A program made the position numbers and the translations under genes. Shown piece by piece: positions 1-64,000 of a stretch of 64,000 nt of DNA. The DNA is from a phage. The notes beneath the pieces were generated by a model. The model saw only the letters and a program-made list of their open reading frames with translations. It was not told the origin of the DNA and made no database searches. The stretch lies in sequence record PZ452583.1. One strand, 5' to 3'. How positions within the stretch are numbered: the stretch's first letter is position 1; each line of letters opens with the position of its first letter.

Positions 1-127
1 CTTCTTTTAGAATATCTTCTTCTGTGCATTTATAACCATGCGCTTTAAATTTTTCAGCAAGACTTTCTGGAGTTTCACGAGATAAAGGAACATTCAGCAT
101 TTTTAAACGATTGATAAATGGGTTCAT
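1..127 (-). CDS. hypothetical protein, N-terminal part only (gene continues past window start)
   Basis: ATG at 125-127 overlaps TGA of upstream ORF (ATGA); frame stays open to position 1. Confidence 0.35.
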
Positions 128-453
128 TTAAACCATCCTTTAATACGTTGCCACAAAGTTTTCTGTTGAGCTTTGTTAACACCAATTGAGCGAATAACTG
201 GTTGAGATTCCTGGAATTCTTTATAATCGGCAAGGTAAATTTCGTAAGCTGCATCTGTAAAGGAACTTATCGCTGCCATGAAATTATTGCGAATACCTAC
301 TGGAGCATCTTTACTTTCACGAATAATCATGTATTTACCAGTCTTAATCTTTACAATAGTTCCAAGATAAGCTCCATGGTACCAAATATCCCAACCCTCT
401 TGAGTAGGTTCTGCACAACGACGAAGTTCATTGACAATTTCTAACTTGTTCAT
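124..453 (-). CDS. hypothetical protein (109 aa)
   Basis: ATG at 451-453 with SD GAGGAATAA; sits just downstream of motA. Confidence 0.55.
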
Positions 454-463
454 TATTTATTCC

Positions 464-1099
464 TCACAGTTCAGATGCTACAGTGATTACAGCTTCAATG
501 TTTTCTGCCGAGCGTTTAATGTCAAGATACACATTACCGTTTTTAGCGATTTTACATGACATTCCGATATCAGTAAATTTCTGAATATGATGTTCCATCA
601 TTTTGTATCCAAAAATTCGCATGTTTCCATTGTTGTTAATTTCAAAATTACGAATTCCGTGAGTGCGTTTTTCTAAAATAGCGAGATAGTTACTGCGATA
701 AGTTTCAACCTTTTTAAGAACAAATCCATTTTCATCTAAAAGTTTTAACATGAGGTCTTTATCTTCTTCCATATCGGAAGTAATCTCGCGAGCTTTACGA
801 GTTGCTCGTTTTTTCAGTAGTTCCGGAGCATTTTCTTGTGCGTATAAAGTTGCTGCATTTGAAATAATATCCTGAGCTTCACCAGTAATGATTAATCCAT
901 CACCAGATTTCTCCACCAGGCCTTTTTTAATCAATACCCCAATATTACTATTAACTACTGCGTTACCTAAATCTGGATGCACCTCACGAACTTCTGCAGC
1001 TGTAATGAAATCTTTCTTAGCAATGGTAATTAAAATCGCAGCAGTTTTTTCATTCAGAACATCGTTAGAAGCTTTGATGATGTAAGTTACTTTAGACAT
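464..1099 (-). CDS. motA: MotA, middle-transcription activator
   Basis: 211 aa, same length as T4 MotA; N-terminal sequence recognisably MotA; immediately before gene 52 as in T4. Confidence 0.88.
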   Translation of the reverse strand: MSKVTYIIKASNDVLNEKTAAILITIAKKDFITAAEVREVHPDLGNAVVNSNIGVLIKKGLVEKSGDGLIITGEAQDIISNAATLYAQENAPELLKKRATRKAREITSDMEEDKDLMLKLLDENGFVLKKVETYRSNYLAILEKRTHGIRNFEINNNGNMRIFGYKMMEHHIQKFTDIGMSCKIAKNGNVYLDIKRSAENIEAVITVASEL

Positions 1100-1140
1100 T
1101 TTCTAATCTCCGTAATTCTGTATCAGTAGTTGATAGTTGT

Positions 1141-1170
1141 ATAGTACCACAGTATGCTTTGGTTGTAAAC
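1141..1170 (-). promoter_or_regulatory. early sigma70-type promoter upstream of motA
   Basis: minus strand GTTTAC (+1165-1170), 18-nt spacer ending TGG, TACTAT (+1141-1146); AT-rich region upstream; conserved leader downstream. Confidence 0.6.
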
Positions 1171-1199
1171 CGTTTTGTGAAAAAATTTTAAAATAAAAA

Positions 1200-1219
1200 G
1201 GGAGAGCCGAGGCTCTCCC
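1200..1219 (-). terminator. intrinsic terminator-like hairpin
   Basis: GGGAGAGCC/GGCTCTCCC stem followed on the minus strand by a U-run (CTTTTTATTTT). Confidence 0.6.
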
Positions 1220-1224
1220 TAAAA

Positions 1225-1374
1225 TTACTGCATGACTGTGATAACTGTCATGATAACACGTTGAATTCCGAACGCAAGAAGACCTCCTGCTACGGCTGGA
1301 ACAACGCCTAAACCCGCCAGTAAAATGCTACCAGATACTAATGCAGCGCTTGTAATACCTATGAATGGACTCAT
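1225..1374 (-). CDS. small hydrophobic protein (49 aa)
   Basis: ATG overlaps TGA of gene 52 (ATGA); product MSPFIGITSAALVSGSILLAGLGVV... is membrane-like; too short for ORF track. Confidence 0.4.
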   Translation of the reverse strand: MSPFIGITSAALVSGSILLAGLGVVPAVAGGLLAFGIQRVIMTVITVMQ

Positions 1375-2699
1375 TTGATTTCCTCTAAATCTTTGGTGTA
1401 TTCTGTAACTACATCAGTAGTTTTCCAATATTCGTTTTCTTCTTTTTTGGCTTTAGCTTCTTCAGCAAGTTTCTTTGCTTCATCGGAAGTCATATGAAAA
1501 ATATTCATTCCAACTAGTTTATCAACATAAGAAGAATACATATCGATTTTCGAAAGTTCTTCGGTCAGTTCTTTACGAGTTTTACCCTGTACAACAATTT
1601 CACCTGAAATTACTTTCTTAATGAAATGTGCCTTGGCAAAAGCTAAACGAAAAGCTGACTCAGTTTCTTTAATTTTATTATCAATTCGTTTTTGGACATA
1701 AGTTTTACGAACTTCAACAAAGTCTTTGATTAAATCAACTACGTTATCGTAAACTTGTAGCTTTCCTTTCTCATTAATAACCGTAATATTCTGAGAACGA
1801 CGCTCAATCAACCCGAAGTCTTTCATAATTTTTGCATGGCGTTCTTCTTCATTATCGCTCAAAGAATATTCTTTACGGAATTTAACTTTAAAGCCAAAAC
1901 CATGCTCACCACAAGCATCATCCCATGTAATGAAGCCTTTATCTTCAAGTGGGTCTAAGATTTTACTCACATAAGTTTCACGATCATACTTATACGGAAT
2001 CTCAGTGATATGCATTTGAGTTCGTGAAGTAAACTTATATGTTCCACGAATTTCATATTGCCCATCAATTTCAACGACTTCACCACGAAATTCTGGGAAT
2101 TCTACCTTCGGTTTAGTTACTTTCTTTCCTTGAAGAGCTTGTAGTACAGCTTTCTTGACAGAAGAAACACTATGAGGAAGAATGTAAGTTGCATAACCAG
2201 TTGCAATACCGGAAACGCCATTAAGAAGAACAGTAGGAATAATAGGCAAATAGAAAGCAGGCGGAATGTGTTCTTTATCTTGATGTACCGGAGCATATTC
2301 AGTATCTTTATATACGTTATAGAAATTTTTACTTACACGAGCAAAAATATAACGACTTGCCGCTGCCTTTTGAACAGTACGAGAACCAAAGTTTCCTTGA
2401 CCATCTAACAGAGGAAAATTATTATTCCAAGTGTTAGCCATCAAAGCACCTGCGTCTTGCGCAGAGTTTTCACCATGATGATATCCAAGGTCCGCTACAC
2501 CACCTGCAATAGAAGCGAGTTTGTGAAACTTATCTTTATTTCCTCGTGCCAAATCAAGAGCTCGAGCAATAACAAATCGTTGAACTGGCTTAAATCCATC
2601 AATCATATTTGGAATGGCACGATTTTCAACCGTGTACATAGCATAAGCCAATGCTTCATTATCAATGATACTTTTTAAATCGCGATTATTCAGTTGCAT
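1371..2699 (-). CDS. 52: DNA topoisomerase II medium subunit gp52
   Basis: 442 aa as T4 gp52; GyrA-like N-terminal region; motA-52 synteny. Confidence 0.93.
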   Translation of the reverse strand: MQLNNRDLKSIIDNEALAYAMYTVENRAIPNMIDGFKPVQRFVIARALDLARGNKDKFHKLASIAGGVADLGYHHGENSAQDAGALMANTWNNNFPLLDGQGNFGSRTVQKAAASRYIFARVSKNFYNVYKDTEYAPVHQDKEHIPPAFYLPIIPTVLLNGVSGIATGYATYILPHSVSSVKKAVLQALQGKKVTKPKVEFPEFRGEVVEIDGQYEIRGTYKFTSRTQMHITEIPYKYDRETYVSKILDPLEDKGFITWDDACGEHGFGFKVKFRKEYSLSDNEEERHAKIMKDFGLIERRSQNITVINEKGKLQVYDNVVDLIKDFVEVRKTYVQKRIDNKIKETESAFRLAFAKAHFIKKVISGEIVVQGKTRKELTEELSKIDMYSSYVDKLVGMNIFHMTSDEAKKLAEEAKAKKEENEYWKTTDVVTEYTKDLEEIK

Positions 2700-2703
2700 A
2701 AAT

Positions 2704-2844
2704 TTACCATACTAGTGAATGTAGTGCCATAATAACATCAGAAATGAAAAGCACGACTTGAATTAATCCGAACATTACTCCATAATATAGTGCTACTAAT
2801 AAAGTAGCAAGGGCTAATGAATAGCCCAAGATTTTCTTAATCAT
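2704..2844 (-). CDS. small membrane protein (46 aa)
   Basis: short ORF MIKKILGYSLALATLLVALYYGVMF... ending just before the gene 52 start; occupies the T4 52.1 position. Confidence 0.4.
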   Translation of the reverse strand: MIKKILGYSLALATLLVALYYGVMFGLIQVVLFISDVIMALHSLVW

Positions 2845-2995
2845 TAGTAGATAACAACACAAATGTTAAATATGCACACATACCCTGAGCTAAAGCTTGC
2901 GAAAACACACTGCTGGCATCAATACAGATAGTTAAAACACATGCTACTATCCAACAAATAAATGAAATAACTCCTAATAATTTTGCAATATTCAT
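2837..2995 (-). CDS. small membrane protein (52 aa), possibly the ac-position protein
   Basis: ATG at 2993-2995 with SD GAGGAAAAT; hydrophobic; lies between stp and 52 where T4 has ac. Confidence 0.45.
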   Translation of the reverse strand: MNIAKLLGVISFICWIVACVLTICIDASSVFSQALAQGMCAYLTFVLLSTND

Positions 2996-3002
2996 ATTTT
3001 CC

Positions 3003-3083
3003 TCACTGGCGTCCGAAGACGCCTTTAGTTTTAAGATTATTACGATAGAACTGCATCACATGTTCGTTGTGGAAATTACTCAT
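3003..3083 (-). CDS. stp: Stp peptide (26 aa)
   Basis: translates to [26 protein letters not shown], which matches T4 Stp as I recall it; start overlaps ndd stop (TAATG). Confidence 0.8.
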
Positions 3084-3526
3084 TAATATGCCTGCAAAAC
3101 GAATTTAAAGTTATCAGCCAACATACGGTTCATTTCTTCAAGTGTTTGATACTCAGAATGATGATTACGAGTAAACGCCAAAGCTAACTGACCTTTACCA
3201 AATCCTGTCGTCAGAGGTTTCATCTTAGAAGCAGGCAGATAAAATACTGTGTATGGAACATTGTTATTTGCAATAGTACGCGCAAGTTGAGACCGGCGTT
3301 GACGAATATGACTTAGAACTGCGCTGAATCCTTGCTTAGAACGCTGATTACCCACATAAAATCGTGCGGATACGCATGAACCATCGAATTCATTTACTAA
3401 AAAGTAAAATCCAGGTTTAGATAAAATATCTTTATGCGGAGTTCCTAAAAACCATTCACCGCCCTTGATTGTACCAATAACAGTAGCTCCTGCATTATTC
3501 AGATCAGTAACAGTCATGTATTTCAT
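3083..3526 (-). CDS. ndd: Ndd, nucleoid disruption protein
   Basis: start placed at [18 protein letters not shown]... with SD GAGGAAAT; sequence recognisably Ndd; ORF track extends 18 codons upstream. Confidence 0.85.
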
Positions 3527-3584
3527 ATTAATTTCCTCTAAATTATTTTCTACTCCAAGGCCGCATGAATACGCGGCCATTAAA

Positions 3585-3800
3585 TTAATCGTCGCAGTCG
3601 ACGCTCAATTCCCAAAACTCTTCTACGGTATAAGTTTCAGTATCATTTTCAATACAGAAACGTTCATTACTGTTATTTGCTAAAGTAGCATTAACTGTCG
3701 GTTTCTCGCTAGTGCTCTTAAGAGGTGAAATACGAATTAACTGATCACCGTTATCTAAACAGAAAATTTCACCAACTTTTACATCTTTAAAGATTTTCAT
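3585..3800 (-). CDS. hypothetical protein (71 aa)
   Basis: ATG 3798-3800 with SD GAGGTGAATT. Confidence 0.5.
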
Positions 3801-3808
3801 AATTCACC

Positions 3809-3916
3809 TCAAGGAGTATAAAATCCAAATGCAGTTGTTGACCATCCCATCCAATATGGAAAATTTGCGCCAATGTAAAACATAAGAATATAAAACCAAA
3901 TGTTTAGTAAATTCAT
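3809..3916 (-). CDS. small hydrophobic peptide (35 aa)
   Basis: ATG overlaps stop of upstream ORF (TAATG); MNLLNIWFYILMFYIGANF... Confidence 0.3.
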   Translation of the reverse strand: MNLLNIWFYILMFYIGANFPYWMGWSTTAFGFYTP

Positions 3917-4113
3917 TATTTTACACCATTCCAAATTGTTTCAACTACGGATTTTAAACCATTTTGATGAATATCCATTCCGACTACCGCCATCAAATAG
4001 ATTCCAACTACAACTGAACCTAAGGCAAAAATCAGCATGAAAATGAATAAAGCCGGAAAAATATTATCGAAAAACCATTCAATAAATGTAAAAGCACTGC
4101 GTTTACGCTTCAT
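3916..4113 (-). CDS. small membrane protein (65 aa)
   Basis: start moved to ATG 4111-4113 preceded by SD GAGGAAAAT; one transmembrane-like segment. Confidence 0.5.
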   Translation of the reverse strand: MKRKRSAFTFIEWFFDNIFPALFIFMLIFALGSVVVGIYLMAVVGMDIHQNGLKSVVETIWNGVK

Positions 4114-4120
4114 ATTTTCC

Positions 4121-4234
4121 TCACATAAATCCAAAGTAAACGTTTAATACATCAATCATTAAAACGATTGGGAATATACTCAAAACTACTAGTATTATAA
4201 CTACATTCCATATAGCTTTAACAATCTTTTTCAT
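4121..4234 (-). CDS. small membrane protein (37 aa)
   Basis: true start MKKIVKAIW... after SD GGAGGAA; ORF-track extension is translated 5-prime leader. Confidence 0.5.
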   Translation of the reverse strand: MKKIVKAIWNVVIILVVLSIFPIVLMIDVLNVYFGFM

Positions 4235-4262
4235 TTTCTGTTCCTCCGTAGTTGATAGGGTA

Positions 4263-4292
4263 ATAGTACCACGGAAGAACAGTCTTGTAAAC
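4263..4292 (-). promoter_or_regulatory. early promoter plus conserved leader
   Basis: GTTTAC (+4287-4292), 18-nt spacer ending TGG, TACTAT (+4263-4268); leader CCCTATCAACTACGGAGGAACAGAAA then ATG. Confidence 0.55.
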
Positions 4293-4477
4293 AACTTTTT
4301 TAAAAATATTCGTAATAAATGTGAATACCAACTACTACCGCTGAAACCTGTGCAACCCACCACGCGCAAGCAATAAGTACAGAATTCAAAATTTTCATAA
4401 TAACCTCATCACAAAAGTAAATGTTAAACAAATTAATGGAATACTAATTAACCAAACAAAACACCACCATAATGAAC

Positions 4478-4741
4478 TCATAGTTCAATCTCAGCGATTT
4501 TCATTTCATTATTGTTAATAGCATTTTTAAGACTATCCGAAAGAATTACATTCCAGTGGTCATTCATATGACCATTAACTAAGCGTGTAATTTCTTCGGG
4601 AGTTGAAAAATAAGGCTGATCAGACTCCCAATGCGATAATCCTAAGCGAGTATAAATCATGCCTTCATCATCGCTAGAATATTCAACTGACACAAACTCA
4701 TCAGTTATTTTATGTTTAGCGTAATAAAATTTAAATTTCAT
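4478..4741 (-). CDS. hypothetical protein (87 aa)
   Basis: ATG 4739-4741 with SD GGAGAATAAA; track start is a TTG four codons upstream. Confidence 0.55.
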   Translation of the reverse strand: MKFKFYYAKHKITDEFVSVEYSSDDEGMIYTRLGLSHWESDQPYFSTPEEITRLVNGHMNDHWNVILSDSLKNAINNNEMKIAEIEL

Positions 4742-4778
4742 TTTATTCTCCAAATCCGTATCAGTAGTTGATAGTTGT

Positions 4779-4808
4779 ATAGTACCACGGTCCTTGTGGT
4801 ATGTAAAC
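4779..4808 (-). promoter_or_regulatory. early promoter plus conserved leader
   Basis: GTTTAC (+4803-4808), 18-nt spacer ending TGG, TACTAT (+4779-4784); AT-rich region upstream. Confidence 0.55.
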
Positions 4809-4826
4809 TGTTTTGTGAAAAAATTT

Positions 4827-5384
4827 TTAAATGGAAAGATACCATCCGTTGTAGTTGCTTTTTCTTACAACCTTACGAAGGTCTTCTCTGTCACCGATGA
4901 ACTTCGGAGTGTACTGGATGACACCTGGATGAATTTCTTTAGTGTTGAATATAATTATACAGTCAGCGACTTGATGATTTAGAATGGGCCCTAGATTTAT
5001 TCCAGAACCATATGGATACTCTCCGCTGCATCCTGTTGTTACCGAAATCCAACGTGAGTCAGTTTGATGTGTCTTAACTTCTACGCGAAGCCCACAGTAT
5101 TTTGGATGCGCCAATACATCCCATGCATATGTGTACGGATCATCGACATCTTCTTGACCTTTATTAACATACCCGCTTAACCAATCTGCTACAAAAAACT
5201 CTGCGTACACAGCGATACGACATCTTTCGATAACTTCTGCCTTATCCTGGTTCGGGTTTTGTTTTAAAGAGTATCTTGCTGTATCAGCAATTTTGACCTT
5301 CATTTCATTGGTTAAATCGCTGTTCGATAGAGTAAATGTCGGAATCTGAAATAGTCTCTGCAAACCCGGATTCGTTTTCTGCAT
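4827..5384 (-). CDS. denB: DenB, endonuclease IV
   Basis: 185 aa as T4 DenB; between ndd and rIIB as in T4. Confidence 0.8.
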   Translation of the reverse strand: MQKTNPGLQRLFQIPTFTLSNSDLTNEMKVKIADTARYSLKQNPNQDKAEVIERCRIAVYAEFFVADWLSGYVNKGQEDVDDPYTYAWDVLAHPKYCGLRVEVKTHQTDSRWISVTTGCSGEYPYGSGINLGPILNHQVADCIIIFNTKEIHPGVIQYTPKFIGDREDLRKVVRKSNYNGWYLSI

Positions 5385-5430
5385 TTAAACTTTCCTTTAT
5401 GTCGGAATCATAATTTCTCTTAAAACAAAA

Positions 5431-5442
5431 GGGCCGAAGCCC
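5431..5442 (-). terminator. GGGC-UUCG-GCCC tetraloop hairpin
   Basis: GC stem with UUCG loop on minus strand, flanked by A/T runs on both sides. Confidence 0.55.
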
Positions 5443-5447
5443 TTATT

Positions 5448-5642
5448 TTATTTGAATTGTGCGATTCTTTTCTCTAGACACTCAGCATAAGATTTCATTG
5501 AGATGAACTGTGAAAGCAGCAGTTCTTGCTCAACTGCACTAACCGTTAGAAACTTTGTGCTTTCTAAAAATTTGCTCAGTGCATTAATTTTGAGCATTAA
5601 TTGATCGTATTCTTCTTTTACTCGTGCTTGATAACCTAACAT
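5448..5642 (-). CDS. hypothetical protein (64 aa)
   Basis: ATG 5640-5642 with SD AAGGAAAAT. Confidence 0.5.
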   Translation of the reverse strand: MLGYQARVKEEYDQLMLKINALSKFLESTKFLTVSAVEQELLLSQFISMKSYAECLEKRIAQFK

Positions 5643-5662
5643 AATTTTCCTTAATATGATAA

Positions 5663-5674
5663 GGGCCGAAGCCC
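5663..5674 (-). terminator. tetraloop hairpin immediately after rIIB stop
   Basis: GGGCUUCGGCCC on minus strand; weak U-tract, so may be a stability element and not a strong terminator. Confidence 0.45.
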
Positions 5675-6613
5675 TTATTTAAATTGTTCAGTAACGTCTT
5701 CAACTACTTCGTATTGGCAGGTACGCATTTTAGCATCGTTGTAATCAATCGGAATTGATACTACATCACGTGGATGTACTTTAACTTTTACAACTCGGCT
5801 GGTTGAACTGCCAAAGTGACGAATATAAGATTTAGAACACACATGCAGACCACGAGAACAAGTTTGTGTATCATCGTCATTCACACGAGTACGCGGCATT
5901 TTAACTACTTTACCAGGACTGTTATCAAAGGTGTTTGAGTGACAGTCAAAGTAGTTGTCACGAACTACTTTCCAAGCATAGAAGTAACCATCTTCTGTAA
6001 TTTCAATATCGTTTGCTACCAAGAAATCAAAGAGTCGAGATACCGCTTTCTGGCTTGGGTTTTCCAGCAGATTTTCCAAGAACGGAAAATAAAATTCAAA
6101 GTTTTCACCTTTTTCCATCGAATCGAGAATACGATCAACTAAACCAGACCGTAATTCGATATTTTGATAGAACAAGCTTCCGCCTTCAATTCGAACATCG
6201 CCGGAAATATATTTTTCAACAGCGCGACGAACATTAATTTTTTGTGCCGCTTCTTCCAACTTATCTGCTACAAGCAGATTAAGAATTTCCTGGAAGTTTG
6301 AATGAGTATTAGGAGTTGCGTTATAAGTTACACCGTCAACAGTAATTGAAATGAATTTTTTAGATGCATTCCAAATAATGTCAGATTTAGCAACTGGAGC
6401 AATAACTGCATCGCTATTAACTTTAATTGTAATATCACCGCTAATAGTAACTTTAGAGCGTTTAGCTTCTTCAGCATTTTTCAAAACACGACGAATTGTG
6501 TCAACCGATACACCTTGCCAATCAGCCAATTCCTGTTGGGTGTAATTACCACTTGAATACAGCTTAACAATTTCAGCTTGTTCGTTTTTGGTCAGGCATT
6601 TAATATTGTACAT
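5675..6613 (-). CDS. rIIB: rIIB protein
   Basis: 312 aa as T4 rIIB; adjacent to rIIA. Confidence 0.9.
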   Translation of the reverse strand: MYNIKCLTKNEQAEIVKLYSSGNYTQQELADWQGVSVDTIRRVLKNAEEAKRSKVTISGDITIKVNSDAVIAPVAKSDIIWNASKKFISITVDGVTYNATPNTHSNFQEILNLLVADKLEEAAQKINVRRAVEKYISGDVRIEGGSLFYQNIELRSGLVDRILDSMEKGENFEFYFPFLENLLENPSQKAVSRLFDFLVANDIEITEDGYFYAWKVVRDNYFDCHSNTFDNSPGKVVKMPRTRVNDDDTQTCSRGLHVCSKSYIRHFGSSTSRVVKVKVHPRDVVSIPIDYNDAKMRTCQYEVVEDVTEQFK

Positions 6614-6624
6614 AATTTTCCTTA

Positions 6625-8802
6625 TTAGGCCGCAAGGGCCTTCATAGTTTTAGCGATTTGGGAAACTTCATCATCACTTAAAGAGTTGCGATAACCGATG
6701 AAGTCGGAAACAATACGGAATTTCTTGGTAAACTCAGCAACCATTTTATCACTATTTTTTGAAGCATTACGTGATAATTCATCAAAGAGATTAGTTACTG
6801 TCCAGATATCATGACCGATGGTATCTTTTCCACCATTGAAATACACACCGCGTAATGAACTAACCATATTACCAAGTCGTGTATATTCTTCAGAAACTTC
6901 ATCTGTACTGAAGTACTTCATCATAAAATCTAGTTCAGGATACTTGATAATTTTATCAATATATCGTTGAGCTGAACTTGAATAACCTACATACTTATCA
7001 TAATCTACATCATCAAAAGCATCTACATATAAATCACGCAAAGCTTCAAAAATACATTGGCACTGACCAAGCTCTTTTACCTTTTTCTGCAAAAGCGGAC
7101 GAATAACATAAAATTCATTAATGCCAATAAGATTAGCCATACGAATCAAAATATTCATAGATGGATGACAAAGTGATGTAGTACCATCCATAGAGAAAAT
7201 ATCAGAACGATGCATATACGCTACATAACCAGTAATTTCATCTGCTTCTGACGTAAGTGTAAATAATTCCTCTTTTTCCCAACGCCCATCTTTAATTTCA
7301 AACTTAAATGCTGTAGCAGCTTTAGGACGAGGAGCTTTACTTTTAACTACCTTTGGAATATAGCTTTTAACTAAAGCTTCAATTTCTGACAAATAATGAA
7401 TGTTAACTTCATCACTTTCAAACATTGCCATAATATCAGGTAGTAAATCAATCTGCGATTCTACTTCCGGATTAATAAACAGAAGACGCTCATTGTGATG
7501 AATATTTAAAGTGTTATTAAATTCACTATCATCTAGCGCATGTGCTAATCCACGGACAATATTAACACGATTTTTAATATTATCAATAACGATATTAATT
7601 TTTGTTGTATTAATACCAAACAGACGATAACTTGACGCAACGGCTGATGTTTCATGACTTTGCTTAATGCGCTTCAGTCGAGGGTCAAGATTTACTTCAT
7701 ACACAACTCCTGCATTGCATAACTTACTGTCAGGTTCAAACATGCTCTGCATCTTTTTATATGACAGATTTTTAGTCGTGAATTTGACTGAATTACTAAT
7801 CATATAATCTCGAGCAGAATACCCCATCTTCATCAATTCACGATATGTGTGACGGGGAGATGTAGATTCTTTAAATCGTTTTACATCTTCATTAAATGCT
7901 TTCTCACTAAGCTCTTTAACTCGTTCAATAATATTTTTACGAGTACGATCATCCAGTGAAAGAGCCTCGCGAGATGGAGCAATATCAAGTGAACCCATTG
8001 GAAACTTAATGTAATTCACTTCATTACGAATGCTTAGCCAGTTACGGTCTCTAATAACACCATCGATAGGATAAACAATACCACCATAGATAGCATATAA
8101 TCCACCACGATCAGGCCAGTATCTTTCTGGATTTACACCGTAATAGTCATCAAAATCCGGAAAATAATCAATTTCGCGGTCAAGACCATTAATAATAGCC
8201 AAATCTTTGAACGGTCGCATGATATAAGAAACTTCATAAGCAAAGTTTCTAAAGTCTTTTTCTTCAACTGGAACTACGATTTCAATACCAGTTTTATCAT
8301 CTGGACCCATTTCTTTTACGAATGTAGGTTTAATTTGTGGACCATCGCCATCCATGTAAGCTACATAACCACGAATTTCACCTTTATGATACGAAGTAAT
8401 ACTAAATGTATCAGTATAACTAAACGGAGATTTAGAACCTAAACCAAATCCGCCAATGAAATCGTTAGATTCAGCCTTAGATGAACTGAAATATGAATTA
8501 TACAGACCAGGAGAATTATCATCACCCTGAATATCAAAATCACTCATACCCGGACCAAAATCTCGGCAAACAAATCGTGGATCTAAACGTCCAGGAACTT
8601 GAATGATAAATTTTTCAGGATTTCCATTGAGTGCATGGGCATCAATCATGTTGGTAATCAATTCACGGACTACTGCGCGAATCTTGTTTGTATACAAATC
8701 AGATGACAGAATTTTAAATACTTTAGGATTTGCTGCGATGCTAAATGCTTTTGATTTAGAACCATTGCCAAGAATTGTTTCTTTTTCAGTGGTGATAATC
8801 AT
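6625..8802 (-). CDS. rIIA: rIIA protein
   Basis: 725 aa as T4 rIIA; SD GAGGAAAT before ATG. Confidence 0.9.
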
Positions 8803-8812
8803 AATTTCCTCA

Positions 8813-9016
8813 TTAATTCATATTGCGTTTAATAACTTCAGCAACTTCTAGTAGTTCGTCTTTAGTTGCGGTGTCGGATTGAATTTTATCTCTAATATCT
8901 TTAAAGCGGTTTTTAAATTCTTCGGCTTCTCCCATATCGAAAAAGCGTTGAATGATTCTATATTCTCGATGAACTGCTTTATCAAAAAGTTCTAAATTTA
9001 CTCTATATGATTTCAT
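8813..9016 (-). CDS. rIIA.1: hypothetical protein (67 aa), rIIA.1 position
   Basis: small ORF between 39 and rIIA as in T4; ATG 9014-9016. Confidence 0.55.
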
Positions 9017-9041
9017 TTCAATATCCTCATTTGCCCAATTA

Positions 9042-9071
9042 ATTATACCACATCCTTGTGGTAAAGTAAAC
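9042..9071 (-). promoter_or_regulatory. early promoter upstream of rIIA.1/rIIA
   Basis: GTTTAC (+9066-9071), 18-nt spacer ending TGG, TATAAT (+9042-9047); -35 overlaps gene 39 stop. Confidence 0.6.
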
Positions 9072-10888
9072 TACTGGCTCATCCATTCTTTACGAAGGTC
9101 AGCATTATCTCCCATGAGCATTTCAAAAAGCTCTTTCCAGTTCTCAGGAAGTTTAACAACATCATATACTGGATTTTGAATCATCTCACGATATTCAGAT
9201 TTTTCCAAAGAGCCAAGTCCCTTAATATAACGGATGCTATGTTTAGATAGAGCATCTTTAGCACTCTCATATTCAGCGACTGTATAAAACCATTCTTGTT
9301 TTTTACCGACCTGGGCGATGATTACAGGAGTTTTGACAAAGCGAATTCGTCCTTGCTCAAACAATTCTGGCCAATTACTAAAAAATCCGAGCAGAGAAGG
9401 ATAAATGCTTCCTAAACCATCATGGTCAGCATCGGTCATAATAGCAATATTATGATAATTCAAGTTTTCAGCTTTTTCACCAAGAACTAATCCAGTGATT
9501 GCGCAAATATCAAATAGTTCTTTGTTTTTAAGCATATCAGCATATGACATACCCCAACTATTGAGAACTTTACCACGCAATGGATAACCACCATGAAGTT
9601 CTTTATCACGAACATCAATAAGATATCCGATAGCAGAATCACCCTCAGTCAAGAAAAGAGTAGTGTCAGCATCTTTACCACAAAGATTCGCTTTGATATG
9701 TTTATGAACCTTAGCTTTAGAAGCCTTTTTAGCTGCTTTAGTTTCTGCTGCTTTTTCTGCCGCCAATTTACGAGCCAACGCAGCTTCAATAATTGGCATT
9801 AAAATTGCTTCATTATTTAAAATAGCACGTGAAATCTTTTTAGCATCAAGTTGAATATGACTACGAATTTCGCCAAATGGAGAAGTCAAACGCTCTTTAG
9901 TTTGAGAATCAAATCGCATGTTTTTCATATCACGAACAAACATAACGATAGTCAAACATTCTTTAACGCGTGCTTTAGTTACATCAATTTTGAATTTACG
10001 TTTGATTTGTGGAATAAGGTCTTCACAAATATCATCCATAACACAATCAATGTGATGACCACCATTCTTAGTGTGAATGTTATTCACATAAGTTAATTGA
10101 CGAAAACCATCCGGTGAACGACCAACCGCAATAGAACAATTTTCTTGTTCTTGAACAATAGCGTGTTCATCATACTGTCGTGCATATTTCTTAAAATTGC
10201 CCTGAACCTTTTTACCATTAAAGGTAAATTGAATATCAGGATAAACAACAGCAAGTGTCTGGAGACGATCTAGTGTAATATCAAGATAAACCTGAGACAG
10301 CTCATTAGTTTCAAATGACATAAAATCAGGAATGAAAGTAACACGAGTTCCTTTCCATTTTCCAGGAATAGTTTCCCAGGATTTATTTTCCATACCATTT
10401 GAACAACGAACTACAATATTATTTTGACCATCGCCAGTTTCACCGACAAACATCACAGAAAAAATGTTAGTTAAACTAGAACCAACACCATTCATACCGC
10501 CGGTGACGCGTTCTTTATCATCACCGAAGTTACCACCTGCTTTTGGAATAGTCCACGCAGCAACAGGACCAGGAATTTCTTCACCAGTAGGTGTTTTAAC
10601 CATCGCCTGTGGAATACCACGACCGTTATCTTCAACTGTTACTTGATTGTTTTTAATAGTAACATTAATTTTATTTGCGAATTTAAACTTAGTACGAATA
10701 CCTTCATCTACTGAGTTATCGATAATTTCATCAATAAGCTTAACAAGACCAGGTACATACTGAACACTTTCCCATTTACCAAACAGAAAGCGCTCATGCA
10801 TTTCATTAGCAGAAGAGCCAATGTACATGCCACTACGCTTTTTGATATGTTCAATATCGCTCAGAATTTTAATTTCATTCTTAATCAT
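9071..10888 (-). CDS. 39: DNA topoisomerase II large (ATPase) subunit gp39, unsplit
   Basis: 605 aa from ATG 10886-10888 (SD GAGGATAAG); GyrB-like; no separate gene 60. Confidence 0.9.
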   Translation of the reverse strand: MIKNEIKILSDIEHIKKRSGMYIGSSANEMHERFLFGKWESVQYVPGLVKLIDEIIDNSVDEGIRTKFKFANKINVTIKNNQVTVEDNGRGIPQAMVKTPTGEEIPGPVAAWTIPKAGGNFGDDKERVTGGMNGVGSSLTNIFSVMFVGETGDGQNNIVVRCSNGMENKSWETIPGKWKGTRVTFIPDFMSFETNELSQVYLDITLDRLQTLAVVYPDIQFTFNGKKVQGNFKKYARQYDEHAIVQEQENCSIAVGRSPDGFRQLTYVNNIHTKNGGHHIDCVMDDICEDLIPQIKRKFKIDVTKARVKECLTIVMFVRDMKNMRFDSQTKERLTSPFGEIRSHIQLDAKKISRAILNNEAILMPIIEAALARKLAAEKAAETKAAKKASKAKVHKHIKANLCGKDADTTLFLTEGDSAIGYLIDVRDKELHGGYPLRGKVLNSWGMSYADMLKNKELFDICAITGLVLGEKAENLNYHNIAIMTDADHDGLGSIYPSLLGFFSNWPELFEQGRIRFVKTPVIIAQVGKKQEWFYTVAEYESAKDALSKHSIRYIKGLGSLEKSEYREMIQNPVYDVVKLPENWKELFEMLMGDNADLRKEWMSQ

Positions 10889-10940
10889 CACTTATCCTCG
10901 TTTGGTTTCGGGAATATTATACTCCGGTAATCATAAAGCT

Positions 10941-10958
10941 AAAGGCCCGAAGGCCTTT
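10941..10958 (-). terminator. AAAGGCC-UUCG-GGCCUUU hairpin
   Basis: 7-bp stem with UUCG loop right at the lipoprotein stop, upstream of the gene 39 -10 element. Confidence 0.5.
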
Positions 10959-11218
10959 TATTTAAAACGAATAGTTGAATCCTTAAAGAACAGCCCAGAA
11001 CATACTGTTCCTTCTACTTTCTGCCCGGTAGGTCCAATAGCACGAAATCCAGTATGTTGGAAATCATTTTCAGAGCAACCGAACCAGTTATATCCAGTGA
11101 TTTCAATATTCGTAAAACCACTTGATGATAAAATTTTAGTTGCATTATCAGCATCAGTACATCCTACTAAAGATACTGCTAATACTAATGCTGCGATAGA
11201 ACGATTAATATATTTCAT
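10958..11218 (-). CDS. putative lipoprotein (about 86 aa)
   Basis: signal peptide with lipobox LVGC; ATG at 11216-11218 chosen over upstream GTG. Confidence 0.5.
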   Translation of the reverse strand: MKYINRSIAALVLAVSLVGCTDADNATKILSSSGFTNIEITGYNWFGCSENDFQHTGFRAIGPTGQKVEGTVCSGLFFKDSTIRFK

Positions 11219-11223
11219 AATTT

Positions 11224-11601
11224 TCACTTAAATTTAATAGCTTGAAGAAGACTAATAATTCTCAAGCGACTTCTTTCATCTTTAACTGTAAAGGAAAGAG
11301 GGTCGCCAGATTTCATGGTAATAGTGCATTCAAAATCAAAATCTTCTGTGACTTCTTCGAAGAAGTCAAATTCTTCAGCATAAATTAGAACATTACTCTG
11401 CATACTGTGAAGAATTTTTCCGTTATTTCCAGACGCTGTACTAATCATCGTAACATTATGACCTTTCATATCTTCAACGATAAATTCGCTTGTAGATATT
11501 ACAGCATTAATAGAACCATTCCTATAAATAGCAGACATTAGATATTTCTTTTCTTCGCCTTCGCGAATACGATATTTCTTACCGATTTTAAACATAATCA
11601 C
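11224..11601 (-). CDS. hypothetical protein (125 aa)
   Basis: ATG 11599-11601 overlapping stop of upstream zinc-ribbon ORF. Confidence 0.5.
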   Translation of the reverse strand: MIMFKIGKKYRIREGEEKKYLMSAIYRNGSINAVISTSEFIVEDMKGHNVTMISTASGNNGKILHSMQSNVLIYAEEFDFFEEVTEDFDFECTITMKSGDPLSFTVKDERSRLRIISLLQAIKFK

Positions 11602-11774
11602 CCTTTAAGTAAATCGTAAAAACCACCATTCACATGCTTAGGAGCAGAAGGCCGACGAGTAGACAAACGATGACATTTAGGGCAAACATCATTTTCTCGT
11701 TCAGAAATCTTTTTAATTTTTTCATATTCATGCCCACAATCTTCGGATTGGCATTTATAATCATACATTGGCAT
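11598..11774 (-). CDS. small zinc-ribbon protein (58 aa)
   Basis: CxxC-x17-CxxC (KCQSEDCGHEY...VCPKCHRL); SD AAGGAA before ATG 11772-11774; too short for ORF track. Confidence 0.45.
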   Translation of the reverse strand: MPMYDYKCQSEDCGHEYEKIKKISERENDVCPKCHRLSTRRPSAPKHVNGGFYDLLKG

Positions 11775-11776
11775 AA

Positions 11777-12202
11777 TTATTCCTTAAAATGAGCTTTCAG
11801 CATCTGATACAAGGACCATGCCTGTTCATTATTTTCAATAGTAACTTTCATGACTGGGAATTCTGTGAAATCTTCTATTTGTTCTTGCTCTTTCTCTTCC
11901 TGCTCTTGCTCTTCAACTGCCTGATATGGATTTTCCACTTCATCAAAGAACCCAGCTTCGTTAGTAGAAAGCCAAATAAAGTTTTCGTCAAGGATATCAC
12001 CATGTGTTGCATATCCAACTGTGCCAGTAGATGTCACAATTTTAGTAGGACGACCAAGATGGTCAACATCTAAAATTTTAAAAGGATGCATACCTAAACG
12101 GCGTGCATAGATTCCGTTATCAGTATGATCTTTAATAAAATTTTCTTGAGCTTGTTTATTTTTAAATTGATACCATTTATTAACTTCAAATCTAATAGCC
12201 AT
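11777..12202 (-). CDS. hypothetical protein (141 aa), acidic C-terminus
   Basis: ATG 12200-12202; ORF track. Confidence 0.5.
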
Positions 12203-12417
12203 TAATAAATTTCCTTCCAGTAAGTTGTGCCATCTTCAGTAATTTCACGAAATACACCGTAAATTGGTTGTTTATCACCAACCTTTTCATACACATAAAC
12301 CGAAGTCAAGTGAGTAAACTTAACGGTATGTTCCTTTTGAACCACTACCAAATCTGGATCAAATAATACATCTTCAAATTCGTCATTAGTGCAATTCTGA
12401 ACAATTTTGCGTTTCAT
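12202..12417 (-). CDS. hypothetical protein (71 aa)
   Basis: ATG 12415-12417; ORF track. Confidence 0.5.
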
Positions 12418-12430
12418 TACAATTTCCTCA

Positions 12431-12700
12431 TTAATTGAACAGTGGAGCGATACGTTTCAGAAGAGTAGCAGCACCTTTAGCGAATTTTACATCATGAAAA
12501 ACAGTTTCTTCTTCTGTAACAACACGAGCTTTAATGTTTTCACAATCCCAATTTTTGCGAACAATCTTCAAAAGCTGCAGTAAATCTTTACATTCAGCAA
12601 TATCGATAACACATCCACGAGAATCTTCCATTATCGCACGATAACCGTAAGCCATACCATAATCATTGAAAGATTGCTCGATGATAATTAAATTTTCCAT
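12431..12700 (-). CDS. hypothetical protein (89 aa)
   Basis: start MENLIIIEQ... after SD GGAGAA; ORF-track extension is translated leader. Confidence 0.5.
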   Translation of the reverse strand: MENLIIIEQSFNDYGMAYGYRAIMEDSRGCVIDIAECKDLLQLLKIVRKNWDCENIKARVVTEEETVFHDVKFAKGAATLLKRIAPLFN

Positions 12701-12750
12701 TTTATTCTCCAAGTTTTTCTGTATCAGTAGTTGATATTGATATAGTACCA
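12701..12750 (-). promoter_or_regulatory. variant copy of the conserved early leader cassette
   Basis: TGG-TACTAT and leader present but no GTTTAC -35 at the expected spacing; flanked by inverted repeat ATCAGTAGTTGAT/ATCAACTACTGAT. Confidence 0.35.
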
Positions 12751-12809
12751 TAATCAACTACTGATGTATATAGTTTTATGAAAAAAAAAAATTTAAACTT
12801 TATGCAAAT

Positions 12810-13229
12810 TTATGCTAAAGCTGCTTCGCACCATTTTTTAATTTGGAATTCAGGAACTACCATGAACTGGCCTGCAAAAACAATATTGTAGAGCTTGACA
12901 CCATCTTCTACCCAACGGTCCGAAATAAAACCAGCGACTTGATTCGTTGTCCATGGAGTTCCATCTGTTGCCGCCGCAATTGTGAATTTATGGTCTTTTA
13001 CAACTAAAACTGAAGAACAAAGTTTCCATTTAAATGCGCGTTCTTCTGGCTCAATGAACTGACTTGAGACATAACCAATGTTACCATCAGCGTCACGAAC
13101 TTTAACCTCGTTACGACCAAAAACTGGATCACTTACAGAAAGAACTTCAACCAGCTTTCCTGCAACTTTAGAACGAGAAGCAACGGATACATATACGTAA
13201 TCACCAGTAGAGAGATTTACAATATTCAT
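12810..13229 (-). CDS. hypothetical protein (139 aa), member of a tandem paralog trio
   Basis: shares C-terminal motif with the next two ORFs (G-x-x-S/T-D-x-W-V/I-E-D-G-x-x-L-x-N-I/V-V). Confidence 0.55.
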   Translation of the reverse strand: MNIVNLSTGDYVYVSVASRSKVAGKLVEVLSVSDPVFGRNEVKVRDADGNIGYVSSQFIEPEERAFKWKLCSSVLVVKDHKFTIAAATDGTPWTTNQVAGFISDRWVEDGVKLYNIVFAGQFMVVPEFQIKKWCEAALA

Positions 13230-13238
13230 AATAATTCC

Positions 13239-13712
13239 TTAAGCTTTACGAGGAGAAGCATAACGAGTGATTTCAGATTCTTCAACAACCCGGAAGTCAC
13301 CTAAGAATACGATATTGTAGAGCTTTTCACCATCTTCAACCCATTGGTCTGTGATGAAGCCACACATCCTATCAGTTTTACTTGGACCAGCGAAATCATC
13401 AATATAATCGAATTCTTCATCAGTTACAAATTCAACGCCTTTACACAACGCCCATTTAAATTGTGTATTAGACTCAGTGGATTCAACTTCTTCAACAGAA
13501 GCAAAATGAGAGCTAACACGAGTTTCCAGAAATTTAGGACTTACGTAAGCGTACTGAGTTTCAGTTTTTCCAGAACTAGGAATGATTCGAACTTTAACTT
13601 CTTTAACACGACCAGTACCATTAGTACGAAGTCCTACCACTTCAACTAGACGACCTGCAGCTTTAGAACGAGATGCAGACGATACACGCTTAATTTCACC
13701 GATAGTAATCAT
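13239..13712 (-). CDS. hypothetical protein (about 157 aa), tandem paralog
   Basis: start moved to MITIGEIKR... because a promoter -10 overlaps the ORF-track start; N-terminus aligns with 12810-13229. Confidence 0.5.
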   Translation of the reverse strand: MITIGEIKRVSSASRSKAAGRLVEVVGLRTNGTGRVKEVKVRIIPSSGKTETQYAYVSPKFLETRVSSHFASVEEVESTESNTQFKWALCKGVEFVTDEEFDYIDDFAGPSKTDRMCGFITDQWVEDGEKLYNIVFLGDFRVVEESEITRYASPRKA

Positions 13713-13755
13713 AATTTTTCTCTCTTTGTTGTTAAGATTTATACTCCGCAGGACC

Positions 13756-13785
13756 ATTATACTCTGGTCCCAAGAGTTTGTAAAC
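13756..13785 (-). promoter_or_regulatory. early promoter
   Basis: GTTTAC (+13780-13785), 18-nt spacer, TATAAT (+13756-13761). Confidence 0.5.
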
Positions 13786-14222
13786 TAGCTTACACGAACA
13801 TTAATCACTGCGCTACGAGGAACTACAGAGTATTCTCCAGCATGAACTACGTTCAGAAGTTCAACACCATCTTCAATCCACTGATCAGTCACCCATCCAC
13901 CCACAGGATTCGCGAATGGACGACGAATATAAACTGCCTTACACAGCAGATCAGTTGGATCTTCAGGTTTTTCAATTTCTGTCAATAGACTAAAATCTTT
14001 TTCATAAATAATAAGCGATGATACCATTCCATAATAGTTTCTAATTTCAATATACATCATACCGATAAGAATTCCGCTATTAACACTAATAACAGTAAAA
14101 GGATATCCGCCAGTTAAACCAAGAAGTTCACAAAACTTATTATGAGCTGTATTAGACAGTACCGAAAAATTCTTAATTTCATCAAATTTTTTCAATTGAT
14201 AAACAGCATTATTTTTAATCAT
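13785..14222 (-). CDS. hypothetical protein (145 aa), tandem paralog (C-terminal domain shared)
   Basis: C-terminal GGWVTDQWIEDGVELLNVVHAGEYSVVP matches the trio motif. Confidence 0.5.
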   Translation of the reverse strand: MIKNNAVYQLKKFDEIKNFSVLSNTAHNKFCELLGLTGGYPFTVISVNSGILIGMMYIEIRNYYGMVSSLIIYEKDFSLLTEIEKPEDPTDLLCKAVYIRRPFANPVGGWVTDQWIEDGVELLNVVHAGEYSVVPRSAVINVRVS

Positions 14223-14232
14223 GATTTTCTCT

Positions 14233-14745
14233 TTAATCTAAAGTAATAAAGCCTTTTAATTCGGCATGTGATTTGCGGAACATTACTTGGTGCCCGCCAA
14301 TGATAACTTGATCATCTGGCACTTCATAAATCGCAATGTACATTCCACGATCTTTTAAGTCTTCACGCTCTTCTCGAGTAAACCATCTCATTATATCATA
14401 TTCACTAGCGAAAGCAAAATGATATAATGCAATAAACCACAATGGAATATAATTTTCAATTCGTGAATAATCTTTATTCCATTTAGTTTTAATAGCATCA
14501 TTAGCATTTTCAACTAATAACTTATCATCGTGTGGAATAGGAATACTTTCATGGCTTTCATAATCATTGCTATGATGATGAAATGATGATGAATTAATAC
14601 CGCAAAATTTTAGCCAAGTTCGAGTTTTCATAGAATCAAATCCACGATAAGGAGTTGATTGAACGCATAACTCTTGCCTAATTTTCATTATACCACTATC
14701 ATCATTTAATGCGCTAAACGATGATTCAACACGATAAATTTTCAT
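14233..14745 (-). CDS. hypothetical protein (about 170 aa)
   Basis: ATG 14743-14745 with SD GAGGATAATAAA. Confidence 0.5.
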   Translation of the reverse strand: MKIYRVESSFSALNDDSGIMKIRQELCVQSTPYRGFDSMKTRTWLKFCGINSSSFHHHSNDYESHESIPIPHDDKLLVENANDAIKTKWNKDYSRIENYIPLWFIALYHFAFASEYDIMRWFTREEREDLKDRGMYIAIYEVPDDQVIIGGHQVMFRKSHAELKGFITLD

Positions 14746-14772
14746 TTTATTATCCTCAGTAGCTATGGTGTT

Positions 14773-14802
14773 ATAATACCACAACTGACCGAGGAAGTAA
14801 AC
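14773..14802 (-). promoter_or_regulatory. early promoter
   Basis: GTTTAC (+14797-14802), 18-nt spacer ending TGG, TATTAT (+14773-14778). Confidence 0.55.
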
Positions 14803-14808
14803 AACTTT

Positions 14809-15492
14809 TTATCGTTTTGTTGGAAGAGACAGAGGATCGCATTCTTCCTCTGATGGAGCGTCTTCAAGACCCATAGCATAGCGCAAAGCATACTTCATCA
14901 TCAGGATGTCTTTCGCACAGTCATGAATGGAATCATGCGCAACGAATCCATCTAAAGTTCCTTTTGGAAGAGGACACGTAGTCATATCACGAACAAGGAG
15001 AAGTGCTTCAATTCTAGTACGAATGTCGCGTTGATTCCAGAATTTACACGGTTCTAACTTAAATGTATCAAGCTCATTCTCGGAAACGCCGTTAAGACGT
15101 TGAATATCGCGAATGAGATCGACTAAAATTGGAAAATCAAACGACATTCCACGGCACCAGCCTTGAGATTTCCAAGGATCGATATTATGCGCATTGATGT
15201 AATCATTAAATTTTGCAATACCATCGATAGTGCTTACATCTTCATCTGATGGCGCAATATTTTTTCGAGCTTCAGGAGATTGATTCTTCCACCATTCGAT
15301 AGTGCTTTTAGTAAAAAGACGATGTCCTTTTTGGCTTTTTAAATCAAATTTGATTTTAATGCCACGTGAAACTAATTCATCAAATGTTTCAACGACTTCT
15401 GGATTAGGGTCAAAAGCAATTACAGCCAAATCAATAACAGCTGCTTTTTCACCGCTTCCCATTGTTTCAAAATCTATAATAAAATCAAACAT
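14809..15492 (-). CDS. dexA: DexA, exonuclease A
   Basis: 227 aa as T4 DexA; DEDD-type 3-5 exonuclease N-terminus (FIIDFETMG); SD GAGGAAAAT. Confidence 0.82.
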   Translation of the reverse strand: MFDFIIDFETMGSGEKAAVIDLAVIAFDPNPEVVETFDELVSRGIKIKFDLKSQKGHRLFTKSTIEWWKNQSPEARKNIAPSDEDVSTIDGIAKFNDYINAHNIDPWKSQGWCRGMSFDFPILVDLIRDIQRLNGVSENELDTFKLEPCKFWNQRDIRTRIEALLLVRDMTTCPLPKGTLDGFVAHDSIHDCAKDILMMKYALRYAMGLEDAPSEEECDPLSLPTKR

Positions 15493-15749
15493 TAAATTTT
15501 CCTCGCTAAATCACGAATTTGACCTACAGTATAGTCTTGAATATAAACTTTATTGATAGGCTCATCAATAAATTTTGCCATAGATTCAATGTCTTTTTGT
15601 ATTTCTTCAAGACTGTATACTATCTTTAAAGCTTTTTCGCGAATAGTAATATTTTCAGGACCCTGATTTTCTTCAATGACAGCTTTAACATTTGTCATAA
15701 GAGATTTAAACTGGTACCAACTCAACTCAATCATTAATAATCGCCTCAT
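15492..15749 (-). CDS. hypothetical small protein (85 aa), tandem paralog
   Basis: ATG 15747-15749; similar to next ORF. Confidence 0.5.
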   Translation of the reverse strand: MRRLLMIELSWYQFKSLMTNVKAVIEENQGPENITIREKALKIVYSLEEIQKDIESMAKFIDEPINKVYIQDYTVGQIRDLARKI

Positions 15750-15972
15750 AAAGATAGCTAATTTCGCCTAAAACGTAATCATTGATTGTAACAGTTTTCA
15801 CTTCACCACAAAAGAATTCTAACGCAATTAAATCTCGTTCAATTTCTTCTAATTGAAGCATCAACTTACTAGATTCAATTTTTACAGTTTCACGATTTTT
15901 ACCATGAGCAATTTCATAAATTTCGCTAACTTTATCCTGAAGAAGATAAAACTGATCTTTAGTTATTTCCAC
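15727..15972 (-). CDS. hypothetical small protein (about 81 aa), tandem paralog
   Basis: likely GTG start preceded by GAGGAAG; track start is TTG. Confidence 0.4.
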   Translation of the reverse strand: MEITKDQFYLLQDKVSEIYEIAHGKNRETVKIESSKLMLQLEEIERDLIALEFFCGEVKTVTINDYVLGEISYLYEAIIND

Positions 15973-16219
15973 GAATAGCTTCCTCAAATTTAATTAGTAA
16001 TTTACAGACACTTTCATCTAGTGTAATTACCGTATCTGTATTACTGTGATATGATTGTTTTTCAATTCGTTTAATTGCTAATATAGTATCACTTATAAGA
16101 TAAAGCTTATGAAGGAGCTCAGCTCCTGTTATCATAACATTAAGATTATCTTGCTTATTAGTATGCTTCCTTATACCATCTATTAGACGATTTAAATATT
16201 TTGAATTGATGTTAATCAT
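15959..16219 (-). CDS. hypothetical small protein (86 aa)
   Basis: ATG 16217-16219; ORF track. Confidence 0.5.
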   Translation of the reverse strand: MININSKYLNRLIDGIRKHTNKQDNLNVMITGAELLHKLYLISDTILAIKRIEKQSYHSNTDTVITLDESVCKLLIKFEEAIRGNN

Positions 16220-16225
16220 ATATCC

Positions 16226-17545
16226 TCACACATAAAATACGTCATAACGACCACGGGTAACACCAACATAAAGAAGTTGTTGAGCTAGTTCAGCATCTGC
16301 ATAATGAATACAAGGCGTATAAATGAAAGCACGGTCTACAGACATACCCTGAGCTTTATGGAATGTTGATGCAGGAAGTGCTTTCACTTTACTAAACTGT
16401 GATTTAGCATCCCAAAAATCACTCCACGGAGCTTTTCCGCCTTTGTTCCAATTTTTATAAGTTTCTGCCGTTTTACCTAAAAATAGGTTAAACTTATATA
16501 GCTCTTCATCAGATGAAATTATTTTAATCTTTTCACGATAATATTCATCATCGCCGTAAGTTTCTACTGTTAAATCCCAATGACGAATTAAGTATTCTCC
16601 AGGAACACCACGAGCTTTAACAAACGTCGATGTATACTCTGCTTCTATAATACGAACTAATTGTCCATTATTAAAAATAATTTCTGACACAGGCTTTCCG
16701 TCAATTTTATATGTTTTAATTAATGGTTCCTGCATTACAATAATTTCACCGACAATAAAATCTTTATCAGTTTCAAAAATCTTTTTACGAATAATGCTAT
16801 TTAACTTGTCAACAGATTTATTCGTAAATGCCATTACGCGATTTTCAAACAAATCATCTAAAGATTTGACGATTGAAAAATAATTTACCATAAAATCGCG
16901 TAAAGCGGTATCACCAGTAAATCCACGTACTCCATGCCCGTCAACAACTTTATCATAAATCCACTTACCGTTACGAACGTCAGTAGCTACATCAATAATA
17001 GGAGCATTACTGCGTTTAACTTCAGTGAGTTCACACTGATAAAAATCTTTATGTGTAAAGAATGGACTGATATAAGCAGTGTTTTCTCCTGGGTCAACAG
17101 GTCTAATTTGCTTATTATCACCTATTCCAATTATAGTACACCATGGCGGGATAGTTGAAAGCAGAATTTTAAATAGCTTTCTATCATACATTGACACTTC
17201 ATCGCAGATTAATACTCTGCATTTAGCTAAATCTGGTACTTCCTTCTGCTCAAAGAGGACATTTTCTTCATATGTTACCGGGTTAATTTTGAGAATACTG
17301 TGAATAGTACTCGCTTCTTTCCCTGATAGTTTTGAAAGAATCTTTTTAGCTGCATGTGTAGGAGCTGCCAAAATGATACCAGTTTCGCCCGTAGATATTA
17401 AAGCTTCAATGATGAACTTAGTAAGAGTAGTCTTACCAGTACCAGCAGGTCCATTAATAGTTACATGATGTTTCTTTTCTTTAATAGCCCTCATAACAAT
17501 GTTAAAGGCATTTTTCTGGCCTTCAGTCAAATCATCAAATGTCAT
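16226..17545 (-). CDS. dda: Dda DNA helicase
   Basis: 439 aa as T4 Dda; Walker A GPAGTGKTT; SF1 helicase motifs. Confidence 0.92.
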   Translation of the reverse strand: MTFDDLTEGQKNAFNIVMRAIKEKKHHVTINGPAGTGKTTLTKFIIEALISTGETGIILAAPTHAAKKILSKLSGKEASTIHSILKINPVTYEENVLFEQKEVPDLAKCRVLICDEVSMYDRKLFKILLSTIPPWCTIIGIGDNKQIRPVDPGENTAYISPFFTHKDFYQCELTEVKRSNAPIIDVATDVRNGKWIYDKVVDGHGVRGFTGDTALRDFMVNYFSIVKSLDDLFENRVMAFTNKSVDKLNSIIRKKIFETDKDFIVGEIIVMQEPLIKTYKIDGKPVSEIIFNNGQLVRIIEAEYTSTFVKARGVPGEYLIRHWDLTVETYGDDEYYREKIKIISSDEELYKFNLFLGKTAETYKNWNKGGKAPWSDFWDAKSQFSKVKALPASTFHKAQGMSVDRAFIYTPCIHYADAELAQQLLYVGVTRGRYDVFYV

Positions 17546-17853
17546 CGTAAATTCCCTGCAATTGGTATACTAACAATACGCCCAGTATCTAAAATTCGCC
17601 GATATAATCTTTGTGTGTCTACATCAGGCTTAACATGTTTAACTTCTATTTTATTAAACCAAAACTTGCGTGGAGTCTCAACTAATCTTGGAATTCCCTT
17701 ACCTAAAGCTAATCGATACTGCTCTTTAAGAGTAGTAAATACTTTATCAGCAATATTCCATTCAAAAAATACAGCAGGACGATGTTCATCAAGCGGAACT
17801 GGCGCCGTAAATCCGTCTTTGTCTCGGTAAACTATCGCATATACATAAACCAT
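17542..17853 (-). CDS. dda.1: hypothetical protein (103 aa), dda.1 position
   Basis: overlaps dda start by 4 nt; ATG 17851-17853. Confidence 0.55.
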   Translation of the reverse strand: MVYVYAIVYRDKDGFTAPVPLDEHRPAVFFEWNIADKVFTTLKEQYRLALGKGIPRLVETPRKFWFNKIEVKHVKPDVDTQRLYRRILDTGRIVSIPIAGNLR

Positions 17854-17854
17854 A

Positions 17855-18601
17855 TTATCCTCGGATAAGTTTAAAAATTGAACAATTCAGCGGATATCCT
17901 CTTTTCAGTTTAAGTTTATCAATAAAAGACAAGTTTTGATACCGCTCTACACCTTGAATAATTTTATCACACATATCATATTGCATTTCTGCTTCTGACA
18001 ACTTTTTCACAGTTTTCCAATCCGAGCCTTTAAGAAGAACGTTCAGTTTAACAACTTCAGCGCCTTCTGCTATGCGAGAACCATCAATACGAGCTTTAAG
18101 TGCTATAATTCTTAGCTTAATGTCAGAGGTCTGTTTTGATTTAGAAAGCTGAGAAATGTGTTCAATTCGGTTTTCACGTTTTTTCTGTATAGCTTTAATT
18201 TGATTATAAGTCTTTTTGATTTTAGCCCATTTCTTTTCATCTAAATTTAGTTTATGAACTTTTTTCGCAGATGAACGACCAATTCGCAAAGCAAACAAAT
18301 CACGTTTTTCAATTAACTCCTCTAAAGTATAATCAGAACGAAATGTATTATACTTTTTCTTTACTGCAATAACGTTCCCTTTAATGTATCCAATGTTATT
18401 ATCAAAACGTTCTAATGATAATTTCTCTCCTTCAATACGATTATCAAAAGGTTCTCCCGAGTAAGCGCAAACTTTTTGGTCTAAAATGTTCTTAATGTAA
18501 TTGAAGTCTAAGTTAAAATCTTTAGAACGTCTTTTTGCAGATGCCTGAGTATGCTCTAAACGACGTTTAATTTTACGAATTTGGTTATTAGACAGCTTCA
18601 T
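17855..18601 (-). CDS. srd: Srd-like protein (248 aa)
   Basis: size and position between dda and modA match T4 srd; basic N-terminus; identity by synteny only. Confidence 0.55.
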   Translation of the reverse strand: MKLSNNQIRKIKRRLEHTQASAKRRSKDFNLDFNYIKNILDQKVCAYSGEPFDNRIEGEKLSLERFDNNIGYIKGNVIAVKKKYNTFRSDYTLEELIEKRDLFALRIGRSSAKKVHKLNLDEKKWAKIKKTYNQIKAIQKKRENRIEHISQLSKSKQTSDIKLRIIALKARIDGSRIAEGAEVVKLNVLLKGSDWKTVKKLSEAEMQYDMCDKIIQGVERYQNLSFIDKLKLKRGYPLNCSIFKLIRG

Positions 18602-18637
18602 ATTTTTCTCACATCTTACGGACGGTTAACTACTTAT

Positions 18638-18667
18638 ACTATAACATTTTTACTTTAACTTGTAAAC
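18638..18667 (-). promoter_or_regulatory. early promoter upstream of srd
   Basis: GTTTAC (+18662-18667), 18-nt spacer ending TGT, TATAGT (+18638-18643). Confidence 0.5.
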
Positions 18668-18724
18668 AACTTTATGTAAAAATGCTTTAAAAATTTCATG
18701 GTATAATGAATCTAAGTCCTTCCA

Positions 18725-19327
18725 TTATAGATTAAATCCTTCAAAATCAAGAGTATAGATAGTGTATGTTGAATACTTTTTGTACTCATATCTATCTGCA
18801 ATTCTAAATACACTTCCAGCTGGTATCATTACTTCTTGTTCATCTGAAACTAATTCCATATTACGATAACGATGGCTATCCGGAAACTTAAAGTTTGGAT
18901 TGTATTCTTTACAGCGTAGAGCTTTTATAGCATACTCCTGGAAATTGAATACCATAGGAGCTTTGAATTCAAAAATAACTTGTGTGTTATACTCTAAACC
19001 GGAAGCAAAATGTAGAGCTATATTTTTATCATATGAAGCTGATACGACTTTATCAAATGTAATAATATCAATTCCTTGATTTAACACCTGCTTAGTCTCA
19101 GCTGGAACACCTCTCCAAAGAGGTTTATCGTTTGGAACCAAACGAGATTTGATTATTTCATTTAACCAAGTATGGTCATCTGGTTTATTAGTAATACAAT
19201 GAATTAAAAGTTCAATTTCAGATAAATTAAACCCTTCAGAAAGCAATTCTTCACGAATAGAAGCACGCACCGATGCATCCATTGATTTTATTTTAAAATC
19301 TTTTAGTTGCATTATTGAGTATTTCAT
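18725..19327 (-). CDS. modA: ModA ADP-ribosyltransferase
   Basis: 200 aa as T4 ModA; R-S-E ART motifs (LWRG, SAS, EQEVMIP). Confidence 0.75.
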   Translation of the reverse strand: MKYSIMQLKDFKIKSMDASVRASIREELLSEGFNLSEIELLIHCITNKPDDHTWLNEIIKSRLVPNDKPLWRGVPAETKQVLNQGIDIITFDKVVSASYDKNIALHFASGLEYNTQVIFEFKAPMVFNFQEYAIKALRCKEYNPNFKFPDSHRYRNMELVSDEQEVMIPAGSVFRIADRYEYKKYSTYTIYTLDFEGFNL

Positions 19328-19947
19328 TCAACTACCTCAATATCATAAACTTTAAATGTTCCAAATGAATCGTGTAATTTTTCTTTTGAAATAGAAGTTA
19401 TTCTATACTTTCCAATTGGAATCATCCATTCTTGTTCATGTACAATCATCATTAAGTTATCAGTACGCTCTGAATCTAATCCATCAGTGTCTTCATACGT
19501 GTACTTAAACTCAGTATTAGGAGAAGAAAGTATAATATCGCTGATATGGTCAGAGTAATTAAAAGCTTTATCAGTTTTTAAACGAAGTATTGTTTCAGTG
19601 AAATATTCAGCATAAGAAAAAGAACACGCTGTATGCAAACTAGTAGTAAATGAATCTACCCTGTTCGTTGAAAACACTTCTCCAACTTGTAAATCTTTAA
19701 TAAGTTCTTTTGTCGATTTTGATATACCACGATATAACTGATAAGGCGATTTAGTTAAATGCTTTTTAATGATTTTATTCAACTGCCTATGAATAGCTTC
19801 ATTCTTTTTGGCTTCCATACATTGCCAAAGAACAGACTGCTCAAAGTCAGTAAATTTTTCACAGACTTTTTTATACATATCATATTGAAAATCAACGCTT
19901 TCAGCTTTTATAGATAACTGTTCAACATCTGCAGGATTAATAATCAT
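19324..19947 (-). CDS. modB: ModB ADP-ribosyltransferase
   Basis: 207 aa as T4 ModB; R-S-E motifs (LYRG, STN, EQEWMIP); stop overlaps modA start (ATGA). Confidence 0.75.
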   Translation of the reverse strand: MIINPADVEQLSIKAESVDFQYDMYKKVCEKFTDFEQSVLWQCMEAKKNEAIHRQLNKIIKKHLTKSPYQLYRGISKSTKELIKDLQVGEVFSTNRVDSFTTSLHTACSFSYAEYFTETILRLKTDKAFNYSDHISDIILSSPNTEFKYTYEDTDGLDSERTDNLMMIVHEQEWMIPIGKYRITSISKEKLHDSFGTFKVYDIEVVE

Positions 19948-20014
19948 GATAGCCTCCGTATACTTCAGAAGCTATCATATCATCGTTAGAAAGGAAAGTA
20001 AACAACTTTTTAAA

Positions 20015-20197
20015 TTATTTTGCCCAGGGAGCCCAAGGCGGAGGGTCAAGATGGTATGAAGCCAGTTCTTCTAGAAGAGCATCTGGGGCTTCAATTCCAT
20101 AATTCTGTAATACTATACGGTATTCTTTCTTATAATCACTAGAATCATTCTGGATATTCGTAGAATGATTATCTTCTAACATCTCAAATAAATCCAT
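20015..20197 (-). CDS. hypothetical protein (60 aa)
   Basis: ATG 20195-20197; ORF track. Confidence 0.45.
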   Translation of the reverse strand: MDLFEMLEDNHSTNIQNDSSDYKKEYRIVLQNYGIEAPDALLEELASYHLDPPPWAPWAK

Positions 20198-20205
20198 ATT
20201 AATTC

Positions 20206-20676
20206 CTAGCGATAAAAACCAAAGTGACGATTAGCTTCAATGATCTTTCTTTCTTCTTCTGACATTCTCCATCGTAGTCCAACATCAAAATGAGCCCAGA
20301 CCATCTTAACAAATGCATTTATATCTTTAATATCTTCAATAATGAATGTTTTACTTTTAGAAGGTTGACTCGCTAATTTAACTTTATCGTCTTCAAACAT
20401 GTCAAAAAGACCATATTCATGAGCTCTTTTATAGCCTTTAATAGTTAAAGCTTCAGAAGAAGAAAATGGTGAATCTGTATTCTGCAAAATATCTTCAGTA
20501 TGCTTTATAATTAGAATAACATTTTCTGGATATTTTCTTTCTTTTATATCTTTAATTAAAATATCTGGATTTTCTGCTAAAGGAATAATTAATGAGCACT
20601 TTTTATCAAGTGTATTTACTGATTTACCTTCTTTAGACATAAATTCTATTGAATATAATTTTGCTACTTCAATCAT
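20206..20676 (-). CDS. hypothetical protein (156 aa)
   Basis: ATG 20674-20676; ORF track. Confidence 0.5.
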
Positions 20677-20833
20677 GTGATTTCCTTTTGCCTACTAATG
20701 GACCGTCAGGAATTTTATTTTCCTGGATATACTTCTCATTTTCTTCCATCATTTTACTGCCAATTTTAAGAAGCAAATCCAATGCTTCATTTGCTTTATC
20801 CTTAGCCTCTTCTAACGTCATGTTCTTGTTCAT
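20669..20833 (-). CDS. small helical protein (54 aa)
   Basis: ATG overlaps stop of upstream ORF (ATGA); [25 protein letters not shown]...; weak SD. Confidence 0.3.
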
Positions 20834-21033
20834 GATTTATCACCATAGATGTCTCTCATCAATTTAAGTGCTGAGCGTTCTAATTTCTTTTCTTTCTCAG
20901 CACTAATCATTGATTTCATCCATTCTTCCGATTCGTTCTGCATTTCTTTATTTGCCTGTTCAACCCAACCATCATCAATATACATTGAGTTTGGTCTATT
21001 GAACCATTCAAGCATTTTCTTCAGAACTTTCAT
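20830..21033 (-). CDS. hypothetical protein (67 aa)
   Basis: ATG 21031-21033; ORF track. Confidence 0.45.
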
Positions 21034-21493
21034 TTGTTTTACCTAAAACGATAGTATGGACACCGTCAAATTCATGAATTTTTAGCAAATTTGGATTTAA
21101 ATTATTCCATAAAGAGGTAATAAAATATGATAGCGCACTTTCGTCCGTAATTATAAATTTATTTCCCTTATCAATTTTCCAGTCATATATTGAATCATAT
21201 GAATAGAAGGATAACGGTTTATTATTATAGTATGCTTCAGCAACATCAATATAGTTAGATTTAGTAAATGCTTGAATTGCCATAAATGGAGAATTTTGTA
21301 CAGTTTCAATAATTCCGATCTTTTTAAGTTTTATTTCAACATCTTCTGGAACTGGCATTGAAATAAAATCTTCTACTAGATACATGTCATTGTCATATCT
21401 TTTATCAATCATTACTGCTACTGTAATTGGAACATCCTTGACAAACGCCATACTAATACTATTGATAGACATTTCAAATAAAATCGCTTCCAT
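21008..21493 (-). CDS. hypothetical protein (about 161 aa)
   Basis: ATG 21491-21493 with SD GAGGAAAATT; track start is TTG. Confidence 0.5.
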
Positions 21494-21501
21494 AATTTTC
21501 C

Positions 21502-21843
21502 TCAATCACAAGATGTAGATGAACAACCAGAATCACAAGAACTTCCACATGAATCGCCCGTCAATACATGAACAGGAACATTAGTATCATATGAATCAGA
21601 ACTAGACTGTGTATTCTGTGCATTAGATGATGTAGTAGGTACTGACCAGCGCCAAGGATTTTTATAATATTCTTGGGCTTCTTCATAAGTCATAGTAACT
21701 GCTTCTACTGTTCCATCTCCCATATAAACATACTCAACTACAGTTAAAGGAAGGTAGTCATTTGAAATAGGAACTACACCTTCTCCAGGAGTCGTAGAGA
21801 AAAAATCTGTAAAGAAACTTTTAAACCAATTAAAAATAAACAT
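21502..21843 (-). CDS. hypothetical protein with Cys/Ser-rich C-terminal tail (113 aa)
   Basis: C-terminus [18 protein letters not shown]; ATG 21841-21843. Confidence 0.5.
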
Positions 21844-22049
21844 TACAAAAAGCCTCTTTTGAATTCAACTTGTTTATCGCCATAATCATATCGAATCTCT
21901 GCATTAAATTCAACAGAACCATCTGCGTACATCATAAATGAATGCACGACAACTTCTGTAGACCATGGTTGTAGTTCATATTTCTTCATTACATGTCGTG
22001 AAATGATAATATCTAAATCTTCATTCGGTTTAATCCAACGATTTAACAT
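21843..22049 (-). CDS. hypothetical protein (68 aa)
   Basis: ATG 22047-22049 with SD AGGAGAG. Confidence 0.5.
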   Translation of the reverse strand: MLNRWIKPNEDLDIIISRHVMKKYELQPWSTEVVVHSFMMYADGSVEFNAEIRYDYGDKQVEFKRGFL

Positions 22050-22075
22050 AGCGCTCTCCTCTATAAGATAATTCT

Positions 22076-22105
22076 ATTATACCATACTCATTTTGGAAAG
22101 TAAAC
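22076..22105 (-). promoter_or_regulatory. early promoter
   Basis: GTTTAC (+22100-22105), 18-nt spacer ending TGG, TATAAT (+22076-22081). Confidence 0.6.
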
Positions 22106-22120
22106 CATTTAAATGAAAAA

Positions 22121-22140
22121 AGGACTCCCGAAGGAGTCCT
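22121..22140 (-). terminator. intrinsic terminator after soc
   Basis: AGGACUCC-UUCG-GGAGUCCU hairpin followed on minus strand by UUUUUUCAUUU. Confidence 0.7.
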
Positions 22141-22145
22141 TGAAT

Positions 22146-22391
22146 TTATTCACCAGTTACTTTCCACAAATCTTCGTTTGCAGTAATCCATTCAGTACGT
22201 TGATTTTCTTCATATACTGTAGAATATGCTGCTTTTTCTGAAGGGAATATCTGGTAATGAGCACCAGAAATTTTGTGAACGTCAGAATAAAGAGGGAAAG
22301 CTACAGAAATTTCCTTTCCTTCAATTTTCTTATTTCCATCTAATTTCTGCTCAAATGTTTTGATATTAACATAACCGCGAGTACTAGCCAT
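22146..22391 (-). CDS. soc: Soc, small outer capsid protein
   Basis: 81 aa (MASTRGYVNIKTFEQKLDGNKKIEG...), recognisably T4 Soc; SD GGAGAA. Confidence 0.85.
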   Translation of the reverse strand: MASTRGYVNIKTFEQKLDGNKKIEGKEISVAFPLYSDVHKISGAHYQIFPSEKAAYSTVYEENQRTEWITANEDLWKVTGE

Positions 22392-22421
22392 GTAATTCTC
22401 CTTTTATTTAAATTACATGAT

Positions 22422-22429
22422 TATTTATA
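22422..22429 (-). promoter_or_regulatory. late promoter (TATAAATA) upstream of soc
   Basis: exact TATAAATA on minus strand about 30 nt upstream of soc ATG; soc is a late gene in T4. Confidence 0.6.
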
Positions 22430-22474
22430 ATAAATTCTCGCGGCTTTTAAGTCGTCGTTTATTTAAACGAGCTA

Positions 22475-22993
22475 TTAATAGCCTCGATCTTGACGAGCGA
22501 AGTTTTCGGCATTTTTCAGATAATAAAGTTTAAAGATTTCTTCAGCTGACATTCCAAGAGCAATGAATTTATTCATGAAAAAGTGAAATTGGTCAATTAG
22601 TTCAAATTTAATTTCAAGTTGATCTTCAGGAGATAAATCTTGAATTTTCTTGGATTGCATTTCAGAATAACGTTTCTTCCAAGGTTTCCATACAGCAGAA
22701 GCTTCTTTTTCACCATTACTCATACCACCAAGAGAAGTATATAGCTCGCGAGTTTCATCTGCGATATAATCGTCTTGGTTTCGCAACCAAGCAAGAACTT
22801 CTCCTGCAGTTTCAAGTGAATCAGGATGACGATTTGTTTCTGGTTTATCATTAGCCAAACGAATCTGTAAATGCCGCTGCATGTCAAGCATAACCTGCAA
22901 TGGGTCAATACTGTGCATAATATACTCAGCATATGCACGATTTGCTTTATCAACACCTTCGATCAAATGAGCACATTCATTAAAGTGAGCCAT
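22475..22993 (-). CDS. 56: gp56 dCTPase/dUTPase
   Basis: 171 aa from ATG 22991-22993 (MAHFNECAH...); MazG-like; soc-56-dam synteny. Confidence 0.85.
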   Translation of the reverse strand: MAHFNECAHLIEGVDKANRAYAEYIMHSIDPLQVMLDMQRHLQIRLANDKPETNRHPDSLETAGEVLAWLRNQDDYIADETRELYTSLGGMSNGEKEASAVWKPWKKRYSEMQSKKIQDLSPEDQLEIKFELIDQFHFFMNKFIALGMSAEEIFKLYYLKNAENFARQDRGY

Positions 22994-23053
22994 TATTTTT
23001 CCTTTCAATTCATTAATAAGTTAAATAATTATATCATTTGAGTATGTAAGCAA

Positions 23054-24393
<1,340 letters not shown>

Positions 24394-24418
24394 TATATCA
24401 TCCTCAGCAATTTATTTT

Positions 24419-24448
24419 ATAATACCATAACAAGCTGAGAAAGTAAAC
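24419..24448 (-). promoter_or_regulatory. early promoter for the 186-aa ORF
   Basis: GTTTAC (+24443-24448), 18-nt spacer ending TGG, TATTAT (+24419-24424). Confidence 0.55.
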
Positions 24449-24483
24449 AAATTTATGATAAATATTAATTTAAAGGAGGACAT

Positions 24484-24684
24484 ATGGTACAAAAATTAAT
24501 GGCACTTGTTAATGCCATAAAAGGTAATAAGAAACGTATAGCTTTTACTATTTCTGCTATGGTAGGAATTTTACTCTGGAACTTTATTTTATCACCTGTT
24601 GCAATTGCACATGGTATTAATATTCCAGTAGTTACTCTTGATACATTCGTAGATTTAGCATTTGCTTTAGTTGGGTTAATTTAA
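24484..24684 (+). CDS. small membrane protein (66 aa), plus strand
   Basis: strong SD AAAGGAGGA 4 nt before ATG; hydrophobic segments; convergent with gene 61 (stops overlap); no clear plus-strand promoter found. Confidence 0.45.
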   Translation: MVQKLMALVNAIKGNKKRIAFTISAMVGILLWNFILSPVAIAHGINIPVVTLDTFVDLAFALVGLI

Positions 24685-25709
24685 ATCTTGGCATATTTAG
24701 ATAGCCGCATTTTAGCCATCAACCCCTGTGCAATATTATTTTTCATATATTCCATAATTTGTTCAGGGGTTGCACCTTCCTTTCTAATCATATCATTAAC
24801 ATCTTTTGATTTCCAGGGAGATTTATCCCAAAACATAACCCTTTCTCCTGCATCAACTAATTTAGTCATTCGCTTAATAGTGTCAGGATGACGAGGTTCA
24901 TTATCTAAAACCCACACACGTCTATCTTTAAATGGAACAACTTCTAGGTCTAATTGACCACCCGTAATAGCTATACCATTTTCAATAAAAAGTGAATCTA
25001 TAGGTCCTTCTAGAACATATACATCACCATCTTTAACTCGTTCGACTCCATAGATTTTTGTTGCTTCAGGATAAGCTTTGATGGTGATATATTTTTGGGG
25101 AGCATCTTTCTTTAATGCACGTCCTTGAAAAGACTCAGCTTTTCCATTAGCATTATAAATTGGAATAACAAGACGAGGCTCAGGTATTTCCTTTTTATAT
25201 GTTCCCGGTGCTATGCTATTAACTAATTTAGGCCATTCGGTTGTAAACCAAAGATATTTCCATTTATCCTTTGGAATACAACGAGCTTTTACGTATTTTA
25301 TAATTGGATGGTCTTCCGCCAGTTTATCTAATCTAACACATGACGGAAGAGATTTAATTATTTTCTTTTCAGGTTGTTTAGGAAGTTCTTTAGGTTTTTC
25401 TACTGGACGACTTTTACCTTTTTCTTTTCTTATTTCAAAGATATACTCACGATATAAATCAGGTTCAAACTCCTTTAAATATATTCCGATTGGCGCATGA
25501 TAGTTACAGTTATAACAATGAATATTTCCTTCATTATTATCACCATAATACCATCCACGAGCTTTATTCTGGTCGGTTTTTGAATCTCCGCAAACAGGGC
25601 ATCTAAACCGTAATTTAAAAGTTGAACTATTATTTACTTGTGTGAATTTAGGTAAATGGGCTAATGCACGATACGCAAACTCATTATCAATCCAAGGTAT
25701 TGATGACAT
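24681..25709 (-). CDS. 61: gp61 DNA primase
   Basis: 342 aa as T4 gp61; N-terminal zinc finger CPVCGDS...CYNCNYH. Confidence 0.9.
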   Translation of the reverse strand: MSSIPWIDNEFAYRALAHLPKFTQVNNSSTFKLRFRCPVCGDSKTDQNKARGWYYGDNNEGNIHCYNCNYHAPIGIYLKEFEPDLYREYIFEIRKEKGKSRPVEKPKELPKQPEKKIIKSLPSCVRLDKLAEDHPIIKYVKARCIPKDKWKYLWFTTEWPKLVNSIAPGTYKKEIPEPRLVIPIYNANGKAESFQGRALKKDAPQKYITIKAYPEATKIYGVERVKDGDVYVLEGPIDSLFIENGIAITGGQLDLEVVPFKDRRVWVLDNEPRHPDTIKRMTKLVDAGERVMFWDKSPWKSKDVNDMIRKEGATPEQIMEYMKNNIAQGLMAKMRLSKYAKI

Positions 25710-25711
25710 TT

Positions 25712-25876
25712 TTACTCTTCTTTTTCTTTAGATTCCTCTTTTTTCTTTTTAGGAATCTGTTCAGGACCTTTATTTACTACAGCACCTGATGTTGTTCCAG
25801 TAGAGATATTTTCAGGATTACCACCTGAATCTCCAGCAACCATATCTTCTTTAATAAATTCTTTATATGTTTTCAT
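25712..25876 (-). CDS. small Lys/Glu-rich protein (54 aa)
   Basis: ATG 25874-25876 with SD GAGGTTAAT; MKTYKEFIKEDMVAGDSGGNPEN...KKKKEESKEKEE; too short for ORF track. Confidence 0.35.
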   Translation of the reverse strand: MKTYKEFIKEDMVAGDSGGNPENISTGTTSGAVVNKGPEQIPKKKKEESKEKEE

Positions 25877-25877
25877 A

Positions 25878-26234
25878 TTAACCTCTATTCATAAAAGCAT
25901 TAAAAATTTGGTCATCAATAGATGGCGCAGTAATATTTTCTGCATTATTTAGCAAATCATTAATTTCATCGGATAGCATAACACATGTACCTTTATTTCC
26001 TGTAATTGTTACTGCGCAATTACGAACGTTTTCTTTATCAAATTTTAGGTTAATATTTTCGTAGTGAAAATCCTTTAATGCCGAATATATCTTTAAAATG
26101 AAATTGTCTTTTACTACAATAAACCCAACCTCACTATTAAAACGCGGTTCATGGAAACTGTAATAAACCTTTTCATCTATAAAATCGTATGAAATTTTTT
26201 CCATTTTTAAATATGAAAATTCAGAACTACACAT
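25878..26234 (-). CDS. hypothetical protein (118 aa)
   Basis: ATG 26232-26234 with SD GAGGTTAG. Confidence 0.5.
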   Translation of the reverse strand: MCSSEFSYLKMEKISYDFIDEKVYYSFHEPRFNSEVGFIVVKDNFILKIYSALKDFHYENINLKFDKENVRNCAVTITGNKGTCVMLSDEINDLLNNAENITAPSIDDQIFNAFMNRG

Positions 26235-26246
26235 ACTAACCTCTAA

Positions 26247-26540
26247 TTACTCACCTACCACTTCAGCGATGATATTTTTGTTATTAAAGTTTTTATCGCA
26301 ATACAGAACATAATTATACTGCATTACACCACCAGACTTAAGCTGTTTTTGCACTTCAGCTTTCATTTCAGGACGATCGCGCTCAACAATATTCATAATA
26401 TCCGCTTCAATTTGAGTTTCAACCTCAGTCTGATCCGCAGTCATAGACCATTCACACAAGTCTTTATCATATCCTGCCATAGCAGGCTGAGCAGCACAAG
26501 AAGACAAAGTAAAAATTGTAGCAAAGATAATTTTTTTCAT
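26247..26540 (-). CDS. sp: Sp (spackle)-like periplasmic protein
   Basis: 97 aa as T4 Sp; signal peptide MKKIIFATIFTLSSCAAQPAMA; between 61 and dmd; SD GAGGAGAT. Confidence 0.7.
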   Translation of the reverse strand: MKKIIFATIFTLSSCAAQPAMAGYDKDLCEWSMTADQTEVETQIEADIMNIVERDRPEMKAEVQKQLKSGGVMQYNYVLYCDKNFNNKNIIAEVVGE

Positions 26541-26600
26541 GATAATCTCCTCAGTAGTTTATGTTTATATAGTATATCAATTTCCAACAAAAGTAAACAG

Positions 26601-26858
26601 TTATTTTAAAACTTCTGCGTAATCACATGTTACAAACTGTTTCTCTAGCTTAACGATTTTACGAAAATACCTTTTATACTGACGAATCTGCCTCTTCGTA
26701 GGACGTACAGCAAACTTAATAAATTCCACTCGACCAAATGGAGGACTTTCTTCTGCTGGAATATCTAACACCAATTCCCACGTATCTGCAATAAGTGCTT
26801 TGAATTGAGTATTTTTCCTGACGTTATACGGAGTAGGTTTAAATAAAACAATATGCAT
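26601..26858 (-). CDS. hypothetical basic protein (about 85 aa)
   Basis: ATG 26856-26858 with SD GAGGATAAT, 1 nt after dmd stop; track start is an upstream TTG. Confidence 0.45.
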   Translation of the reverse strand: MHIVLFKPTPYNVRKNTQFKALIADTWELVLDIPAEESPPFGRVEFIKFAVRPTKRQIRQYKRYFRKIVKLEKQFVTCDYAEVLK

Positions 26859-26859
26859 A

Positions 26860-27042
26860 TTATCCTCGGCAATCCACTTCGCACACTTTCTTGTCATCAA
26901 TGAAAGCTTTAACTAATGCTTTATTAACTTCAGCATATTGAGTAGTAGCCCATTGAACGTCATCTTTCATCATTGTGATTTCTTTAGTAAACATGCTTTC
27001 ATTCTTAAACCACCCCATAAAAACTACCTTTACCAATTCCAT
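26860..27042 (-). CDS. dmd: Dmd, discriminator of mRNA degradation (antitoxin of RnlA/LsoA)
   Basis: 60 aa as T4 Dmd; immediately downstream of gene 41. Confidence 0.7.
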   Translation of the reverse strand: MELVKVVFMGWFKNESMFTKEITMMKDDVQWATTQYAEVNKALVKAFIDDKKVCEVDCRG

Positions 27043-27100
27043 AACAATCTCCTCATTTAACCAACAAGACTACTATACCATAGTCTTGTCAGCTTGTAAA

Positions 27101-28528
27101 CTAAAATTTTAATTCATTTGCCAAAGCATCTAACTGAGCTCGAGCTGATTCGTTTCTTTGATAGCGATTCTGTTCAGCCTGAATCTGTTGTGAACCTGCT
27201 ACTTCACTCACTTCGGTTGGAGTAGAATCTTGTTCAATTTCTACCCATTTTTGATTTCCTTTTTGAACACCCATCAAAAACTTATTCCATTTATTCTTAT
27301 CGCCATATCGTGATTTGATTTGCTTAATGAGTTGTTGTTCAGCAGCTGCTAGCTCCTCGGTTTCAATGACCGCAAGCATAAAATCAGCTGTTGCTGGAAG
27401 ACCGGCAGATTCTGCAATATCGCTCATGTTAACATCAGAAGAATCCCAAGCTTGTTTACCAACCTGTGCTGCAGTCCAAAGAACAGTTTCGGTTTCAACA
27501 GCCAGAGCACGCAATTCCTCTGCAATAGCTTTAACAGTTGTGTAACTATTTTCTGAATAAACTCGGATGCGACAAGATTTACAAATACCTAGATAGTCGA
27601 CAATAATGATTGTTGGAACAAAATTCTTCTTGAGCTTCAATTCGTTTAAAAGTGATCGAAATGTATTAGCGTCTGCTCCACCAGTAGGATACTGTTTAAC
27701 GATTAAACGACCGAGAGTAGATTTCTCACGCCATTTTTCCATTTTTCCTTTATACTCAGCGTAAGAAATATGCCCATCATCAATATCATCAAGAGAAACA
27801 TCAAGCATATTAGCATCAATACGCTTAGCACAGACTTCTTCTGCCATTTCCATGGAAATGTAAAGAACATTATGTCCGAGCTGCAAATAATCTGCTGCCA
27901 ATGAACACAATCCTAATGACTTACCAACGTTAACTCCAGCCATTAAAACGTTCAGTGTTCCAGTCTCAGCTCCGCCTTTAGTAATTTTGTTTAGAATTCT
28001 GAGTTTAAATGGAACTTTACGAGCTTTATTCATATAAGATAGCCAGCGTGCTTCGTAGTCATCCATCCAATCATGACCAACGTAGCTATCAAATGAAATT
28101 GATAATGCTTGGCGCATGATGTCAGGAATAGCACCAACATCCGGCATTTTCTTATTTCGTTTTTCCGGAGGAAGCTCAGCATTAGTTTGAATTTCGATTA
28201 TTTTAGACGTAGCATTAAACATCGCCCTTTGCTGAACATATTTTTCTGTTTCTTTTATTAACCAGCTGTGGTCTTCCGGAGAATCAGCCAGTTTTGAAAT
28301 AAGTGTTTTTACACCAGAATATTCTGTTTCAGTAAATGAACTATTTTCTAATGCAACATTTAACGCATTAATAGATGGAACGCTATGGTACTCATTAACA
28401 TGAGATTTAATTAATTTGAATGTATTTTTAGCTGGACCACTTTCAAAATATTCTGAATCCATATATGGCCAAACTTTTGAAAAATAAGCTTGATCAAATA
28501 TGAGATGAGAAAGAATAATTTCTACCAC
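27101..28528 (-). CDS. 41: gp41 replicative DNA helicase
   Basis: 475 aa as T4 gp41; DnaB-like Walker A GVNVGKS; apparent GTG start with SD AAGGAG. Confidence 0.92.
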   Translation of the reverse strand: MVEIILSHLIFDQAYFSKVWPYMDSEYFESGPAKNTFKLIKSHVNEYHSVPSINALNVALENSSFTETEYSGVKTLISKLADSPEDHSWLIKETEKYVQQRAMFNATSKIIEIQTNAELPPEKRNKKMPDVGAIPDIMRQALSISFDSYVGHDWMDDYEARWLSYMNKARKVPFKLRILNKITKGGAETGTLNVLMAGVNVGKSLGLCSLAADYLQLGHNVLYISMEMAEEVCAKRIDANMLDVSLDDIDDGHISYAEYKGKMEKWREKSTLGRLIVKQYPTGGADANTFRSLLNELKLKKNFVPTIIIVDYLGICKSCRIRVYSENSYTTVKAIAEELRALAVETETVLWTAAQVGKQAWDSSDVNMSDIAESAGLPATADFMLAVIETEELAAAEQQLIKQIKSRYGDKNKWNKFLMGVQKGNQKWVEIEQDSTPTEVSEVAGSQQIQAEQNRYQRNESARAQLDALANELKF

Positions 28529-28537
28529 ACTTACTCC

Positions 28538-28882
28538 TTAAAAGAATTTAAACTTTTTCTTTGACCTTTTATTAAATGCATCTTGTAGTTGCATTGTAAT
28601 ACATTTTTCTACATGAGGAGCTAACTCAGCTTTTCTTTCTTGGTCAAGAACAGCAAAGTCCATTACAACCTTTCCATCAACCCAATCCAGTTTAGTTACA
28701 TACACTATATGTGTAGAACCATCTTCTAGTTTAATGACAATCTCCTGGATAACATTTTCCATGGCAGATTTAATTATCTTAAGAGACTCATTAAAAAGAC
28801 GTTCTTTTCTTTCTTCTTCCCCCTCCGAAGAGGGGGATTCATCGATAATTTCTAGATCTAAGTCTAAATCATCTTTATTCAT
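28538..28882 (-). CDS. 40: gp40-position protein (about 114 aa)
   Basis: between 41 and uvsX as T4 gene 40; ATG 28880-28882; acidic N-terminus; identity by synteny. Confidence 0.5.
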   Translation of the reverse strand: MNKDDLDLDLEIIDESPSSEGEEERKERLFNESLKIIKSAMENVIQEIVIKLEDGSTHIVYVTKLDWVDGKVVMDFAVLDQERKAELAPHVEKCITMQLQDAFNKRSKKKFKFF

Positions 28883-30056
28883 TAAATTCTTCCATATCAC
28901 TTAACTGCTCGAGGTCAGTTTCTAAATCAGCTGCTGATTTACTTTTACTTTCTGGAGATTTAAATTTTTCAACCTTTGAGTTAATCAATTCATCAACTTC
29001 AGCTTCAACAATTTCATTACTATCAATAGCACCTAACTGATAAGCACGTTTAATAGCATCTCGGAATGGTTGATGCTTAAATAAAGGACCCCAGAATGTA
29101 GTGCAGTTAGTATCTTTTGCACGCCAAGATTTTTCTTCGCGAATCATCTCGCCAGTTTCTTCGTCAAGAAATTCACGAGCATACCAGCCATTTTTAGGTT
29201 TTACAACAAATCCTAATTCTAGAGCCATATCTAACAATCCAGAATAAGGATCGATACCACCGTCAAATTTAACATCAATAAAGAATTTACTTTTTTCTTT
29301 AACGGTACGAGATTTTTCTACATTTAGAACAAATTGATACCCCTGAAGATCAGAACCATCTTTAATCTGGCGCTTACCGATAATGAATACAGTATCAGCC
29401 GAATACATTACGCCTGTACCACCTGTCATCACGGTTTTACTAAACATTTCAATTGTTTCAATTGTATGGTTAACCGCAACACATGGAATGTTTTTAATAC
29501 TAAAATAAGGAGTAACAATACGGAATAATGACTTCAGTGATTTAGCACGAGTCATATCTGCCACAGATTTTTCATTCAAGGCATCTTCCGTTTCTTTCTT
29601 AGAAGCCATATTACCGATTGAGTCGATGAATACAATAACCTTTTCACCACGCTCAATAGCTTCAAGCTGATTCACCATATCAATTTTCAGCTGTTCAACT
29701 GACTGAATCGGCGTATGAATTACTCGTTCCGGGTCAACTCCCATGGATCGCAAATAAGCTGGAGTAATACCAAATTCACTATCATAGAATAGACAAACCG
29801 CGTCAGGATATTTGTTCAAATATGCCGCAACCATAGTCAAAGACATATTTGATTTAAAGTGTTTAGAAGGACCTGCAAAAATAGTTAAACCAGACTGCAT
29901 GCCGCCATCAATCGCACCAGAAATAGCAATATTAAGCATTGGAATTTTTGTACGAATTACATCCTTTTCATTAAAGAATTTAGATGTAGTCAGTTCAGCA
30001 GTCATTTTAGAAGTGGAAGCTTTAATCAAACGGGATTTTAAATCTGCAATAGACAT
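28875..30056 (-). CDS. uvsX: UvsX recombinase (RecA-like)
   Basis: 393 aa; Walker A GPSKHFKS; recognisably UvsX. Confidence 0.92.
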   Translation of the reverse strand: MSIADLKSRLIKASTSKMTAELTTSKFFNEKDVIRTKIPMLNIAISGAIDGGMQSGLTIFAGPSKHFKSNMSLTMVAAYLNKYPDAVCLFYDSEFGITPAYLRSMGVDPERVIHTPIQSVEQLKIDMVNQLEAIERGEKVIVFIDSIGNMASKKETEDALNEKSVADMTRAKSLKSLFRIVTPYFSIKNIPCVAVNHTIETIEMFSKTVMTGGTGVMYSADTVFIIGKRQIKDGSDLQGYQFVLNVEKSRTVKEKSKFFIDVKFDGGIDPYSGLLDMALELGFVVKPKNGWYAREFLDEETGEMIREEKSWRAKDTNCTTFWGPLFKHQPFRDAIKRAYQLGAIDSNEIVEAEVDELINSKVEKFKSPESKSKSAADLETDLEQLSDMEEFNE

Positions 30057-30133
30057 TCATTTTTTCCATAGGCATCATTATATTTTCCTCACTGGTTAAA
30101 GATAGAGTAATTATAACACAATAAATTTAGGCA

Positions 30134-30976
30134 TTAATCAACTGCTATTGGATGAATAGCATTAAACTTATGAAATGCTTCTGATTTTTCTTTACGTGAA
30201 ACGCACATGCGAAGAACCTTTAATGGTTCGTCTTCTTCACCCAACGATTTTCGTTTTTCAATATTAGAAGTTTTCCAACGAGCTTGCTCTGGAAACTCTC
30301 TATTAATCTGCTCAAGCGCTCTATTATGTTTAGAATTACTACGAATTGAACTGCACCCGCCAGGAGCTTGTGCTTTTCCAGATACAACTAGATATTTGAA
30401 CAAGGCCAAATGCGGATAACCTTGATTAATTAAATTGAGAAATGCATACATATCTTCGCATAAATCAATTTTTCCATACCCAATTTGTTCTGTCGTAAGT
30501 TTTCCGAGGTCATACCATGTATTCGTGAATCCATATGAATTTTCACGATAATTACCCCAAGATGAAGTAATTTTAAAAATAGGTAGACGAGCATGGCCAT
30601 GATAATACCCGCAATCCATGGCATCCTCAACATATTGAATCAATTCATAGAACTGTTCACGAGTCAATTGATTGACTTTATCTACGCAACGACGATCATC
30701 TCTTTTTCGCATTGAACTCATACGAATAGTAGTATCATCGTCAATCATCCAGATTCGTTGACCTGCATACATATCGGTAATTGCTTTACGAGTACCGGCA
30801 ATTCCGTTTACATCATCAGGAATAGTTATAATTTTAGCTCTAGACCCATAAGCGTCATGATAAGCTTTTTCTTCATGTTCACGCACTACAATATGCGGTT
30901 CATAATCAGTCGGAAACATATCAAGGGCAGAAACTGCCCTGACACGCTGATAACTTGGAATTACGAATTGAATCAT
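30134..30976 (-). CDS. GT-A fold glycosyltransferase in the beta-gt slot (candidate beta-glucosyl-HMC-alpha-glucosyltransferase)
   Basis: DxD motif (IWMIDDDTTI) and GT2-like N-terminus (FVIPSYQR); ATG 30974-30976 overlaps gene 42 stop; not T4 beta-gt-like. Confidence 0.65.
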   Translation of the reverse strand: MIQFVIPSYQRVRAVSALDMFPTDYEPHIVVREHEEKAYHDAYGSRAKIITIPDDVNGIAGTRKAITDMYAGQRIWMIDDDTTIRMSSMRKRDDRRCVDKVNQLTREQFYELIQYVEDAMDCGYYHGHARLPIFKITSSWGNYRENSYGFTNTWYDLGKLTTEQIGYGKIDLCEDMYAFLNLINQGYPHLALFKYLVVSGKAQAPGGCSSIRSNSKHNRALEQINREFPEQARWKTSNIEKRKSLGEEDEPLKVLRMCVSRKEKSEAFHKFNAIHPIAVD

Positions 30977-31713
30977 TTCCACTCACCTTTATAGTCTTTT
31001 TTCACAATATGAGTTTCGCCAGTATTCCACCAATGATCAACCAAGTAAAAATGACGAGAATATACATGAAGACTTCCGACATTCCATATAATAGAACCTG
31101 CTTTATACTGACGAGTTGAATCGCCGGCATTCAAATCAGATACTAATTTATCTAATACGTATTTTTGCCATGCATAATCATTACGGAATCCGAAGACCAC
31201 GTCATTTGAGCGCATGCTTACTACTGCATTGACTTTCTTATCACGAATCAGGTACTGTACTGTATTAGTACACATGAAATCTGACATACCATCTTTATTG
31301 TAGTCAAATTGCATGGATGGACGAGTATAAATCATGATACCACGTCGAGAATCAGGATTTTGACCAAGTTCAGCTAAACACATATCATACTGGGCATAGT
31401 TATCTTCTGACCAAATAGCCCAACCATAATTCGAGTTAATTTCGCCTTTAGAAGATGCTACCTGCTGCCAAATCTTTGGTGTTTCACCTGGAATATCTTT
31501 AACAAACAAGCTCTTAGATTTATACCATTCAAGTTCACGTTGAATGTATTCATCATTAAGAGCGCCAAAAATAAACGGTTCATCTGCTACAAATGATGCG
31601 CCAATAATTTCAATAGTTTTAACACCAGTTTTATCAACTACGAAATCTTTTTCTTTTAATGCAAGCCCCAAATGAAGACGGATTTCTTCAACTGTCATAG
31701 AGTCACTAATCAT
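30973..31713 (-). CDS. 42: gp42 dCMP hydroxymethylase
   Basis: 246 aa; sequence recognisably T4 gp42. Confidence 0.95.
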   Translation of the reverse strand: MISDSMTVEEIRLHLGLALKEKDFVVDKTGVKTIEIIGASFVADEPFIFGALNDEYIQRELEWYKSKSLFVKDIPGETPKIWQQVASSKGEINSNYGWAIWSEDNYAQYDMCLAELGQNPDSRRGIMIYTRPSMQFDYNKDGMSDFMCTNTVQYLIRDKKVNAVVSMRSNDVVFGFRNDYAWQKYVLDKLVSDLNAGDSTRQYKAGSIIWNVGSLHVYSRHFYLVDHWWNTGETHIVKKDYKGEWK

Positions 31714-31866
31714 TTAAACCTCAATTGATACATTCATATTTAACTTGTAACAGTAATAAACCCCAACCTAAAATAATAGTTGGAATCATAAGAGGAACCG
31801 TTACACTATAGTATATACTTATTATAATCATCAAGATTAAAAGCAACACTGTTATAATTTTGCTTT

Positions 31867-32088
31867 TCATTCCTTCTCTCTGATGATAATTACCTGATTT
31901 GGTTGTGCAGACTTTTTAGTTTCACCCGCAATTGACCAAATAAATGTAATAAACCAACCAATAATTGACCAGTTAAACAGTAAAGATGTGAAAAAGATTC
32001 CTACTGTCGATTTTGACCCACGCATCAAGGCGATAAACCATGGAAGCATGTATATAATAATAGCCAACACGCCTGAAACTAAAACCAT
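31867..32088 (-). CDS. imm: Imm-position membrane protein (superinfection immunity)
   Basis: 73 aa, two hydrophobic segments; between 42 and 43 as T4 imm; start not confirmed by SD. Confidence 0.55.
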   Translation of the reverse strand: MVLVSGVLAIIIYMLPWFIALMRGSKSTVGIFFTSLLFNWSIIGWFITFIWSIAGETKKSAQPNQVIIIREKE

Positions 32089-32125
32089 AAAAATTGAACC
32101 TGCTACTAAAGTTTCCGTGTTTTCC

Positions 32126-32506
32126 TCACTTAGTCAAATTTTTTACGCATGAATTATAAGAATTCACTACATACTCCATCGGAGCATTTTTACCAGTACG
32201 CCATTGGTAATTATTAGCCCAATTAGCCCAAAGCTCGGCGCAGTAGTTTTCAATTTTTTCTTCGCGTGTAATTACATCCGAATTACGATATGCTTGAGCA
32301 GATTCATCTGGACGAATAGCTTCGTCAAAATTCGCCTGCATTTGTTCGACTGTTTGCTTTGGAGCTTCTTTATAACACTTGACATTAGGATTATAAAACT
32401 TGCTTGAACAGTTTACAATTTTTCCTACATCAGACTGATTTACTACCGGTCCTTGAGCCACACAACCAGTAAGACCTAATGCAATAACCAAAATAGCGAT
32501 TTTCAT
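32126..32506 (-). CDS. putative lipoprotein (126 aa)
   Basis: signal peptide with lipobox LTGC; SD GAGGAAAT. Confidence 0.5.
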   Translation of the reverse strand: MKIAILVIALGLTGCVAQGPVVNQSDVGKIVNCSSKFYNPNVKCYKEAPKQTVEQMQANFDEAIRPDESAQAYRNSDVITREEKIENYCAELWANWANNYQWRTGKNAPMEYVVNSYNSCVKNLTK

Positions 32507-32518
32507 AATAATTTCCTC

Positions 32519-32770
32519 TTAAAACTTAACAAATAACTTTAAAGCATCTTCAGTTTTAATTCCTTTTCTTACACCCATAACAGAAATTGGCTGTGACTGA
32601 AATTTTCCTTTACCATTATAAATTTCTAATCCAGTAACCATTCCATTTTGTTCTATAATACCGTAAGTGTTACCTTCATTTTCAAATTCTTTAACTTTAA
32701 AGAGTTTATTAGCTTTTTCTGCGTTAACAACTTTTAAATTTTGAATAAAATTAGTTTGAATATTTTTCAT
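32519..32770 (-). CDS. hypothetical protein (83 aa)
   Basis: start MKNIQTNFIQ... after SD GGAGGAA; ORF-track extension is translated leader. Confidence 0.5.
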   Translation of the reverse strand: MKNIQTNFIQNLKVVNAEKANKLFKVKEFENEGNTYGIIEQNGMVTGLEIYNGKGKFQSQPISVMGVRKGIKTEDALKLFVKF

Positions 32771-32798
32771 TTTGTGTTCCTCCGTAGTTGATAGTTGT

Positions 32799-32828
32799 AT
32801 AGTACCATGGAAGAACAGTCTTGTAAAC
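32799..32828 (-). promoter_or_regulatory. early promoter plus conserved leader
   Basis: GTTTAC (+32823-32828), 18-nt spacer ending TGG, TACTAT (+32799-32804). Confidence 0.55.
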
Positions 32829-32916
32829 AGTTTTGTGAAAAAATTTTTAATGAATTCAAAGGGTCCAGAATCATCTATTTTTCCTAAGTATAGATTTATA
32901 TTACTTGTATGAAAAA

Positions 32917-32932
32917 GGGACCCGGAGGTCCC
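32917..32932 (-). terminator. terminator hairpin after gene 43
   Basis: GGGACC-UCCG-GGUCCC stem-loop followed by U-run on minus strand. Confidence 0.55.
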
Positions 32933-32945
32933 TAGATTTATTCTA

Positions 32946-35642
32946 TCAGCCAAACAGGAAGTCTAACGAAGCTTTTTCTTCATAGTCCATACCAGCCGAT
33001 TCACACATGCCTGCAAGCGGTTTAACAAACGATTTTTGGAACAAAGTTGAGTAGTCAATCCAAGACAGTACGTCAGAACGAATTTCTTTTGGAAGTTCTG
33101 TGCCCGACGGCCAAGCAATGCACTTGTCACCAAATGGATTTCCTTCACGCAATGGAAGAACCATTACTTTATTTCCATCCAAAATTGGAGCTACACCTAA
33201 ACCGCTAACAGCTCGACGATAAGTTAGCACCCCACGAATATGGAACGGGCATTTAAATCCTGGCCAACCTTTATCATCATATTTCGCTATATCGTTCGCA
33301 GTTTTTACTTCAGCAATAACTTTATAGTCAAGTTGACGATATTCTTTCTCGAAGTTCTTGTAATATTCTTGGACAGACTCTTCACCTTCCTGAAGAATAC
33401 GACGAATACTTTCTTCGAGAGCTTCTTGGACCGCTTTAGGCGTTGAACTCTGCTGAGTTTCCATACCCATGATTTTTAGATGCGGTTCAGCAAATCGCTT
33501 ATCTTCCATATCATAAACGTTCAGAGCATAACGCTTTTTCGCTTTCCAAAATCCACCGACGCCCTTTGAACCAAGTGGAGGGCAAGAAATAGCTTCACGG
33601 TCCATATGCATCAGATGCTCGCGGTTATTCATATAATCACATAACTCACGATATGCAACATCAATCATAGGTTCCATCTTTTTCTTACCGAACTGATTCA
33701 TAAATTCAACCAAATCGTTCTGCTCTTTGAATCGGTCAAGACCAACTTTTTCAATAACTTTATCTACACAAACATATACCGAATCAGTATCACCTGCTGC
33801 AATGAAATCTTCGCCATTAGTTCCGCATACTTTATTCAGATATTCATTAATTTTACGAGCAATCCACTGAATACCAACTTGGCCGAAAATTGTGATAGCA
33901 GTAGCATTTCGCAAATCATAGTAGCGGAAATGAATATTACCAAGAGCACCGTAAAGGCTGTTAATAAGAATTTTACGGTTCAGCTGATTTGTATTAGCAA
34001 GTGTAGCTGCTTTTTCACATTCTTCAATCAAACTATTGAGAACAGATTCAGTATAATTCGATAGTTCATTTAAGAAATCATCACTGAACTTAACATATCG
34101 TTCAACTTCAGGTTTAGTTGAACAAGACCCTGCGCCTTTCATAATAATCTTTTTAATAGCTTCGGCATTCATTTCTTCAGCGAACATTTTCTTTTTCCAG
34201 TCTTTACGCTGGAAAAATACTTTAGCGATTTCCTTTGGAATGATACCTTCTTGATGCTTATCGTACATCCATCCATTCGGAGAACAAGAATATTCATCAC
34301 TCGGTTTAGGAGCTGTTCCTGTGATATATTCATGAATTGGATGAACTTTAAACTGACCACGAATAGTCTCAGGACTAATGTTAACCTGACGAATAATGCT
34401 CGGATACAGAGACGTCAAGTCAAAACTCATAATATATCGACGAGCAATTGGTTTAGGTTCAAACACAAATGCACCCGGAAAACTCTGTTTAACATGCGAA
34501 CCTTGTTGAGGAATAACCTTATGTTCACCTTTCAATGAGTTAAAAATAATGGCATCCCAGGTTTTAATAGGACTCATTACACCAGAAAAAGGCATTTTAG
34601 CGTAATAAGACATACTTAAAACTAGATCGATAAACCCGCGAATTTTATCAATTGCTTGAACTGATTCTACGTCAATGATGTTATAACTAATGTATCGTTG
34701 ATGATTAGTCTCACGAAGTTTATTAATAGGACCGTCGTATGGTAATTTACCTTTTTTGGTTTCATGCTGAGCAACTGATTCCAAAGAGAATGACGGCAAA
34801 TTAGTAAATGCGAATTTCTTATACAAATCTAAATAATCAAGAATAGATACGCCATCAATAGAATAAATTTCTTTGCTACCGTACATATTTTGGATAAGTT
34901 TAGATTTTACTCGACCGATTGGAGAGAAGCGTTTCATACTACGTTCACCGAGAACCATTTTAACGCGATTCATGATATACGGAACGTCAAATCCCTCAAT
35001 ATTCCAACCAGTAAAAATAGCAGGTCGTTTCTGTTCCCAAAGATTAATATATTCCATGAGCATATCACGCTCATTATCGAATGGCATATAAATTACTCGG
35101 TCAAGAATTTCTTGAGGAACTTCATCACCACCTTCACAGTCAAGCTTAGCAGCTAACTTTGCATCCCATTTTGATACTGAACCGTACATTGAATTCAAAA
35201 GGTCGAAAACATAAAAACGATCATCAATTGAATCGTAATGAGTGATAGCATCAATTTCATATTCAGCTTTCATTGGGTCAGGAAATTTATCACCAGTAAC
35301 CTCAATGTCACAGTTAGCTACACGAACAAATTTTCGGTCATAAACAATTTCTGAACCGTATGTATCACTGATATAAGCGAGTTTAAAATCGTTCATACCG
35401 AGAGCTTCGAGACCGATGTCTTCCATTCGTTTCATCCAATCTCGAGCATCTTTCATTGATGGAAATTTTTGAGGAGCGCAGTTTTTACCATAGATGTCTT
35501 TGTACTTTGACTCTTCCTTACAATGCCTAAACATAGTTGGAAGATATTCTACTTCACGAGTACGTTCATTTCCATTTTCATCAATATAACGCTCAACAAT
35601 GTTATTTCCGACTGTTTCAATAGAGATATAAAATTCTTTCAT
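32946..35642 (-). CDS. 43: gp43 DNA polymerase
   Basis: 898 aa as T4 gp43; family B polymerase motifs (DxxSLYPS, YGDTDS). Confidence 0.96.
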   Translation of the reverse strand: MKEFYISIETVGNNIVERYIDENGNERTREVEYLPTMFRHCKEESKYKDIYGKNCAPQKFPSMKDARDWMKRMEDIGLEALGMNDFKLAYISDTYGSEIVYDRKFVRVANCDIEVTGDKFPDPMKAEYEIDAITHYDSIDDRFYVFDLLNSMYGSVSKWDAKLAAKLDCEGGDEVPQEILDRVIYMPFDNERDMLMEYINLWEQKRPAIFTGWNIEGFDVPYIMNRVKMVLGERSMKRFSPIGRVKSKLIQNMYGSKEIYSIDGVSILDYLDLYKKFAFTNLPSFSLESVAQHETKKGKLPYDGPINKLRETNHQRYISYNIIDVESVQAIDKIRGFIDLVLSMSYYAKMPFSGVMSPIKTWDAIIFNSLKGEHKVIPQQGSHVKQSFPGAFVFEPKPIARRYIMSFDLTSLYPSIIRQVNISPETIRGQFKVHPIHEYITGTAPKPSDEYSCSPNGWMYDKHQEGIIPKEIAKVFFQRKDWKKKMFAEEMNAEAIKKIIMKGAGSCSTKPEVERYVKFSDDFLNELSNYTESVLNSLIEECEKAATLANTNQLNRKILINSLYGALGNIHFRYYDLRNATAITIFGQVGIQWIARKINEYLNKVCGTNGEDFIAAGDTDSVYVCVDKVIEKVGLDRFKEQNDLVEFMNQFGKKKMEPMIDVAYRELCDYMNNREHLMHMDREAISCPPLGSKGVGGFWKAKKRYALNVYDMEDKRFAEPHLKIMGMETQQSSTPKAVQEALEESIRRILQEGEESVQEYYKNFEKEYRQLDYKVIAEVKTANDIAKYDDKGWPGFKCPFHIRGVLTYRRAVSGLGVAPILDGNKVMVLPLREGNPFGDKCIAWPSGTELPKEIRSDVLSWIDYSTLFQKSFVKPLAGMCESAGMDYEEKASLDFLFG

Positions 35643-35700
35643 AGATATTCCTTAGTTTATAGCCCGAGTTATTAGGCTCTTGATATATTATACTCCAAAT

Positions 35701-35718
35701 AAGGGGCCGAAGCCCCTT
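35701..35718 (-). terminator. GGGGC-UUCG-GCCCC hairpin upstream of gene 43
   Basis: 7-bp stem with UUCG loop between upstream ORF stop and the gene 43 leader; a TATAAT follows on the minus strand. Confidence 0.45.
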
Positions 35719-35722
35719 TGCT

Positions 35723-35959
35723 TTAAATTTCTATTGTACGACGCGATATAACGGACTTGCCATCTGTATTTGTGGTTTTGATAATCGCATGAAATGCGCG
35801 TTGGCGTGGGTAAACTAATCGTTGGAATTCTTTTTGGAATTCTATTTGTTTATCTTCCGGGAGGTCAAAAACCAGTTGGGTAGAAGACAGACCATATGTT
35901 TGTTTTAGATTTTCGAATATTAGAAAAGCTTCGGTAAACTGAATCTCTGATTGTGTCAT
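35723..35959 (-). CDS. hypothetical protein (about 78 aa) between regA and 43
   Basis: ATG 35957-35959 with SD AAGGT; track start lies inside regA. Confidence 0.4.
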   Translation of the reverse strand: MTQSEIQFTEAFLIFENLKQTYGLSSTQLVFDLPEDKQIEFQKEFQRLVYPRQRAFHAIIKTTNTDGKSVISRRTIEI

Positions 35960-35969
35960 ATAATTTACC

Positions 35970-36338
35970 TTAATTACCAATCGTATATTTAGGAACGAGT
36001 TTCCATTCATGTTTTTGTTTAAAAGAAATAACTCGGAAGTTATTAGTTAAATCTTTCATAAAAGTTCTTTGACCAGGAACGATTTCAATCAATCCCCAAT
36101 CTTCTAACAACCATGCAATCGAATCACGACGAACTTCATCTTCTTCTGTCATTTCAACTTGACGACCATCCATACGAAGCATTTCTTTAAAATGAACGAT
36201 ATAGTATAGTCCTTTTTTCTGAAGAATATGACAGGACTGATACAGAACTTTATCTTTATTATTAGCAATTCCCATACGAGTCAAAGTTTCTTTTACTTTC
36301 AGAAAATCTTCAGGTTTTTTAAGAGTAATTTCAATCAT
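35970..36338 (-). CDS. regA: RegA translational repressor
   Basis: 122 aa; sequence recognisably T4 RegA. Confidence 0.9.
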   Translation of the reverse strand: MIEITLKKPEDFLKVKETLTRMGIANNKDKVLYQSCHILQKKGLYYIVHFKEMLRMDGRQVEMTEEDEVRRDSIAWLLEDWGLIEIVPGQRTFMKDLTNNFRVISFKQKHEWKLVPKYTIGN

Positions 36339-36339
36339 T

Positions 36340-36903
36340 TTACCATTCCAATGCTAGTTTTTTGAGTTGTTTCTGTTCTTTTACGTTCTTAGTCACTTCT
36401 TTCAAAAAATCATCCGTGACTAAACCTTTTAGTTCTTTTAATACTAAAGGAAGTTTTCCATTTTTAGTAAGAATTGATTTATAGTTAATTGCATCATTTG
36501 TATTAACTTGATACCGCTTAGCAATTAACTTAATAATCAATACTTCGGTGGAATCTTCAACTAGTTTTGCCCATTTACCATATCTTTTACCACGAGGAAC
36601 TGCAGCCATTAGATAATTAAAATGAGCTTCATCACTTAAGCCTGATCCAATTAAATTCATAGCATATACAGCTGGCATGCACTCTGGAAATTGTGATAAT
36701 GCATTTTCAACCATGAATTTTGAATAATCTTTTTGAGCAATAGAGCATTTAGTTTTATTATTAATAGCTCCAATTATTTCAAAAAATTCATTTTCAGCTT
36801 TTTCTTTAAAAGTATCAGCAGCAGATTGGACAGCTGTCCAATCTTTAGAATACCAAGCAACTTGATGCTCGTTTAATTGAATATCATCTTCAAATAAGCT
36901 CAT
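36340..36903 (-). CDS. 62: gp62 clamp-loader subunit
   Basis: 187 aa as T4 gp62; 62-44-45 operon synteny. Confidence 0.85.
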
Positions 36904-36904
36904 A

Positions 36905-37864
36905 TCACTTCCACTGCATTTCGCATGCTAATTGAATGAAAAGATAAGCTAGATGCAATTCAGTATTAGCTGCAATACCATGATACTGATTATTTTCGCC
37001 GACAATTTCGTACATACGAATAATACTTTGTGGAGTTACACGTGAATAGATTTCTTCGGCAAGTTTACCCACGAACCACGAATAATCGGCTGCATATTTT
37101 GGTGCTAAAGCTCTGAGTTGTTTAACATCTTTATTTTTGAGAGACTCAAGAACATCATCAATAGCACCACGATCGTTAGTAACCAGTGATAAAATACCAG
37201 CATCCAAAACACCTTTAGATGAATAACTATCGAGCTCGCCAATAGTTTTACGAAAATCAGGAAAATTCTTTTTAACCAAAGCTGCTACAACTTTCATATC
37301 AGCTATAGCAATACCTTCATGTTTACAGATTTCAGTCAATCGACGAATCATCTGCTTCATCATTTCAATTTTATCTTCATCGGTCGGTTGACCGAACGTA
37401 ATAACTCGGCAGCGTGACTGAAGTGGTTTAATAATACCATCAATATTGTTAGCAGTAATAATAATACTACAGTTTGAACTATAAGCTTCCATAAAGGAAC
37501 GAAGATGTCGCTGAGATTCTGCTAAACCTGAACGGTCAAATTCATCAATAACGATTACTTTTTGACGACCATCAAATGAAGCGGCGCTGGCAAAATTAGT
37601 CAAAGGACCACGAACGAAATCAATTTTACAATCTGAACCATTCACAAACATCATATCAGCATTTACATCATGACACAATGCTTTTGCTACAGTTGTTTTA
37701 CCTGTTCCTGGAGAAGGAGAATGAAGAATAATATGTGGAATCTTACCTTTACTTGTAATAGATTTAAAGGTTTCTTTATCAAAGGCGGGAAGAATACATT
37801 CATCGATAGTAGATGGACGATATTTCTGTTCAAGAATGTGTTCTTTTTCATTTACGGTAATCAT
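36905..37864 (-). CDS. 44: gp44 clamp-loader ATPase
   Basis: 319 aa from ATG 37862-37864 (SD GAGGAA); Walker [11 protein letters not shown]; SRC motif. Confidence 0.9.
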
Positions 37865-37898
37865 AATTTCCTCATTCAAGTTTTAGTGTAAATTATAA

Positions 37899-37912
37899 AG
37901 GGCCGAAGCCCT
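37899..37912 (-). terminator. tetraloop hairpin between 45 and 44
   Basis: AGGGC-UUCG-GCCCU on minus strand, A/U-rich flank. Confidence 0.45.
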
Positions 37913-37915
37913 CTA

Positions 37916-38602
37916 TTAAAAATCGTGGGTAGAATCAGCTTCAAGAGCTACTACATAATTCGCATGTTCACCTTCAAATTTAGCAGCACCTTGTTTACCT
38001 TTTGCCCAGAGCAGAAGTTTATAATTTCCTGGTTGCATTTTCATATTTGCCATATTGATAATGAAATTAAATGTATTTTCACCATCATAATCACCAAGAG
38101 TCAAAGAATATTTAACACGGGTCAGAGCAGAATCTTCTACTTTATTAAAACCGTTAATTACGATTTTACCTTCTTTTACCGTGATAGCAATTGTATCAAT
38201 TTGCAGACCACGAGATACACGCAACAGTTGTTGAAGGTCTTCAGCTTTAATTTCAGTAACAACAGATGCTACCGGGAATGGAATTGGTTTATTAGGAGCA
38301 ACTACTGTACTCGGATCGGCTGCTGGCCAAAAAATTGTTGAACGGGCATCAGCAATTTTAATATTTCCATCTTCTGACTGGGAAATTTCTGCATCATCAT
38401 TAACTAGAGACAGAATACCAAGAAAACCGTTTAAATCGTAAATTGCTACATCAAAATCAATAACGTCAGAAATATTTGCTTCCGCATAAGTTGTACCATT
38501 AACTGCGCGAGTCATAATAAATTGACCGGATTTAAGCATAATACCGGAGTTAATAGTAGCGAAATTTTTAAGCAGAGCAGTAGTATCTTTAGACAGTTTC
38601 AT
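37916..38602 (-). CDS. 45: gp45 sliding clamp
   Basis: 228 aa as T4 gp45; upstream MotA-box promoter. Confidence 0.85.
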   Translation of the reverse strand: MKLSKDTTALLKNFATINSGIMLKSGQFIMTRAVNGTTYAEANISDVIDFDVAIYDLNGFLGILSLVNDDAEISQSEDGNIKIADARSTIFWPAADPSTVVAPNKPIPFPVASVVTEIKAEDLQQLLRVSRGLQIDTIAITVKEGKIVINGFNKVEDSALTRVKYSLTLGDYDGENTFNFIINMANMKMQPGNYKLLLWAKGKQGAAKFEGEHANYVVALEADSTHDF

Positions 38603-38631
38603 GTAATTTCCTTCAATTCAAATGAGATTTA

Positions 38632-38658
38632 ATTTTATAACTAATTTAATAAAGCAAT
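38632..38658 (-). promoter_or_regulatory. middle (MotA-dependent) promoter upstream of gene 45
   Basis: MotA box TTGCTTTA, 12 nt, then TAAAAT on minus strand; gene 45 has a middle promoter in T4. Confidence 0.6.
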
Positions 38659-39047
38659 TAACGATTAAAATCAGCCGCAATTGTTTCCGCAACAATTTGA
38701 GCAGCAACAATTAGACGTTCATCTGCATTACCACAATAATCATCTTCAAGGCGTTCACCACATGAAGTCATAATAAATTTAGCACCGGCGTTTAGGGATT
38801 CTGTAGTATGTTTGCGCATTAGTTCAATCCATTTATTACTTACTTCACGATCGATAGCTTCATAATACGCATGACGAGCAGGTGCAGATTTAATTTTGTT
38901 CTGAATAACTTCCATTGCGTTATCAGAAAGAGACAAAACCCATGCGCGACGAATTTTATTTTGGTTTTGCGGATTTGAGTCAGAACGCACGTGTTTTGGC
39001 TGAATATCTTTTACATCAACAGTATAATTCACAGTAATTTTAGTCAT
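38658..39047 (-). CDS. rpbA: RpbA, RNA polymerase-binding protein
   Basis: 129 aa as T4 RpbA; between 46 and 45. Confidence 0.6.
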
Positions 39048-39056
39048 AATACACCT

Positions 39057-39245
39057 TTAGTCATAATAATCAGTAACAGTCCAAGCTTCATTTCTATTGG
39101 ACATTATTTTTGTATATTCTGCTTTAAATGCATTCCTAAGCATAGATTCAGTAACTATATGCTCTTCATTAGAAAAATTATTTCTCAGAATATATCGTTT
39201 TATTTCAGGAAAAGTTAATAAATGCTGTCCAGTTGAATATTCCAT
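39057..39245 (-). CDS. hypothetical protein (62 aa)
   Basis: ATG 39243-39245 with SD GGAGGAAAAA. Confidence 0.5.
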   Translation of the reverse strand: MEYSTGQHLLTFPEIKRYILRNNFSNEEHIVTESMLRNAFKAEYTKIMSNRNEAWTVTDYYD

Positions 39246-39300
39246 GTTTTTCCTCCATAGAGATTATACTCTAATAAATTAAAGCATAATCTCTTATAAA

Positions 39301-40983
39301 TTAAACCATTACAGTAAATCGACCAACTTTCTTCATTTGAAGATGCTGACCGTATGCTTGTGGGTCATGGTCTCTATGCGAAATAACAAAAACATTAGTA
39401 TTTTTTAAACTATCTAAAATAGTTGAAATAGCTTTTACACCTTCAACGTCGGTCGCTGAATCAAAAACTTCATCAAGAATTAGTGTGTTTATTTTAACAC
39501 CTGAAACTTTTTCAGCAATATCACGCCAAGTAAATAAAAGAGCAATATCAATTCGCGCTTTTTCACCTTGACTGAATGAAGCATAACTAAAATCTTCACG
39601 ACCACGGGATTTAATTGTCTCATTAAATTCTTCATCTAATGTAAACACATAATCCGCTTCCATTATTTTAAGATAATGGTTAATCTGCTTATTAAATAAT
39701 GGAATGTACTTTTTAATAATAGCACCTTTAATACCAGAATCTTTGAGCATATCAGTCAAAATTCCTCGGTGGTATTTTTCCATTACTAAATTAGTTTTTG
39801 TCTTAACAATTTTATCAAGTTCTTCTTGAAGCAGTGCTATTTCATCAGCATGGTCAATAAACTCAGAAGATGCTTTTTCTATAGCTGCTTTAACTTTTTT
39901 AGCTTTATCTACTGTCGTGATTAGAGATTGCTTTTTATTGCGAATATCATTTGCCAACGACTGCTGGGTTTTAATATTATCTCGGTATTCATCAACAAGA
40001 ACTTTTAAATTATCACGGTGTGTTGAAAGCTGTTCAAACGAATGCGTGCATTCAGAAACTTTATCTTTAATTTTAGAAACAACTTTATCACCGGAACTCA
40101 ATTGTGACAAACAGGTTGGACATAATCCACCTTCGTGATACATATTAATGACTTTATTATACGAGTCAATTTTTGATTTAATTAAAACTGCTTCTTGACC
40201 GATTTTATTAAATGCATCAGTCGGGTCTTCGTCTAAAACAATATTAACTAATCTTTCATTAGCTTCTTCTATTTCCGATTTTAGCGTTCTAGCTTCTTTT
40301 GCCAAATCATCATACATATTTTGCAGACGAGTAAGATTGTCACCCGTTAATTTTTTCTGGCGTTCAACGTTATCATTATATATTTTAATTTGTTGGATAA
40401 TACTATCTTTTTTAACATCAAGCACTTGGTTTTGTGAATTTAATTCACGTATTAGTGCTTTATTAAGCTTATCCATTTCAGCTAATGTTCCTACCTCAAG
40501 CAGGTCTTCCACAAGCTTTCTTCGTGCAGGGGTCGACAAACCCATGAAAGGGGTATACCCTGCTGTACCAAGGACAACAATCTGCTTGAAACTGGCATAT
40601 GACATTCCGATAAGCTGTTCAAATTCTGCTTGGAAATCTTTACTGCTGGCAGATTCATTAAGACGTGTACCGTTAACGGTGATTTCGAAAACGTTTGGTT
40701 TTTGTCCTCTTTTGATATAGTACTTTTTCTCATCATATTCCATCCACAGTTCAACTAAAAGTTCTTTCTTATTTGTGCTGTTTATTAATTGACCTTTCTT
40801 TACATCACGAAATGGTTTGCCAAAAAGCCCAAATGTGATGGCTTCTAACATAGTAGACTTACCACCGCCATTTCGGCCAGTAATAAGAGTTTTTTGAACC
40901 TTATCTAATTGAATGTCAATAGGATTTCCACCTACTGACATTATATTTTGATACCTAACTCGGTTTAATTTAAAATTCTTCAC
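39301..40983 (-). CDS. 46: gp46 recombination endonuclease subunit (Rad50/SbcC-like)
   Basis: 560 aa as T4 gp46; Walker A GRNGGGKST; coiled-coil middle; apparent GTG start with SD AAGGAA. Confidence 0.9.
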   Translation of the reverse strand: MKNFKLNRVRYQNIMSVGGNPIDIQLDKVQKTLITGRNGGGKSTMLEAITFGLFGKPFRDVKKGQLINSTNKKELLVELWMEYDEKKYYIKRGQKPNVFEITVNGTRLNESASSKDFQAEFEQLIGMSYASFKQIVVLGTAGYTPFMGLSTPARRKLVEDLLEVGTLAEMDKLNKALIRELNSQNQVLDVKKDSIIQQIKIYNDNVERQKKLTGDNLTRLQNMYDDLAKEARTLKSEIEEANERLVNIVLDEDPTDAFNKIGQEAVLIKSKIDSYNKVINMYHEGGLCPTCLSQLSSGDKVVSKIKDKVSECTHSFEQLSTHRDNLKVLVDEYRDNIKTQQSLANDIRNKKQSLITTVDKAKKVKAAIEKASSEFIDHADEIALLQEELDKIVKTKTNLVMEKYHRGILTDMLKDSGIKGAIIKKYIPLFNKQINHYLKIMEADYVFTLDEEFNETIKSRGREDFSYASFSQGEKARIDIALLFTWRDIAEKVSGVKINTLILDEVFDSATDVEGVKAISTILDSLKNTNVFVISHRDHDPQAYGQHLQMKKVGRFTVMV

Positions 40984-41243
40984 AAAAGATTCCTTTTAAT
41001 GTATCTTTTAGACCATTCTATCATATCATCATAATCTAAAAAGTATTCATCAAATTCAGCCATGCAAACAACACCTTGTGCTGCTTTTGATGTGATATAA
41101 ATTATTCCAACATATCTAGAATCTTCTTCGGTATAATCAATATTTGCTATGAATTCATCATTAATGTCAAATGTCGAAAACTTCACAGTATGCATCCTTA
41201 ATACAAGATACAGCCATATCTTGTAATGATTTAGGTGTGTCAT
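40980..41243 (-). CDS. hypothetical protein (87 aa)
   Basis: ORF track; overlaps gene 46 start by 4 nt. Confidence 0.5.
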   Translation of the reverse strand: MTHLNHYKIWLYLVLRMHTVKFSTFDINDEFIANIDYTEEDSRYVGIIYITSKAAQGVVCMAEFDEYFLDYDDMIEWSKRYIKRNLL

Positions 41244-41430
41244 TATCTAAAATGTTGAAGTTAAAAGATACAGCCCAGTCAGTGCAGACCGTAACCTTTT
41301 TAATACAATTATCTTCAACCTCTAACGGTTCAAACCAATATTCAATAATTTCTTTATGACCAATATCATCTTTTACTTCGCATTCAAAATGCTGACTCAT
41401 CATAACATTTTTAAATTCATCAAAAGTCAT
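41167..41430 (-). CDS. hypothetical protein (87 aa)
   Basis: ATG 41428-41430 overlapping gene 47 stop; 3-prime end overlaps next ORF. Confidence 0.45.
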   Translation of the reverse strand: MTFDEFKNVMMSQHFECEVKDDIGHKEIIEYWFEPLEVEDNCIKKVTVCTDWAVSFNFNILDNDTPKSLQDMAVSCIKDAYCEVFDI

Positions 41431-42446
41431 TGTGTTGCCTCTACATATAGCTGGTTTGCATATTGAATAAGTGCTTCACGGTCAGAATCAGTGATGTCTG
41501 GAATTGCATTAATGTATTCTTCCATCAACGTCTGAAGAGATTGAACTTCAACTTCTTCACTGTCATCTGACTCGACAGAGTTATCAATCTTTGACACAAC
41601 TCGTAATGAATGCACAACTTTTTCTAGTTCAGATTCGAACTTCGTCAGATTTTTGTCTACTTCAGTTACTATAACACGTACTGATAGATTTGTAAAATCT
41701 TTATAGTCAATTTTTCCTTTAAATGGATAATGAATTCTACGATGCCAGGTAGTATTGTTTGGAATAAATTCCATTCGTTCTGTTTCTGTATCAAACATCC
41801 AGAACCCACGAGGGTCATTCTCGTCACCTGCAGTTAGTGTCCATGGTGTCCCAATATATCTGACGTTAGCAGCCTCAGAGATAGTATGGAAGTGACCAGA
41901 CCACACTTCTTTATAAGTCTTAAGGAAATCAGGTTCAAGACCATGAGATTTCATTCCTTTATAAAAATAAAATCCGTTCAGTTCCCAGTGACCAACGCAA
42001 AAAGAAGCAGATGAAGTTTTGATGTGTTCAAGAATTTCACCAGTATTTTCTTCACACATCCAAGGAATTAAATCAATTAAACATCCGTCAAAATCTACTG
42101 TAGTAGGCTTATCATATACTTTAACATTAGGATATTTAGCCAAAAGCTCAGTAGAGGCATTTGGATGCATTACATTTTTGTAGTGGAGATCGTGATTTCC
42201 TACAATAGTATGTAATGTGATTCCAGCATCATCAAGCATTTGAACTATTTCGCGAGCGAACTCCATAGTTTTATGCGTGATTGCTTTTCGCACATCAAAA
42301 ATATCGCCGTATTGAATCCATGTAGTAATTCCATTTTTCTTAGAATATTCTATTGCTTGTTTAATTCCATCAATTTGAATACCGCGAATCCACTCATCAT
42401 CAGCTTTAACGCCTAAATGCCAATCACCTAAATTTAAAATTTTCAT
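41427..42446 (-). CDS. 47: gp47 recombination nuclease subunit (Mre11/SbcD-like)
   Basis: 339 aa as T4 gp47; phosphoesterase motifs (GDWHLG, GNHD). Confidence 0.9.
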   Translation of the reverse strand: MKILNLGDWHLGVKADDEWIRGIQIDGIKQAIEYSKKNGITTWIQYGDIFDVRKAITHKTMEFAREIVQMLDDAGITLHTIVGNHDLHYKNVMHPNASTELLAKYPNVKVYDKPTTVDFDGCLIDLIPWMCEENTGEILEHIKTSSASFCVGHWELNGFYFYKGMKSHGLEPDFLKTYKEVWSGHFHTISEAANVRYIGTPWTLTAGDENDPRGFWMFDTETERMEFIPNNTTWHRRIHYPFKGKIDYKDFTNLSVRVIVTEVDKNLTKFESELEKVVHSLRVVSKIDNSVESDDSEEVEVQSLQTLMEEYINAIPDITDSDREALIQYANQLYVEATQ

Positions 42447-42583
42447 ATATCAAGAACCGTCATTGAAATGCAAAATAAAATTATTGAAATAAACCCATCT
42501 GGTGTGCTAAAGAACCCAATCCAACATGCTCTAGTGAATAGATAAAATGCAAGAAAAAGTATCACATATCCAAGAAATATCAT
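42443..42583 (-). CDS. small membrane protein (46 aa)
   Basis: ATG 42581-42583 with SD GGAG; stop overlaps gene 47 start (ATGA); MIFLGYVILFLAFYLF... Confidence 0.35.
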   Translation of the reverse strand: MIFLGYVILFLAFYLFTRACWIGFFSTPDGFISIILFCISMTVLDI

Positions 42584-42606
42584 TATATCAAACTCCGTAT
42601 AAAGCT

Positions 42607-42624
42607 AAAGGGCCGAAGCCCTTT
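42607..42624 (-). terminator. AAAGGGC-UUCG-GCCCUUU hairpin at a-gt stop
   Basis: 7-bp stem with UUCG loop overlapping the a-gt stop codon. Confidence 0.5.
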
Positions 42625-43825
42625 ATTTTGTAATAATGTCAAACTGTTCTTTAAAGCAGAAGCTTGAATCTTGATGCTGATACAAAAATTCATAAGCTTT
42701 TTCGCGTTCACGGTCATAAAGAGTTCGGTCAGATGACAGTTCTTTAATACGCTCGAATGTTGATTCCATGTCATTTTCATCAAACCAAATGATACCGCTA
42801 TCATGCGAGGTCAAAGGAGTATTATCAACACGGAATTTTAAATTTTCGCCAGTAGATTTCCAAAATACCGGAATTGTTCCACATGCACCAAGCTCGAGAT
42901 GAGTATATTCTAAAGAACGTTGTAGATATTTTTTGTCCAACTTACTCAGCTGATAACCAAAACCGGATTTACTCATGCGTTCAAGCATTTCGCTATTTAC
43001 ATAACGGTCAAGAATTTGCGTTGGCAAATTAGGAGCAATTTTAATTTGGTCTACTTGATGAAGACGATAATACTCGTATGGAATTCCTTTTTCTTTAATA
43101 GGAATGAACGCTGGAGAACGTTCCAGACCTTCCATAATAGTACTTAGTCCTGCAGGTTTAAGATGTTTTTCATGAAAATCAAACATCTGATAAAAACCTT
43201 TCCATGTAGTCGTACGACCAATCCAACGGTTGATATTCATGTTAATTTCAGAAACATCTTTCCAGTAGGTTGACCGAACCTTCGCAATATCCATAGGAGG
43301 CTGAAAGTTATATACTGTCGGTGCTTCTTCAATATCATCAAACAGAGAAACTGTTTCAGGATACCATTCTTTCATCAGAACTTTATTAAAATCACCATTA
43401 TCAGAATGGCTAAAAATAACATCAGCTCGACGAACAGTTTCTTCTAATCCCAAATTTCGGCGCAAAGAAAGAGAAGAATGGTCATGTTGATAAACTACAA
43501 CACGAACAGAAGGTTTAATGTTATCAATAATTTTTTTATAGTTATTAATAGTGTCTTCTTCAACCGAAGTAGCAGGAACTGAATTGATAATTAGAATATC
43601 ACAATCATTTACCAGCTTAAGTGTTTTATCATATTCTTTTGCCAATAAAACCGGAATTGAAAATGATTTATAATCATGCGCGCAATTACGAGTAAATGAT
43701 TTATCTTTAGCATAAACCAAAGTTACTTCATGACCATTTTTAATAAACCAATCACGTTGCTCGAGTGAGAATTTTGTTACACCACAACCTTCAAGACCTC
43801 GAGCCATAAAAATACATACTTTCAT
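42623..43825 (-). CDS. a-gt: alpha-glucosyltransferase
   Basis: 400 aa; sequence recognisably T4 AGT (...CIFMARGLEGCGVTKFSLEQRDWFIKNGHEV...). Confidence 0.9.
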   Translation of the reverse strand: MKVCIFMARGLEGCGVTKFSLEQRDWFIKNGHEVTLVYAKDKSFTRNCAHDYKSFSIPVLLAKEYDKTLKLVNDCDILIINSVPATSVEEDTINNYKKIIDNIKPSVRVVVYQHDHSSLSLRRNLGLEETVRRADVIFSHSDNGDFNKVLMKEWYPETVSLFDDIEEAPTVYNFQPPMDIAKVRSTYWKDVSEINMNINRWIGRTTTWKGFYQMFDFHEKHLKPAGLSTIMEGLERSPAFIPIKEKGIPYEYYRLHQVDQIKIAPNLPTQILDRYVNSEMLERMSKSGFGYQLSKLDKKYLQRSLEYTHLELGACGTIPVFWKSTGENLKFRVDNTPLTSHDSGIIWFDENDMESTFERIKELSSDRTLYDREREKAYEFLYQHQDSSFCFKEQFDIITK

Positions 43826-43849
43826 TTAATATCCTCTTTGTTTTGGTTT

Positions 43850-43875
43850 ATTTTACCAAAAATTTATAAAGCAAT
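43850..43875 (-). promoter_or_regulatory. middle (MotA-dependent) promoter upstream of a-gt
   Basis: MotA box TTGCTTTA, 11 nt, then TAAAAT; same architecture as the gene 45 promoter. Confidence 0.55.
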
Positions 43876-43876
43876 A

Positions 43877-43894
43877 TAGGAGCCGAAGCTCCTA
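43877..43894 (-). terminator. UAGGAGC-UUCG-GCUCCUA hairpin
   Basis: 7-bp stem with UUCG loop just upstream of the a-gt middle promoter. Confidence 0.5.
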
Positions 43895-44068
43895 TCCACA
43901 TAATACGCCATACAGAGGCTCATTAGAACTTTTAAATTTTATGCGCTTATATTTTATAGTTCCTTCTGCTTTAGCTTTATCATGAGACTCTTTAAAGAGT
44001 CTCATGATTTCCTCTTTAGAGGAACGAATTTTATTATAATCTATTTCAGAAGTCTGGGTGTTCATCTT

Positions 44069-44272
44069 TCATAACTGCCACCATTTTTTGACTTGATAAG
44101 AATCAACCCACACTTTCATATTAGGGTCTGCTCTTACAATAGGAGGATTAACTTCTTTAATTGAACTATCATGGTATTCTTTTTCAGAAATTTTCACACA
44201 AAGATGACCATTCAAAGATTCAGTAAATCCTGCATTAATTTTAAGACGCTTGAATTTTACGTGTGTAAGCAT
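44069..44272 (-). CDS. hypothetical protein (67 aa)
   Basis: ATG 44270-44272; track start is TTG. Confidence 0.45.
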   Translation of the reverse strand: MLTHVKFKRLKINAGFTESLNGHLCVKISEKEYHDSSIKEVNPPIVRADPNMKVWVDSYQVKKWWQL

Positions 44273-44558
44273 CAATCATATCCTCAATTTGCGATCTAGT
44301 AGTCTTCCAAAGAATACTGATGAGTTCATCGTTATATGGCTGTTTTAGAATATCCCGACTTTTCTTGATAGCATATTCGTATTGAGCAAAATTATTGTTT
44401 TCAGCTGCGATCTGAGCGTGCTTATAAAGACGATTCAGTTCGCGTTTGTTTTTAGACAATAACTTATTTGCTTTTCTTTCTGCTTCAAGACGGTTCTTTT
44501 CTTCAATAGAAGAAATAAGCTTTTCCACTTCATCATTAATTTCGGGTTTATCAGTCAT
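44241..44558 (-). CDS. hypothetical protein (105 aa)
   Basis: ATG 44556-44558; ORF track. Confidence 0.5.
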   Translation of the reverse strand: MTDKPEINDEVEKLISSIEEKNRLEAERKANKLLSKNKRELNRLYKHAQIAAENNNFAQYEYAIKKSRDILKQPYNDELISILWKTTRSQIEDMIDAYTRKIQAS

Positions 44559-44559
44559 A

Positions 44560-44778
44560 TTATTTCTCTAATATAAAATAAAAATCATCATCTGTTAAAT
44601 GATACCTGTAATTTAATTCTACACCATTAGATTTAAAAGCGGTATCATACGGATTTTCTGGATCAATATCAATGTCAAGAGCTAAAACTTCCCTGAGATA
44701 CATTTTAAGTAAATAGGGAATAGCTTCAACTTCAGGTATTTCTTCCAAGAATCCGGAGAGGTTAATCGTTAGCCTCAT
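44560..44778 (-). CDS. hypothetical protein (72 aa)
   Basis: ATG 44776-44778; overlaps gene 55 3-prime end. Confidence 0.5.
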
Positions 44779-45319
44779 ATAAAAAATCCAAACTAGGAGA
44801 ATCGTCTACAACACTTTTCTTTTCAGCCCCCGGTGTTCTATAGGTTGATTCTTCGTAATGCGTCATTTTATCGTAGATGTCTTGAATAAAAGTTTCATCT
44901 ACTAACGCAACCATATCGTCGTCACGACTGTCATAGACATTGTGAACGAAGTAACTATATTTCTTTGCAACTTCCTTACGTTCTTTTTTAATACGCTGGA
45001 CGAATGCATTAAAACAAGCTTGAGTTATATATGCATGTGGGTTTTTATATTTCGTTTCATCAAAATTATGAAGCCCCTTAATAGAAGCTTCTATACCATC
45101 TGCAATCATTTCTTGTTTCCAAGACTGGGTGTATCCTGAAAAGTTGAAACGTTTAGATAAGCCTTCTGCAATAAGCATAATGGCTAATCCGATAGTATCA
45201 TTCTGACGAACTACTTTATTTGGGTCTTTATTATTTGCTAATTCTGTTTTCCAATCAATAATAGCTTGTAAAAGCTCTTTATTGTTTACGTAATTATATT
45301 TAGGCTTAGTTTCTGACAT
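44762..45319 (-). CDS. 55: gp55 late sigma factor
   Basis: 185 aa from [20 protein letters not shown]...; sequence recognisably T4 gp55; SD AGAGGTGAAA. Confidence 0.92.
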
Positions 45320-45397
45320 TTTCACCTCTTAGCTCAATTCATAGATCTATTATATCATAATATTTGAAGATCTATCTTAAAGCATAGAGGATATCAG

Positions 45398-45667
45398 TTA
45401 TCTAAGTAAACAGTATGCTTGGAACACTTTCTCCATCATCTTTTTAAATTCATGAATATCTATATAATGACTAGTTAAATCAGCATGATATAAAAAGTCT
45501 AAAAACTTTTCATGTGTGCTAACATATTCACTTTCATTTAATTCAGAAACATGACTTTCCCAATATCCAACACCAGTCTTATTTGGGAAAAATGAAATTT
45601 TCATGTATTGGTCAACATAGAAAATGCCATAATTTTCAATAGTAATAGAAATATTAATAAATTTCAT
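45398..45667 (-). CDS. hypothetical protein (89 aa)
   Basis: ORF track; ATG 45665-45667. Confidence 0.5.
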   Translation of the reverse strand: MKFINISITIENYGIFYVDQYMKISFFPNKTGVGYWESHVSELNESEYVSTHEKFLDFLYHADLTSHYIDIHEFKKMMEKVFQAYCLLR

Positions 45668-45879
45668 ACATTCATCAACTTAGCCGCTTCAAGAGCTGCA
45701 TCTAGTGAATCAAATTGGTCAACATATTCAATCAATTCGCCATAATTGGCATATAACCACCATTGGCTAAATTCATACTCAAGGATGAATCCGTTTCCTT
45801 CAATTTGAGTTAAACCAATGCCATTTGTATTTACTTCATACCCAGCAAGACGTAAATCGTTAATAAGAGCTTCGTTCAT
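45664..45879 (-). CDS. hypothetical protein (71 aa)
   Basis: ATG with SD AAGGTATAAT. Confidence 0.5.
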   Translation of the reverse strand: MNEALINDLRLAGYEVNTNGIGLTQIEGNGFILEYEFSQWWLYANYGELIEYVDQFDSLDAALEAAKLMNV

Positions 45880-45881
45880 AA

Positions 45882-46208
45882 TTATACCTTAGTAATTTTC
45901 AGGTCTGCAAATTTTTTCTTGCGTTGATTTTTCATACGACGAATAGTTTTATCGGAAATTTCATGCTTTTGATAAGCTTTAGATTCTACGCCAAAAGCTT
46001 TAACATCAAATTCTGACAAGATATATTGAACCAACAATTCACGGACAGTATTGCGTCCAATCTTCTGATCATTCTGTTTCATCGTCTGATGAAGCTCTTT
46101 TTCCCATTTATCCAAAATTTGAGGAGTTACAATATCGCCTTTTTCTAGCAAAGAAACTACTTTATCATATGCGTAAGAATTGATGGCGTTTTTAATTTGA
46201 ATAGTCAT
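45882..46208 (-). CDS. hypothetical protein (108 aa)
   Basis: ORF track; ATG 46206-46208. Confidence 0.5.
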   Translation of the reverse strand: MTIQIKNAINSYAYDKVVSLLEKGDIVTPQILDKWEKELHQTMKQNDQKIGRNTVRELLVQYILSEFDVKAFGVESKAYQKHEISDKTIRRMKNQRKKKFADLKITKV

Positions 46209-46245
46209 ACATTATCCTCAATTGCATTAAAATTTTATTATCCAA

Positions 46246-46261
46246 AAGGGCCGAAGCCCTT
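46246..46261 (-). terminator. AAGGGC-UUCG-GCCCUU hairpin
   Basis: overlaps stop of 46260-46460 ORF; U-rich tract follows on minus strand. Confidence 0.5.
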
Positions 46262-46460
46262 AGCTAAACTTTTTGGCACCCTTCCAGCCTTCGTACATCA
46301 TTGCGGCTGATATTAATATTGCTCCTGAGCAACTTGAATATTTGTGATTCCAAAACCAGTTTAGAAAAACTTCATCATCAATACCTTGGGCTATCATATT
46401 TTCAAAGAACTGACGACGAGCTTCGGCAATTCGTTGTGATAATTTAGATTCAGGATTCAT
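46260..46460 (-). CDS. hypothetical protein (66 aa)
   Basis: ORF track; ATG 46458-46460. Confidence 0.45.
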   Translation of the reverse strand: MNPESKLSQRIAEARRQFFENMIAQGIDDEVFLNWFWNHKYSSCSGAILISAAMMYEGWKGAKKFS

Positions 46461-46592
46461 TTAAATTTTCCAGTTACCATTTTCATCAATAAATTTAATC
46501 CAGTCATTTACTGACCACTTAGTTGTATCGCCTTTTGGAGTAACATTTAAAGTGTATAACCCCTGCTTAAAAAGCATTCGTTTAATATTCAT
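46461..46592 (-). CDS. hypothetical small protein (about 43 aa)
   Basis: ATG 46590-46592 with SD GAGGAAAAT; track ORF is an upstream extension overlapping the next gene. Confidence 0.4.
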   Translation of the reverse strand: MNIKRMLFKQGLYTLNVTPKGDTTKWSVNDWIKFIDENGNWKI

Positions 46593-46599
46593 ATTTTCC

Positions 46600-46893
46600 T
46601 CAGCTGTAACGATAACATTCGTTTGATTTGCGCTTAGCAACTCGTTGAGATGTATTATAATCAAAATCATCGTCAATGTAAACTGATTTTTTCAACTTTC
46701 TTACTTCACCACGCAGTTGACGATTCAATTCATTCTTAACCTCTGAATCAACACCTCGCATACGTCGCCATTTATCTGAACGAAAAATGTTTTCAACCAT
46801 ATCTTTATGACTTACCCCATCAGGAGCTTTACGCTTTCCGAAATAGTCATAATCACGAACTTTCAAGTCTTTACGACGATACGTTTTACCCAT
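46600..46893 (-). CDS. hypothetical highly basic protein (about 97 aa)
   Basis: ATG 46891-46893; Arg/Lys-rich (MGKTYRRKDLKVRDYDYFGKRK...). Confidence 0.45.
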   Translation of the reverse strand: MGKTYRRKDLKVRDYDYFGKRKAPDGVSHKDMVENIFRSDKWRRMRGVDSEVKNELNRQLRGEVRKLKKSVYIDDDFDYNTSQRVAKRKSNECYRYS

Positions 46894-47068
46894 GGAGTTT
46901 AATTTCCTTAGCAACTGAACTAAATACAGCACGATCACAAATCATGTGTTTATGTAACTTAAGTATAAGATAATAAACATCATAACCATTTACGTAAGTA
47001 ACACGAACAACATTACCATTAATAAAATAATATTGTCCCTTTTTAATTTCTTTATCAACCACAACCAT
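46886..47068 (-). CDS. hypothetical protein (60 aa)
   Basis: ATG 47066-47068 with SD GAGGATTTGAT. Confidence 0.5.
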   Translation of the reverse strand: MVVVDKEIKKGQYYFINGNVVRVTYVNGYDVYYLILKLHKHMICDRAVFSSVAKEIKLHG

Positions 47069-47098
47069 ATCAAATCCTCAAAGGCAATTCATATGTTA

Positions 47099-47128
47099 AT
47101 AATACCACGGTTTGAACTTGTTGTAAAC
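47099..47128 (-). promoter_or_regulatory. early promoter
   Basis: GTTTAC (+47123-47128), 18-nt spacer ending TGG, TATTAT (+47099-47104). Confidence 0.55.
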
Positions 47129-47226
47129 AACTTTGTGAAAATTATTTTAGGGAATGATAAGAAGGGAACGATAGCTTAGAATGGTAATATACAGAATGTA
47201 AGAAAGAAAGGCCCAGAAGGCCCGTC

Positions 47227-47550
47227 TTAGTCTTCTATGATATCTCTATCATATCCAAGTGAAATGAGAGTTTCTTTGAAGTGTTTAATGTTCTTTTGTC
47301 TAGAATCATTAATGAAAATGACTGGATAACGAATGTTAAGAGATGTGAATCCAGCGCGTTTAGCAAGAGATACAATCAGCGGACGATCATACTCAATCTT
47401 ACCATTATTTGTAAGAACTTTATAGAAAGTAAAAGGAGCATTGAGCTCCTTTAGAAGTTTTGTAACTGATTGACATCCAGGACAACGACCAACTTCATCT
47501 GGAATTCCGTAGACTTCAATCTTATTCTTTAAGTTCGAGTTTTGTTCCAC
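47227..47550 (-). CDS. nrdH: glutaredoxin-like protein (NrdH-like)
   Basis: CPGC redox motif after KIEVYG beta-strand; no in-frame ATG near the fold start, so GTG at 47548-47550 inferred (107 aa). Confidence 0.55.
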   Translation of the reverse strand: MEQNSNLKNKIEVYGIPDEVGRCPGCQSVTKLLKELNAPFTFYKVLTNNGKIEYDRPLIVSLAKRAGFTSLNIRYPVIFINDSRQKNIKHFKETLISLGYDRDIIED

Positions 47551-47833
47551 GAGAAATAATTCCTTGGTAAGCCCAATAAGGAGGATTAACAGAATCCTCA
47601 CCAGAGTTTTCTTCAGGAAAATAAACCTGGATAACGAAGCCGGATTCATCAAAGGTGAAATAAGTAGTAGGCAGTTCACCTAACAAATCGGCACGAGCGT
47701 TGATTTCTTCGAGGTCTTGTTCACGTCCAGCCCAGAAGCTTGGGTTCAGACTACATTCATAGAAATAATAGTCATTACCGAACATATCAAAACCATTCCA
47801 ACTCTCTACTACATACCGCTCAAAACTAATCAT
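47522..47833 (-). CDS. hypothetical protein (103 aa)
   Basis: ORF track; ATG 47831-47833. Confidence 0.5.
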   Translation of the reverse strand: MISFERYVVESWNGFDMFGNDYYFYECSLNPSFWAGREQDLEEINARADLLGELPTTYFTFDESGFVIQVYFPEENSGEDSVNPPYWAYQGIISRGTKLELKE

Positions 47834-47835
47834 AA

Positions 47836-48051
47836 TTAAGCCTTTTTATCAAGAACAGCATTCAGCTTGTTAGTAATTTTATCCAGACGCTTATTGAACT
47901 CACTAGAAGATAAGCCCTTTTCTGGAGAAATTAAACTAATCACGAAAAATATAGCAATAAAAGGAATAAGGAAAATAGCTCCAACTGCCATAAACAGAAA
48001 GAATGTTACAGTTGTAAGAAAATCAGCTAAACCTTTACGAAATTTATACAT
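47836..48051 (-). CDS. small membrane protein (71 aa)
   Basis: two hydrophobic segments; ATG 48049-48051. Confidence 0.5.
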   Translation of the reverse strand: MYKFRKGLADFLTTVTFFLFMAVGAIFLIPFIAIFFVISLISPEKGLSSSEFNKRLDKITNKLNAVLDKKA

Positions 48052-48165
48052 ATTTACCCTTAATTAATTAACCAAGCATTGATAAGCACTAAACTATATT
48101 GCGAATAAAATTCTGGACCAAAATGAAAAATCATATCATTTATAGTATCCATAATGTAATTCAAT

Positions 48166-48636
48166 TTAATCATGTGTCCACACCCCATCGGTATTTGACC
48201 AAAGTCGCTGATTATCTGATCCTCGCCACAGCTTTTTGGTCGGAAGATTTTTCTCATACTTCCCATCAATAATAACATCAACATATTTAAGCATTTCTAG
48301 TTGTTTAATATCTTCAAACTTATATCCTGTCCACAACCAAATGCTTTTATTGGGATAAAGATTTTTAATAGTTTGAACCACAGAGTGAATCACGTCTCTG
48401 TTATCAGGATAAAGAGGGTCACCTCCGGTTATAGTTAATCCTTCTATATAATCATTATTCAAACATTCAATCAATTGTTCTAGTGTTTCACCAGTGAATG
48501 GAATACCATTTCTAGCATTCCATGTTGATTTATTATAACACCCTTCGCATTTATGCAAACAACCTGTAACGAAAAGAACGACCCTGCATCCAGGGCCATT
48601 CACAAAATCACAGGGATAAAATCTATCATAATTCAT
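48166..48636 (-). CDS. nrdG: NrdG, anaerobic ribonucleotide reductase activating protein
   Basis: 156 aa as T4 NrdG; radical-SAM CxxxCxxC (CLHKCEGC). Confidence 0.85.
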   Translation of the reverse strand: MNYDRFYPCDFVNGPGCRVVLFVTGCLHKCEGCYNKSTWNARNGIPFTGETLEQLIECLNNDYIEGLTITGGDPLYPDNRDVIHSVVQTIKNLYPNKSIWLWTGYKFEDIKQLEMLKYVDVIIDGKYEKNLPTKKLWRGSDNQRLWSNTDGVWTHD

Positions 48637-50450
48637 TGGTGTTTAACCCTATGCATGATTTCTTTATTTTTACCGAGATTAAATCCGCGCTCGTTCGGAT
48701 TTCCCAAATAACCACATGTTCTTCTTATGGTATTCATCTTTTTAGGATCAGTTTCTCCACAAATAGAACAAACAAATCCGTTTTCAGTAGGAGTCATTTC
48801 ATGGGTACTTCCGCATGTAAAACACTTATCTACTGGCATGTTAACACCAAAATAATCTAAATGTTGTGCAGCATAATCCCACACGGCCTCAAGACCTTTT
48901 AAGTTATTTTTCATATCAGGAAGTTCAACATAAGAAATGTGACCACCTGTCGCAATGAAATGATATGGTGCTTCACGAGAAATCTTTTCAAACGGAGTAA
49001 CATTTTCTTCTACTGAAACGTGGAAACTGTTAGTGTACCAGCCTTTATCAGTAACATCCTTTACACTTCCATATTTTTCGGTATCAAGTTTACAGAAGCG
49101 ATAACACAAGTTTTCAGCAGGAGTAGAATACAAACTAAAAGCAAATCCGGTTCTTTCAGTCCATTGTTTAAGATGAGTATTCATTTTAGTTAAAATTTCT
49201 TGTCCAATATCACGACCGACAAGAATATTCAATTCGTGAATACCAATGTATCCTAGAGACACTGAACTTCTACCGTTTTTAAATAACTCAATTATGTCGC
49301 CATCAGGTTTAAGACGAACCCCGAATGCACCTTCTTGGTAAAGAATAGGAGCAACAGTTGCTTTAACTCCTTTTAAGGAACTAATTCTACACATCAAAGC
49401 TTCAAAACATAAATCCATTCGTTCATTGAACAATTCAACAAATTTCTGTTCATTGAATTGTGTTCCAATATAAGAATCTAACGCGATGCGAGGAAGATTC
49501 AATGTTACAACACCAAGATTATTACGTCCATCAAGAATTTCATTGCCAGTCGAATCTTTCCATACGCTCAAGAAACTACGGCAACCCATCGGAGAAACAG
49601 GAACAGATGAACCAGTGATAGCTTTATTGTTCTTAGCTGAAATAATATCAGGATACATCCTTTTGCTTGCACACTCTAGAGCAAGCTGCTTAATATCATA
49701 GTTCGGATCATCTTTATAAAGATTAACACCTTCTTCGACGAACATAACAAGCTTAGGGAAAATAGGAGTTATCCCATCACGACCGAGACCTTTAATACGA
49801 TTTTTCAGAATTGCTTTCTGAATCATTCGTTCAGTCCAGTCAGTTCCCGTACCAAATGTAATTGTTACAAAAGGAGTCTGTCCGTTTGAACTAAAGAGAG
49901 TATTTACTTCATATTCATACGCTTGGAATGCATCGTATACATCTTTTTCTGTTTTAGATTGAGCATAATTTAACGCATCAGCGATTTGCCATTTTTCTGC
50001 ATCCTCAATATGTTTTGCATAGGTGCGTTTAACATAAGGAGAAAGTACTTTATCTACATTAGCAAAAGTCGTTCCGCCATATTGATGGGAAGCAACTTGC
50101 GCAGTAATTTGTGCCATAATTGCAGTAGCAACACCGATTGATTTAGGAGTTTCAATCTGCGCATTACCAAGCTTAAATCCTTTCTCAAGCATTCCTTTTA
50201 AATCTACTAAACAACAATTAGTAAATGGAAGAGCAGGGGAATAATCAATATCGTGGAAATGGATAATTCCGCTTTCATGCGCTTTCATAATAAAAGACGG
50301 GACCATATTTTTGGCAATGTGTTTAGACACAATACCAGCCATAAGGTCCCGTTGAGTTGGAAAAACACGAGAATCTTTATTAGCATTCTCGTTTAAAAGG
50401 TCTTTATTAGTTTTATGAATCAATCCTTCAATTTCTTTTTCAATTGTCAT
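48633..50450 (-). CDS. nrdD: NrdD, anaerobic ribonucleotide reductase
   Basis: 605 aa continuous ORF; C-terminal zinc-ribbon cysteines and glycyl-radical region (RTCGYLG); no intron. Confidence 0.93.
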   Translation of the reverse strand: MTIEKEIEGLIHKTNKDLLNENANKDSRVFPTQRDLMAGIVSKHIAKNMVPSFIMKAHESGIIHFHDIDYSPALPFTNCCLVDLKGMLEKGFKLGNAQIETPKSIGVATAIMAQITAQVASHQYGGTTFANVDKVLSPYVKRTYAKHIEDAEKWQIADALNYAQSKTEKDVYDAFQAYEYEVNTLFSSNGQTPFVTITFGTGTDWTERMIQKAILKNRIKGLGRDGITPIFPKLVMFVEEGVNLYKDDPNYDIKQLALECASKRMYPDIISAKNNKAITGSSVPVSPMGCRSFLSVWKDSTGNEILDGRNNLGVVTLNLPRIALDSYIGTQFNEQKFVELFNERMDLCFEALMCRISSLKGVKATVAPILYQEGAFGVRLKPDGDIIELFKNGRSSVSLGYIGIHELNILVGRDIGQEILTKMNTHLKQWTERTGFAFSLYSTPAENLCYRFCKLDTEKYGSVKDVTDKGWYTNSFHVSVEENVTPFEKISREAPYHFIATGGHISYVELPDMKNNLKGLEAVWDYAAQHLDYFGVNMPVDKCFTCGSTHEMTPTENGFVCSICGETDPKKMNTIRRTCGYLGNPNERGFNLGKNKEIMHRVKHQ

Positions 50451-50920
50451 TTTAAACTCTTTCTAAGCTGCTTCTTAAATGAAGCTATTAATTGTGTTTT
50501 AGTGTCAGATTCATTATATTCAAATCCTCTTTGAAGCATCTCAGCCATCATTTCCTCTTTTCCTAAACGAGAAAATTCCTTTGATTTATCTCCAACAAAG
50601 TTAGGGTGAATATTATTTTGGGTGTAATCGGATTTTAAATAAGTAAGTAAATTTTCTAACCATTCAAGATAATCAACACCTTGCCCCTTTAAGCCAGAAC
50701 GATTAAATTTATGTTTCATTTGACCTTCTGCGGCATTGCAGAGATTACAAAGCAATCCACGTACCTTTCCTGCTTTTGGTCCATTTAATTCATGGTCATG
50801 ATCAAGATGATTAGCTTGAACATCAGGATTTAGTTCTCGTTGGCAAATTAAACATTTACCATTTTGTGCATCATAAAATTTCTGTTTTTCTTCTTTATAT
50901 AATTTGCCAGTCAATAACAT
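50447..50920 (-). CDS. 49: gp49 endonuclease VII
   Basis: 157 aa as T4 gp49; zinc-binding cysteines and HNH-like core (CLICQRE...HLDHDH...CNLCN). Confidence 0.85.
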   Translation of the reverse strand: MLLTGKLYKEEKQKFYDAQNGKCLICQRELNPDVQANHLDHDHELNGPKAGKVRGLLCNLCNAAEGQMKHKFNRSGLKGQGVDYLEWLENLLTYLKSDYTQNNIHPNFVGDKSKEFSRLGKEEMMAEMLQRGFEYNESDTKTQLIASFKKQLRKSLK

Positions 50921-50961
50921 AATAAACCCTTACCTTAAATAGATAAGGGTATTTATTATTT

Positions 50962-51447
50962 TCAAGTATTGTAAAACACTTGATTCAATCGCTTATATTG
51001 CCGAATCTTTTGGTCAGAAAAAGAAATTTGGGTTTCAAGCCATTCAATATATTCTGCCGCAGCTTGCATCAAATTTCCTTCATAGCCATCGTTATTTTCT
51101 TGTGCAGCTAATTTAGCTAATGCATATGAAATACGTTCACCTTGAAAATCGGCTTTAGGCTTCTGAACAACTTGATTAGTTCTATCTACAACTTCTTCAA
51201 TTTCGCCATTTTCTACTGATTCAGTATTCCACAAGCACCAATACGTAATTGGCTTATCGTAGATGTTAATAATCTTTCCATCAGAAAGTTCAATTTCAAT
51301 AATTCCAGTATCAGGCTCTATATCATCTTCACATTCTTTTGCAAGTTCACGAACTTTAAAGACAGTACCTGCACTAAGTTCCGGCCAGTAATTACACAGC
51401 CCTGTATCAGCACGATTAATTCTAAACCACTTATCTACTGTAATCAT
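50962..51447 (-). CDS. pin: Pin-position protein (protease inhibitor)
   Basis: 161 aa from ATG 51445-51447, the length of T4 Pin; next to gene 49; identity by synteny. Confidence 0.55.
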   Translation of the reverse strand: MITVDKWFRINRADTGLCNYWPELSAGTVFKVRELAKECEDDIEPDTGIIEIELSDGKIINIYDKPITYWCLWNTESVENGEIEEVVDRTNQVVQKPKADFQGERISYALAKLAAQENNDGYEGNLMQAAAEYIEWLETQISFSDQKIRQYKRLNQVFYNT

Positions 51448-51570
51448 GTCCCATCTCCATATCAATTAAGTCATTTATCGTTGGTTCATTATATATTGTT
51501 TCTTCATCAGTGTAAACCGGTTCTTCCGGCTCTGGCTCTACAGTTTCCCATCTAGCCGCCCACCAAGGTT

Positions 51571-51891
51571 TTATAGCGTAATCCATTCTCGTACTGTCTG
51601 AGTTACTACACGTTCACGGGGCTCGACTAGTTCAACAGTCGGAACTGCATAATACCAATCAGAATGATAAGAACCTGACCGAGATTCATTTACAGCCACA
51701 TGTACATTATGTTTTGGACTAAAGTAAACACACTGACGATATTGACATTTACCATCTTGCACCCAGTCTTCTATTTCGACAGGTTTAAGATAATCGGAAA
51801 AATCGAAATCATAGTTTTCCGAAAATGCATCATGGTCTTCAATGATTTCGCTCAGAACTGCATCAACATCTAATTTATTTTCAATAGTCAT
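51571..51891 (-). CDS. hypothetical protein (106 aa)
   Basis: ORF track; ATG 51889-51891. Confidence 0.45.
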   Translation of the reverse strand: MTIENKLDVDAVLSEIIEDHDAFSENYDFDFSDYLKPVEIEDWVQDGKCQYRQCVYFSPKHNVHVAVNESRSGSYHSDWYYAVPTVELVEPRERVVTQTVREWITL

Positions 51892-51901
51892 TTTTCACCA
51901 A

Positions 51902-52072
51902 TTAATTTCGCAATTTATTAAGTTCTTCATCATCAATCCAGGATTCTAGTCCTGATGGCAGGTCACATTCAATTTCCCAAAGAAGTTCTTCAATTTTCTG
52001 AAGACGATCTAGTTCTTCGGCTGGAATAGTAACCATTGACGGAGCTCGTGATACATTAATATCGTAAATCAT
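51902..52072 (-). CDS. small acidic protein (56 aa)
   Basis: ATG 52070-52072; MIYDINVSRAPSMVTIPAEELDRLQKIEELLWEIE...; too short for ORF track. Confidence 0.3.
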   Translation of the reverse strand: MIYDINVSRAPSMVTIPAEELDRLQKIEELLWEIECDLPSGLESWIDDEELNKLRN

Positions 52073-52074
52073 AT

Positions 52075-52290
52075 TTACCCCAATTTAACCATACAATCGC
52101 CGTATTTCCACTTAGAAATAGACTTTTCACCATTAGAATAATAAACTTCGAGTTTAGCACGATTATTTTTAATTTGAATAACCTTGGCTGTCATCAAAGT
52201 TCCATACCCATAATAAACTGCAACTTCATCACCTACATATACCGCGCTTCCGCGGTAATCATGAATATAGTCATTTCCTTCGAGCATCAT
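52075..52290 (-). CDS. hypothetical protein (71 aa)
   Basis: ORF track; overlaps nrdC stop. Confidence 0.5.
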   Translation of the reverse strand: MMLEGNDYIHDYRGSAVYVGDEVAVYYGYGTLMTAKVIQIKNNRAKLEVYYSNGEKSISKWKYGDCMVKLG

Positions 52291-52550
52291 TTAAAATATT
52301 CTCGCAGCTGGTCAAATCCACCAATATGACTTCCATCAGGAGCAAATACCTGGGGCATTGTCAAGCCGATTTGAGTATCACGACCTAGTTTAGTCAGAAG
52401 CTCAGCGATTTTCTCATCATCAAAAACACCTTTTTCCGGCATAATGTTGATAAATTCAAACGGCTGTTTCTTCACGGTCAAAAGACGTTTTGCATTATCG
52501 CAATACACACATTTATGAATGTTGCTATCATAACCATATACTTTAAACAT
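52287..52550 (-). CDS. nrdC: NrdC thioredoxin/glutaredoxin
   Basis: 87 aa as T4 NrdC; CVYC active site; SD AAGGAATAAT. Confidence 0.8.
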   Translation of the reverse strand: MFKVYGYDSNIHKCVYCDNAKRLLTVKKQPFEFINIMPEKGVFDDEKIAELLTKLGRDTQIGLTMPQVFAPDGSHIGGFDQLREYFK

Positions 52551-52551
52551 A

Positions 52552-52794
52552 TTATTCCTTAATTCCTAGTACTTGTTTAAAAGTCTCGTCGTAATCAAGA
52601 CTTTGGCCCGTTTGTTCTTTATGTTTGTATATAATATCACTTACTTCTGATAGCATATTTTTATATGAACGAGTTAAAGCAGATTTAAGCACGCTGTATC
52701 TATCAGGAAATTTACCATGTTCATTATAATAAGCTATTGCTAATTCACGGACTGCCTTTTCAGCAGCCTCCATATATTCTTTACGCTTGGTCAT
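52552..52794 (-). CDS. hypothetical protein (80 aa)
   Basis: ORF track; ATG 52792-52794. Confidence 0.5.
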
Positions 52795-52796
52795 TT

Positions 52797-53186
52797 TTAA
52801 TCCAAAATATTATTAGGCATTGGTTGAACACTCACAAGTTCTTTAAAGAACTCAGTAGAGTCAGGCAATTTAACCATTTCCGGAGCATGCTTACTGAATT
52901 TATGTTTACATTGACGGCATTTATATTCAAGCTCTGGTTTACGCCAGTTAATCAATTGAACTTGTTCAGTACCGCATTCAGGGCAATTAGGAACGTTTTT
53001 AGAAGCTCTTTCACGTCGTTCAACCATAGCCATAATAGCATCCCATGCTGGAGGTTTAAAATCTAAATCGTCGCAGCCGTGAATCTTTCCACGCATTTCC
53101 ATATCATCTTCCTCACCAGCCATAATAATTTTAATTAAACTAGAATTACTTGAAGCTGCAATGTCTTCTAATAAACGCTTTTTCAT
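52797..53186 (-). CDS. hypothetical zinc-ribbon protein (129 aa)
   Basis: CPECG-x20-CRQC motif. Confidence 0.5.
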
Positions 53187-54112
53187 TTCAATACCTCAAT
53201 AGCATTACGTAAACCATTTGCTTTTGCATTAAGAGCTTTTAACAATTTGGTGTGTTCTGCAATTTGGGCTTCAACTTCAATCAAACGGGCATTGAGATAT
53301 TCACGTTCTTCACTCAGATTATCAACCTTTTCTACTTTAGGCTCTTTTACAACTGTCTTATATGTATTAGGGTTCTTCAGTTTAATTAGAATGCGTGAAC
53401 TGTATAACATTGAACCATTATCTTCGGTTTCGTCATACATTTCCACTACGTCCATAATTTTTAACATCATGCGGAGTTTATAAGACAACGAACGAATAGT
53501 TTTGTTGTGCTTATTAATTTCTTTAGCTGTCATGGTGCCAAGATTACGTGAGTAATAATAAGGAACCTGGATATTAATTAATACTGATGAACCACCTGGC
53601 TTGTGTGTTACTTCATCAGCAATAACCCAGTCCTTAACATGAACTGTATTTGTACGGTCATCGCCCGCGGTAAATAGTTTGCGAGCATGCTTAAAAAGCA
53701 TATTCACTTGGTCATTGAATTGACAAGCAAATTTATCAGCAAATTTAGTTTCAGGAATGGTAGAAAACCAATCAGCCAAATGAGTCTTTTTAACATCATT
53801 AACAATAGTAAATTCAACCAAATCGGTTATAGATGTCTCAGATTTAATGAAGCTCGGCTTCATAAAGTTTTTAATGTTCTCATGAGCTACAGTAGAAGAT
53901 AACATACGAGAACGTTTAAACCATTCAAGCAAATTGCCTAACGAATGAGAATAAGCGTTTTGAGTATCTTTACAGATATGATTTTCCTGACCAACATATT
54001 GAAGGAAATCACGAAGAATATTATTGATTACTGCTCTGTGCCCGATCTGATAATTACGGTGTTTAGTAATAAGACTGTCAAAATAATCAATATAATGTTT
54101 ACGAGTTTTCAT
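53183..54112 (-). CDS. hypothetical protein with C-terminal coiled coil (309 aa), tandem array member A
   Basis: C-terminal heptad-like segment [39 protein letters not shown]. Confidence 0.55.
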   Translation of the reverse strand: MKTRKHYIDYFDSLITKHRNYQIGHRAVINNILRDFLQYVGQENHICKDTQNAYSHSLGNLLEWFKRSRMLSSTVAHENIKNFMKPSFIKSETSITDLVEFTIVNDVKKTHLADWFSTIPETKFADKFACQFNDQVNMLFKHARKLFTAGDDRTNTVHVKDWVIADEVTHKPGGSSVLINIQVPYYYSRNLGTMTAKEINKHNKTIRSLSYKLRMMLKIMDVVEMYDETEDNGSMLYSSRILIKLKNPNTYKTVVKEPKVEKVDNLSEEREYLNARLIEVEAQIAEHTKLLKALNAKANGLRNAIEVLK

Positions 54113-54164
54113 ATTCTTCTCACTTGGTTAATGGTTTATACTCCGAGCCATCCTTGGCTTTAAA

Positions 54165-55166
54165 TTACTTAATTAACTGTAAAGCTTGTTCAAGACGATC
54201 AAGACGATTAACAGATTCTTCCCAAATCCTTTTAGCCTGCTCATATTCTTTCTGCGCTTTATTAGAAATTTCTAGAACTTCTTTATAAGCTTTTTCTAGT
54301 GCAATAACTTCTGGACGAATTTCTACCGGTTCAGGTGAATCGTCAAGATTATCCATTAGTTCCTCAAGGGTAGTTTCTTCTTTAGAAGTATTCACAATTT
54401 CCTCACATTTTTGTTGATAAATTTCTTTATCAGTAGGTGAATAAGCACATTTCACTTCACGAAGACTAATTACAATTTTATATCCTTCCCATCCGCATAT
54501 ATTCTTAAAAGGATATGTATGAATATTTTCTACTGTTTCCATACAAAGTAGTGCAGTCTCTAATTGTCGAGTTATATCACTAGCAATTGAGAAAAATTTA
54601 TTAATATTCTTTTGGTTAGCGTTTGGTGTAAAAAATCCATAATTCACAAAAATAGCTACTTTATTTTCATCAAGCTCATATTCTTTTACGATAATCATAT
54701 CAGAAGCCAAAGGATGAATTTGACGATAATCGCCATAACATAATTTAGAAGCTGATTTTAGAATTTGTCCTTTGAAAAGTCTGAAATTACTAATCCAACG
54801 ACGAGTAAAAATATTCTCAGGGTCTTCTTTATTATTAAGATGATAAGAATTAACATCACCGAACCAATTATATCCTACTACATCTTTAGTTCGTTTAATT
54901 TCTTTCCCAAATTTACTAAGAATATCTCTGTTGACTAAGTATGAAAGAAGACGAGACCCTTTAAAGGTTTTCTTAATGTCATCTTTATCTGTACGACTAG
55001 AAATTTCACGAACTTCATGAATAAATTTGCCGGAAGAAACAATACTTGCATTAGTATTATTGAGCCATTGATTGATAATAGAAATCACACTATTCTTACT
55101 AGACATAGGTTTAACTTTATCATCAATAACGCTGTTGAACGATTTAATATATTCGTTGCGAGTCAT
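54165..55166 (-). CDS. hypothetical protein with C-terminal coiled coil (about 333 aa), member B
   Basis: ATG 55164-55166 with SD GAGGAGATTAAT; C-terminus ...KEYEQAKRIWEESVNRLDRLEQALQLIK. Confidence 0.55.
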   Translation of the reverse strand: MTRNEYIKSFNSVIDDKVKPMSSKNSVISIINQWLNNTNASIVSSGKFIHEVREISSRTDKDDIKKTFKGSRLLSYLVNRDILSKFGKEIKRTKDVVGYNWFGDVNSYHLNNKEDPENIFTRRWISNFRLFKGQILKSASKLCYGDYRQIHPLASDMIIVKEYELDENKVAIFVNYGFFTPNANQKNINKFFSIASDITRQLETALLCMETVENIHTYPFKNICGWEGYKIVISLREVKCAYSPTDKEIYQQKCEEIVNTSKEETTLEELMDNLDDSPEPVEIRPEVIALEKAYKEVLEISNKAQKEYEQAKRIWEESVNRLDRLEQALQLIK

Positions 55167-55194
55167 ATTAATCTCCTCAGTAGAAAGTAAGAAC

Positions 55195-55224
55195 ATTATA
55201 CCACATCCTTGTGGCAAAGTAAAC
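55195..55224 (-). promoter_or_regulatory. early promoter
   Basis: GTTTAC (+55219-55224), 18-nt spacer ending TGG, TATAAT (+55195-55200); -35 overlaps upstream gene stop. Confidence 0.6.
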
Positions 55225-56228
55225 TAGTTCAGTGCATTTAGTGCATTGTTCAATTTAGAACGTTGCTTCGTGAGATTTTTTACTTTTTCTTGAGCTTTTT
55301 CTAGCATCTTTTCAGCTTCTAACACTTCATTAGTTGCTTTAACGAGTTCATCATCTACTGCCTTAAGGGACTTCTCAATCGCATCCGCGTGCCATTTTTC
55401 AACAGGTTTAAGACTCGGATTTTCAACAGGAAGAAAATTCACTTTATTGAATTTCCATGCATCTTTATTACCTGAACTATACATCCAAAATTTAGGATCG
55501 TTTGATGAGTAATTAGTTTGGGGTTCAGGTTTTTTCTCTTGTGTAACTTCGTCCTTTCTCAAAAAATCATATTTAAATGAAACGATCATATCAAGTTCAT
55601 ATGTTGTCGTATCTAATTTAAATCGTTCGAAATGCTGCGAAATCTTAGATTGAACAGCATCAACAACATCCATATACTTAAATGCTTCTGTCAACTGTGA
55701 TTTAAGGCATTCACAAATTGAAAGAGAATTTTTTGTATTAGGTTTAAAGCTAATTCGTGCAGTTCTATTATTTTCTTTTAACGGTCTTACTTCCATCTGA
55801 AGAGTATAACCATCAAATTTCAGATTCTTTAAGTTAATATCAGAACCTTTTAATCGACTAGCCGTAGACAAAATTTGCTTTAATTGTTTACGGAATAGAG
55901 CAATAAATCTCCATTCAAGACGATAATGATTTGGATTAAAAAATCCTGTTGATAAATCAACCTTACTCTGACCAACGCCTTGAACAAATAGAGGATTTTT
56001 ATAATCAATAGTTTTACAGAAATCGGTGAGCTGCTCACGAGCAGTCATTTGAGTAATATACCCTGCTTCATTAAAATGACGTAACCATTCACTGCTATTC
56101 ATATACTTAAAGTGAATATCACGATTAACTTTATCAGGGTCTAAATTATTTTGGCACAAAAATGTCATAACATTACGGGTATAGCTGGCATTACGAACCA
56201 TATCTTCAATTTGAGAACGAGTTTTCAT
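55224..56228 (-). CDS. hypothetical protein with C-terminal coiled coil (334 aa), member C
   Basis: SD AAGGAACAC; C-terminus ...AEKMLEKAQEKVKNLTKQRSKLNNALNALN. Confidence 0.55.
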   Translation of the reverse strand: MKTRSQIEDMVRNASYTRNVMTFLCQNNLDPDKVNRDIHFKYMNSSEWLRHFNEAGYITQMTAREQLTDFCKTIDYKNPLFVQGVGQSKVDLSTGFFNPNHYRLEWRFIALFRKQLKQILSTASRLKGSDINLKNLKFDGYTLQMEVRPLKENNRTARISFKPNTKNSLSICECLKSQLTEAFKYMDVVDAVQSKISQHFERFKLDTTTYELDMIVSFKYDFLRKDEVTQEKKPEPQTNYSSNDPKFWMYSSGNKDAWKFNKVNFLPVENPSLKPVEKWHADAIEKSLKAVDDELVKATNEVLEAEKMLEKAQEKVKNLTKQRSKLNNALNALN

Positions 56229-56236
56229 AGTGTTCC

Positions 56237-57124
56237 TTAAGATTTAAGTAAATCAACAATTTTAATTAATTTTTCACGCTCAGATTTAGCTTTACTACTC
56301 AATCCAGATAGTCTGAAAATTTCATCGTCATACTGTTGAATAGAAATATTCAGCTCTTCAATTTGCTTATTAAAATAATCAATTTGTTCAGAATGTTTTT
56401 CGTTACTACGAACTGGTACAGGTTTTGTAGGAAATTTAGTTAAACTGGATTCATCCGGGCGATAAATTAAAATGCAATTTGAACCAATCGAGCATTTAGC
56501 ACCAGATGAATATTCTAACGTTCCAGCTTCTTTTAAAACTTCAAAAGCTAAACAGAGATGATGCCCCATATTAACATAATCAGTAGAGCGAGCTCTGATA
56601 TAATAATCATCGCCGCGAATACTAAATTTAAAGCATTTAAGGTCTTCTGTATTATTGGTCTTAAAAATCATTTGTTTATCTAGACCTTTAGCTAATCGAG
56701 CGCCTAATGCTAATAATCGTCGTTGATTTTCCCACAAATCTGCGATCATTTGGTCAAATGATAATTTCGGCATTAGTCGACCGTAAAGATCATAGCCTTT
56801 ATTATAATTGCGAAGAATTTCACTTGCATTAATACGAGACAATGCTCCAATTTTATTAAGGGCTTTCATAATGCGATTAGATAAACCCATTCCAGACCCG
56901 TTTGTTCGCTGTAAATGTTTTTCTAATCCAAATCCAATATCAACTTTAAACTTATCTAAAATTTCTGCATGAACATCTCTGTCAATAACATTCAAATCCA
57001 AAGTTGGGTTAAATCTATGAAAAAATTTATCTGGCTCTCCACGACGAAGTACAGTCCATTCATTCAATTTTTTATTAACTAAAGATTTAATTACTGCATT
57101 GACATTATTAATTACTACTGACAT
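56237..57124 (-). CDS. hypothetical protein with C-terminal coiled coil (about 295 aa), member D
   Basis: ATG 57122-57124 with SD GAGGAAAAT; C-terminus ...QQYDDEIFRLSGLSSKAKSEREKLIKIVDLLKS. Confidence 0.55.
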   Translation of the reverse strand: MSVVINNVNAVIKSLVNKKLNEWTVLRRGEPDKFFHRFNPTLDLNVIDRDVHAEILDKFKVDIGFGLEKHLQRTNGSGMGLSNRIMKALNKIGALSRINASEILRNYNKGYDLYGRLMPKLSFDQMIADLWENQRRLLALGARLAKGLDKQMIFKTNNTEDLKCFKFSIRGDDYYIRARSTDYVNMGHHLCLAFEVLKEAGTLEYSSGAKCSIGSNCILIYRPDESSLTKFPTKPVPVRSNEKHSEQIDYFNKQIEELNISIQQYDDEIFRLSGLSSKAKSEREKLIKIVDLLKS

Positions 57125-57131
57125 ATTTTCC

Positions 57132-57539
57132 TCACTCAATTTCAATTTTACTAAATACGCAGAATATGATGGAAAAGACTATATAAGCACCGCATACAGA
57201 TTGAACTAATACCATTCCAAAGAACCAAACAATATTATCAAACAATGTCTGTTTTACGTCGAAAGGACGTAAACTTACAGTAATATTATCGCCTTTTTCT
57301 ATTGATGAATACATCTCTGGGGAAATATATTCGCTAAATCTATAACCGTCTTTGAGTTCATATACGGCAATAAACGATAAACTAGACCCCTTTCCTTGAG
57401 TTCCTGTAAGGGTATTAACTACAGTAACATCATAATCTTTATAATGCATATAATCATTAATTGCGTAATAACCATATGCAACTACTACGCATAAACAACA
57501 TATCAATAAATTCAATCTTTTAATTATCAACTGTTTCAT
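57132..57539 (-). CDS. membrane protein (135 aa)
   Basis: N-terminal and C-terminal hydrophobic segments. Confidence 0.5.
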   Translation of the reverse strand: MKQLIIKRLNLLICCLCVVVAYGYYAINDYMHYKDYDVTVVNTLTGTQGKGSSLSFIAVYELKDGYRFSEYISPEMYSSIEKGDNITVSLRPFDVKQTLFDNIVWFFGMVLVQSVCGAYIVFSIIFCVFSKIEIE

Positions 57540-57594
57540 AATAATCTCAATTAAAAGGGCTTAGAACCATTATACCATCCTTGGTATAAAGCGG

Positions 57595-58122
57595 TTATGC
57601 GAGTACCGTCTTTAACCGTTCTTCAAACTTCCGAAGAGTATTCTGGCGTTCAGCTCTTTGCTTTTTGTAAGTTTCAATACGCTCTGAAATGAGAGTGTAT
57701 CGTTCATTTACTGATTCTTTCATAAAATCAGGAATTTCACGAGAAGCTTTAATCTCGTCAAATTTATCAATAACAGCTTGCTCTTCAGCAATTAAGTTAT
57801 CATACATCAAAATATCTTTCTTGATGAACTCAATATCTTCTTGAGTTACACGAGATAATTTAGATGCTTTATCCTTTTTGTACTGTTCGTTAGTATCACG
57901 AGACCAGTGTAATGTACGATTTTTATTCGTATTCTTGTAAATTTCTACAATACCAATCTCATCGATAATAACGATCCAATTCCAACGGGATTTGTAAATT
58001 TGTCCTCCATCAACCGTGATTTCACCACCGATTGAGACATCATTAAAGAACTTGCTTTGAGCTTCAGATTTAAATTTACCATCATTGTAGTTTACCAAGT
58101 TGAAAATATCTTTAGCATTCAT
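57595..58122 (-). CDS. hypothetical protein (about 175 aa)
   Basis: start MNAKDIF... after SD GGAGGAACAG; ORF-track extension is translated leader. Confidence 0.5.
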   Translation of the reverse strand: MNAKDIFNLVNYNDGKFKSEAQSKFFNDVSIGGEITVDGGQIYKSRWNWIVIIDEIGIVEIYKNTNKNRTLHWSRDTNEQYKKDKASKLSRVTQEDIEFIKKDILMYDNLIAEEQAVIDKFDEIKASREIPDFMKESVNERYTLISERIETYKKQRAERQNTLRKFEERLKTVLA

Positions 58123-58150
58123 TTTCTGTTCCTCCGTAGTTGATAGTTGT

Positions 58151-58180
58151 ATAATACCACAGAGGAACAGTCTTGTAAAC
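58151..58180 (-). promoter_or_regulatory. early promoter plus conserved leader
   Basis: GTTTAC (+58175-58180), 18-nt spacer ending TGG, TATTAT (+58151-58156). Confidence 0.55.
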
Positions 58181-58182
58181 AA

Positions 58183-58485
58183 CTAAAAGAAACTTCTTTC
58201 ACAATTTTTTCCACTGAACCAAGCGCTCACTGCTTTCTTAGTCTCAGGAGCAGTGTTATCCATAAACCATTCAAAGGCAGCCTTTTTATGATTCTGGAGG
58301 GCTTCTCGGGCTTTAATCTGCTCACGGTCTATTAACACTAACATATGAGCCTTTCTTGTCACCAAGGGCTTCTTATGATTTTTTGAATACTCCCAATCAT
58401 TTGTCCAACGCATTGTCGTTGCGAACTGATGAACCGCGTCTTTAATTTTAGTTTCATAAATTTCACGAGCTTTTGAGTATAACAT
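58183..58485 (-). CDS. hypothetical protein (about 100 aa)
   Basis: ATG 58483-58485 with SD GGAGGT. Confidence 0.5.
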   Translation of the reverse strand: MLYSKAREIYETKIKDAVHQFATTMRWTNDWEYSKNHKKPLVTRKAHMLVLIDREQIKAREALQNHKKAAFEWFMDNTAPETKKAVSAWFSGKNCERSFF

Positions 58486-58586
58486 CTTTACCTCCATTTA
58501 CTAGTTTAATTCTAGTCATCTTTTTAATGGCAGTCCATATAATCTATTTCTGAACTGCCTTTTTGTCTTAGAAGTCCTCTTATGAA

Positions 58587-59555
58587 TTATTTCAGAAGAG
58601 TAACCTCAGCGATTTCTTCCCAACCGTTTTTGTCGGTCATAATAAAGTCAGCAAGATAAAGCGCAGTACGCAGTGAAACATTGCGTAAACGATTAACATT
58701 GACTTTCATCCATGATAATGCTTTATAAGTTTCTTCATCAGAAAGACCGCGCTTTTGCATCATGTCAGTTGAAAGAATAACATCTTCAACCCTGACCATA
58801 ATTTCTTCATTAGTGTGAACACCCAAATCCAAATAAACTGAGCGGGACACTAATGCTTGTAAATGTGGAGCAAGTTTAGTACCACGGTCTAATTCGCGGT
58901 CAATGTCAACGTTTGTGATAAAAACAATCGTTCCTTTAAATTCAAACTCACGCTCAATGCCTTTTTCTTCTAAGTAAGAAGATGCGGTGCTCCAGCAGAC
59001 TTTACGGGTCTCTCCGGTGTCCAGAGCAGCTTTCAGAAGATTAAGAATGTCCATATCAGAGAAAACATCCACATCATCAATCAAAAGGACAGAATTCTCT
59101 TCACGATTATTCCAAAGCTGTTCATAAAGACCGATACCAGAGATTTTACCATTAATGCTTTTATATTCAATGTATCCAATATCATTTGCTTTATTTAAAG
59201 CTTTATCTAAAGAATATGTTTTACCTATACCTGCCGCGCCAGAGATAATTAATGAACGAATATTTCCATTAATAATACCATTCGTCATCATTCCCATAAC
59301 ATTAAATCTTTTATTAATGCGGGTTTTCATATCTTCATATGATTCTTTAACTTCTTCAACTTTTACACCATCATATGAAATGTCTGATTTGTAAACCCAA
59401 ACACCGCGACGTTTACCATCAATTTCAACAAAAACTTTACCATCTCCTTGTGCATCTACCGGAGCATTATCTGGGAACCATTCACCTAAGAGCTCAAAAG
59501 TTCCAGAGATTTCTTTACCGAAGTAGATACCCTTATTGATAGTTACAGTTTTCAT
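58587..59555 (-). CDS. P-loop NTPase (about 322 aa)
   Basis: Walker A GAAGIGKT and Walker B-like LLIDDVD; start MKTVTINKG... after SD GGAGAA. Confidence 0.6.
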   Translation of the reverse strand: MKTVTINKGIYFGKEISGTFELLGEWFPDNAPVDAQGDGKVFVEIDGKRRGVWVYKSDISYDGVKVEEVKESYEDMKTRINKRFNVMGMMTNGIINGNIRSLIISGAAGIGKTYSLDKALNKANDIGYIEYKSINGKISGIGLYEQLWNNREENSVLLIDDVDVFSDMDILNLLKAALDTGETRKVCWSTASSYLEEKGIEREFEFKGTIVFITNVDIDRELDRGTKLAPHLQALVSRSVYLDLGVHTNEEIMVRVEDVILSTDMMQKRGLSDEETYKALSWMKVNVNRLRNVSLRTALYLADFIMTDKNGWEEIAEVTLLK

Positions 59556-59589
59556 TTTATTCTCCAAATCCGTATCAGTTGATAGTTGT

Positions 59590-59619
59590 ATAGTACCATA
59601 AAGCTTTATGCTTGTAAAC
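59590..59619 (-). promoter_or_regulatory. early promoter plus conserved leader
   Basis: GTTTAC (+59614-59619), 18-nt spacer ending TGG, TACTAT (+59590-59595). Confidence 0.55.
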
Positions 59620-59649
59620 AACTTTGTGAAAAATTTTTGAAATAAAAAA

Positions 59650-59667
59650 GGGAGCCCGAAGGCTCCC
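59650..59667 (-). terminator. intrinsic terminator
   Basis: GGGAGCC-UUCG-GGCUCCC hairpin followed on minus strand by UUUUUUAUUU. Confidence 0.7.
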
Positions 59668-59669
59668 TA

Positions 59670-60683
59670 TCATTTATAATAACTTCGATGGTTTTCAAGA
59701 TAGACCTTCTCAAGGAAGTCATCCCAGAAACCCATGTCTACTGTTTTAGGCATACCATTCTTAGAAGCGTCAGTAGATGCTGCTTCTACTTGATCGACCA
59801 CATCTTCCAAAAACTCTTGAACTGTTTTAAATGGATGTTTACCCAACTTCACGTCGAGAATAAATGGAGCATCTTGGAGTGGATAAACCAAGTCACCAGT
59901 TTTGTAAATTTCCAATAGTTGAAGTCCACCACGACAAGCATGACTCAGAGCTTTCCAGTCAATACCTTCATTGGCTTCGGCCTTACGAGCACGTTCACCA
60001 TATTCAGCATCTAATTTGTTCAGTGACTGCTTAAGCTCAATAAGAGAAAGCGTTGTCTGATATTTACGACCCAACACAGTGTAGAACGTTTGTGGGCCTG
60101 TTTTCTCATGATTATGGAACACCCATTCACAGAATTCGTTTTCTGGAAGACGATGCTTAATATCTTCAACTTTAGTGCGACGCTGCTTAATGGAACCGTC
60201 TTCTTGGTAATCAACCCATTGCTCAGGGATTTGATTAACTACTTTCAATACATCACGTAATGCAGCCAAACGAGAACCCTTGACACCGTATTTAGAAGCT
60301 TGCTTGCGGACATATCCTAAATATGATTTCATGTTAGTCGTATAAAAACGAGAACGGTTGTCTTGAATAAACTTCCACACATCAGGCAAATCTGATTTAA
60401 CTACTAGTTCAGGTGGAGTGTGAAGCATATCTAATGCTACGGTTTCACCATCTGCTGCTAATTTAAAGAAATATTTAAGACTGTATAGTTCATGGTCAAT
60501 ATCATCTTTAGTGTTTTTAGATGATGTGTTGTTAGTGTTTTTACTCATGTGCTCTTTGACATTTCCGATAAGAATATCGCGAGCAGGAGGAACAAAGATT
60601 TCTTTAAAATCTACATCAGATTCTGGGGTAGAAGTTCCATAAAGATGACTACCAAAATAGCTTTTCATTACTGTTTTCATCAT
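59670..60683 (-). CDS. nucleotidyltransferase-fold protein (337 aa)
   Basis: N-terminal GS-x9-DVD (YFGSHLYGTSTPESDVDF) plus downstream acidic residue (VALDML), the minimal Pol-beta-like NTase signature. Confidence 0.5.
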   Translation of the reverse strand: MMKTVMKSYFGSHLYGTSTPESDVDFKEIFVPPARDILIGNVKEHMSKNTNNTSSKNTKDDIDHELYSLKYFFKLAADGETVALDMLHTPPELVVKSDLPDVWKFIQDNRSRFYTTNMKSYLGYVRKQASKYGVKGSRLAALRDVLKVVNQIPEQWVDYQEDGSIKQRRTKVEDIKHRLPENEFCEWVFHNHEKTGPQTFYTVLGRKYQTTLSLIELKQSLNKLDAEYGERARKAEANEGIDWKALSHACRGGLQLLEIYKTGDLVYPLQDAPFILDVKLGKHPFKTVQEFLEDVVDQVEAASTDASKNGMPKTVDMGFWDDFLEKVYLENHRSYYK

Positions 60684-61141
60684 TCAGCCTTATATTCAAT
60701 AACAGGACATACTTTAGCTTTACGAGCTTTTAAAAATTCAACGATAACCGATTTCTTGGGTTGAATAGGAGGTAAACCTTTATACGCCCTATCAATATTT
60801 TCTACGTGTAAAGCATAATCCTTTTTCCATTTATAATCTTTATATTTTTCACGCAAATGTGCAGGAATAACAAATGAACCGATAATAAGTAAAACAACCA
60901 AAAGCGCAAGTATAAATGCTGATGGAAGCAAAGTCCATAAACTACCAAAAATAAGCCAACGTTGTAGGCTTTCTGCACAAATAATTGTTAGCCCTACGAG
61001 TATAGCACATCCAAAAATAGAAACGAAAAATGTAGGAATGGCAATAGACCAAAAATATGCGCATAGTGTCTTAGGTCGTTGCCATTCATCGTTAAACAAT
61101 TTGAATAATTTATAGTGCCAAGAGTTTTCATTAATAATCAT
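60680..61141 (-). CDS. membrane protein (153 aa)
   Basis: three or more hydrophobic segments. Confidence 0.5.
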   Translation of the reverse strand: MIINENSWHYKLFKLFNDEWQRPKTLCAYFWSIAIPTFFVSIFGCAILVGLTIICAESLQRWLIFGSLWTLLPSAFILALLVVLLIIGSFVIPAHLREKYKDYKWKKDYALHVENIDRAYKGLPPIQPKKSVIVEFLKARKAKVCPVIEYKAE

Positions 61142-61143
61142 AA

Positions 61144-61665
61144 TTATCCTCTCATTGAAGGCGTAACAGTTGTTAAATACTTAATCATAGCTTCAGCTTC
61201 TGATTTTGATAATGAAATTTCTCCATTGTTTTGACGAATAGAAATAAAATCCGGATGACGGTCACCACCAGCTTTTAAAACACACATATAAGTATCAACT
61301 TCATCTTCAATATTTGAAATGATTGAAGCAGTTCCACATGAATGCGGTTTTTGATAAATCAATGCAGCTTTTCTTCCGCCATTTGACTGTTCATAAACTT
61401 TTAATACATCAAACAAATCACTTCTTTTATCAATAGCTAAAATGTTATTTTCATCTTCAATGTTAAATCCTTCGGATACTTCATAAAGTGTCACCCATAA
61501 ATCGCCAATATCAATAACAGCGTTCACTTTTCCATGACTTTCAAGAGCATGACAAATTTTCTTGATTTCGTCATAACTCATTTTAATAATATCATCTCCT
61601 TGAATAAGAAAGATGTCATTTTTAAATTCAACACGAATTAAACCACTTCCACTTGAAATAAACAT
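61144..61665 (-). CDS. hypothetical protein (173 aa), paralog of next ORF
   Basis: C-terminal AMIKYLTTVTPSM resembles ALKTYLDSVIPTM of 61672-62226. Confidence 0.5.
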   Translation of the reverse strand: MFISSGSGLIRVEFKNDIFLIQGDDIIKMSYDEIKKICHALESHGKVNAVIDIGDLWVTLYEVSEGFNIEDENNILAIDKRSDLFDVLKVYEQSNGGRKAALIYQKPHSCGTASIISNIEDEVDTYMCVLKAGGDRHPDFISIRQNNGEISLSKSEAEAMIKYLTTVTPSMRG

Positions 61666-61671
61666 ATTTCC

Positions 61672-62226
61672 TCACTTTGAAATCATAGTTGGAATGACAG
61701 AATCAAGATAAGTCTTTAGCGCAATAGCTTCGTCTTTGGTAAATGTGACAATATGTGCTCGAGAATCATCATTTTGGCGAACAAGTACGACATCGCCATC
61801 TTCATAAGAAGTCTTGACATCCAAAGTCGTAGTATAATTTGCAGCTACTGGATTAATAATGTTAGCACCGCGATCTTTAGCCCATTGAAGTTTAGCCTTT
61901 TCAGGTGTTTCGACTGTTTCAGATTCCAAGAATTCTTTCACCTTGGCAACGAATGTTGCCCAATTGTTAATAGAAAGACACATAAATTCAGTTTCAATAT
62001 TACCGCCGTAAAGGCCACGATAAAAACGAACTTGGAGGTCGTCTGTAATATTAGTTACACCGGTAACTCCTGAGGGAGCATAAGATAAAATCGCAGCCAG
62101 TTCCATAGGAAGAATAGTAATACTATCGTCTTCCTGCGTCAGAACGTATACATTACCGCGTTTTTCGATAACTAGGTCACCGAACAAATCAGTTGTTTCA
62201 ATTACAGCTTTCATATTATTTACCAA
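61672..62226 (-). CDS. hypothetical protein (184 aa), paralog of previous ORF
   Basis: ORF track; shared C-terminal motif. Confidence 0.5.
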   Translation of the reverse strand: MVNNMKAVIETTDLFGDLVIEKRGNVYVLTQEDDSITILPMELAAILSYAPSGVTGVTNITDDLQVRFYRGLYGGNIETEFMCLSINNWATFVAKVKEFLESETVETPEKAKLQWAKDRGANIINPVAANYTTTLDVKTSYEDGDVVLVRQNDDSRAHIVTFTKDEAIALKTYLDSVIPTMISK

Positions 62227-62401
62227 TTAAAGTTTCAATATAAGAATCGAGATTTACTTTAGCTTCTTCCATAAGAGTTTTGTATTTAATCTTGTTGGCA
62301 TGTCCGGAAAAAGCTGATTCATCAATAATTGTTGATGTATGAACAGCTTTACTATACGTCTCAATTAATTCTCTTAATTTAAAAGCCTGCTCACTTGTCA
62401 T
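62216..62401 (-). CDS. hypothetical protein (61 aa)
   Basis: ORF track; ATG 62399-62401. Confidence 0.45.
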   Translation of the reverse strand: MTSEQAFKLRELIETYSKAVHTSTIIDESAFSGHANKIKYKTLMEEAKVNLDSYIETLIGK

Positions 62402-62505
62402 TACATACTCCTCTGAATCATATCAATAATGTTATTCACCAAATTATAAGTAAACATTGGGTAATTATATTGAATCATTACATACACAACAAACAAAACT
62501 TTCAT
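62401..62505 (-). CDS. small hydrophobic peptide (34 aa)
   Basis: ATG 62503-62505 with SD GGAGAAGAGA just after an early promoter; stop overlaps next start (TAATG). Confidence 0.25.
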   Translation of the reverse strand: MKVLFVVYVMIQYNYPMFTYNLVNNIIDMIQRSM

Positions 62506-62533
62506 TCTCTTCTCCTTGACAGTTGACAAGATT

Positions 62534-62563
62534 ACTATACCATAACCTTGCCAACTTGTAAAC
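62534..62563 (-). promoter_or_regulatory. early promoter
   Basis: GTTTAC (+62558-62563), 18-nt spacer ending TGG, TATAGT (+62534-62539). Confidence 0.55.
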
Positions 62564-62565
62564 CG

Positions 62566-62712
62566 TTAAATGTTGTTTTCAATAAAATTTTGAAGCTTTG
62601 TGTGAGCATCAACCATGATTTTCATTTCTTCCTTTGCGAAAGCTGTACCTCTTTCCCGAGAAGAACACTCATAGTCAGAAACTGCATTAGCATATTCTTC
62701 AATTAGTTTCAT
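62566..62712 (-). CDS. small helical protein (48 aa)
   Basis: ATG 62710-62712; MKLIEEYANAVSDYECSSRERG...; weak SD. Confidence 0.3.
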   Translation of the reverse strand: MKLIEEYANAVSDYECSSRERGTAFAKEEMKIMVDAHTKLQNFIENNI

Positions 62713-62728
62713 TAAAAACATCTGCTTT

Positions 62729-62923
62729 TCAGTTTTCATTATTCCACCTAATCATTTCAAGATATTGAACTAACTTAGCTTTAGATTTGTCCAAATCCTT
62801 TTTAGCTGCTTCTATACCGTCGTATGAATATCCTTCACAATGCTCAACTGCTAATTGGTATGAATCTATTTCAATATCATGCGCTAATTTAATGATTTTT
62901 TCAAACTGTTCGCGTGTTAGCAT
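62729..62923 (-). CDS. hypothetical protein (64 aa)
   Basis: ORF track; ATG 62921-62923. Confidence 0.45.
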   Translation of the reverse strand: MLTREQFEKIIKLAHDIEIDSYQLAVEHCEGYSYDGIEAAKKDLDKSKAKLVQYLEMIRWNNEN

Positions 62924-62925
62924 AA

Positions 62926-63165
62926 TTAAACTCTCGTATTATGATCGATAATTTCATCAAGAAACATATCTAACGCTTCTAAAGCATTATCAACTTTAGC
63001 TTCAAGTTCATCAATGCCTTTATTTGCAATGCCTGACGAAAACCAAGCAAAGTCACTAAGTTCCTCGTCTGCTTTACGAATTAAAGCTACCAATTCCTTA
63101 ATTTTATCCGCTTGTTCGATACTAATCATTATTCCACCACATATGAAAGAGAGAATATTGCACAC
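62926..63165 (-). CDS. hypothetical protein (79 aa)
   Basis: ORF track; start not checked. Confidence 0.4.
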
Positions 63166-63317
63166 GCCATGTGAGTTGCAACTTCATCACACATATTATA
63201 ACGTTTCTTAAGAAGTTCTACAAGTTCTTCACTAGTAACTTCATCCATGTCGACGAAAAAATCACCATTAATGATGACGTAGATATTTCCTTCTTGATTA
63301 AGTGCTTCAATTTTCAT
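63129..63317 (-). CDS. hypothetical protein (about 62 aa)
   Basis: ATG 63315-63317 with SD GAGGAG; track start (TTG) lies inside the promoter. Confidence 0.45.
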
Positions 63318-63345
63318 GATGTTCTCCTCTTTATCCGATGGTTGT

Positions 63346-63375
63346 ATAGTATCACAGCTCAAATGGAAAGTAAAC
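63346..63375 (-). promoter_or_regulatory. early promoter
   Basis: GTTTAC (+63370-63375), 18-nt spacer ending TGA, TACTAT (+63346-63351). Confidence 0.5.
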
Positions 63376-63390
63376 CGGTAAAATGAAAAA

Positions 63391-63408
63391 AGTCTCCCGA
63401 AGGAGACT
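63391..63408 (-). terminator. intrinsic terminator
   Basis: AGUCUCC-UUCG-GGAGACU hairpin followed on minus strand by UUUUUUCAUUUU. Confidence 0.65.
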
Positions 63409-63412
63409 AACG

Positions 63413-63799
63413 TTATTCGAGGGAAAGAAGATATTTACTCTGGTAAAACATTCCAGTAATATCATCTATCGTGCTTTGAATGGCTGGAGGCATTTCTTTG
63501 TAAATGCTGTTAGATTGGTCTAGTATGCGATCAATCATTTTAATTGTGTCGGTAGGAAGTTTACTGGCATCTGGAATTGAAGGTGTGTATTTTCTACCAG
63601 AATACCCCAAATATTGCTCACCAAATTTATCAATCAAATCTGGCAACTCGGAGAAAATAAAATCGTATGCTTTGTGTCTAGCATAACTTTTAGTTTCAAA
63701 ATGTGCAGAATGAAAATAAGTTTGTGCAGCCATTAATAAACCTAAGTATTCATCTGCCTTTGAAGGTTTTCCACTTTGTGAAAAGTCGCTGAATTTCAT
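63413..63799 (-). CDS. hypothetical protein (128 aa)
   Basis: ATG 63797-63799 with SD GGAGACTGA. Confidence 0.5.
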
Positions 63800-63990
63800 T
63801 CAGTCTCCAATTTAATGTTCATAATTCTAGCGTATGATTGTGCCATCTCCGCGCATCGCTCTATACATTCAAAATCAGAAGAGCACGGGTCATTTTTATA
63901 GGTCGTTCTCATAAAACTATAGAATTGTTCAGACGATTCTACGCTTTTATTTTCAAAAAGCATATAAACGTGCCTAATACCAGATTCCAT
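63796..63990 (-). CDS. hypothetical protein (64 aa)
   Basis: ATG 63988-63990; upstream context falls outside the window. Confidence 0.4.
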   Translation of the reverse strand: MESGIRHVYMLFENKSVESSEQFYSFMRTTYKNDPCSSDFECIERCAEMAQSYARIMNIKLETE

Positions 63991-64000
63991 AAATTTATCA

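Follow-up and report, generated by a model that had tools for sequence, protein, structure and literature searches.

The main result of our analysis is that a minus-strand block, repeated in seven copies and two partial ones in a 64,000-nt stretch of phage DNA (record PZ452583.1; the whole stretch is called the window here), very probably represents a set of paralogous T4-type early-promoter cassettes that recombine at gene boundaries. The window is the early region of a Tequatrovirus (T4-like phage) with ~95–98% identity to T4. Each copy is predicted to combine a sigma-70 early promoter with a conserved start region, followed in most cases by a leader of one of two types, and the block marks sites of gene gain, loss and swapping. 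The observation behind the original prediction is right yet already known (Arbiol et al., 2010; Comeau et al., 2014).

A family of near-identical early promoters

A minus-strand core of 21 nt, TACTATACAACTATCAACTAC, is found without mismatch at 1126–1146, 4764–4784 and 32784–32804, with one mismatch at 58136–58156, two at 59575–59595 and three at 12727–12747; none is expected by chance (100 shuffles). It recurs with four to five mismatches at 4248–4268, 26554–26574 and 63331–63351. All seven locations listed in the original prediction were recovered by this core search. The −35 box is GTTTACA in every copy save that at 12742 (copies are designated by the lowest coordinate of the −10 box; Table 1), where it is ATATACA. 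The gap from −35 to −10 is always 17 nt and ends in an extended −10 TGG, the −10 box is TACTAT or TATTAT, and most copies have an A/T-rich stretch upstream, which we read as an UP element. These elements, together with T4 orthologues annotated in GenBank U76612 and X75802 as promoters (including "early promoter 54.4") and a terminator, support the reading of the blocks as early promoters. Host sigma-70 RNA polymerase would initiate at an unusually complete promoter (UP-like stretch, GTTTACA, TGG, TACTAT), probably at an A ~7 nt past the −10 box, within CTATCAAC.

Table 1. Cassettes and partial members of the family in the window.
Cassette	Span	Strand	−35	−10	Core or sequence after −10	Leader	ATG	Upstream and other features
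motA	1097..1220	−	1164–1170	TGG + TACTAT, 1141–1149	1126–1140	TGATACAGAATTACGGAGATTAGAAA	1099	Hairpin 1199–1220, AGGGAGAGC-CUCG-GCUCUCCCU + T run; A/T-rich stretch
ndd.4, type A	4232..4320	−	4286–4292	TACTAT, 4263–4268	CTATCAACTAC; discriminator variant TACCC	GGAGGAACAGAAA	4234	No upstream terminator
Between denB and 87-aa ORF, type B	4739..4840	−	4802–4808	4779–4784	core	TGATACGGATTTGGAGAATAAA	4741	No upstream GC hairpin
Between motB and 89-aa ORF upstream of cef, type B variant	12698..12806	−	ATATAC	12742–12747	ATCAATATCAACTAC	TGATACAGAAAAACTTGGAGAATAAA	12700	
Downstream of gene 43, type A	32768..32933	−	32822–32828	32799–32804	core	GGAGGAACACAAA	32770	Hairpin 32916–32933 (UCCG), then 89 nt spacer DNA
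nrdC.8, type A	58120..58210	−	58174–58180	TATTAT, 58151–58156	core	GGAGGAACAGAAA	58122	No terminator
nrdC.10, type B	59553..59668	−	59613–59619	59590–59595	core short by 3 nt	GGAGAATAAA	59555	Hairpin 59649–59668, AGGGAGCC-UUCG-GGCUCCCU + T run; A/T-rich stretch; palindromic spacer CATAAAGCTTTATG
mobD.5, partial	63315..63408	−	GTTTACT	TACTAT, 63346–63351	ACAACCATCGG...	AGAGGAGAACATC	63317	Hairpin 63391–63408 (UUCG)
5′ of 97-aa ORF at T4 gene sp position, partial	26538..26630	−		TACTAT, 26569–26574	ATAAACATAAACTAC	TGAGGAGATTATC	26540	

About 40 early promoters are present in T4, described as "uber" promoters with UP/−35/TGn/−10 plus "additional regions of consensus" (Hinton, 2010, PMC2988021). 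The copies are positional orthologues of such promoters, including those of motA (T4 163629–163649) and nrdC.10 (annotated in T4 as a terminator plus "early promoter 54.4"), with the same elements on the same strand, but the cassette family is a subclass of them, GTTTACA...TGGTACTAT-ACAACTATCAACTAC. The window also has a second subclass, GTTTACT(T)...TGGTATAAT or TGGTATTAT, which is unrelated to the family past the −10 box.

The likeness of the copies might also reflect pure functional convergence on a strong early promoter and RBS, with recombination between copies playing no role, given that −35, TGn and −10 are constrained in all early promoters and that the GGAGAAUAAAA leader is doubly constrained, as Shine–Dalgarno sequence (SD) and as RegB/S1 site. 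However, the mean pairwise identity of the 15 nt 3′ of the −10 box is 0.84 within the family, compared with 0.27 among eight other early-promoter-like sites of the window, several of which have T4 counterparts, and 0.40 between the family and these others. The block therefore exceeds the generic promoter consensus, and this comparison speaks against the alternative raised with the original prediction, that the copies are merely generic early promoters. Moreover, three type A copies have in common a promoter spacer of 14 nt, a stretch that sigma-70 does not recognize sequence-specifically. The recombination evidence presented below bears on the same question.

Hairpins and inverted repeats

A terminator-like hairpin was found upstream of three of the seven copies, 30 nt (motA, loop CUCG), 31 nt (nrdC.10, UUCG) and 89 nt (downstream of gene 43, UCCG) from the −35 box, and another precedes the partial copy at 63346. 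No upstream GC hairpin was found at copies 4263, 4779, 12742 and 58151. The claim that a GC hairpin with a UUCG loop adjoins most copies is thus not supported. Where present, at three to four copies, the GC hairpin with its T run would terminate the preceding transcription unit.

In four copies, an inverted repeat encloses the −10 box. At ndd.4, this is a 15-bp inverted repeat (4268–4282 with 4238–4252; dG −22.7 kcal/mol, z −4.0), within which the predicted start site also lies, and one of the same length is present at nrdC.8 (58156–58170 with 58126–58140; dG −24.5 kcal/mol, z −4.5). In the 12742 cassette, the spacer at 12753–12765 is the reverse complement of the leader core at 12723–12735 (dG −20.2 kcal/mol, z −4.8). 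Present in many copies, the inverted repeat across the −10 box may be the sole new detail of the family. A comparable arrangement has been reported for T4 e, soc, 49 and I-TevI, in which long read-through transcripts sequester the RBS, whereas transcripts begun at a promoter within the hairpin leave it free (PMC3014915). As in these genes, the type A copies and the promoter at 14773 have a predicted helix of 15–17 bp with its 5′ arm upstream of the predicted start and the SD in its 3′ arm; however, the T4 promoters are late and those described here, predicted from sequence, are early, and the SD lies outside the helix in about half of the inverted repeats here.

Leaders, candidate RegB sites and the apparent shared peptide

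The two leader types originally described account for six copies, type A (GGAGGAACA(G/C)AAA-ATG) at 4263, 32799 and 58151 and type B (TGATAC...GGAGAATAAA-ATG) at 4779, 12742 and 59590, and the motA copy (1141) departs from both with a third variant, TGATACAGAATTACGGAGATTAGAAA-ATG. The leader of 22–41 nt bears a GGAG SD 5–7 nt before the ATG. The RegB/S1 consensus is GGAGAAUAAAA, with a looser form GGAGRAYARAA, and among the T4 substrates motA, whose SD is a published RegB site, is a good one, nrdC.8 is "moderately cleaved" and motB.2 is cut at GGAU (Durand et al., 2006, PMC1702504). Directly before the AUG, the type B leader GGAGAATAAAA has an exact match to the optimal 11-mer GGAGAAUAAAA; exact GGAGAATAAAATG occurs in the window at 4739, 12698 and 59553, and GGATAATAAAATG at 14743, 5′ of the ORF at the T4 motB.2 position. 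The motA leader is identical to that of T4, as is the type A leader to that of T4 nrdC.8. These data bear out the proposal that the GGAG leaders are candidate RegB sites, although cleavage is known from T4, the sites here are recognized by their sequence, and regB lies outside the window (at T4 62.3 kb, whereas the window ends at ~T4 59.4 kb). By analogy with T4, the GGAG may double as a target of RegB (with ribosomal protein S1), whose cut would silence the early mRNAs a few minutes after infection begins.

The type A leader is open in the gene frame, giving ...TI(T/Q)LSTTEE(Q/H)KM, the mechanical ORFs read ...GTITLSTTEEQKM-KKIV, ...GTIQLSTTEEHKM-KNIQ and ...GIIQLSTTEEQKM-NAKD, and the ATG frame of the 59590 copy is also open across the leader. 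Taken at face value, the shared stretch would be coding and would place a common N-terminal peptide, for example a targeting signal, on different proteins. We consider this hardly credible, given that the stretch covers −35, −10 and SD, that in-frame stops interrupt the leader in the 4779 and 12742 copies (TGA) and the motA copy (TAG), that ndd.4 and nrdC.8 are annotated in T4 as beginning with the ATG after GGAGG, and that the upstream starts are TTG codons only, without an SD. The shared peptide TITLSTTEEQKM is an artefact of ORF calling, as had been suggested. The proteins encoded behind the cassettes are indeed unrelated (every pairwise BLASTP E > 0.08), but, contrary to the original description, not all of them are small (MotA, 211 aa; NrdC.8, 175 aa; NrdC.10, 322 aa).

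Gene turnover at the cassette slots

T4 holds all nine copies at the same positions. Comparison of ~500 related genomes revealed that gene content differs at five of the seven cassette slots, so that the flanking genes are not identical throughout, in agreement with the original prediction. The denB/87-aa ORF slot has four alleles (ime09, window, T2 and T4); the orfX/imm.1 slot, named after the 83-aa ORF ("orfX") that opens at ATG 32770 and precedes imm.1, has three among 521 records; and the 12742 cassette is conserved amid flanks that vary on either side. The nrdC.8 slot and that of the partial copy at mobD.5 are invariant within the genus (for mobD.5, at least 80% of the query is matched in 499 of 503 records).

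Inserted modules of 621 nt (T2) and 480 nt (YUEEL01) were found at the nrdC.10 slot and one of 345 nt (ES19) at the motA slot. Each is bounded by direct repeats of cassette parts, and the repeat spacing equals the indel size within 2 nt for all three. The repeats comprise 54 nt (hairpin, upstream stretch and −35), 26 nt (−10 and core) or, in ES19, 36 nt (−10, core and leader). The T2 insert is annotated as ADP-ribosylase-like and that of YUEEL01 has a DUF4031 protein; the remaining modules encode small proteins without assigned function. The imm.1 cassette is a chimera of type A spacer and type B leader in T4 and AR1, whereas in the window and T2 both parts are type A and orfX follows; the break point is exactly after CAACTAC. 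In two IMG/VR genomes, the discriminator/−10 variants of ndd.4 and nrdC.8 are swapped between the two loci, which lie >50 kb apart. Variants exchanged between distant loci, a chimeric cassette and modules bounded by matching repeats all argue against convergence, which we regard as unlikely.

In favour of convergence, many indel junctions fall at start-codon microhomology and not in the core. Several cassette-adjacent deletions (T4 at the ndd.6, cef and imm.1 slots, T2 at orfB, the window at orfA) have junctions at 6–8 nt of microhomology at or near start codons (TAAAATG, AATGAAA, ATGAAAAT or AAAATT) rather than in the long conserved core, and like junctions occur at promoterless gene boundaries such as 39.1/39.2, suggesting that the cassette is one of several recombination substrates. 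Junctions at CTATCAA were also seen. In line with recombination at the cassettes, four of 13 window-versus-T4 indels without homing endonucleases touch the seven family cassettes (~124 gene starts; binomial p ~0.005), an enrichment based on few events.

Many near-identical copies, some bounding inserted genes, would also be expected of an autonomous mobile element (a miniature transposon or homing site) copying itself in front of genes. This is highly improbable, as the copies hold the same positions in T4 and the window phage and, without exception, are oriented with transcription on a single strand; target-site duplications and element-specific terminal inverted repeats were noticed in none of the junction sequences read, the inserted modules have no transposase-like ORFs, and the homing-endonuclease indels of the window are at places other than the cassettes.

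Recombining early-promoter cassettes of this kind have been described as promoter-early stem-loops (PeSLs), defined by an early promoter, a stem-loop, and an SD and start codon at the 3′ end, near indels, in RB49/phi1 (Arbiol et al., 2010, PMC2839356) and in PST/T4 and nt-1/KVP40 (Comeau et al., 2014, PMC4122927). As the original prediction proposed, cassette composition and indel association fit this definition. Both systems have the same composite in many near-identical copies at gene boundaries of variable regions, indels between close relatives at the copies, modules bounded by two copies, and crossovers located downstream of the −10 box but ahead of the SD or ATG. The copies here fit the PST/T4 consensus TTTACW-N17-TAYWAT, and the ndd.4/.5 exchange catalogued earlier for the T4/PST pair falls in the region of the window (PMC4122927). 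Nothing essential differs, although the PST-style upstream stem-loop is present at only three to four copies, four others having the RB49/phi1 layout with an inverted repeat around the −10 box, and several neighbouring deletions here use start-codon microhomology, not the cassette core.

The mechanism is the already published PeSL mechanism. Since 50–100 nt of near-identical sequence is repeated on one strand at numerous boundaries between genes, the copies would act as substrates of homologous and short-homology recombination. They would trade variants among themselves, which would maintain their likeness, and modules between two copies, or just behind one, could be inserted, deleted or replaced with expression signals undisturbed. 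The shuffling of T-even internal-protein (IP) genes (Repoila et al., 1994), as far as it is described in PMC4122927, likewise swaps unrelated small genes between conserved 5′ blocks, but at another locus, the ipI–III region outside the window. A homologue of orfX is present in Dhakavirus IME08 in a different slot, between rI.-1 and mobD.3, where it is preceded by a hairpin, a promoter and a CTATCAACTA leader of its own.

A family of early-promoter cassettes

The original prediction held that a near-identical block of promoter and leader recurs in front of at least seven small genes, and we found the block at every place that it had named. Six copies of the core TACTATACAACTATCAACTAC have no more than three mismatches, where none is expected, and three more copies have four or five. 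The copies, named here by the position of their -10 box, are 1141 (motA), 4263 (ndd.4), 4779, 12742, 32799, 58151 (nrdC.8) and 59590 (nrdC.10), together with partial copies at 63346 (mobD.5) and 26569 (at the position of T4 gene sp). A pattern scan for T4-type early promoters gave 19 minus-strand matches in the window and missed 12742 because its -35 box is ATATAC; 17 sites were kept, comprising seven with the full core, two with a partial core and eight others as the generic set. A generic sigma-70 consensus scan had no discriminating power in DNA so rich in A and T: positions 1-6000 gave 27 sites, with 22 expected, and we therefore searched directly for the pattern of the family to define it. 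The only minus-strand TG-extended -10 matches of the sigma-70 scan in 1-6000 were the three cassette promoters.

In the alignment, an A/T-rich upstream stretch is followed by the -35 box GTTTACA, a 17-nt gap ending in TGG, the -10 box TACTAT or TATTAT, a 15-nt core and one of two main leaders, type A (4263, 32799, 58151) or type B (4779, 12742, 59590), the motA leader being a third variant. The arrangement GTTTAC, 17-nt gap ending in TGn and TAnnAT is present in the seven copies and both partial copies, except for the -35 box of 12742 and for TGA at 63346 and ATA at 26569 in place of TGG. At about -40 to -60, sequence resembling AAAAATTTTTTCACAAAAC was found at 1141, 4779, 12742, 32799 and 59590, the A/T-rich stretch being weaker at 4263 and 58151; from its position and composition it is read as a putative UP element. 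Over the 15 nt after the -10 box, identity is 0.84 within the family and 0.27 among the other early promoters, and the family further has TACTAT where the others have TATAAT, and GTTTACA in place of GTTTACT. The possibility that the copies are no more alike than generic early promoters is therefore contradicted. The three type A copies have a 14-nt promoter spacer, AAGACTGTTCYTCY, in common and are near-identical from the -35 box through the ATG.

By megablast, the window belongs to Tequatrovirus, the T4-like coliphages, with AR1, teqskov and vB_Eco_TB37 as best matches (97-98% identical). Local BLAST aligned positions 1-64000 with 162.5-168.9 kb and then 1-59.4 kb of T4 (NC_000866), with about 20 indels or replacements breaking the alignment. 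Identity was 86-98% for most of the aligned blocks and about 77% over the 3' end of motB. In order, the region holds arn.3 and motA, then gene 52, ndd, denB, rIIB and rIIA, and lastly the nrdC and mobD genes, and all early genes lie on the minus strand. All nine copies are found in T4 at orthologous positions, and a scan of the whole T4 genome revealed further members outside the window region, upstream of denV, e.8, trna.4 and frd.3. T4 records of the 1990s (GenBank U76612, X75802) annotate -35/-10 signals at the orthologues, with a terminator and 'early promoter 54.4' at nrdC.10. A review describes the set of UP, -35, TGn and -10 elements in T4 early promoters as unusually complete and notes further conserved regions (PMC2988021). 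The shared motifs and the positional orthology to annotated T4 early promoters indicate that the copies are predicted sigma-70 early promoters of the T4 type.

The proteins encoded behind the cassettes (MotA, Ndd.4, an 87-aa ORF, an 89-aa ORF, the 83-aa ORF behind 32799, called orfX here, NrdC.8 and NrdC.10) showed no kinship when compared with one another, in agreement with the claim that the genes are unrelated. A real signal peptide common to these proteins was considered as the source of their apparent shared N-terminus and rejected: as no stop codon interrupts the type A leader in frame with the gene, the peptide arises mechanically, and it is an artefact, as had been proposed. The main value of the finding lies in correct annotation: the 'N-terminal peptide' should not be called as protein, and the small ORFs behind the cassettes are probably independently expressed early genes.

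Gene turnover at the cassettes

We queried 50,697 phage records with every cassette and its flanking sequence. Gene content was polymorphic in five of the seven slots and thus far from identical at every cassette boundary; no variation was found at the nrdC.8 slot or at the partial mobD.5 copy. The slot between gene 43 and imm.1 (32799) was recovered from 521 records in three classes: orfX is present, as in the window, in 31 records (T2 among them), a different 78-aa ORF of similar length in most (AR1) and neither in some (T4, PST, T6). In AR1 and T4 the type A spacer and core are followed by a type B leader, the break of this chimeric cassette lying exactly after CAACTAC, and in the window a type A leader precedes orfX. 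A deletion between two copies of ATGAAAAT turned an AR1-like imm.1 slot into that of T4. Outside the genus, homologues of orfX (32519-32770) were found only in Dhakavirus (53-54% amino-acid identity). The homologue in Dhakavirus IME08 (locus L006, 1462-1722) lies between rI.-1 and mobD.3, directly behind a UUCG hairpin, a GTTTAC-N17-TACTAT promoter and a CTATCAACTA leader of its own, so that the two genes, in different slots, each directly follow a cassette with this leader.

In the slot between denB and ndd.6 (4779; 4478-4741; loci L001, L007 and L008), four alleles were found: orfA plus orfB in ime09, orfB in the window, orfA in T2 and neither in T4. Every junction falls at a start codon, in a TAAAATG or AATGAAA repeat, and deletions between such 7-8 nt repeats explain all four alleles. 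The T4 slot holds a remnant 8-codon ORF (MKIAEIEL) overlapping the ndd.6 start. Between motB and cef (12742), the 115-nt cassette is a conserved island. The 3' part of motB in the window (~12806-13524) is a replaced allele, of which the last 340 nt differ from most Tequatrovirus genomes and have 81-85% identity to those of Mosigvirus; the homology breaks at the motB stop codon, on the 5' edge of the cassette. Downstream of the cassette ATG at least three states exist, that of T4 being a deletion between AAAATT repeats.

The slot between nrdC.11 and nrdC.10 (59590) is 'empty' in the window and T4. T2 has there a module of 621 nt, whose ORF has an ADP-ribosylase-like annotation, bounded by 54-nt direct repeats (hairpin, upstream stretch and -35 box), and YUEEL01 a 480-nt module with two ORFs, bounded by 26-nt direct repeats (-10 box and core); in both, the repeat spacing equals the indel size within 1 nt. 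In ES19 and a few others, the motA slot (1141) is occupied by a 345-nt module that contains a single ORF; in ES19 a 36-nt repeat of -10 box, core and leader, its copies 92% identical, flanks the module. Between the window and T4, family cassettes, which head about 7 of 124 genes, are touched by 4 of the 13 indels that are not homing-endonuclease events (binomial p ~0.005), a count that comprises few events and leaves out a fourteenth, the ORF between regA and gene 43. T4 lacks this extra ORF of about 75 aa (MTQSEIQFTEAF...; ~35730-35960, minus strand), which has the stop codon of regA on one side and the hairpin preceding gene 43 on the other.

Promoter-early stem-loop (PeSL) cassettes were described in RB49 and phi1 as repeated elements located at indels, each with an early promoter, a stem-loop and, at the 3' end, a Shine-Dalgarno (SD) sequence and ATG; excised mini-circles from recombination of neighbouring cassettes are a PeSL trait sought by inverse PCR on infected cells (PMC2839356). 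PeSLs have also been catalogued for PST and T4, including an exchange at ndd.4/.5 (PMC4122927) that falls in the region of the window. The cassettes studied here combine the early-promoter consensus with a 3' SD and start codon, occur as near-identical copies at gene boundaries in variable regions, coincide with indels or replacements among relatives, with modules between two copies, and have a stem-loop that closely precedes or overlaps the promoter, in the form of upstream hairpins or of helices enclosing the -10 box. They are of the PeSL type, as originally interpreted, and the underlying observation is real except for the frequency of the hairpins. The feature is already known, in the same genus, as T4 early promoters and PeSL cassettes; our results add details to the published picture for the T4 genus and leave the accepted view of T4 genome evolution unchanged. 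Cassettes of this kind are entry and exit points of accessory genes, many of unknown function, in T4-type genomes. A transposon-like element was also considered as the origin of the block and rejected.

Other differences from T4 were observed in the window. The segment with mobA and 60.1, segF, mobB, mobC and the I-TevII intron of nrdD are missing (sites in the table); given the absence of the first, genes 60 and 39 may be contiguous. Other sequence replaces the region of segA and the beta-glucosyltransferase gene (30045-30990) and the mobD region (60685-61646). A 536-nt segment between dam and gene 61 (23921-24456, minus strand), absent from T4, contains one ORF and its own early promoter (-10 box at 24419-24424), with its junction in the A/T-rich stretch upstream of that promoter; it resembles a 'moron' without a second cassette copy.

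Positions of inverted repeats and of missing T4 segments in the window
Feature	Positions	Strand
Inverted repeat around the -10 box, 13-17 bp	4238-4282	minus
Inverted repeat around the -10 box, 13-17 bp	32775-32817	minus
Inverted repeat around the -10 box, 13-17 bp	58126-58170	minus
Inverted repeat around the -10 box, 13-17 bp	12723-12765	minus
Inverted repeat around the -10 box, 13-17 bp	14753-14795	minus
Site of a missing T4 segment	9419-9471	
Site of a missing T4 segment	22429-22475	
Site of a missing T4 segment	43816-43841	
Site of a missing T4 segment	48616-48636	
Site of a missing T4 segment	49912-49915	

Probable exchange between copies and the role of short repeats

Eighteen type A cassettes were collected from the window, T4, T2, T6, ime09, YUEEL01 and IMG/VR contigs. 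Variants of the discriminator (TACC/ACAA) and the -10 box (TACTAT/TATTAT) that are characteristic of the ndd.4 and nrdC.8 loci, more than 50 kb apart, were found at the opposite locus in two genomes, and in some genomes spacer variants (TTCC/CTCT) are swapped as well (IMG/VR L017, L021, L013 and L020 compared with 4263 and 58151 of the window). These swapped variants suggest gene conversion between distant copies, of which this pattern would be expected. Exchange between copies accounts for their near-identity better than constraint alone; pure functional convergence was considered as the source of the likeness and rejected.

Junctions recur at CTATCAA|, immediately past the predicted start site. 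The cassette core is one recombination substrate among others: many deletions adjoining cassettes used 7-8 nt of start-codon microhomology and not the cassette. Gene-sized indels with junctions at a short repeat, either at the start codon or within the SD region that overlaps it, occur at the promoter-less boundaries 39.1|39.2, dexA.2|dda and nrdH|55.8, and half of the cassette-adjacent events have the same kind of junction. As a general rule in this genome, it seems, expression signals form the borders of modules, which are rearranged in register; the longest of these repeats is supplied by the early-promoter cassette.

Candidate RegB sites, inverted repeats and hairpins

The proposal that the leaders are candidate RegB sites is well founded. 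Durand et al. tested 68 intergenic GGAG/GGAU motifs of T4 for RegB and derived the RegB/S1 site GGAGAAUAAAA, with the looser form GGAGRAYARAA; in T4, motA is a good substrate, nrdC.8 is moderately cut and the GGAU of motB.2 is cut (PMC1702504). The leaders studied here have GGA(G) with an A-rich 7-mer in an early translation-initiation region. All three type B leaders contain the exact GGAGAATAAAATG (11 of 11 consensus positions), and position-by-position reading by eye against GGAGRAYARAA gave 10 of 11 for motA and 8 of 11, with a favourable GGAGG, for type A; the motA and nrdC.8 leaders are equal or nearly equal to those of T4. Folding revealed no significant structure in the type B and motA leaders (z -0.1 to -0.5), and the type A GGAG is predicted to pair only in read-through RNA containing the promoter spacer. 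Because the same bases would serve as SD, RegB/S1 site and start context, the RegB reading would explain the conservation of the 3' part of the leader. The regB gene itself lies outside the window. At 14743-14755 (minus strand), upstream of or at the start of the ORF at the T4 motB.2 position, we observed GGATAATAAAATG; in T4, RegB cleavage has been reported at only two GGAU motifs, that of motB.2 among them.

When each cassette was folded as RNA from the -35 box to the ATG, strong helices enclosed the -10 box at 4263, 32799, 58151 and 12742 (z -2.7 to -4.8). In the 15-bp type A helix the spacer and TGGT pair with ACUAC and GGAGGAACAG (dG -22.7, -13.9 and -24.5 kcal/mol; z -4.0, -2.7 and -4.5 at 4263, 32799 and 58151, respectively), and at 12742 the partner of the spacer is the leader core (dG -20.2 kcal/mol, z -4.8). 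The same layout was found at the promoter-like sites 14773, 13756, 24419 and 22076. In the five inverted repeats of the table, the sequence of the spacer is the reverse complement of the leader or SD belonging to the same promoter. A 5' arm upstream of the start site with a 3' arm over the SD or AUG is present at 4263, 32799, 58151, 14773 and 24419; the SD lies outside the helix at 12742, as in about half of the inverted repeats. Duplexes of the spacers with their own leaders were stronger than in all 5000 permutations both in the window (-10.3 versus -6.7 kcal/mol; 17 promoter matches) and in T4 (-9.6 versus -6.25 kcal/mol; 31 promoter matches). That different promoters arrive at this pairing with different sequences amounts to a kind of covariation between paralogues. 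In the 18 type A cassettes, stem changes were mostly C/T opposite G, keeping the pairing without being compensatory, and a few broke end pairs; an IMG/VR scan for the type A leader gave only nine stretches, a number insufficient for testing covariation in the helix.

It is possible, although we consider it rather doubtful, that in many cassettes the helix between spacer and leader or SD is a start-dependent gate built into the shuffled module. RNA reading through from an upstream promoter would hold both arms, fold, and hide the SD and the RegB site, and RNA from the cassette's own promoter would have the 3' arm only and stay open. We infer read-through into 4263 and 58151 because no terminator lies upstream of them. 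If the gate exists, the leader swap at the core of the T4 and AR1 imm.1 cassette would break it; the chimeric T4 cassette has lost the pairing (-3.7 versus -14.5 kcal/mol in the window). Ribosome-binding sites sequestered in read-through RNA and served by an internal promoter are known for the T4 genes e, soc, 49 and I-TevI (PMC3014915). In those genes late promoters lie inside the hairpin, whereas the cassettes of the window have early promoters, and no description of a gate dependent on transcript origin was found in the literature for early promoters of the T4 group.

The statement that most copies sit beside a GC hairpin with a UUCG loop was too strong. Upstream GC hairpins that resemble terminators and have a T run are present at 1141 (loop CUCG), 59590 (UUCG) and 63346 (UUCG) and, at a greater distance, 32799 (UCCG), and none lies upstream of 4263, 4779, 12742 or 58151. 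Strong inverted repeats were present at 0 of 4 promoters with an adjacent terminator and 7 of 14 without, which is not a significant difference (hypergeometric p ~0.11, calculated by hand). An Rfam search of the whole window at gathering thresholds gave no match, so the leader corresponds to no known RNA family. At 4779 there is only a weak 6-bp hairpin in the spacer. A small spacer hairpin (CCACAAGGAYSGTGG) is common to three early promoters, at 9042-9070, 55195-55223 and 4779-4807 (minus strand). The spacer of the 59590 cassette is a perfect 14-nt palindrome, CATAAAGCTTTATG. The same spacer occurs in T4 beyond the region of the window, in the promoter beside frd.3 (146.8 kb).

Follow-up and report, generated by a model that had tools for sequence, protein, structure and literature searches.

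A probable T2-like Tequatrovirus early-gene arm with uninvaded alleles at the sites of the T4 mobile elements

The window (the whole 64 kb stretch of DNA analysed) comes very probably from a Tequatrovirus with a T2-like backbone, of which it forms the early-gene arm from rIIB to about rI; at each place occupied in T4 by an intron, a homing-endonuclease gene or the MobA/bypass cassette, it carries the uninvaded allele.

Over positions 9071–50450, 93.2% of bases aligned to T2 at 96.8% identity, 89.7% to T6 at 95.8% and 89.3% to T4 at 95.0%. Unmatched DNA in the corresponding span amounted to 7.0 kb in T4, 3.5 kb in T6 and 1.6 kb in T2, and T2 was the most collinear of these three references. Together with the gp39, gp56 and glucosyltransferase alleles, the alignments support the view of the initial annotation that this DNA is T2/T6-like rather than T4. 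A rearranged T4 genome, with the best identity to T4 and the T4 inserts relocated, was not found: identity to T2 exceeded that to T4, and the T4-specific segments match nowhere else in the window (blastn with word size 9 and E<1e-3, tblastn and phmmer).

Seven T4 mobile blocks were cleanly absent: bypass/60.1/mobA, segF, segA, mobB, mobC, the nrdD intron with I-TevII, and mobD. The flanks of these seven gaps were 94–98% identical to T4 on both sides (blastn). The first gap lies within gene 39.

9071..10888, minus strand: gene 39, unsplit DNA topoisomerase II large subunit, 605 aa, covering T4 gp39 plus T4 gp60
9419..9471, minus strand: empty site of the T4 bypass/60.1/mobA cassette (alignment break; ~51 nt in place of T4 2806–3911)

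The gene 39 ORF (9071–10891, minus strand) comprises 606 codons from a GTG, and 605 aa from the ATG one codon in (10888). Its product was identical to T6 gp39 at 603 of 605 positions (99.7%) and to T2 gp39 at 602 of 605 (99.5%), aligned over its full length with T4 gp39 plus gp60, and contained the Pfam domains HATPase_c, DNA_gyraseB, Toprim and TOPRIM_C. The reading frame continues unbroken across DADHDG-LGSIY; T4 shows GGA-UAG and then the 50-nt gap at this place. The take-off site in the window reads GAT GGT TTA GGA (D-G-L-G), with neither the UAG nor the 50-nt gap, and the empty site was 96% identical to T2. The alignments to T2, T6 and T4 thus bear out the annotation of gene 39 as a single 605-aa ORF, with no gene 60 and no translational bypass.

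The soc–56 junction is arranged as follows.

22146..22391, minus strand: soc, small outer capsid protein, 81 aa, 78 of 80 positions identical to T4 Soc
22392..22474, minus strand: soc–56 spacer, 83 nt, without segF (T4) and without soc.1/soc.2 (T2/T6)
22475..22993, minus strand: gene 56, dCTPase, T2/T6-type allele by protein identities

No counterpart of T4 segF (T4 15611–16269) was present at soc–56 in the window. The initial annotation was correct that no homing endonuclease gene separates the two genes, but the spacer is 83 nt long, not 84. T2 and T6 have two small ORFs, soc.1 and soc.2, at this place, both of which the window lacks; no counterpart of T2 14259–14588 (soc.1/soc.2, 330 bp) was found in it. 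The short junction was found whole in 64 other phage records. Gene 56 is the target of SegF and is present in the window as a T2-type allele: gp56 was identical to T2 at 169 of 172 positions (98%), to T6 at 168 of 172 and to T4 at 120 of 171 (70%).

Two further T4 elements are missing at nrdG and nrdD.

48166..48636, minus strand: nrdG, mobC site empty (T4 42916–43518, mobC, without counterpart)
48633..50450, minus strand: nrdD, continuous anaerobic ribonucleotide reductase, 605 aa (Pfam NRDD, E=3.5e-170)
49912..49915, minus strand: T4 nrdD intron insertion position, uninterrupted here (T4 44815–45849 missing)

A 4-nt overlap joins nrdG to the nrdD stop codon, so no mobC lies between them. The NrdD of the window was identical at 599 of 605 positions to spliced T4 NrdD, and at the same number to T2 NrdD. 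The sequence at the intron insertion site is almost identical to that of T2 and T6, with a 1-nt difference from T2 close to the point of insertion, and the adjacent exon agrees with T2/T6 at synonymous positions where T4 differs. Rfam gave no group I intron hit across all 64 kb; as a positive control, the T4 nrdD intron was recovered as RF00028 (105 bits). The protein identity and this controlled negative confirm the earlier description of nrdD as one continuous, intronless 605-aa ORF.

At the remaining three sites, the T4 elements are replaced or simply missing.

30134..30982, minus strand: beta-glucosyl-HMC-alpha-glucosyltransferase-like ORF, 282 aa, occupying the place of T4 segA plus beta-gt
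43816..43841, minus strand: empty mobB site between alpha-gt (42623–43825) and alpha-gt.2 (T4 37817–38679 without counterpart)
60680..61665, minus strand: two ORFs in place of T4 mobD, a 153-aa membrane protein (phrog_944) and a 173-aa y05I/MobD.1-like paralog

The 282-aa ORF matched phrog_842 (E=8e-89) and Pfam TAGT (E=1e-10) and lies inside one 97.4%-identity block common to T2 and the window. The T4 beta-gt gene had no match in the window. With alpha-gt alongside this beta-alpha-glucosyltransferase, the glucosyltransferase set predicts gentiobiosyl-type DNA glucosylation, not T4-type.

Could the window instead be a T4 derivative, natural or laboratory, whose insertions were lost by precise deletion? 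Over much of the window the flanks match T4 at 94–98% identity, and endonuclease genes are dispensable. This origin is nevertheless very unlikely, since the empty sites lie among T2-type loci (gp56, for instance), beta-gt is replaced by a different glucosyltransferase, the nrdD exon beside the insertion site is T2/T6-like at synonymous positions and the overall identity is greater to T2. A T4 derivative with secondary deletions was rejected as a candidate because the flanking alleles are T2-type. The clean junctions might also be assembly artefacts in which repeats or insertions had collapsed; the chance of this is close to negligible, as every junction is in frame within intact full-length ORFs, and T2 and T6 share these junctions, as do independent records numbering from dozens to hundreds.

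T4 mobile-element proteins and the endonuclease-like ORFs of T2 and T6 were searched against all six frames (phmmer, tblastn), with a best E-value of 0.04. Where a window ORF has a T4 counterpart, the T4 gene is annotated as something other than an endonuclease, and Pfam and PHROGs scans found no endonuclease family in any ORF without such a counterpart. The blastn gaps, the six-frame search and these scans agree with the initial report of no GIY-YIG or HNH homing endonuclease. The sole His-Me/HNH-related fold in the window is the product of gene 49, which is a resolvase, not a homing enzyme.

50447..50920, minus strand: gene 49, endonuclease VII (Endonuclease_7, E=5e-22; Endonuc-dimeris, E=1.5e-33)

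Endonuclease genes may be present elsewhere in the genome, beyond the 64 kb, at td, nrdA/B, the tRNA region, genes 23/24 or 32/59.

The T4 elements are selfish insertions: they cut or nick the empty allele of a co-infecting relative, and repair of that allele then copies the element in. MobA transfers the split gene together with the bypass cassette into T2 by copying, and for each clade there are relatives without the interruption (bioRxiv 10.1101/2022.08.31.505936). Where an element has never arrived or has been lost, the host genes remain simple, with a single polypeptide for the topoisomerase large subunit, no break in nrdD and abutting neighbours. Published T2 x T4 crosses suggest by analogy that, in a mixed infection with T4, the phage of the window, its target regions being T2-type, would act as the recipient and give up its local markers. 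Its similarity to T2 likewise suggests susceptibility to T4 endonucleases, with the 1-nt difference at the nrdD site counting against this.

The absence of the T4 inserts is the majority state among related phages and is already known and ordinary. In the phage collection, 41 records held the split-gene cassette, 25 the nrdD intron and 50 segF, against a comparison set of 406–489 records covering at least 80% of the 20-kb halves of the window. Since most of the genus shares it, an empty site does not single out T2/T6. Reviews since 2010 describe T4 as the outlier carrying inserts. On its own, the result therefore matters little: the configuration is the common uninvaded one, and T4 is the exception. 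Possible novelty in the window is confined to a nuclease-like ORF beside dam.

23054..23833, minus strand: dam, D12-class N6-adenine DNA methyltransferase (MethyltransfD12, E=8e-51)
23833..24393, minus strand: 186-aa ORF with a PD-(D/E)XK nuclease fold, its stop codon sharing 1 nt with the dam start codon

This restriction-endonuclease fold is a nuclease class that the initial annotation had not considered. The 186-aa ORF has the PD-(D/E)XK fold with a conserved catalytic D...ExK. In Pfam, its match to DpnII was below threshold (E=0.0099, 15.7 bits, cutoff 23) and is the only hint of methylation-sensitive specific cleavage; BanI and HSDR_N were likewise sub-threshold only. Searches of the PDB (phmmer and profile searches) gave no credible match, and NCBIfam gave only noise. 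A promoter-like site upstream of the ORF (24447–24419) is a consensus match only, of a kind no more frequent than in shuffled sequence. A full-text literature search for the ORF upstream of T2 or T4 dam returned no relevant paper, which does not imply that none exists.

Judged by its fold, the ORF could be a homing endonuclease of an overlooked class, that is, a putative free-standing selfish nuclease. We regard this as unlikely. The ORF is missing from T4 and T6, but T4 retains its final ~95 nt, and this therefore looks like a deletion in T4, not an invasion in the window. Moreover, the ORF adjoins a co-oriented dam in the window and in 147 phage records, and the pairing with Dam extends to distant relatives, namely Klebsiella phage Shinkou (44% identity) as well as metagenome contigs (55–63% identity). 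Its constant position beside a Dam methyltransferase points to a restriction-modification (R-M)-like pair, not to a classical homing enzyme. We tentatively raise the possibility, still rather doubtful, that the putative nuclease and the phage Dam form an active phage-borne R-M-like selfish module. Such a module would cut DNA without the Dam mark, e.g. that of co-infecting relatives without dam, and the Dam of T4 would be an orphan left once T4 had deleted the nuclease gene. A backbone without classical homing endonucleases would then still not be free of selfish nucleases.

Compared system by system, T4 (NC_000866) has the same gene order from rIIB to rI as the window. Its extra DNA comprises the split 39/60 with bypass, 60.1, mobA, segF, segA, beta-gt, mobB, mobC and the nrdD intron with I-TevII; mobD is also extra, just beyond the 9071–50450 span. 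T4 has no nuclease-like ORF ahead of dam. T6 (AP018814) resembles the window in its unsplit gene 39, its T2/T6-type gp56 and the absence of the nrdD intron. It differs in that a seg-like ORF (NUMOD3 and I-TevI DNA-binding domain) separates nrdG from nrdD and a 284-aa ORF separates 46 from 46.1, and it has neither dam nor the nuclease-like ORF, both of which are present in the window.

T2 (AP018813) shares with the window the unsplit gene 39, the absence of segF, segA, mobB, mobC and the nrdD intron, the T2-type gene 56 and beta-alpha-glucosyltransferase, and dam with the upstream nuclease-like ORF. One uninterrupted block of 13.3 kb is common to both at 97.4% identity. Only T2 has a disrupted ORF of 863 bp between genes 46 and 46.1, with an HNH-like motif and no Pfam hit; the extra ORFs of T2 and T6 are lacking in the window. 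Conversely, the ORFs at 35723–36010, 45398–45667 and 47522–47833 are found in the window and not in T2, and the motB region (12806–14704) differs between the two. Other phages are closer than T2 over parts of the window: RB51 and RB68 cover 100% of 30001–50450 at 98.2% identity, and Shigella phage Sf24 covers 97% of 9071–30000 at 96.0% identity. None of the database records was near-identical over both halves. With the mosaic make-up common in its genus, the window is placed as a T2-like mosaic Tequatrovirus.

The window corresponded to ~162,500 to ~59,400 of T4 (NC_000866), a span that crosses the origin of the T4 coordinates, and its genes ran from arn.3/arn.4, motA, 52, rIIB, rIIA and 39 through nrdD to rI, all on the minus strand. 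The two halves of the region 9071-50450 were used as megablast queries against 50,697 phage records. They matched ~1,000 Tevenvirinae records, of which 406-489 covered 80% or more of each 20-kb query. Shigella phage Sf24 (96.0%) matched best for 9071-30000 and RB51/RB68 (98.2%) for 30001-50450. The following genes lie at positions that are split or invaded in T4:

9071-10891, minus strand: gene 39, 606 codons from GTG (605 aa from the ATG one codon on)
22146-22391, minus strand: soc
22475-22993, minus strand: gene 56
48633-50450, minus strand: nrdD, one 605-aa ORF

Gene 39 was indeed a single 605-aa ORF, as the initial annotation had proposed. Its product was identical to T2 gp39 at 602 of 605 positions and to T6 gp39 at 603, and it aligned with T4 gp39 (94% identity) and ran on unbroken into T4 gp60. 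At the take-off site, T4 has GAT GGA TAG followed by a 50-nt gap, whereas the window reads GAT GGT TTA GGA AGC (D-G-L-G-S); hence there is no gene 60 and no translational bypass. In the alignment, ~51 nt stood for T4 2806-3911, which comprises the bypass, 60.1 and mobA as well as those ends of 39 and 60 that diverge.

nrdD was likewise continuous. The protein was identical to spliced T4 NrdD at 599 of 605 positions, and likewise to T2 NrdD, and the 1,035-nt T4 intron with I-TevII was absent precisely at 49912/49915. Rfam gave no match across the whole 64 kb window, which is meaningful because the same search found RF00028 (105 bits) in T4 43000-47000, the positive control. Around the insertion point, the window agreed with T2/T6 at synonymous positions that differ in T4.

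Between soc and 56, alignment to T4 showed no counterpart of segF, as annotated, but the spacer was 83 nt long and not 84. gp56 was identical to T2 at 169 of 172 positions and to T4 at 120 of 171. T2 and T6 carry a soc.1/soc.2 pair here, which the window lacks. Beside the soc.1/soc.2 and segF types, the short spacer forms a third type: it was complete in 64 phage records, while the soc.1/soc.2 segment was at least 80% covered in 178 and segF was found in 50.

Like mobA, segF and I-TevII, T4 segA, mobB, mobC and mobD fell in clean alignment gaps. All stop-to-stop frames of the window were searched (phmmer --max and tblastn) with the proteins of all seven T4 genes and of the endonuclease-like ORFs of T2/T6; no match had an E-value below 0.04. 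DNA of the T4-, T2- and T6-specific segments had no match at any place in the window, and Pfam and/or PHROGs scans of all window ORFs without a T4 counterpart returned no endonuclease family. The sole His-Me/HNH-related protein was gp49 endonuclease VII, a resolvase. The claim that the window holds no GIY-YIG or HNH homing endonuclease was thus upheld.

The span 9071-50450 aligned to T2 (AP018813) over 93.2% of bases at 96.8% identity, to T6 (AP018814) over 89.7% at 95.8% and to T4 over 89.3% at 95.0%. Unmatched DNA amounted to 1.6 kb, 3.5 kb and 7.0 kb, respectively, and 22442-35723 was a single block collinear with T2 (97.4%). Together with gp56 and the sequence at the nrdD insertion point, both of T2/T6 type, this supports a window that is T2/T6-like rather than T4-like. 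The refuting case named in the initial annotation, highest identity to T4 with relocated inserts, was not borne out: T2 was the closest of the three references, and T4-specific DNA was unmatched in the window. The T2/T6-like reading is qualified because the extras of T2 and T6 are missing too. Both have an ORF with an HNH-like motif and no Pfam hit between genes 46 and 46.1 (disrupted in T2), and T6 has a seg-like ORF with NUMOD3 and an I-TevI DNA-binding domain between nrdG and nrdD; the window has neither. Product names in the public T2 and T6 records are mostly wrong (e.g. gene 41 helicase as 'major capsid protein', nrdD as 'RNA ligase 1'); only coordinates were taken from them.

The following ORFs also set the window apart from T4:

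30134-30982, minus strand: 282-aa ORF between uvsX and gene 42, where T4 has segA and beta-gt
23833-24393, minus strand: 186-aa ORF between gene 61 and dam, its stop codon sharing 1 nt with the dam start codon
35723-36010, 45398-45667 and 47522-47833, minus strand: small ORFs with none at these positions in T4, T2 or T6; the one between gene 43 and regA encodes a member of the RB18 ORF43.1 family, the one downstream of gene 55 a DUF7200 protein and the one immediately upstream of nrdH a phrog_2749 protein

The 282-aa ORF had matches to Pfam TAGT and, at E=8e-89, to phrog_842 'beta-glucosyl-HMC-alpha-glucosyltransferase', which is the glucosylation enzyme of T2/T6. Two ORFs take the place of mobD, one for a membrane protein of 153 aa and one for an additional y05I/MobD.1-like paralog. 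T4 has one such copy, adjoining mobD, whereas the window has two putative transcription factor paralogs in tandem (61144-61665 and 61672-62226, minus strand; Pfam T4_y05I_N and T4_y05I_C). Three successive ORFs at 12810-14222 (minus strand; 139, 172 and 145 aa) each matched the MotB family (PF17613). This stretch was the portion of the region most divergent from T4, T2 and T6, and 12806-14704 was mostly unaligned to T2. A 118-aa ORF at the T4 gene 61.2 position (25878-26234, minus strand), with a same-size ORF in T2, aligned to the Pfam profile AdfA (anti-DarT factor A) over its C-terminal half alone (113-211 of 211 positions, E=9e-8); it may represent an anti-defence allele that is truncated or of an alternative form. 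A dispersed ~95-nt intergenic repeat (1101-1215, 4736-4832, 32759-32855 and 59549-59654) was 78-86% identical to T4 intergenic ~27010-27100, 55315-55430, 163604-163709 and 167013-167114; it resembles the promoter-early stem-loop (PeSL) cassettes of T4-type phages.

The 186-aa ORF, with a predicted PD-(D/E)XK fold, fell in phrog_8706, a small family (10 clusters in a set of 5.8 billion proteins) in which D72 and E85-I-K87 are invariant. It was present in 164 phage records, and in 147 of these megablast recovered it along with the adjacent dam. Homologs (44-63% identity) in Klebsiella phage Shinkou and metagenome contigs were likewise immediately upstream of a D12-class methyltransferase. T4 keeps only its last ~95 nt, and T6 has neither the ORF nor dam. 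Judged by sequence, the putative nuclease and dam have the architecture of a restriction-modification pair; a text search of the literature returned no description of this ORF beside dam.

The loci invaded in T4 are uninvaded here, and their host genes are intact. As the target regions appear to be of T2 type, they would be expected to be nicked or cut by T4 MobA, SegF and I-TevII when T4 infects the same cell. Recombinational repair would then bring in the T4 elements plus flanking markers.

The absence of the T4 insertions is confirmed, and it is ordinary and already known. Among several hundred Tequatrovirus-like records, the bypass/mobA cassette was found in 41 phage records and the nrdD intron in 25, alongside the 50 with segF, and many of the carriers were T4 isolates themselves. 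T4 has been called 'the outlier', and mixed infections lead to exclusion of T2 markers at the sites of T4 endonucleases (PMC2988022). According to a 2022 preprint, MobA copied the split gene and bypass cassette into T2, and every cassette-bearing clade has close cassette-free relatives (10.1101/2022.08.31.505936). Given this minority carriage and these accounts, the window repeats a known pattern in one more genome.

Follow-up and report, generated by a model that had tools for sequence, protein, structure and literature searches.

The window analysed here, a stretch of 64,000 nucleotides of phage DNA (PZ452583.1), is assigned to a Tequatrovirus, with 98.8% identity to phage vB_EcoM-S1P5QW and ~97% to RB3. 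Three adjacent open reading frames (ORFs) lie on its minus strand, at 12810-13229, 13239-13712 and 13785-14222, and encode proteins of 139, 157 and 145 amino acids (aa), respectively. On sequence grounds the second is the ortholog of motB (PF17613, E = 3.3e-41; PHROG 1671, E = 2.4e-68; annotated as motB in RB3 and other phages), the third is a full-length motB.1 (PHROG 2333, E = 6.7e-68; PF17613, E = 8.4e-8, residues 104-139 only) and the first is an extra MotB-like copy that has no T4 counterpart (PF17613, E = 7.6e-20; PHROG 1671, E = 1.2e-50). The next gene, motB.2 (14233..14736, minus strand; 167 aa from the ATG at 14736), is assigned by PHROG 1106 and by the annotation of RB3 and T4, and it is not a member of the MotB family, as it had no PF17613 match in the Pfam search. 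The gene order cef, motB, motB.1, motB.2, dexA is that of T4, as seen in synteny with the T4 and RB3 annotations, and the block therefore sits where T4 has its motB-region genes, as was originally predicted. This is the location typical of MotB proper, which Tevenvirinae genomes encode between dexA and cef, within their early non-essential region. The goF gene (11777-12202) lies four genes downstream. An Rfam search of 12000-15000 gave zero structured-RNA matches at E ≤ 1, and the PADLOC (defence/anti-defence) and NCBIfam models gave zero matches.

The three ORFs are genuine relatives and belong to the MotB / MotB-like / MotB.1 family. In BLASTP comparisons the 139-aa protein matches the 157-aa protein over its full length (E = 8e-29, 39% identity) and the 145-aa protein over 31 aa (E = 2e-11, 55% identity), while the 157-aa and 145-aa proteins match each other with E = 8e-12. 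All three exceed the gathering score of the motB model PF17613 (25 bits), with 71.8 bits for the 139-aa protein, 141.3 bits for the 157-aa protein, which aligns to profile positions 2-158 of 162, and 32.7 bits for the 145-aa protein, where the C-terminal domain only is matched. Similarly, PHROG 1671 is matched end to end by the 157-aa and 139-aa proteins, and by the 145-aa protein in its C-terminal part alone (profile positions 81-159; protein residues 76-141). At the DNA level the block contains a 39-nt repeat in three copies (72-74% identity), a 93-nt repeat (71%) and a 48-nt N-terminal repeat (79%). The original prediction of three tandem paralogs with a common C-terminal domain was to be abandoned if a formal alignment found no significant similarity, and in that alignment it holds. 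There is next to no chance that the likeness is a coincidence or a compositional effect among non-homologous ORFs, given these E-values, the one Pfam model that all three ORFs match and a core that has been kept in over 50 non-identical C-terminal domains of homologs. The first two ORFs also share the predicted N-terminal segment, SRSKVAGKLVEV / SRSKAAGRLVEV (residues 18-29 and 14-25), which is not present in the third protein.

The start of the middle gene had been placed at 13712, and this is correct because homology to T4 MotB begins there, with a good ribosome-binding site, and because the ATG at 13757, to which the mechanical ORF extends, overlaps the -10 hexamer of a promoter. This predicted early sigma-70-type promoter (13756..13784, minus strand; GTTTACA-N17-TATAAT, 11/12) is directly upstream of motB, is identical in sequence in T4, RB3 and the window, and probably also drives the 139-aa gene, which starts 10 nt beyond the motB stop codon. 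A second, early-type promoter is predicted upstream of motB.2 (14773..14801, minus strand; GTTTACT-N17-TATTAT with an upstream TG, 9/12) and would serve motB.2 and motB.1, which are separated by 11 nt and are probably co-transcribed. Hence, of the two genes in three that were thought to have their own early promoter, motB does have one, but the 139-aa gene and motB.1 do not. Own promoters for these two were considered and rejected, as the gaps are of 10 and 11 nt and there are just weak 9/12 matches inside the upstream coding sequences. The number of promoter-like sites in the region (17) is not above that expected from shuffled sequence (13.7 ± 3.7).

The shared C-terminal domain comprises residues 66-139 of the 139-aa protein (12813..13034, minus strand; from alignments and the AF2 model), residues 85-157 of MotB (13242..13460, minus strand; from alignments) and residues 88-145 of MotB.1 (13788..13961, minus strand; from alignments and AF2 secondary structure), the last of which is without the hairpin insertion of ~15 residues that is found in MotB-type copies. 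The core G-x-[IV]-[ST]-D-x-W-[IV]-E-[DE]-G-x-x-L-x-N-x-V is present in all three proteins. The longer motif of the original prediction is found as written in the 139-aa protein, where it spans G100 to P126 (12852-12932, minus strand), and in the 145-aa protein, but the final proline is a glutamate in the 157-aa protein (VVEES). In an alignment of 21 diverse C-terminal domains D, W, E, G, L, N, V and G are invariant, and across the family the domain is a constant module of ~55-75 aa with the core G-[WFY]-[IV]-[ST]-D-x-W-[IV]-E-D-G-x-x-L-x-N-[IV]-V. A K-to-E swap distinguishes MotB-type from MotB.1-type cores.

AF2 models of the 139-aa protein and the 145-aa MotB.1 (pLDDT 83.2 in both cases) predict with good confidence that the shared domain is a five-stranded SH3/Tudor/KOW-like barrel, in which, for the 139-aa protein, strands 4 and 5 are separated by a 3-10 turn. 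The OB fold is also a five-stranded barrel, whose strands 3 and 4 are typically linked by a helix. The modelled C-terminal barrel may not correspond to the OB-fold that was published as an HHpred prediction for the C-terminal domain of MotB. Its closest folds are the Tudor, chromo and KOW barrels; the structure comparisons also took in BFVD (Foldseek). If the SH3/Tudor/KOW-like reading holds, MotB as a whole would be a tandem small-barrel protein and the OB-fold assignment would have to be revised. When a profile of the domain was searched against all PDB chains nothing was below E = 0.6, and against 1.84 billion representative proteins there were 34 matches, among which the small proteins all have the MotB-like two-domain architecture. 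Five long, multi-stretch matches (E = 1.7e-7 to 5.3e-4) were rejected as spurious, as they are Ig-like, InlB B-repeat, phage tail or CarboxypepD_reg repeat proteins in which a hairpin of ~25 residues alone is aligned. The C-terminal domain is thus confined to T4-type phages.

Each protein of the family is composed of two small β-barrels joined by a linker, and it is the N-terminal barrel that is variable, such that the constant C-terminal domain is combined with three or more kinds of N-terminal architecture. That of MotB is basic and KOW-like and contains an SRSKAAG motif, and that of the short copy is KOW-like, not basic, and followed by a very short linker. The combination that defines MotB proper (a KOW-like N-terminal domain, an SRSKxAG motif and the family C-terminal domain) is found in the 157-aa and 139-aa proteins and not in the 145-aa protein. 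The latter instead has what distinguishes the MotB.1 subfamily, a distinct N-terminal domain on a MotB-type C-terminal domain and a gene immediately upstream of motB. Its N-terminal domain is modelled by AF2 as a helix and a strand barrel, and this different barrel, published as LSm-like, is unrelated in sequence to that of MotB (hhalign probability 0.1%). For the window proteins the term KOW-like denotes mere resemblance, as none of them matches the KOW model PF00467 at E ≤ 0.1; a distant relative (P0239) is alone in passing it (24.8 bits versus 22.3). The idea that a barrel was duplicated within the protein, or that the N-terminal domains share an ancestor, was set aside for want of sequence support, with hhalign probabilities below 2% for the N-terminal versus the C-terminal domain of MotB, for the N-terminal domains of MotB versus MotB.1 and of MotB.1 versus GoF, and for the C-terminal domain versus GoF.

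The gene at 12810-13229 is a second, shorter copy of motB. It is absent from T4 and T2 and is found in RB3 (RB3_010) and in the Mosigvirus phages SF and moha, and the databases already contain an identical (100%) protein named MotB-like. One might suppose that this duplicate is redundant, is decaying and lacks a function of its own, as it is missing from T4 and T2, is complete together with ORF89 in just 52 of 637 matching phage records, and lacks the basic loop and linker of MotB. However, the reading frame is uninterrupted and preceded by a good ribosome-binding site, ~25 clusters with 83-100% identity have kept the length of 139 aa, AF2 models the protein with confidence, and dN/dS is 0.10-0.16 at a dS of ~0.6 relative to the orthologs of another genus, Mosigvirus. 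Among the orthologs there are no frequent frameshifts or stops and dN/dS is not near 1, and we consider decay to be very improbable. Purifying selection acts on all three genes (dN/dS 0.10-0.38, with 0.17-0.38 for motB). We suggest that the cluster arose by tandem duplication together with swapping of N-terminal domains and that recombination between the copies keeps reshuffling the set. Support for such recombination comes from the chimeric proteins P0028, P0031 and P0241 and from T4 motB, whose 3' end can be aligned with that of the 139-aa gene.

We propose that three MotB-family (PF17613) genes, namely motB, motB.1 and a second, shorter copy of motB, form a cluster in the early region of a T4-like phage that is not essential, and we hold this with high confidence in view of what the analysis shows on paralogy, on membership of the family, on architecture, on selection and on the promoter consensus. 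The genes would be transcribed right after infection from host-type early promoters, motB with the short copy and motB.2 with motB.1. What the products might do is largely drawn by analogy from T4, where MotB binds DNA tightly and non-specifically, is toxic in E. coli, has a positive, 2-fold effect on burst size and co-purifies with H-NS/StpA (PMC6070864), and where it alters the H-NS footprint and H-NS-repressed genes are up-regulated (PMC7827196). Compaction of the nucleoid by T4 MotB is also mentioned in the summaries given by later papers. By extension, the MotB ortholog is expected to bind host and phage DNA independently of sequence, compact the nucleoid, and remodel H-NS/StpA-DNA complexes so as to relieve H-NS silencing and increase burst size. 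The common C-terminal barrel would serve one purpose in all three proteins, either attachment to the nucleoprotein complex or self-association, and the N-terminal heads of MotB, the short copy and MotB.1 would set the preference for a nucleic acid or a partner.

The charge of these proteins bears on how far the T4 results apply. T4 MotB is basic (pI 9.2, net +6) but the window MotB is acidic (pI 5.4, net -3), with a charge of +8 in its N-terminal 60 aa and -7 in its C-terminal domain, and the short copy has a pI of 5.8 and a net charge of -1 across its first 60 aa. Since the window MotB is acidic overall and the short copy is without a basic N-terminal domain, a non-specific coating of DNA such as that by T4 MotB is not guaranteed for the window alleles, and T4 biochemistry should not be transferred blindly between alleles that vary so greatly in charge. 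The residues that are best conserved in the core of the C-terminal domain are acidic or hydrophobic (D, W, E, D/E, G, L, N and V), and judging from these the conserved surface does not look like one that binds the DNA backbone. It is possible, although we would not presume it, that the C-terminal barrel is a protein-protein module, used for homo- or hetero-oligomerization or for one host partner, and that in a mixed complex contact with DNA or RNA is left to the N-terminal heads. The charge split of the window MotB points in this direction, as does the absence of a conserved basic residue common to all three proteins, the joining of one constant domain to several heads, the closeness of the fold to Tudor, chromo and KOW barrels, for which peptides or proteins are common ligands, and the partly dimeric behavior of MotB.1 on a gel (PMC12152347). 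On the other hand, a DNA-independent interaction between MotB and H-NS was not detected (PMC7827196), homomultimers of T4 MotB.1, albeit in a truncated form, were not predicted with confidence by AlphaFold3 (PMC12152347), and the C-terminal domain of T4 MotB is mildly basic (net +2). Such a module does not exclude the main explanation, that of a MotB-family cluster acting early in infection.

A functionally non-uniform cluster is an unlikely alternative, one in which RNA would be the target of MotB.1, and possibly also of the short copy, as post-transcriptional regulators of an LSm-like group with GoF and Frd.2. The fold of the N-terminal domain of MotB.1 has been described as LSm-like, with GoF and Frd.2 as relatives (PMC12152347), it has no profile-profile similarity to that of MotB, and goF itself is nearby, yet MotB.1 was without effect in a published RNA reporter assay (PMC12152347), hhalign detects no signal between the N-terminal domains of MotB.1 and GoF (probability 0.7%), and the N-terminal domain of the short copy is of the MotB type and not LSm-like. 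A point that counts against the main explanation is that T4 motB.1 mutants had no phenotype under laboratory conditions (PMC12152347). The reference T4 motB.1 is shortened to 119 aa by one extra G, placed at approximately position 7364 of NC_000866 by alignment with the window, and resequenced T4 encodes an intact protein of 143 aa. This truncation affects which protein is to be chosen for expression in functional studies, and the full-length MotB.1 may never have been used in heterologous expression. As a more speculative idea, to which we give rather little credence, the C-terminal barrel might be a dedicated SH3/Tudor-like association module and not an OB-fold DNA binder, with MotB, the short copy and full-length MotB.1 assembling on one nucleoprotein complex and bringing three N-terminal heads to the host nucleoid. 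If so, the published heterologous assays of T4 MotB.1 would be uninformative, because the 13.8-kDa reference form, through a one-base error or a stock-specific mutation, is without most of the C-terminal module.

The finding of a shared domain is correct but ordinary. As described by Patterson-West et al. (2021; PMC7827196), MotB and MotB.1 have a conserved C-terminal domain in common and some phages contain multiple copies, and family members are already annotated in public genomes as MotB-like transcriptional regulators. The exact proteins are likewise present in public phage genomes, and so the cluster carries little weight as a discovery. What we add are the barrel model, the confinement to T4-type phages, the purifying selection and a predicted strong early promoter that belongs to motB only. 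To T4 specialists the barrel fold, the charge differences between alleles and the shortened T4 MotB.1 reference should be of modest use.

The best studied relative of the window MotB is T4 MotB (NP_049626, 162 aa; PF17613, "Modifier of transcription"). The two are in one family, whose model the window protein matches end to end, motB lies in both genomes between motB.1 on its upstream side and cef on its downstream side, and they have a common plan, with the SRSKAAG motif in the N-terminal domain and the core GxITDQWVEDGxKLYN in the C-terminal domain. However, they are only ~44% identical (dN 0.50), and the window protein is far nearer to the Mosigvirus MotB proteins (dN 0.09-0.11). The window MotB.1 is 79-84% identical to T4-type MotB.1 (NP_049627; PHROG 2333; Category 2 of PMC7827196), with the same N-terminal domain and a gene that lies between motB.2 and motB in both, and it differs from the T4 reference entry in having the whole C-terminal domain. 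The short copy is 99-100% identical and equal in length to the RB3/RB68-type copies, which are also directly downstream of motB, and 85-91% identical, at the same length and immediately downstream of motB, to the Mosigvirus copies (SF gp183, moha_175), where the next gene is a motB.2 homolog and not ORF89 as in the window; otherwise nothing material differs. Beyond the family, the tandem Tudor domains of 53BP1, KOW6-7 of Spt5, the KOW domain of NusG and KIN17 are 7-21% identical in structural alignments and have no sequence relationship to these proteins, and the likeness to tandem Tudor/KOW/SH3-like proteins is one of structural analogy and not of family membership. Finally, T7 gp5.5, T4 Arn and LUZ24 gp4 are unrelated to MotB in sequence or fold and bind H-NS directly, whereas MotB acts through DNA binding, but all are proposed to have the same outcome, the early relief of H-NS silencing.

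Three successive minus-strand ORFs of 139, 157, and 145 aa (12810-13229, 13239-13712, and 13785-14222) occupy 12810-14222, in what is unmistakably a T4-type early region. Also called as minus-strand ORFs are topoisomerase gene 39 (9071-10891), a zinc-ribbon 39.2-like ORF, goF (11777-12202), and the 89-aa ORF89 (12431-12700) on one side and motB.2 (14233-14736), dexA (14809-15492), and dda (16226-17545) on the other, and cef (12202-12417, minus strand) is recognized by Pfam T4_Cef (E = 5.5e-35). By Megablast, a 2.4-kb stretch is 98.8% identical to Escherichia phage vB_EcoM-S1P5QW and ~97% identical to RB3, RB5, and RB27, and nearly all of the 701 records matched are T4-group phages. The annotated T4 and RB3 records identify 13239-13712 as motB and 13785-14222 as motB.1; 12810-13229 is an extra MotB-like gene (RB3_010 in RB3), missing from T4 and T2, and an identical 139-aa sequence is already public as a MotB-like protein.

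Each of the three proteins scores above the gathering cutoff of Pfam PF17613 ('motB, modifier of transcription'). The match is end to end for the 157-aa protein (141 bits), falls into two stretches for the 139-aa protein (72 bits), and is confined to the final 36 residues of the 145-aa protein (33 bits). In PHROGs, phrog_1671 (MotB-like transcriptional regulator) takes in the 139- and 157-aa proteins and phrog_2333 the 145-aa protein. The original prediction of three tandem paralogs with a common C-terminal part is confirmed as an observation and supported as an interpretation. By BLASTP, the 139- and 157-aa proteins are 39% identical over their full length (E = 8e-29), the 139- and 145-aa proteins share a C-terminal block (55% over 31 residues, E = 2e-11), and the 157- and 145-aa proteins match with E = 8e-12, while the predicted motif was found with a single exception, its final Pro being Glu in the 157-aa protein. 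The paralogy is still seen in the DNA, as a 39-nt repeat in three copies (72-74%), a 93-nt repeat (71%), and a 48-nt repeat (79%) encoding the N-terminal SRSK segment. The feature is already known, as an alignment of 102 phage homologs by Patterson-West et al. (2021) showed that MotB and MotB.1 have a common conserved C-terminal domain and different N-terminal domains, that one gene was probably derived from the other by duplication, and that multiple copies occur in several phages, with two motB genes plus motB.1 in RB69 (PMC7827196). The prediction, correct as it is, therefore rediscovers a published family.

Two of the three genes had been thought to have an early promoter of their own, which holds for motB and not for the 139-aa gene or motB.1. 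Only motB has a strong one (GTTTACA-N17-TATAAT, 13784-13756), and its sequence is identical in T4 and RB3. The predicted start of motB at 13712 also stands, since T4 MotB homology begins there and the ATG at 13757 overlaps the -10 hexamer. A second good promoter (14801-14773) lies ahead of motB.2, and spacings of only 10 nt separate the motB stop from the 139-aa gene and 11 nt motB.2 from motB.1. Judged from promoter consensus, the genes appear to form two short operons that are read from host-type early promoters.

The T4 reference sequence (AF158101.6 / NC_000866.4) differs inside motB.1, reading ...CAATGGATTGGAAGATGG... where the window, RB3, and the resequenced T4 'wild' (KJ477684) read ...CAATGGATTGAAGATGG.... 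One extra G (GGATTGGAAGATGG vs GGATTGAAGATGG) cuts the reference motB.1 short at 119 aa by a frameshift midway through the conserved core (GGWVTDQWI|GRWR*), and the rest of the C-terminal domain is perfectly readable in the next frame. The site is in 4292-4651 of locus L002, a stretch of T4 NC_000866, plus the 150 nt below, matching 13785-13900 of the window. KJ477684, without the extra G, encodes an intact 143-aa MotB.1. Thirteen further records, comprising eleven other T4 records (including T4T), RB55, and RB59, match 99.7-99.8% of the 601-nt reference stretch and 12 of them span 600 nt, consistent with the same one-base difference, which was read directly in KJ477684 only. Contigs with the 143-aa form number 256, those with the 119-aa form two. 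The extra G is unmentioned in PMC7827196 and PMC12152347. Kim et al. (2025) described a MotB.1 of 13.8 kDa and found no phenotype for T4 motB.1 mutants (PMC12152347). At 13.8 kDa this protein has the size expected of the 119-aa form, so the heterologous assays of that study may have been run with a MotB.1 without most of the family domain; this does not touch its phage deletion results.

Purifying selection acts on each of the three genes, dN/dS being 0.10-0.16 for the 139-aa gene (compared with Mosigvirus orthologs, dS ~0.6), 0.17-0.38 for motB, and 0.28-0.35 for motB.1. The cluster is a mosaic, with module exchange evident at 12809-13961 in comparison with the loci of Mosigvirus phage moha (L004) and T4 (L002). 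Colinearity with moha (82.5% nt) extends over the 139-aa gene and most of motB, dN to the Mosigvirus alleles being 0.06-0.11. Against T4 motB, blastn gave no match in the body of the window gene (dN 0.50). The flanks are T4-like at 86-94%, and the flanking genes resemble those of T4 or T2 at 86-97%. At its 3' end, T4 motB aligns with the corresponding end of the 139-aa gene and not with that of the window motB. Chimeras are also found among database proteins, two of which (P0028 and P0031) join T4-type or RB3-type MotB heads to a 139-type C-terminal domain and another of which (P0241, 43 aa) links the motB.2 N-terminus to the motB.1 tail. It follows that unequal recombination among the tandem copies alters copy number, with the conserved core as the apparent site of exchange and breakage. 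A further database MotB (P0248) has a frameshift exactly at GYIT|DQW.

Presence is patchy, as ORF89 and the 139-aa gene occur together in 52 of the 637 matching records and many have just one of them. ORF89 (PHROG 3720, hypothetical; the mechanical ORF extends to 12757) lies between cef and the 139-aa gene and is also in T2 and RB3, whereas the T4 cef-motB intergenic region is an out-of-frame deletion remnant retaining its leader, start codon, and last ~60 nt (~28 nt coding plus the spacer to cef). The leader, just downstream of the 139-aa gene, contains a perfect 13-bp stem-loop (12723-12765, transcribed strand minus) that is 100% conserved in the window, T4, and T2 and folds with z = -4.76 against shuffles. 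It has no T-run after it and no Rfam match, and an RNA processing/stability element and a weak terminator are candidate roles. Just upstream is a poly-T run that varies from 5 to 11 T.

Topoisomerase gene 39 of the window is one uninterrupted 606-aa ORF, whereas gene 39 in the annotated T4 stretch is shorter (1551 nt, ~516 aa) and adjoins mobA and gene 60.1, the T4 record noting that the large Topo II subunit is split in two by an insertion. The T4 gene 60 segment is read by translational bypassing. Between 39.1 and 39.2, where T4 has no gene, a minus-strand ORF of 125 aa (11224-11601) matches Pfam FRD2 weakly and under threshold (E = 0.014) and may be a further member of the GoF/Frd.2/MotB.1 LSm-like group (PMC12152347). 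Downstream of dda are dexA.1- and dexA.2-like genes (15492-15749 and 15727-15987, minus strand; 85 and 86 aa) that are mutual paralogs (31% identity, E = 2e-10); a third ORF of 86 aa (15959-16219), present in RB3 and absent from T4, has no BLASTP similarity to either.

A profile of the C-terminal domain alone matched only 34 of 1.84 billion representative proteins (E <= 1e-3). The credible matches are small proteins (100-250 aa), most with a KOW-like head followed by a MotB-type or MotB.1-type C-terminal domain, and one of these passes Pfam KOW. Long multi-stretch matches were rejected as spurious, being Ig-like or other beta-repeat proteins. Foldseek against viral models found relatives in Klebsiella phage Potts1, Yersinia phage phiR1-RT, Escherichia phage EcS1, Serratia phage PS2, Citrobacter phage Merlin, and Enterobacter phage CC31. 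The module thus ranges across the T4-type phages of enterobacteria and no further.

T4 MotB reportedly compacts the nucleoid and derepresses H-NS silencing, at least as later papers summarize Son et al. (2021). It binds unmodified and glucosyl-hmC DNA tightly and independently of sequence, is toxic in E. coli, has a positive, two-fold effect on burst size, dominantly alters the H-NS footprint at proV, and up-regulates 75 host genes, about one-third of them H-NS-repressed (PMC6070864, PMC7827196). Our analysis shows the cluster to be a tandem family of predicted two-barrel proteins in which one domain is constant and the other variable. From the T4 experiments, the MotB member would be highly abundant from the first minute of infection and bind DNA non-specifically, compacting the nucleoid and overriding the H-NS binding pattern, by which H-NS-silenced genes would be derepressed and yield improved. 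The constant C-terminal barrel would provide an activity common to all members, and the N-terminal heads would diversify its target. The main rival, compatible with this explanation, makes the barrel an association module. The invariant positions of the barrel are taken by acidic or hydrophobic residues, the MotB and MotB.1 types differ by a Lys/Glu swap, and in the window MotB the barrel has a net charge of -7 compared with +8 in the first 60 residues; hence this tentative role has a substantial, if minority, probability. We are cautious about labelling the barrel as the DNA-binding part. Because the 139-aa copy is near neutral and without the basic loop and linker of MotB, we speculate that it may modulate MotB rather than duplicate it. 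The window MotB (13239-13712) is acidic (pI 5.4, net -3) and T4 MotB (L002 3654-4142) is basic (pI 9.2, net +6), mainly through the linker and C-terminal domain, and DNA-binding behavior could differ between the alleles.

AlphaFold2 with family alignments predicts two beta-barrels in tandem for both the 139-aa protein and MotB.1 (mean pLDDT 83.2 each). In both models the C-terminal domain is built of five strands, with the first hairpin long and strands 4 and 5 joined through a 3-10 turn, which in these predictions is the signature of an SH3-like small barrel; no helix lies between strands 3 and 4. By hhalign, no sequence relationship was detectable between N- and C-terminal domains or between the N-terminal domains of MotB and MotB.1 (probability <2% in each case), and no solved structure related by sequence to the C-terminal domain was found. 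Kim et al. (2025, PMC12152347) grouped the MotB.1 N-terminal domain with GoF and Frd.2 under an LSm-like fold. As a structural analogy only, the predicted two-barrel architecture resembles the KOW pairs of Spt5, the KOW domain of NusG, and the SH3-like tandem of KIN17.

Follow-up and report, generated by a model that had tools for sequence, protein, structure and literature searches.

A probable T2/T6-type beta-glucosyl-HMC-alpha-glucosyltransferase gene between uvsX and gene 42 of a mosaic Tequatrovirus

The locus under study lies in the sequence record PZ452583.1, from which a stretch of 64,000 nucleotides of phage DNA (the window) was analyzed. It consists of an open reading frame of 280 codons, referred to here as ba-gt (also ggt), which is flanked by uvsX and by gene 42. 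The features considered in this work are all on the minus strand, as follows.

22475 to 22993, minus strand: gene 56, dCTPase/dUTPase, by which unmodified dCTP is kept from entering the DNA; a divergent allele (tblastn with RB51 gp56, 70.9% identity, full length).
28875 to 30056, minus strand: uvsX recombinase, the downstream neighbor of ba-gt; matches PF21134 and PF00154 (RecA).
30134 to 30976, minus strand: ba-gt (ggt) coding sequence, very probably a beta-glucosyl-HMC-alpha-glucosyltransferase (TAGT family, GT-A fold); 843 nt, 280 amino acids plus stop.
30734 to 30742, minus strand: GACGATGAT, the codons for the DxD motif D79-D80-D81, which would bind metal and nucleotide sugar.
30973 to 30976, minus strand: ATGA, the ba-gt start codon overlapping the gene 42 stop codon (30973 to 30975).
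30982 to 30989, minus strand: Shine-Dalgarno-like AAGGTGAG inside gene 42 at its 3' end, with 5 nt between it and the downstream ba-gt ATG; a putative function, read from the sequence.
30973 to 31713, minus strand: gene 42, dCMP hydroxymethylase, the source of the hmC precursor; PF00303 (thymidylate-synthase family), 99.6% amino acid identity to RB51 gp42.
42623 to 43825, minus strand: a-gt, DNA alpha-glucosyltransferase, full length; PF11440 with an E value of 4.3e-237, 100% amino acid identity to RB51 a-gt.

The initial annotation had placed the gene at 30134 to 30976 between uvsX and gene 42, and these limits are exact, with the ATG at position 30976 of the minus strand. The reading frame delimited by the program begins with a GTG (30134 to 30982), and the ATG at 30976 was taken as the start, as annotated in RB51 and T2. 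This start indeed overlaps the stop codon of gene 42, with the sequence ATGA at 30976 to 30973, and the annotations of T2, RB51, Geo, EL, BGP, and Solly show this 4-nt overlap as well. The overlap indicates that ba-gt is probably translationally coupled to gene 42, with which it would share a transcript. A spacer of 77 nt (30057 to 30133) separates ba-gt from uvsX. In T4, the homing endonuclease gene segA sits between uvsX and beta-gt (L003:3571-4236), whereas segA is absent between uvsX and ba-gt in the window. A scan for promoters and terminators around ba-gt gave counts no higher than those in shuffled sequence, and therefore no regulatory claim is made for this gene. An Rfam scan of the whole window retrieved no matches at the gathering thresholds. 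A 7-bp GC-rich hairpin (AGGGCAG-TTT-CTGCCCT, 30924 to 30940, minus strand) falls within codons 13 to 18 of ba-gt. Its outer pair is A-T with the R13 codon AGG that is private to the window allele and G-T in the G13 alleles (GGG). The hairpin may be due to chance, or it may have an effect on translation initiation.

The DNA of ba-gt is 100% identical to the gene of three independently deposited phages, RB51, RB68, and Ac3, and the gene is present in 475 phage genome records at a DNA identity of at least 90%. In RefSeq, the RB51 gene is named beta-glucosyl-HMC-alpha-glucosyltransferase, and a note there describes it as "similar to T2, T6 b-gluc-a-gluc transferases." The window protein aligns with the T2 enzyme over 280/280 residues at 98.6% identity, the four differences from window to T2 being R11H, R13G, H40Y, and P251S, and four substitutions distinguish it from the T6 allele, the lesions of the T6 records (described below) aside. 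The Solly enzyme is 99.3% identical and differs at R13G and H40Y only, and the orthologue of TadeuszReichstein (MZ501106), which we take to be Bas37, is 98.6% identical. Only the RB51/RB68/Ac3/teqhad group has R13 and H40, at two positions where the family as a whole varies strongly. In a Pfam scan, the protein matches PF20691 (TAGT) alone, with 42.3 bits against a gathering cutoff of 27.5 and over model positions 2 to 205 of 205. It matches PHROG 842 at 2.4e-88, and an NCBIfam scan of the protein gave no family matches.

The same gene occupies the same slot between gene 42 and uvsX in T2 (LC348380) and in T6 (MH550421 and AP018814), which confirms for both phages the earlier statement that this slot holds a beta-alpha glucosyltransferase. 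The T2 and T6 genes (LC348380, MH550421, and NC_054907; named "b-gt" in some records) have in common with the window gene the length of 280 amino acids, the position, the ATGA overlap, and the alpha-gt partner. The close full-length identity, the position, and the finding of alpha-gt but not beta-gt in the window all place the protein among the T2/T6 orthologues (PHROG 842). The open reading frame thus very probably encodes a T2/T6-type beta-glucosyl-HMC-alpha-glucosyltransferase (ba-gt, ggt; Pfam TAGT) that acts in the gentiobiosyl-hmC pathway. The gene is already known, being named in RefSeq and carried by hundreds of sequenced Tequatrovirus genomes, and the primary cloning paper for the T2/T6 enzyme is reportedly that of Winkler and Rüger (NAR, 1993). 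The proteins of RB51 and RB68 have already been tabulated as ba-gt homologues with 99% identity (PMC6024577, Table 1). Most T4-like coliphages have ba-gt at this same spot, where it is an ordinary gene, and the combination of an alpha-GT with a TAGT is the usual one. T4 is the unusual phage, and the initial description of ba-gt as a replacement of T4 beta-gt likely has the direction backwards.

The lack of resemblance to T4 beta-gt that had been pointed out earlier holds. Identity with T4 beta-gt was ruled out, because the best BLASTP E value is 2.2 and PF09198 is not matched, and a tblastn search of the 64-kb window with T4 beta-gt found nothing (best E value of 1.4). None of the close relatives carries beta-gt (PMC6024577, Table 1). 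T4 beta-glucosyltransferase (PF09198, GT-B) and ba-gt share the slot beside gene 42, the UDP-glucose donor, and a beta linkage on phage DNA, but they are unrelated in sequence and fold, and the acceptor of the T4 enzyme is bare hmC, whereas that of ba-gt is alpha-glucosyl-hmC. Kinship with ORF003c of RB69, a putative arabinosyltransferase, was also ruled out. Of the alignments proposed in the initial annotation, those with T2 and T6 gave the near identity described above, and that with ORF003c revealed no similarity (best BLASTP E value of 1.1). ORF003c is, like ba-gt, a second DNA sugar transferase of a T-even-type phage, but its locus is between rIIA.1 and gene 39 and its sugar is other than that of ba-gt. 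It is GT-B-like according to HHpred (PMC6024577).

None of the deposited genomes is identical to the window over its full length. The best match reaches ∼97.8% over 24 kb, which indicates that the phage is a mosaic Tequatrovirus whose ba-gt allele is of the RB51 type, and the identity of the window to RB51 ranges from 92.8% to 98.5% by segment. The gene 56 product, at 70.9% identity to RB51 gp56 versus 93 to 100% for the neighboring genes, marks a locally divergent mosaic segment; it also matches PF08761 weakly, below the cutoff. Adjoining gene 56 is a gene for a Dam-type N6-adenine DNA methyltransferase (23054 to 23833, minus strand; PF02086, 7.9e-51), which is part of a stretch of ∼1.4 kb (23014 to 24472) that is not found in RB51 at the same position. 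Given this gene, the phage DNA probably also carries m6A. A 186-amino-acid open reading frame beside it (23833 to 24393) has no Pfam match.

The family around the window protein was collected by an exhaustive HMMER search, which retrieved 330 relatives at an E value of ≤0.001. A word-indexed homologue search gave 11 proteins, and the deep alignment was built instead from the exhaustive search of representatives. It comprises 60 sequences, namely, the window protein and 59 full-length relatives that are 19 to 64% identical to it. The motif IWMIDDDTTI, which had been read as a DxD motif, corresponds to residues 75 to 84, with the three aspartates at D79 to D81. These are conserved as aspartate in 59, 60, and 59 of the 60 sequences, respectively, which shows that the DDD motif is not a chance match. 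Residues D80, D175, G186, and G207 are invariant in the alignment (60/60), and D79, D81, G206, and R212 are each kept in 59/60. R11 is kept in all 59 of the 59 aligned family members. Close to these values are I6 (57/60), E35 (55/60), and P7 (54/60).

An AlphaFold2 model computed from the 60-sequence alignment is confident, with a mean pLDDT of 93.8 and a pTM of 0.92. Beta strands and helices alternate in this model, and the DDD motif comes directly after the strand formed by residues 74 to 78. The single Rossmann-like alpha/beta/alpha nucleotide-sugar-binding domain, together with the conserved DxD motif, agrees with a GT-A fold. By analogy with such enzymes, D79 to D81 would bind the divalent metal and UDP. 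In GT2 enzymes, the "ED" motif provides the catalytic base. From established knowledge of GT-A enzymes, the invariant E174/D175 "ED" pair is likely the catalytic base of the window protein. Because a beta linkage would be formed from UDP-alpha-glucose, an inverting GT2-like mechanism is expected. In agreement with this assignment, the T6 TAGT has been modeled as a fold of the GT-A superfamily, in a sister group of GT2 (PMC13216743, 2026).

The TAGT family (PF20691) and the window protein share the conserved motifs IPxYxR, DDD, ED, and GGC. The family owes its name, TET-associated glycosyltransferase, to members that adjoin TET/JBP dioxygenases, whereas the member in the window would act after a thymidylate-synthase-type hydroxymethylase and a first glucosyltransferase of the GT-B type, with no TET enzyme. 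The distance from cellular GT2-type GT-A enzymes is large, with sequence identities to the window protein of just 8 to 15% for TarP (6h1j), SpsA (1h7l), and AvpGT (9jma), and a comparison of PDB sequences with the family profile gave no matches at an E value of ≤1. The cellular enzymes also differ from ba-gt in that the acceptor of ba-gt is a sugar on duplex DNA.

The chemistry of the gentiobiosyl-hmC product has been known since the 1960s. Beta-1,6-glucosyl-alpha-glucosyl (gentiobiosyl) hmC amounts to ∼5% in T2 and ∼72% in T6, in both cases made by homologous ba-gt enzymes (PMC6024577). In ten Tequatrovirus phages from Durham, HPLC/MS detected 5-hmdC, alpha-glucosyl-mdC, and alpha-gentiobiosyl-mdC and no beta-glucosyl form, and a TAGT was noted in these phages in the place that corresponds by synteny to T4 beta-gt (PMC13390438). 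One of the DNAs analyzed in that study by HPLC/MS, that of Solly, contains about one-third 5-hmdC and about two-thirds alpha-5-gentiobiosyl-mdC, again with no beta-glucosyl form (PMC13390438). Phages with near-identical enzymes thus show gentiobiosyl-hmC and no beta-glucosyl-hmC, in line with the proposal that the sugar pattern of the window phage differs from that of T4. The consequences for host defense that had been proposed are also borne out in the orthologues. Deletion of ba-gt from T6 leaves alpha-glucosyl-hmC only and increases the sensitivity to Brig1 (PMC11078745). BapA frees glucose from the DNA of a T6 g-gt (= ba-gt) deletion mutant but not from wild-type T6 DNA, and the glucose of gentiobiosyl-hmC cannot be stripped by BapA (bioRxiv 10.64898/2026.02.25.707755), and the Bas37 orthologue helps in the evasion of Mokosh type I (bioRxiv 10.1101/2025.11.20.689424).

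The genes of the window would support the same route. The gene 42 product would make hm-dCMP, and hmC would enter the DNA during replication, after which the alpha-glucosyltransferase of the same window would put alpha-glucose on most hmC. Since a-gt is full length in the window, the acceptor of ba-gt, alpha-glucosyl-hmC, can be made. On the basis of the characterized orthologues, we infer that the window protein transfers a second glucose from UDP-glucose onto the alpha-glucosyl-hmC of the DNA, in a beta-1,6 linkage to the first, to give gentiobiosyl-hmC. The second glucose would conceal alpha-glucosyl-hmC from defenses that read or remove single glucoses, such as Brig1 and BapA.

How far the second glucosylation proceeds differs between phages. 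Geo (L006:3869-4711), BGP (L009:199-1041), and EL (L010:4119-4961) have one common ba-gt allele that departs from the window allele at nine residues (R13G, H40Y, I50V, M89I, R95K, C97R, V101I, A202S, and Q203H), and for all three phages, hmC, glucosyl, and gentiobiosyl forms have been reported in an intermediate ratio of 1:2:2. Among near-identical enzymes, the second glucosylation is ∼5% in T2, ∼40% in Geo, EL, and BGP, and ∼67 to 72% in Solly and T6. Given this wide variation, the ratio is not fixed by sequence alone.

The same enzyme could therefore, in principle, give a T2-like output in the window phage, with mainly alpha-monoglucosyl-hmC (∼70%) and a few percent gentiobiosyl-hmC. The 98.6% identity to the T2 enzyme and the ∼97% identity of the window to T2 across 24 kb speak for such an output, as does the span from ∼5% to ∼70% diglucosylation among near-identical enzymes. 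It is nevertheless improbable, because the T2 gene (LC348380, L002:4295-5137; PV648363, L012:101-943) is the high-output Solly allele with R11H and P251S as the only changes, and the window allele has both R11 and P251. Moreover, R11 is kept in every aligned homologue, and the DNA segment that encodes His-11 is confined to seven T2 records and SV76; an independent T2 stock has His-11 too. The window allele carries R13 and H40, as in RB51, RB68, and Ac3, and it has neither the R11H and P251S of T2 nor the lesions of the T6 records. The substitution of a family-invariant residue in R11H may make the T2 gene a hypomorphic allele, which may lie behind the ∼5% gentiobiosyl-hmC of T2, and the R11 of the window allele suggests diglucosylation at the level of T6 and Solly. 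The broader proposal, that small allelic differences in ba-gt set the ratio of mono- to diglucosylated hmC in T-even phages, is a tentative one and somewhat doubtful at present.

A different specificity within the same family, be it another sugar, direct action on hmC, or a beta-glucosyl acceptor, is very unlikely for the window protein. In many phages, a TAGT homologue is accompanied by a beta-GT or is the sole GT, a distribution that points to varying specificity across the family (PMC13216743; PMC6024577, Table 1), but those homologues are at most 65% identical to the window protein. The window protein is 98 to 99% identical to the enzymes of phages with measured DNA chemistry, and it is accompanied in the window by alpha-gt, without beta-gt.

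The two independent T6 genomes on public record are both damaged in ba-gt. In MH550421 (L004:4138-4980), codon 10 is a TAG amber codon (Q10amber) and the gene is annotated from Met20, and in AP018814 (= NC_054907; L005:4135-4974), an in-frame deletion has removed one of the aspartates from the nearly invariant DDD motif (D79 to D81), so that the RefSeq "T6 TAGT" is the 279-amino-acid deletion form. Laboratory stocks of T6 appear to be losing ba-gt. Such lesions show that laboratory stocks can acquire damage to this gene, but that the window gene is itself inactive or dispensable, a decaying remnant, is hardly credible, as its open reading frame is intact and full length, contains all the invariant family residues, and recurs unchanged in three phages deposited independently.

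An active T2/T6-type ba-gt is thus the preferred reading, and its presence predicts the composition of the phage DNA. By analogy with the phages of known chemistry, we infer a modification ratio of ∼25 to 33% bare hmC, about two-thirds gentiobiosyl-hmC, little alpha-monoglucosyl-hmC, and no beta-glucosyl-hmC, a sugar pattern that would be like that of T6 and Solly and unlike that of T4. If small allelic differences do set the ratio, R11H would account for the classical puzzle that gentiobiosyl-hmC is 5% in T2 and 72% in T6, and the nine-substitution allele of Geo, EL, and BGP would explain their intermediate 1:2:2 pattern. The window allele would then be fully active, and the DNA would be T6-like despite a genome that is T2-like overall. 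With respect to host defenses, the phage is predicted to be relatively resistant to alpha-glucosyl-hmC glycosylases of the Brig1 type and to BapA, and to keep its sensitivity to enzymes of the GmrSD/BrxU type and to 5hmC glycosylases such as Brig3.
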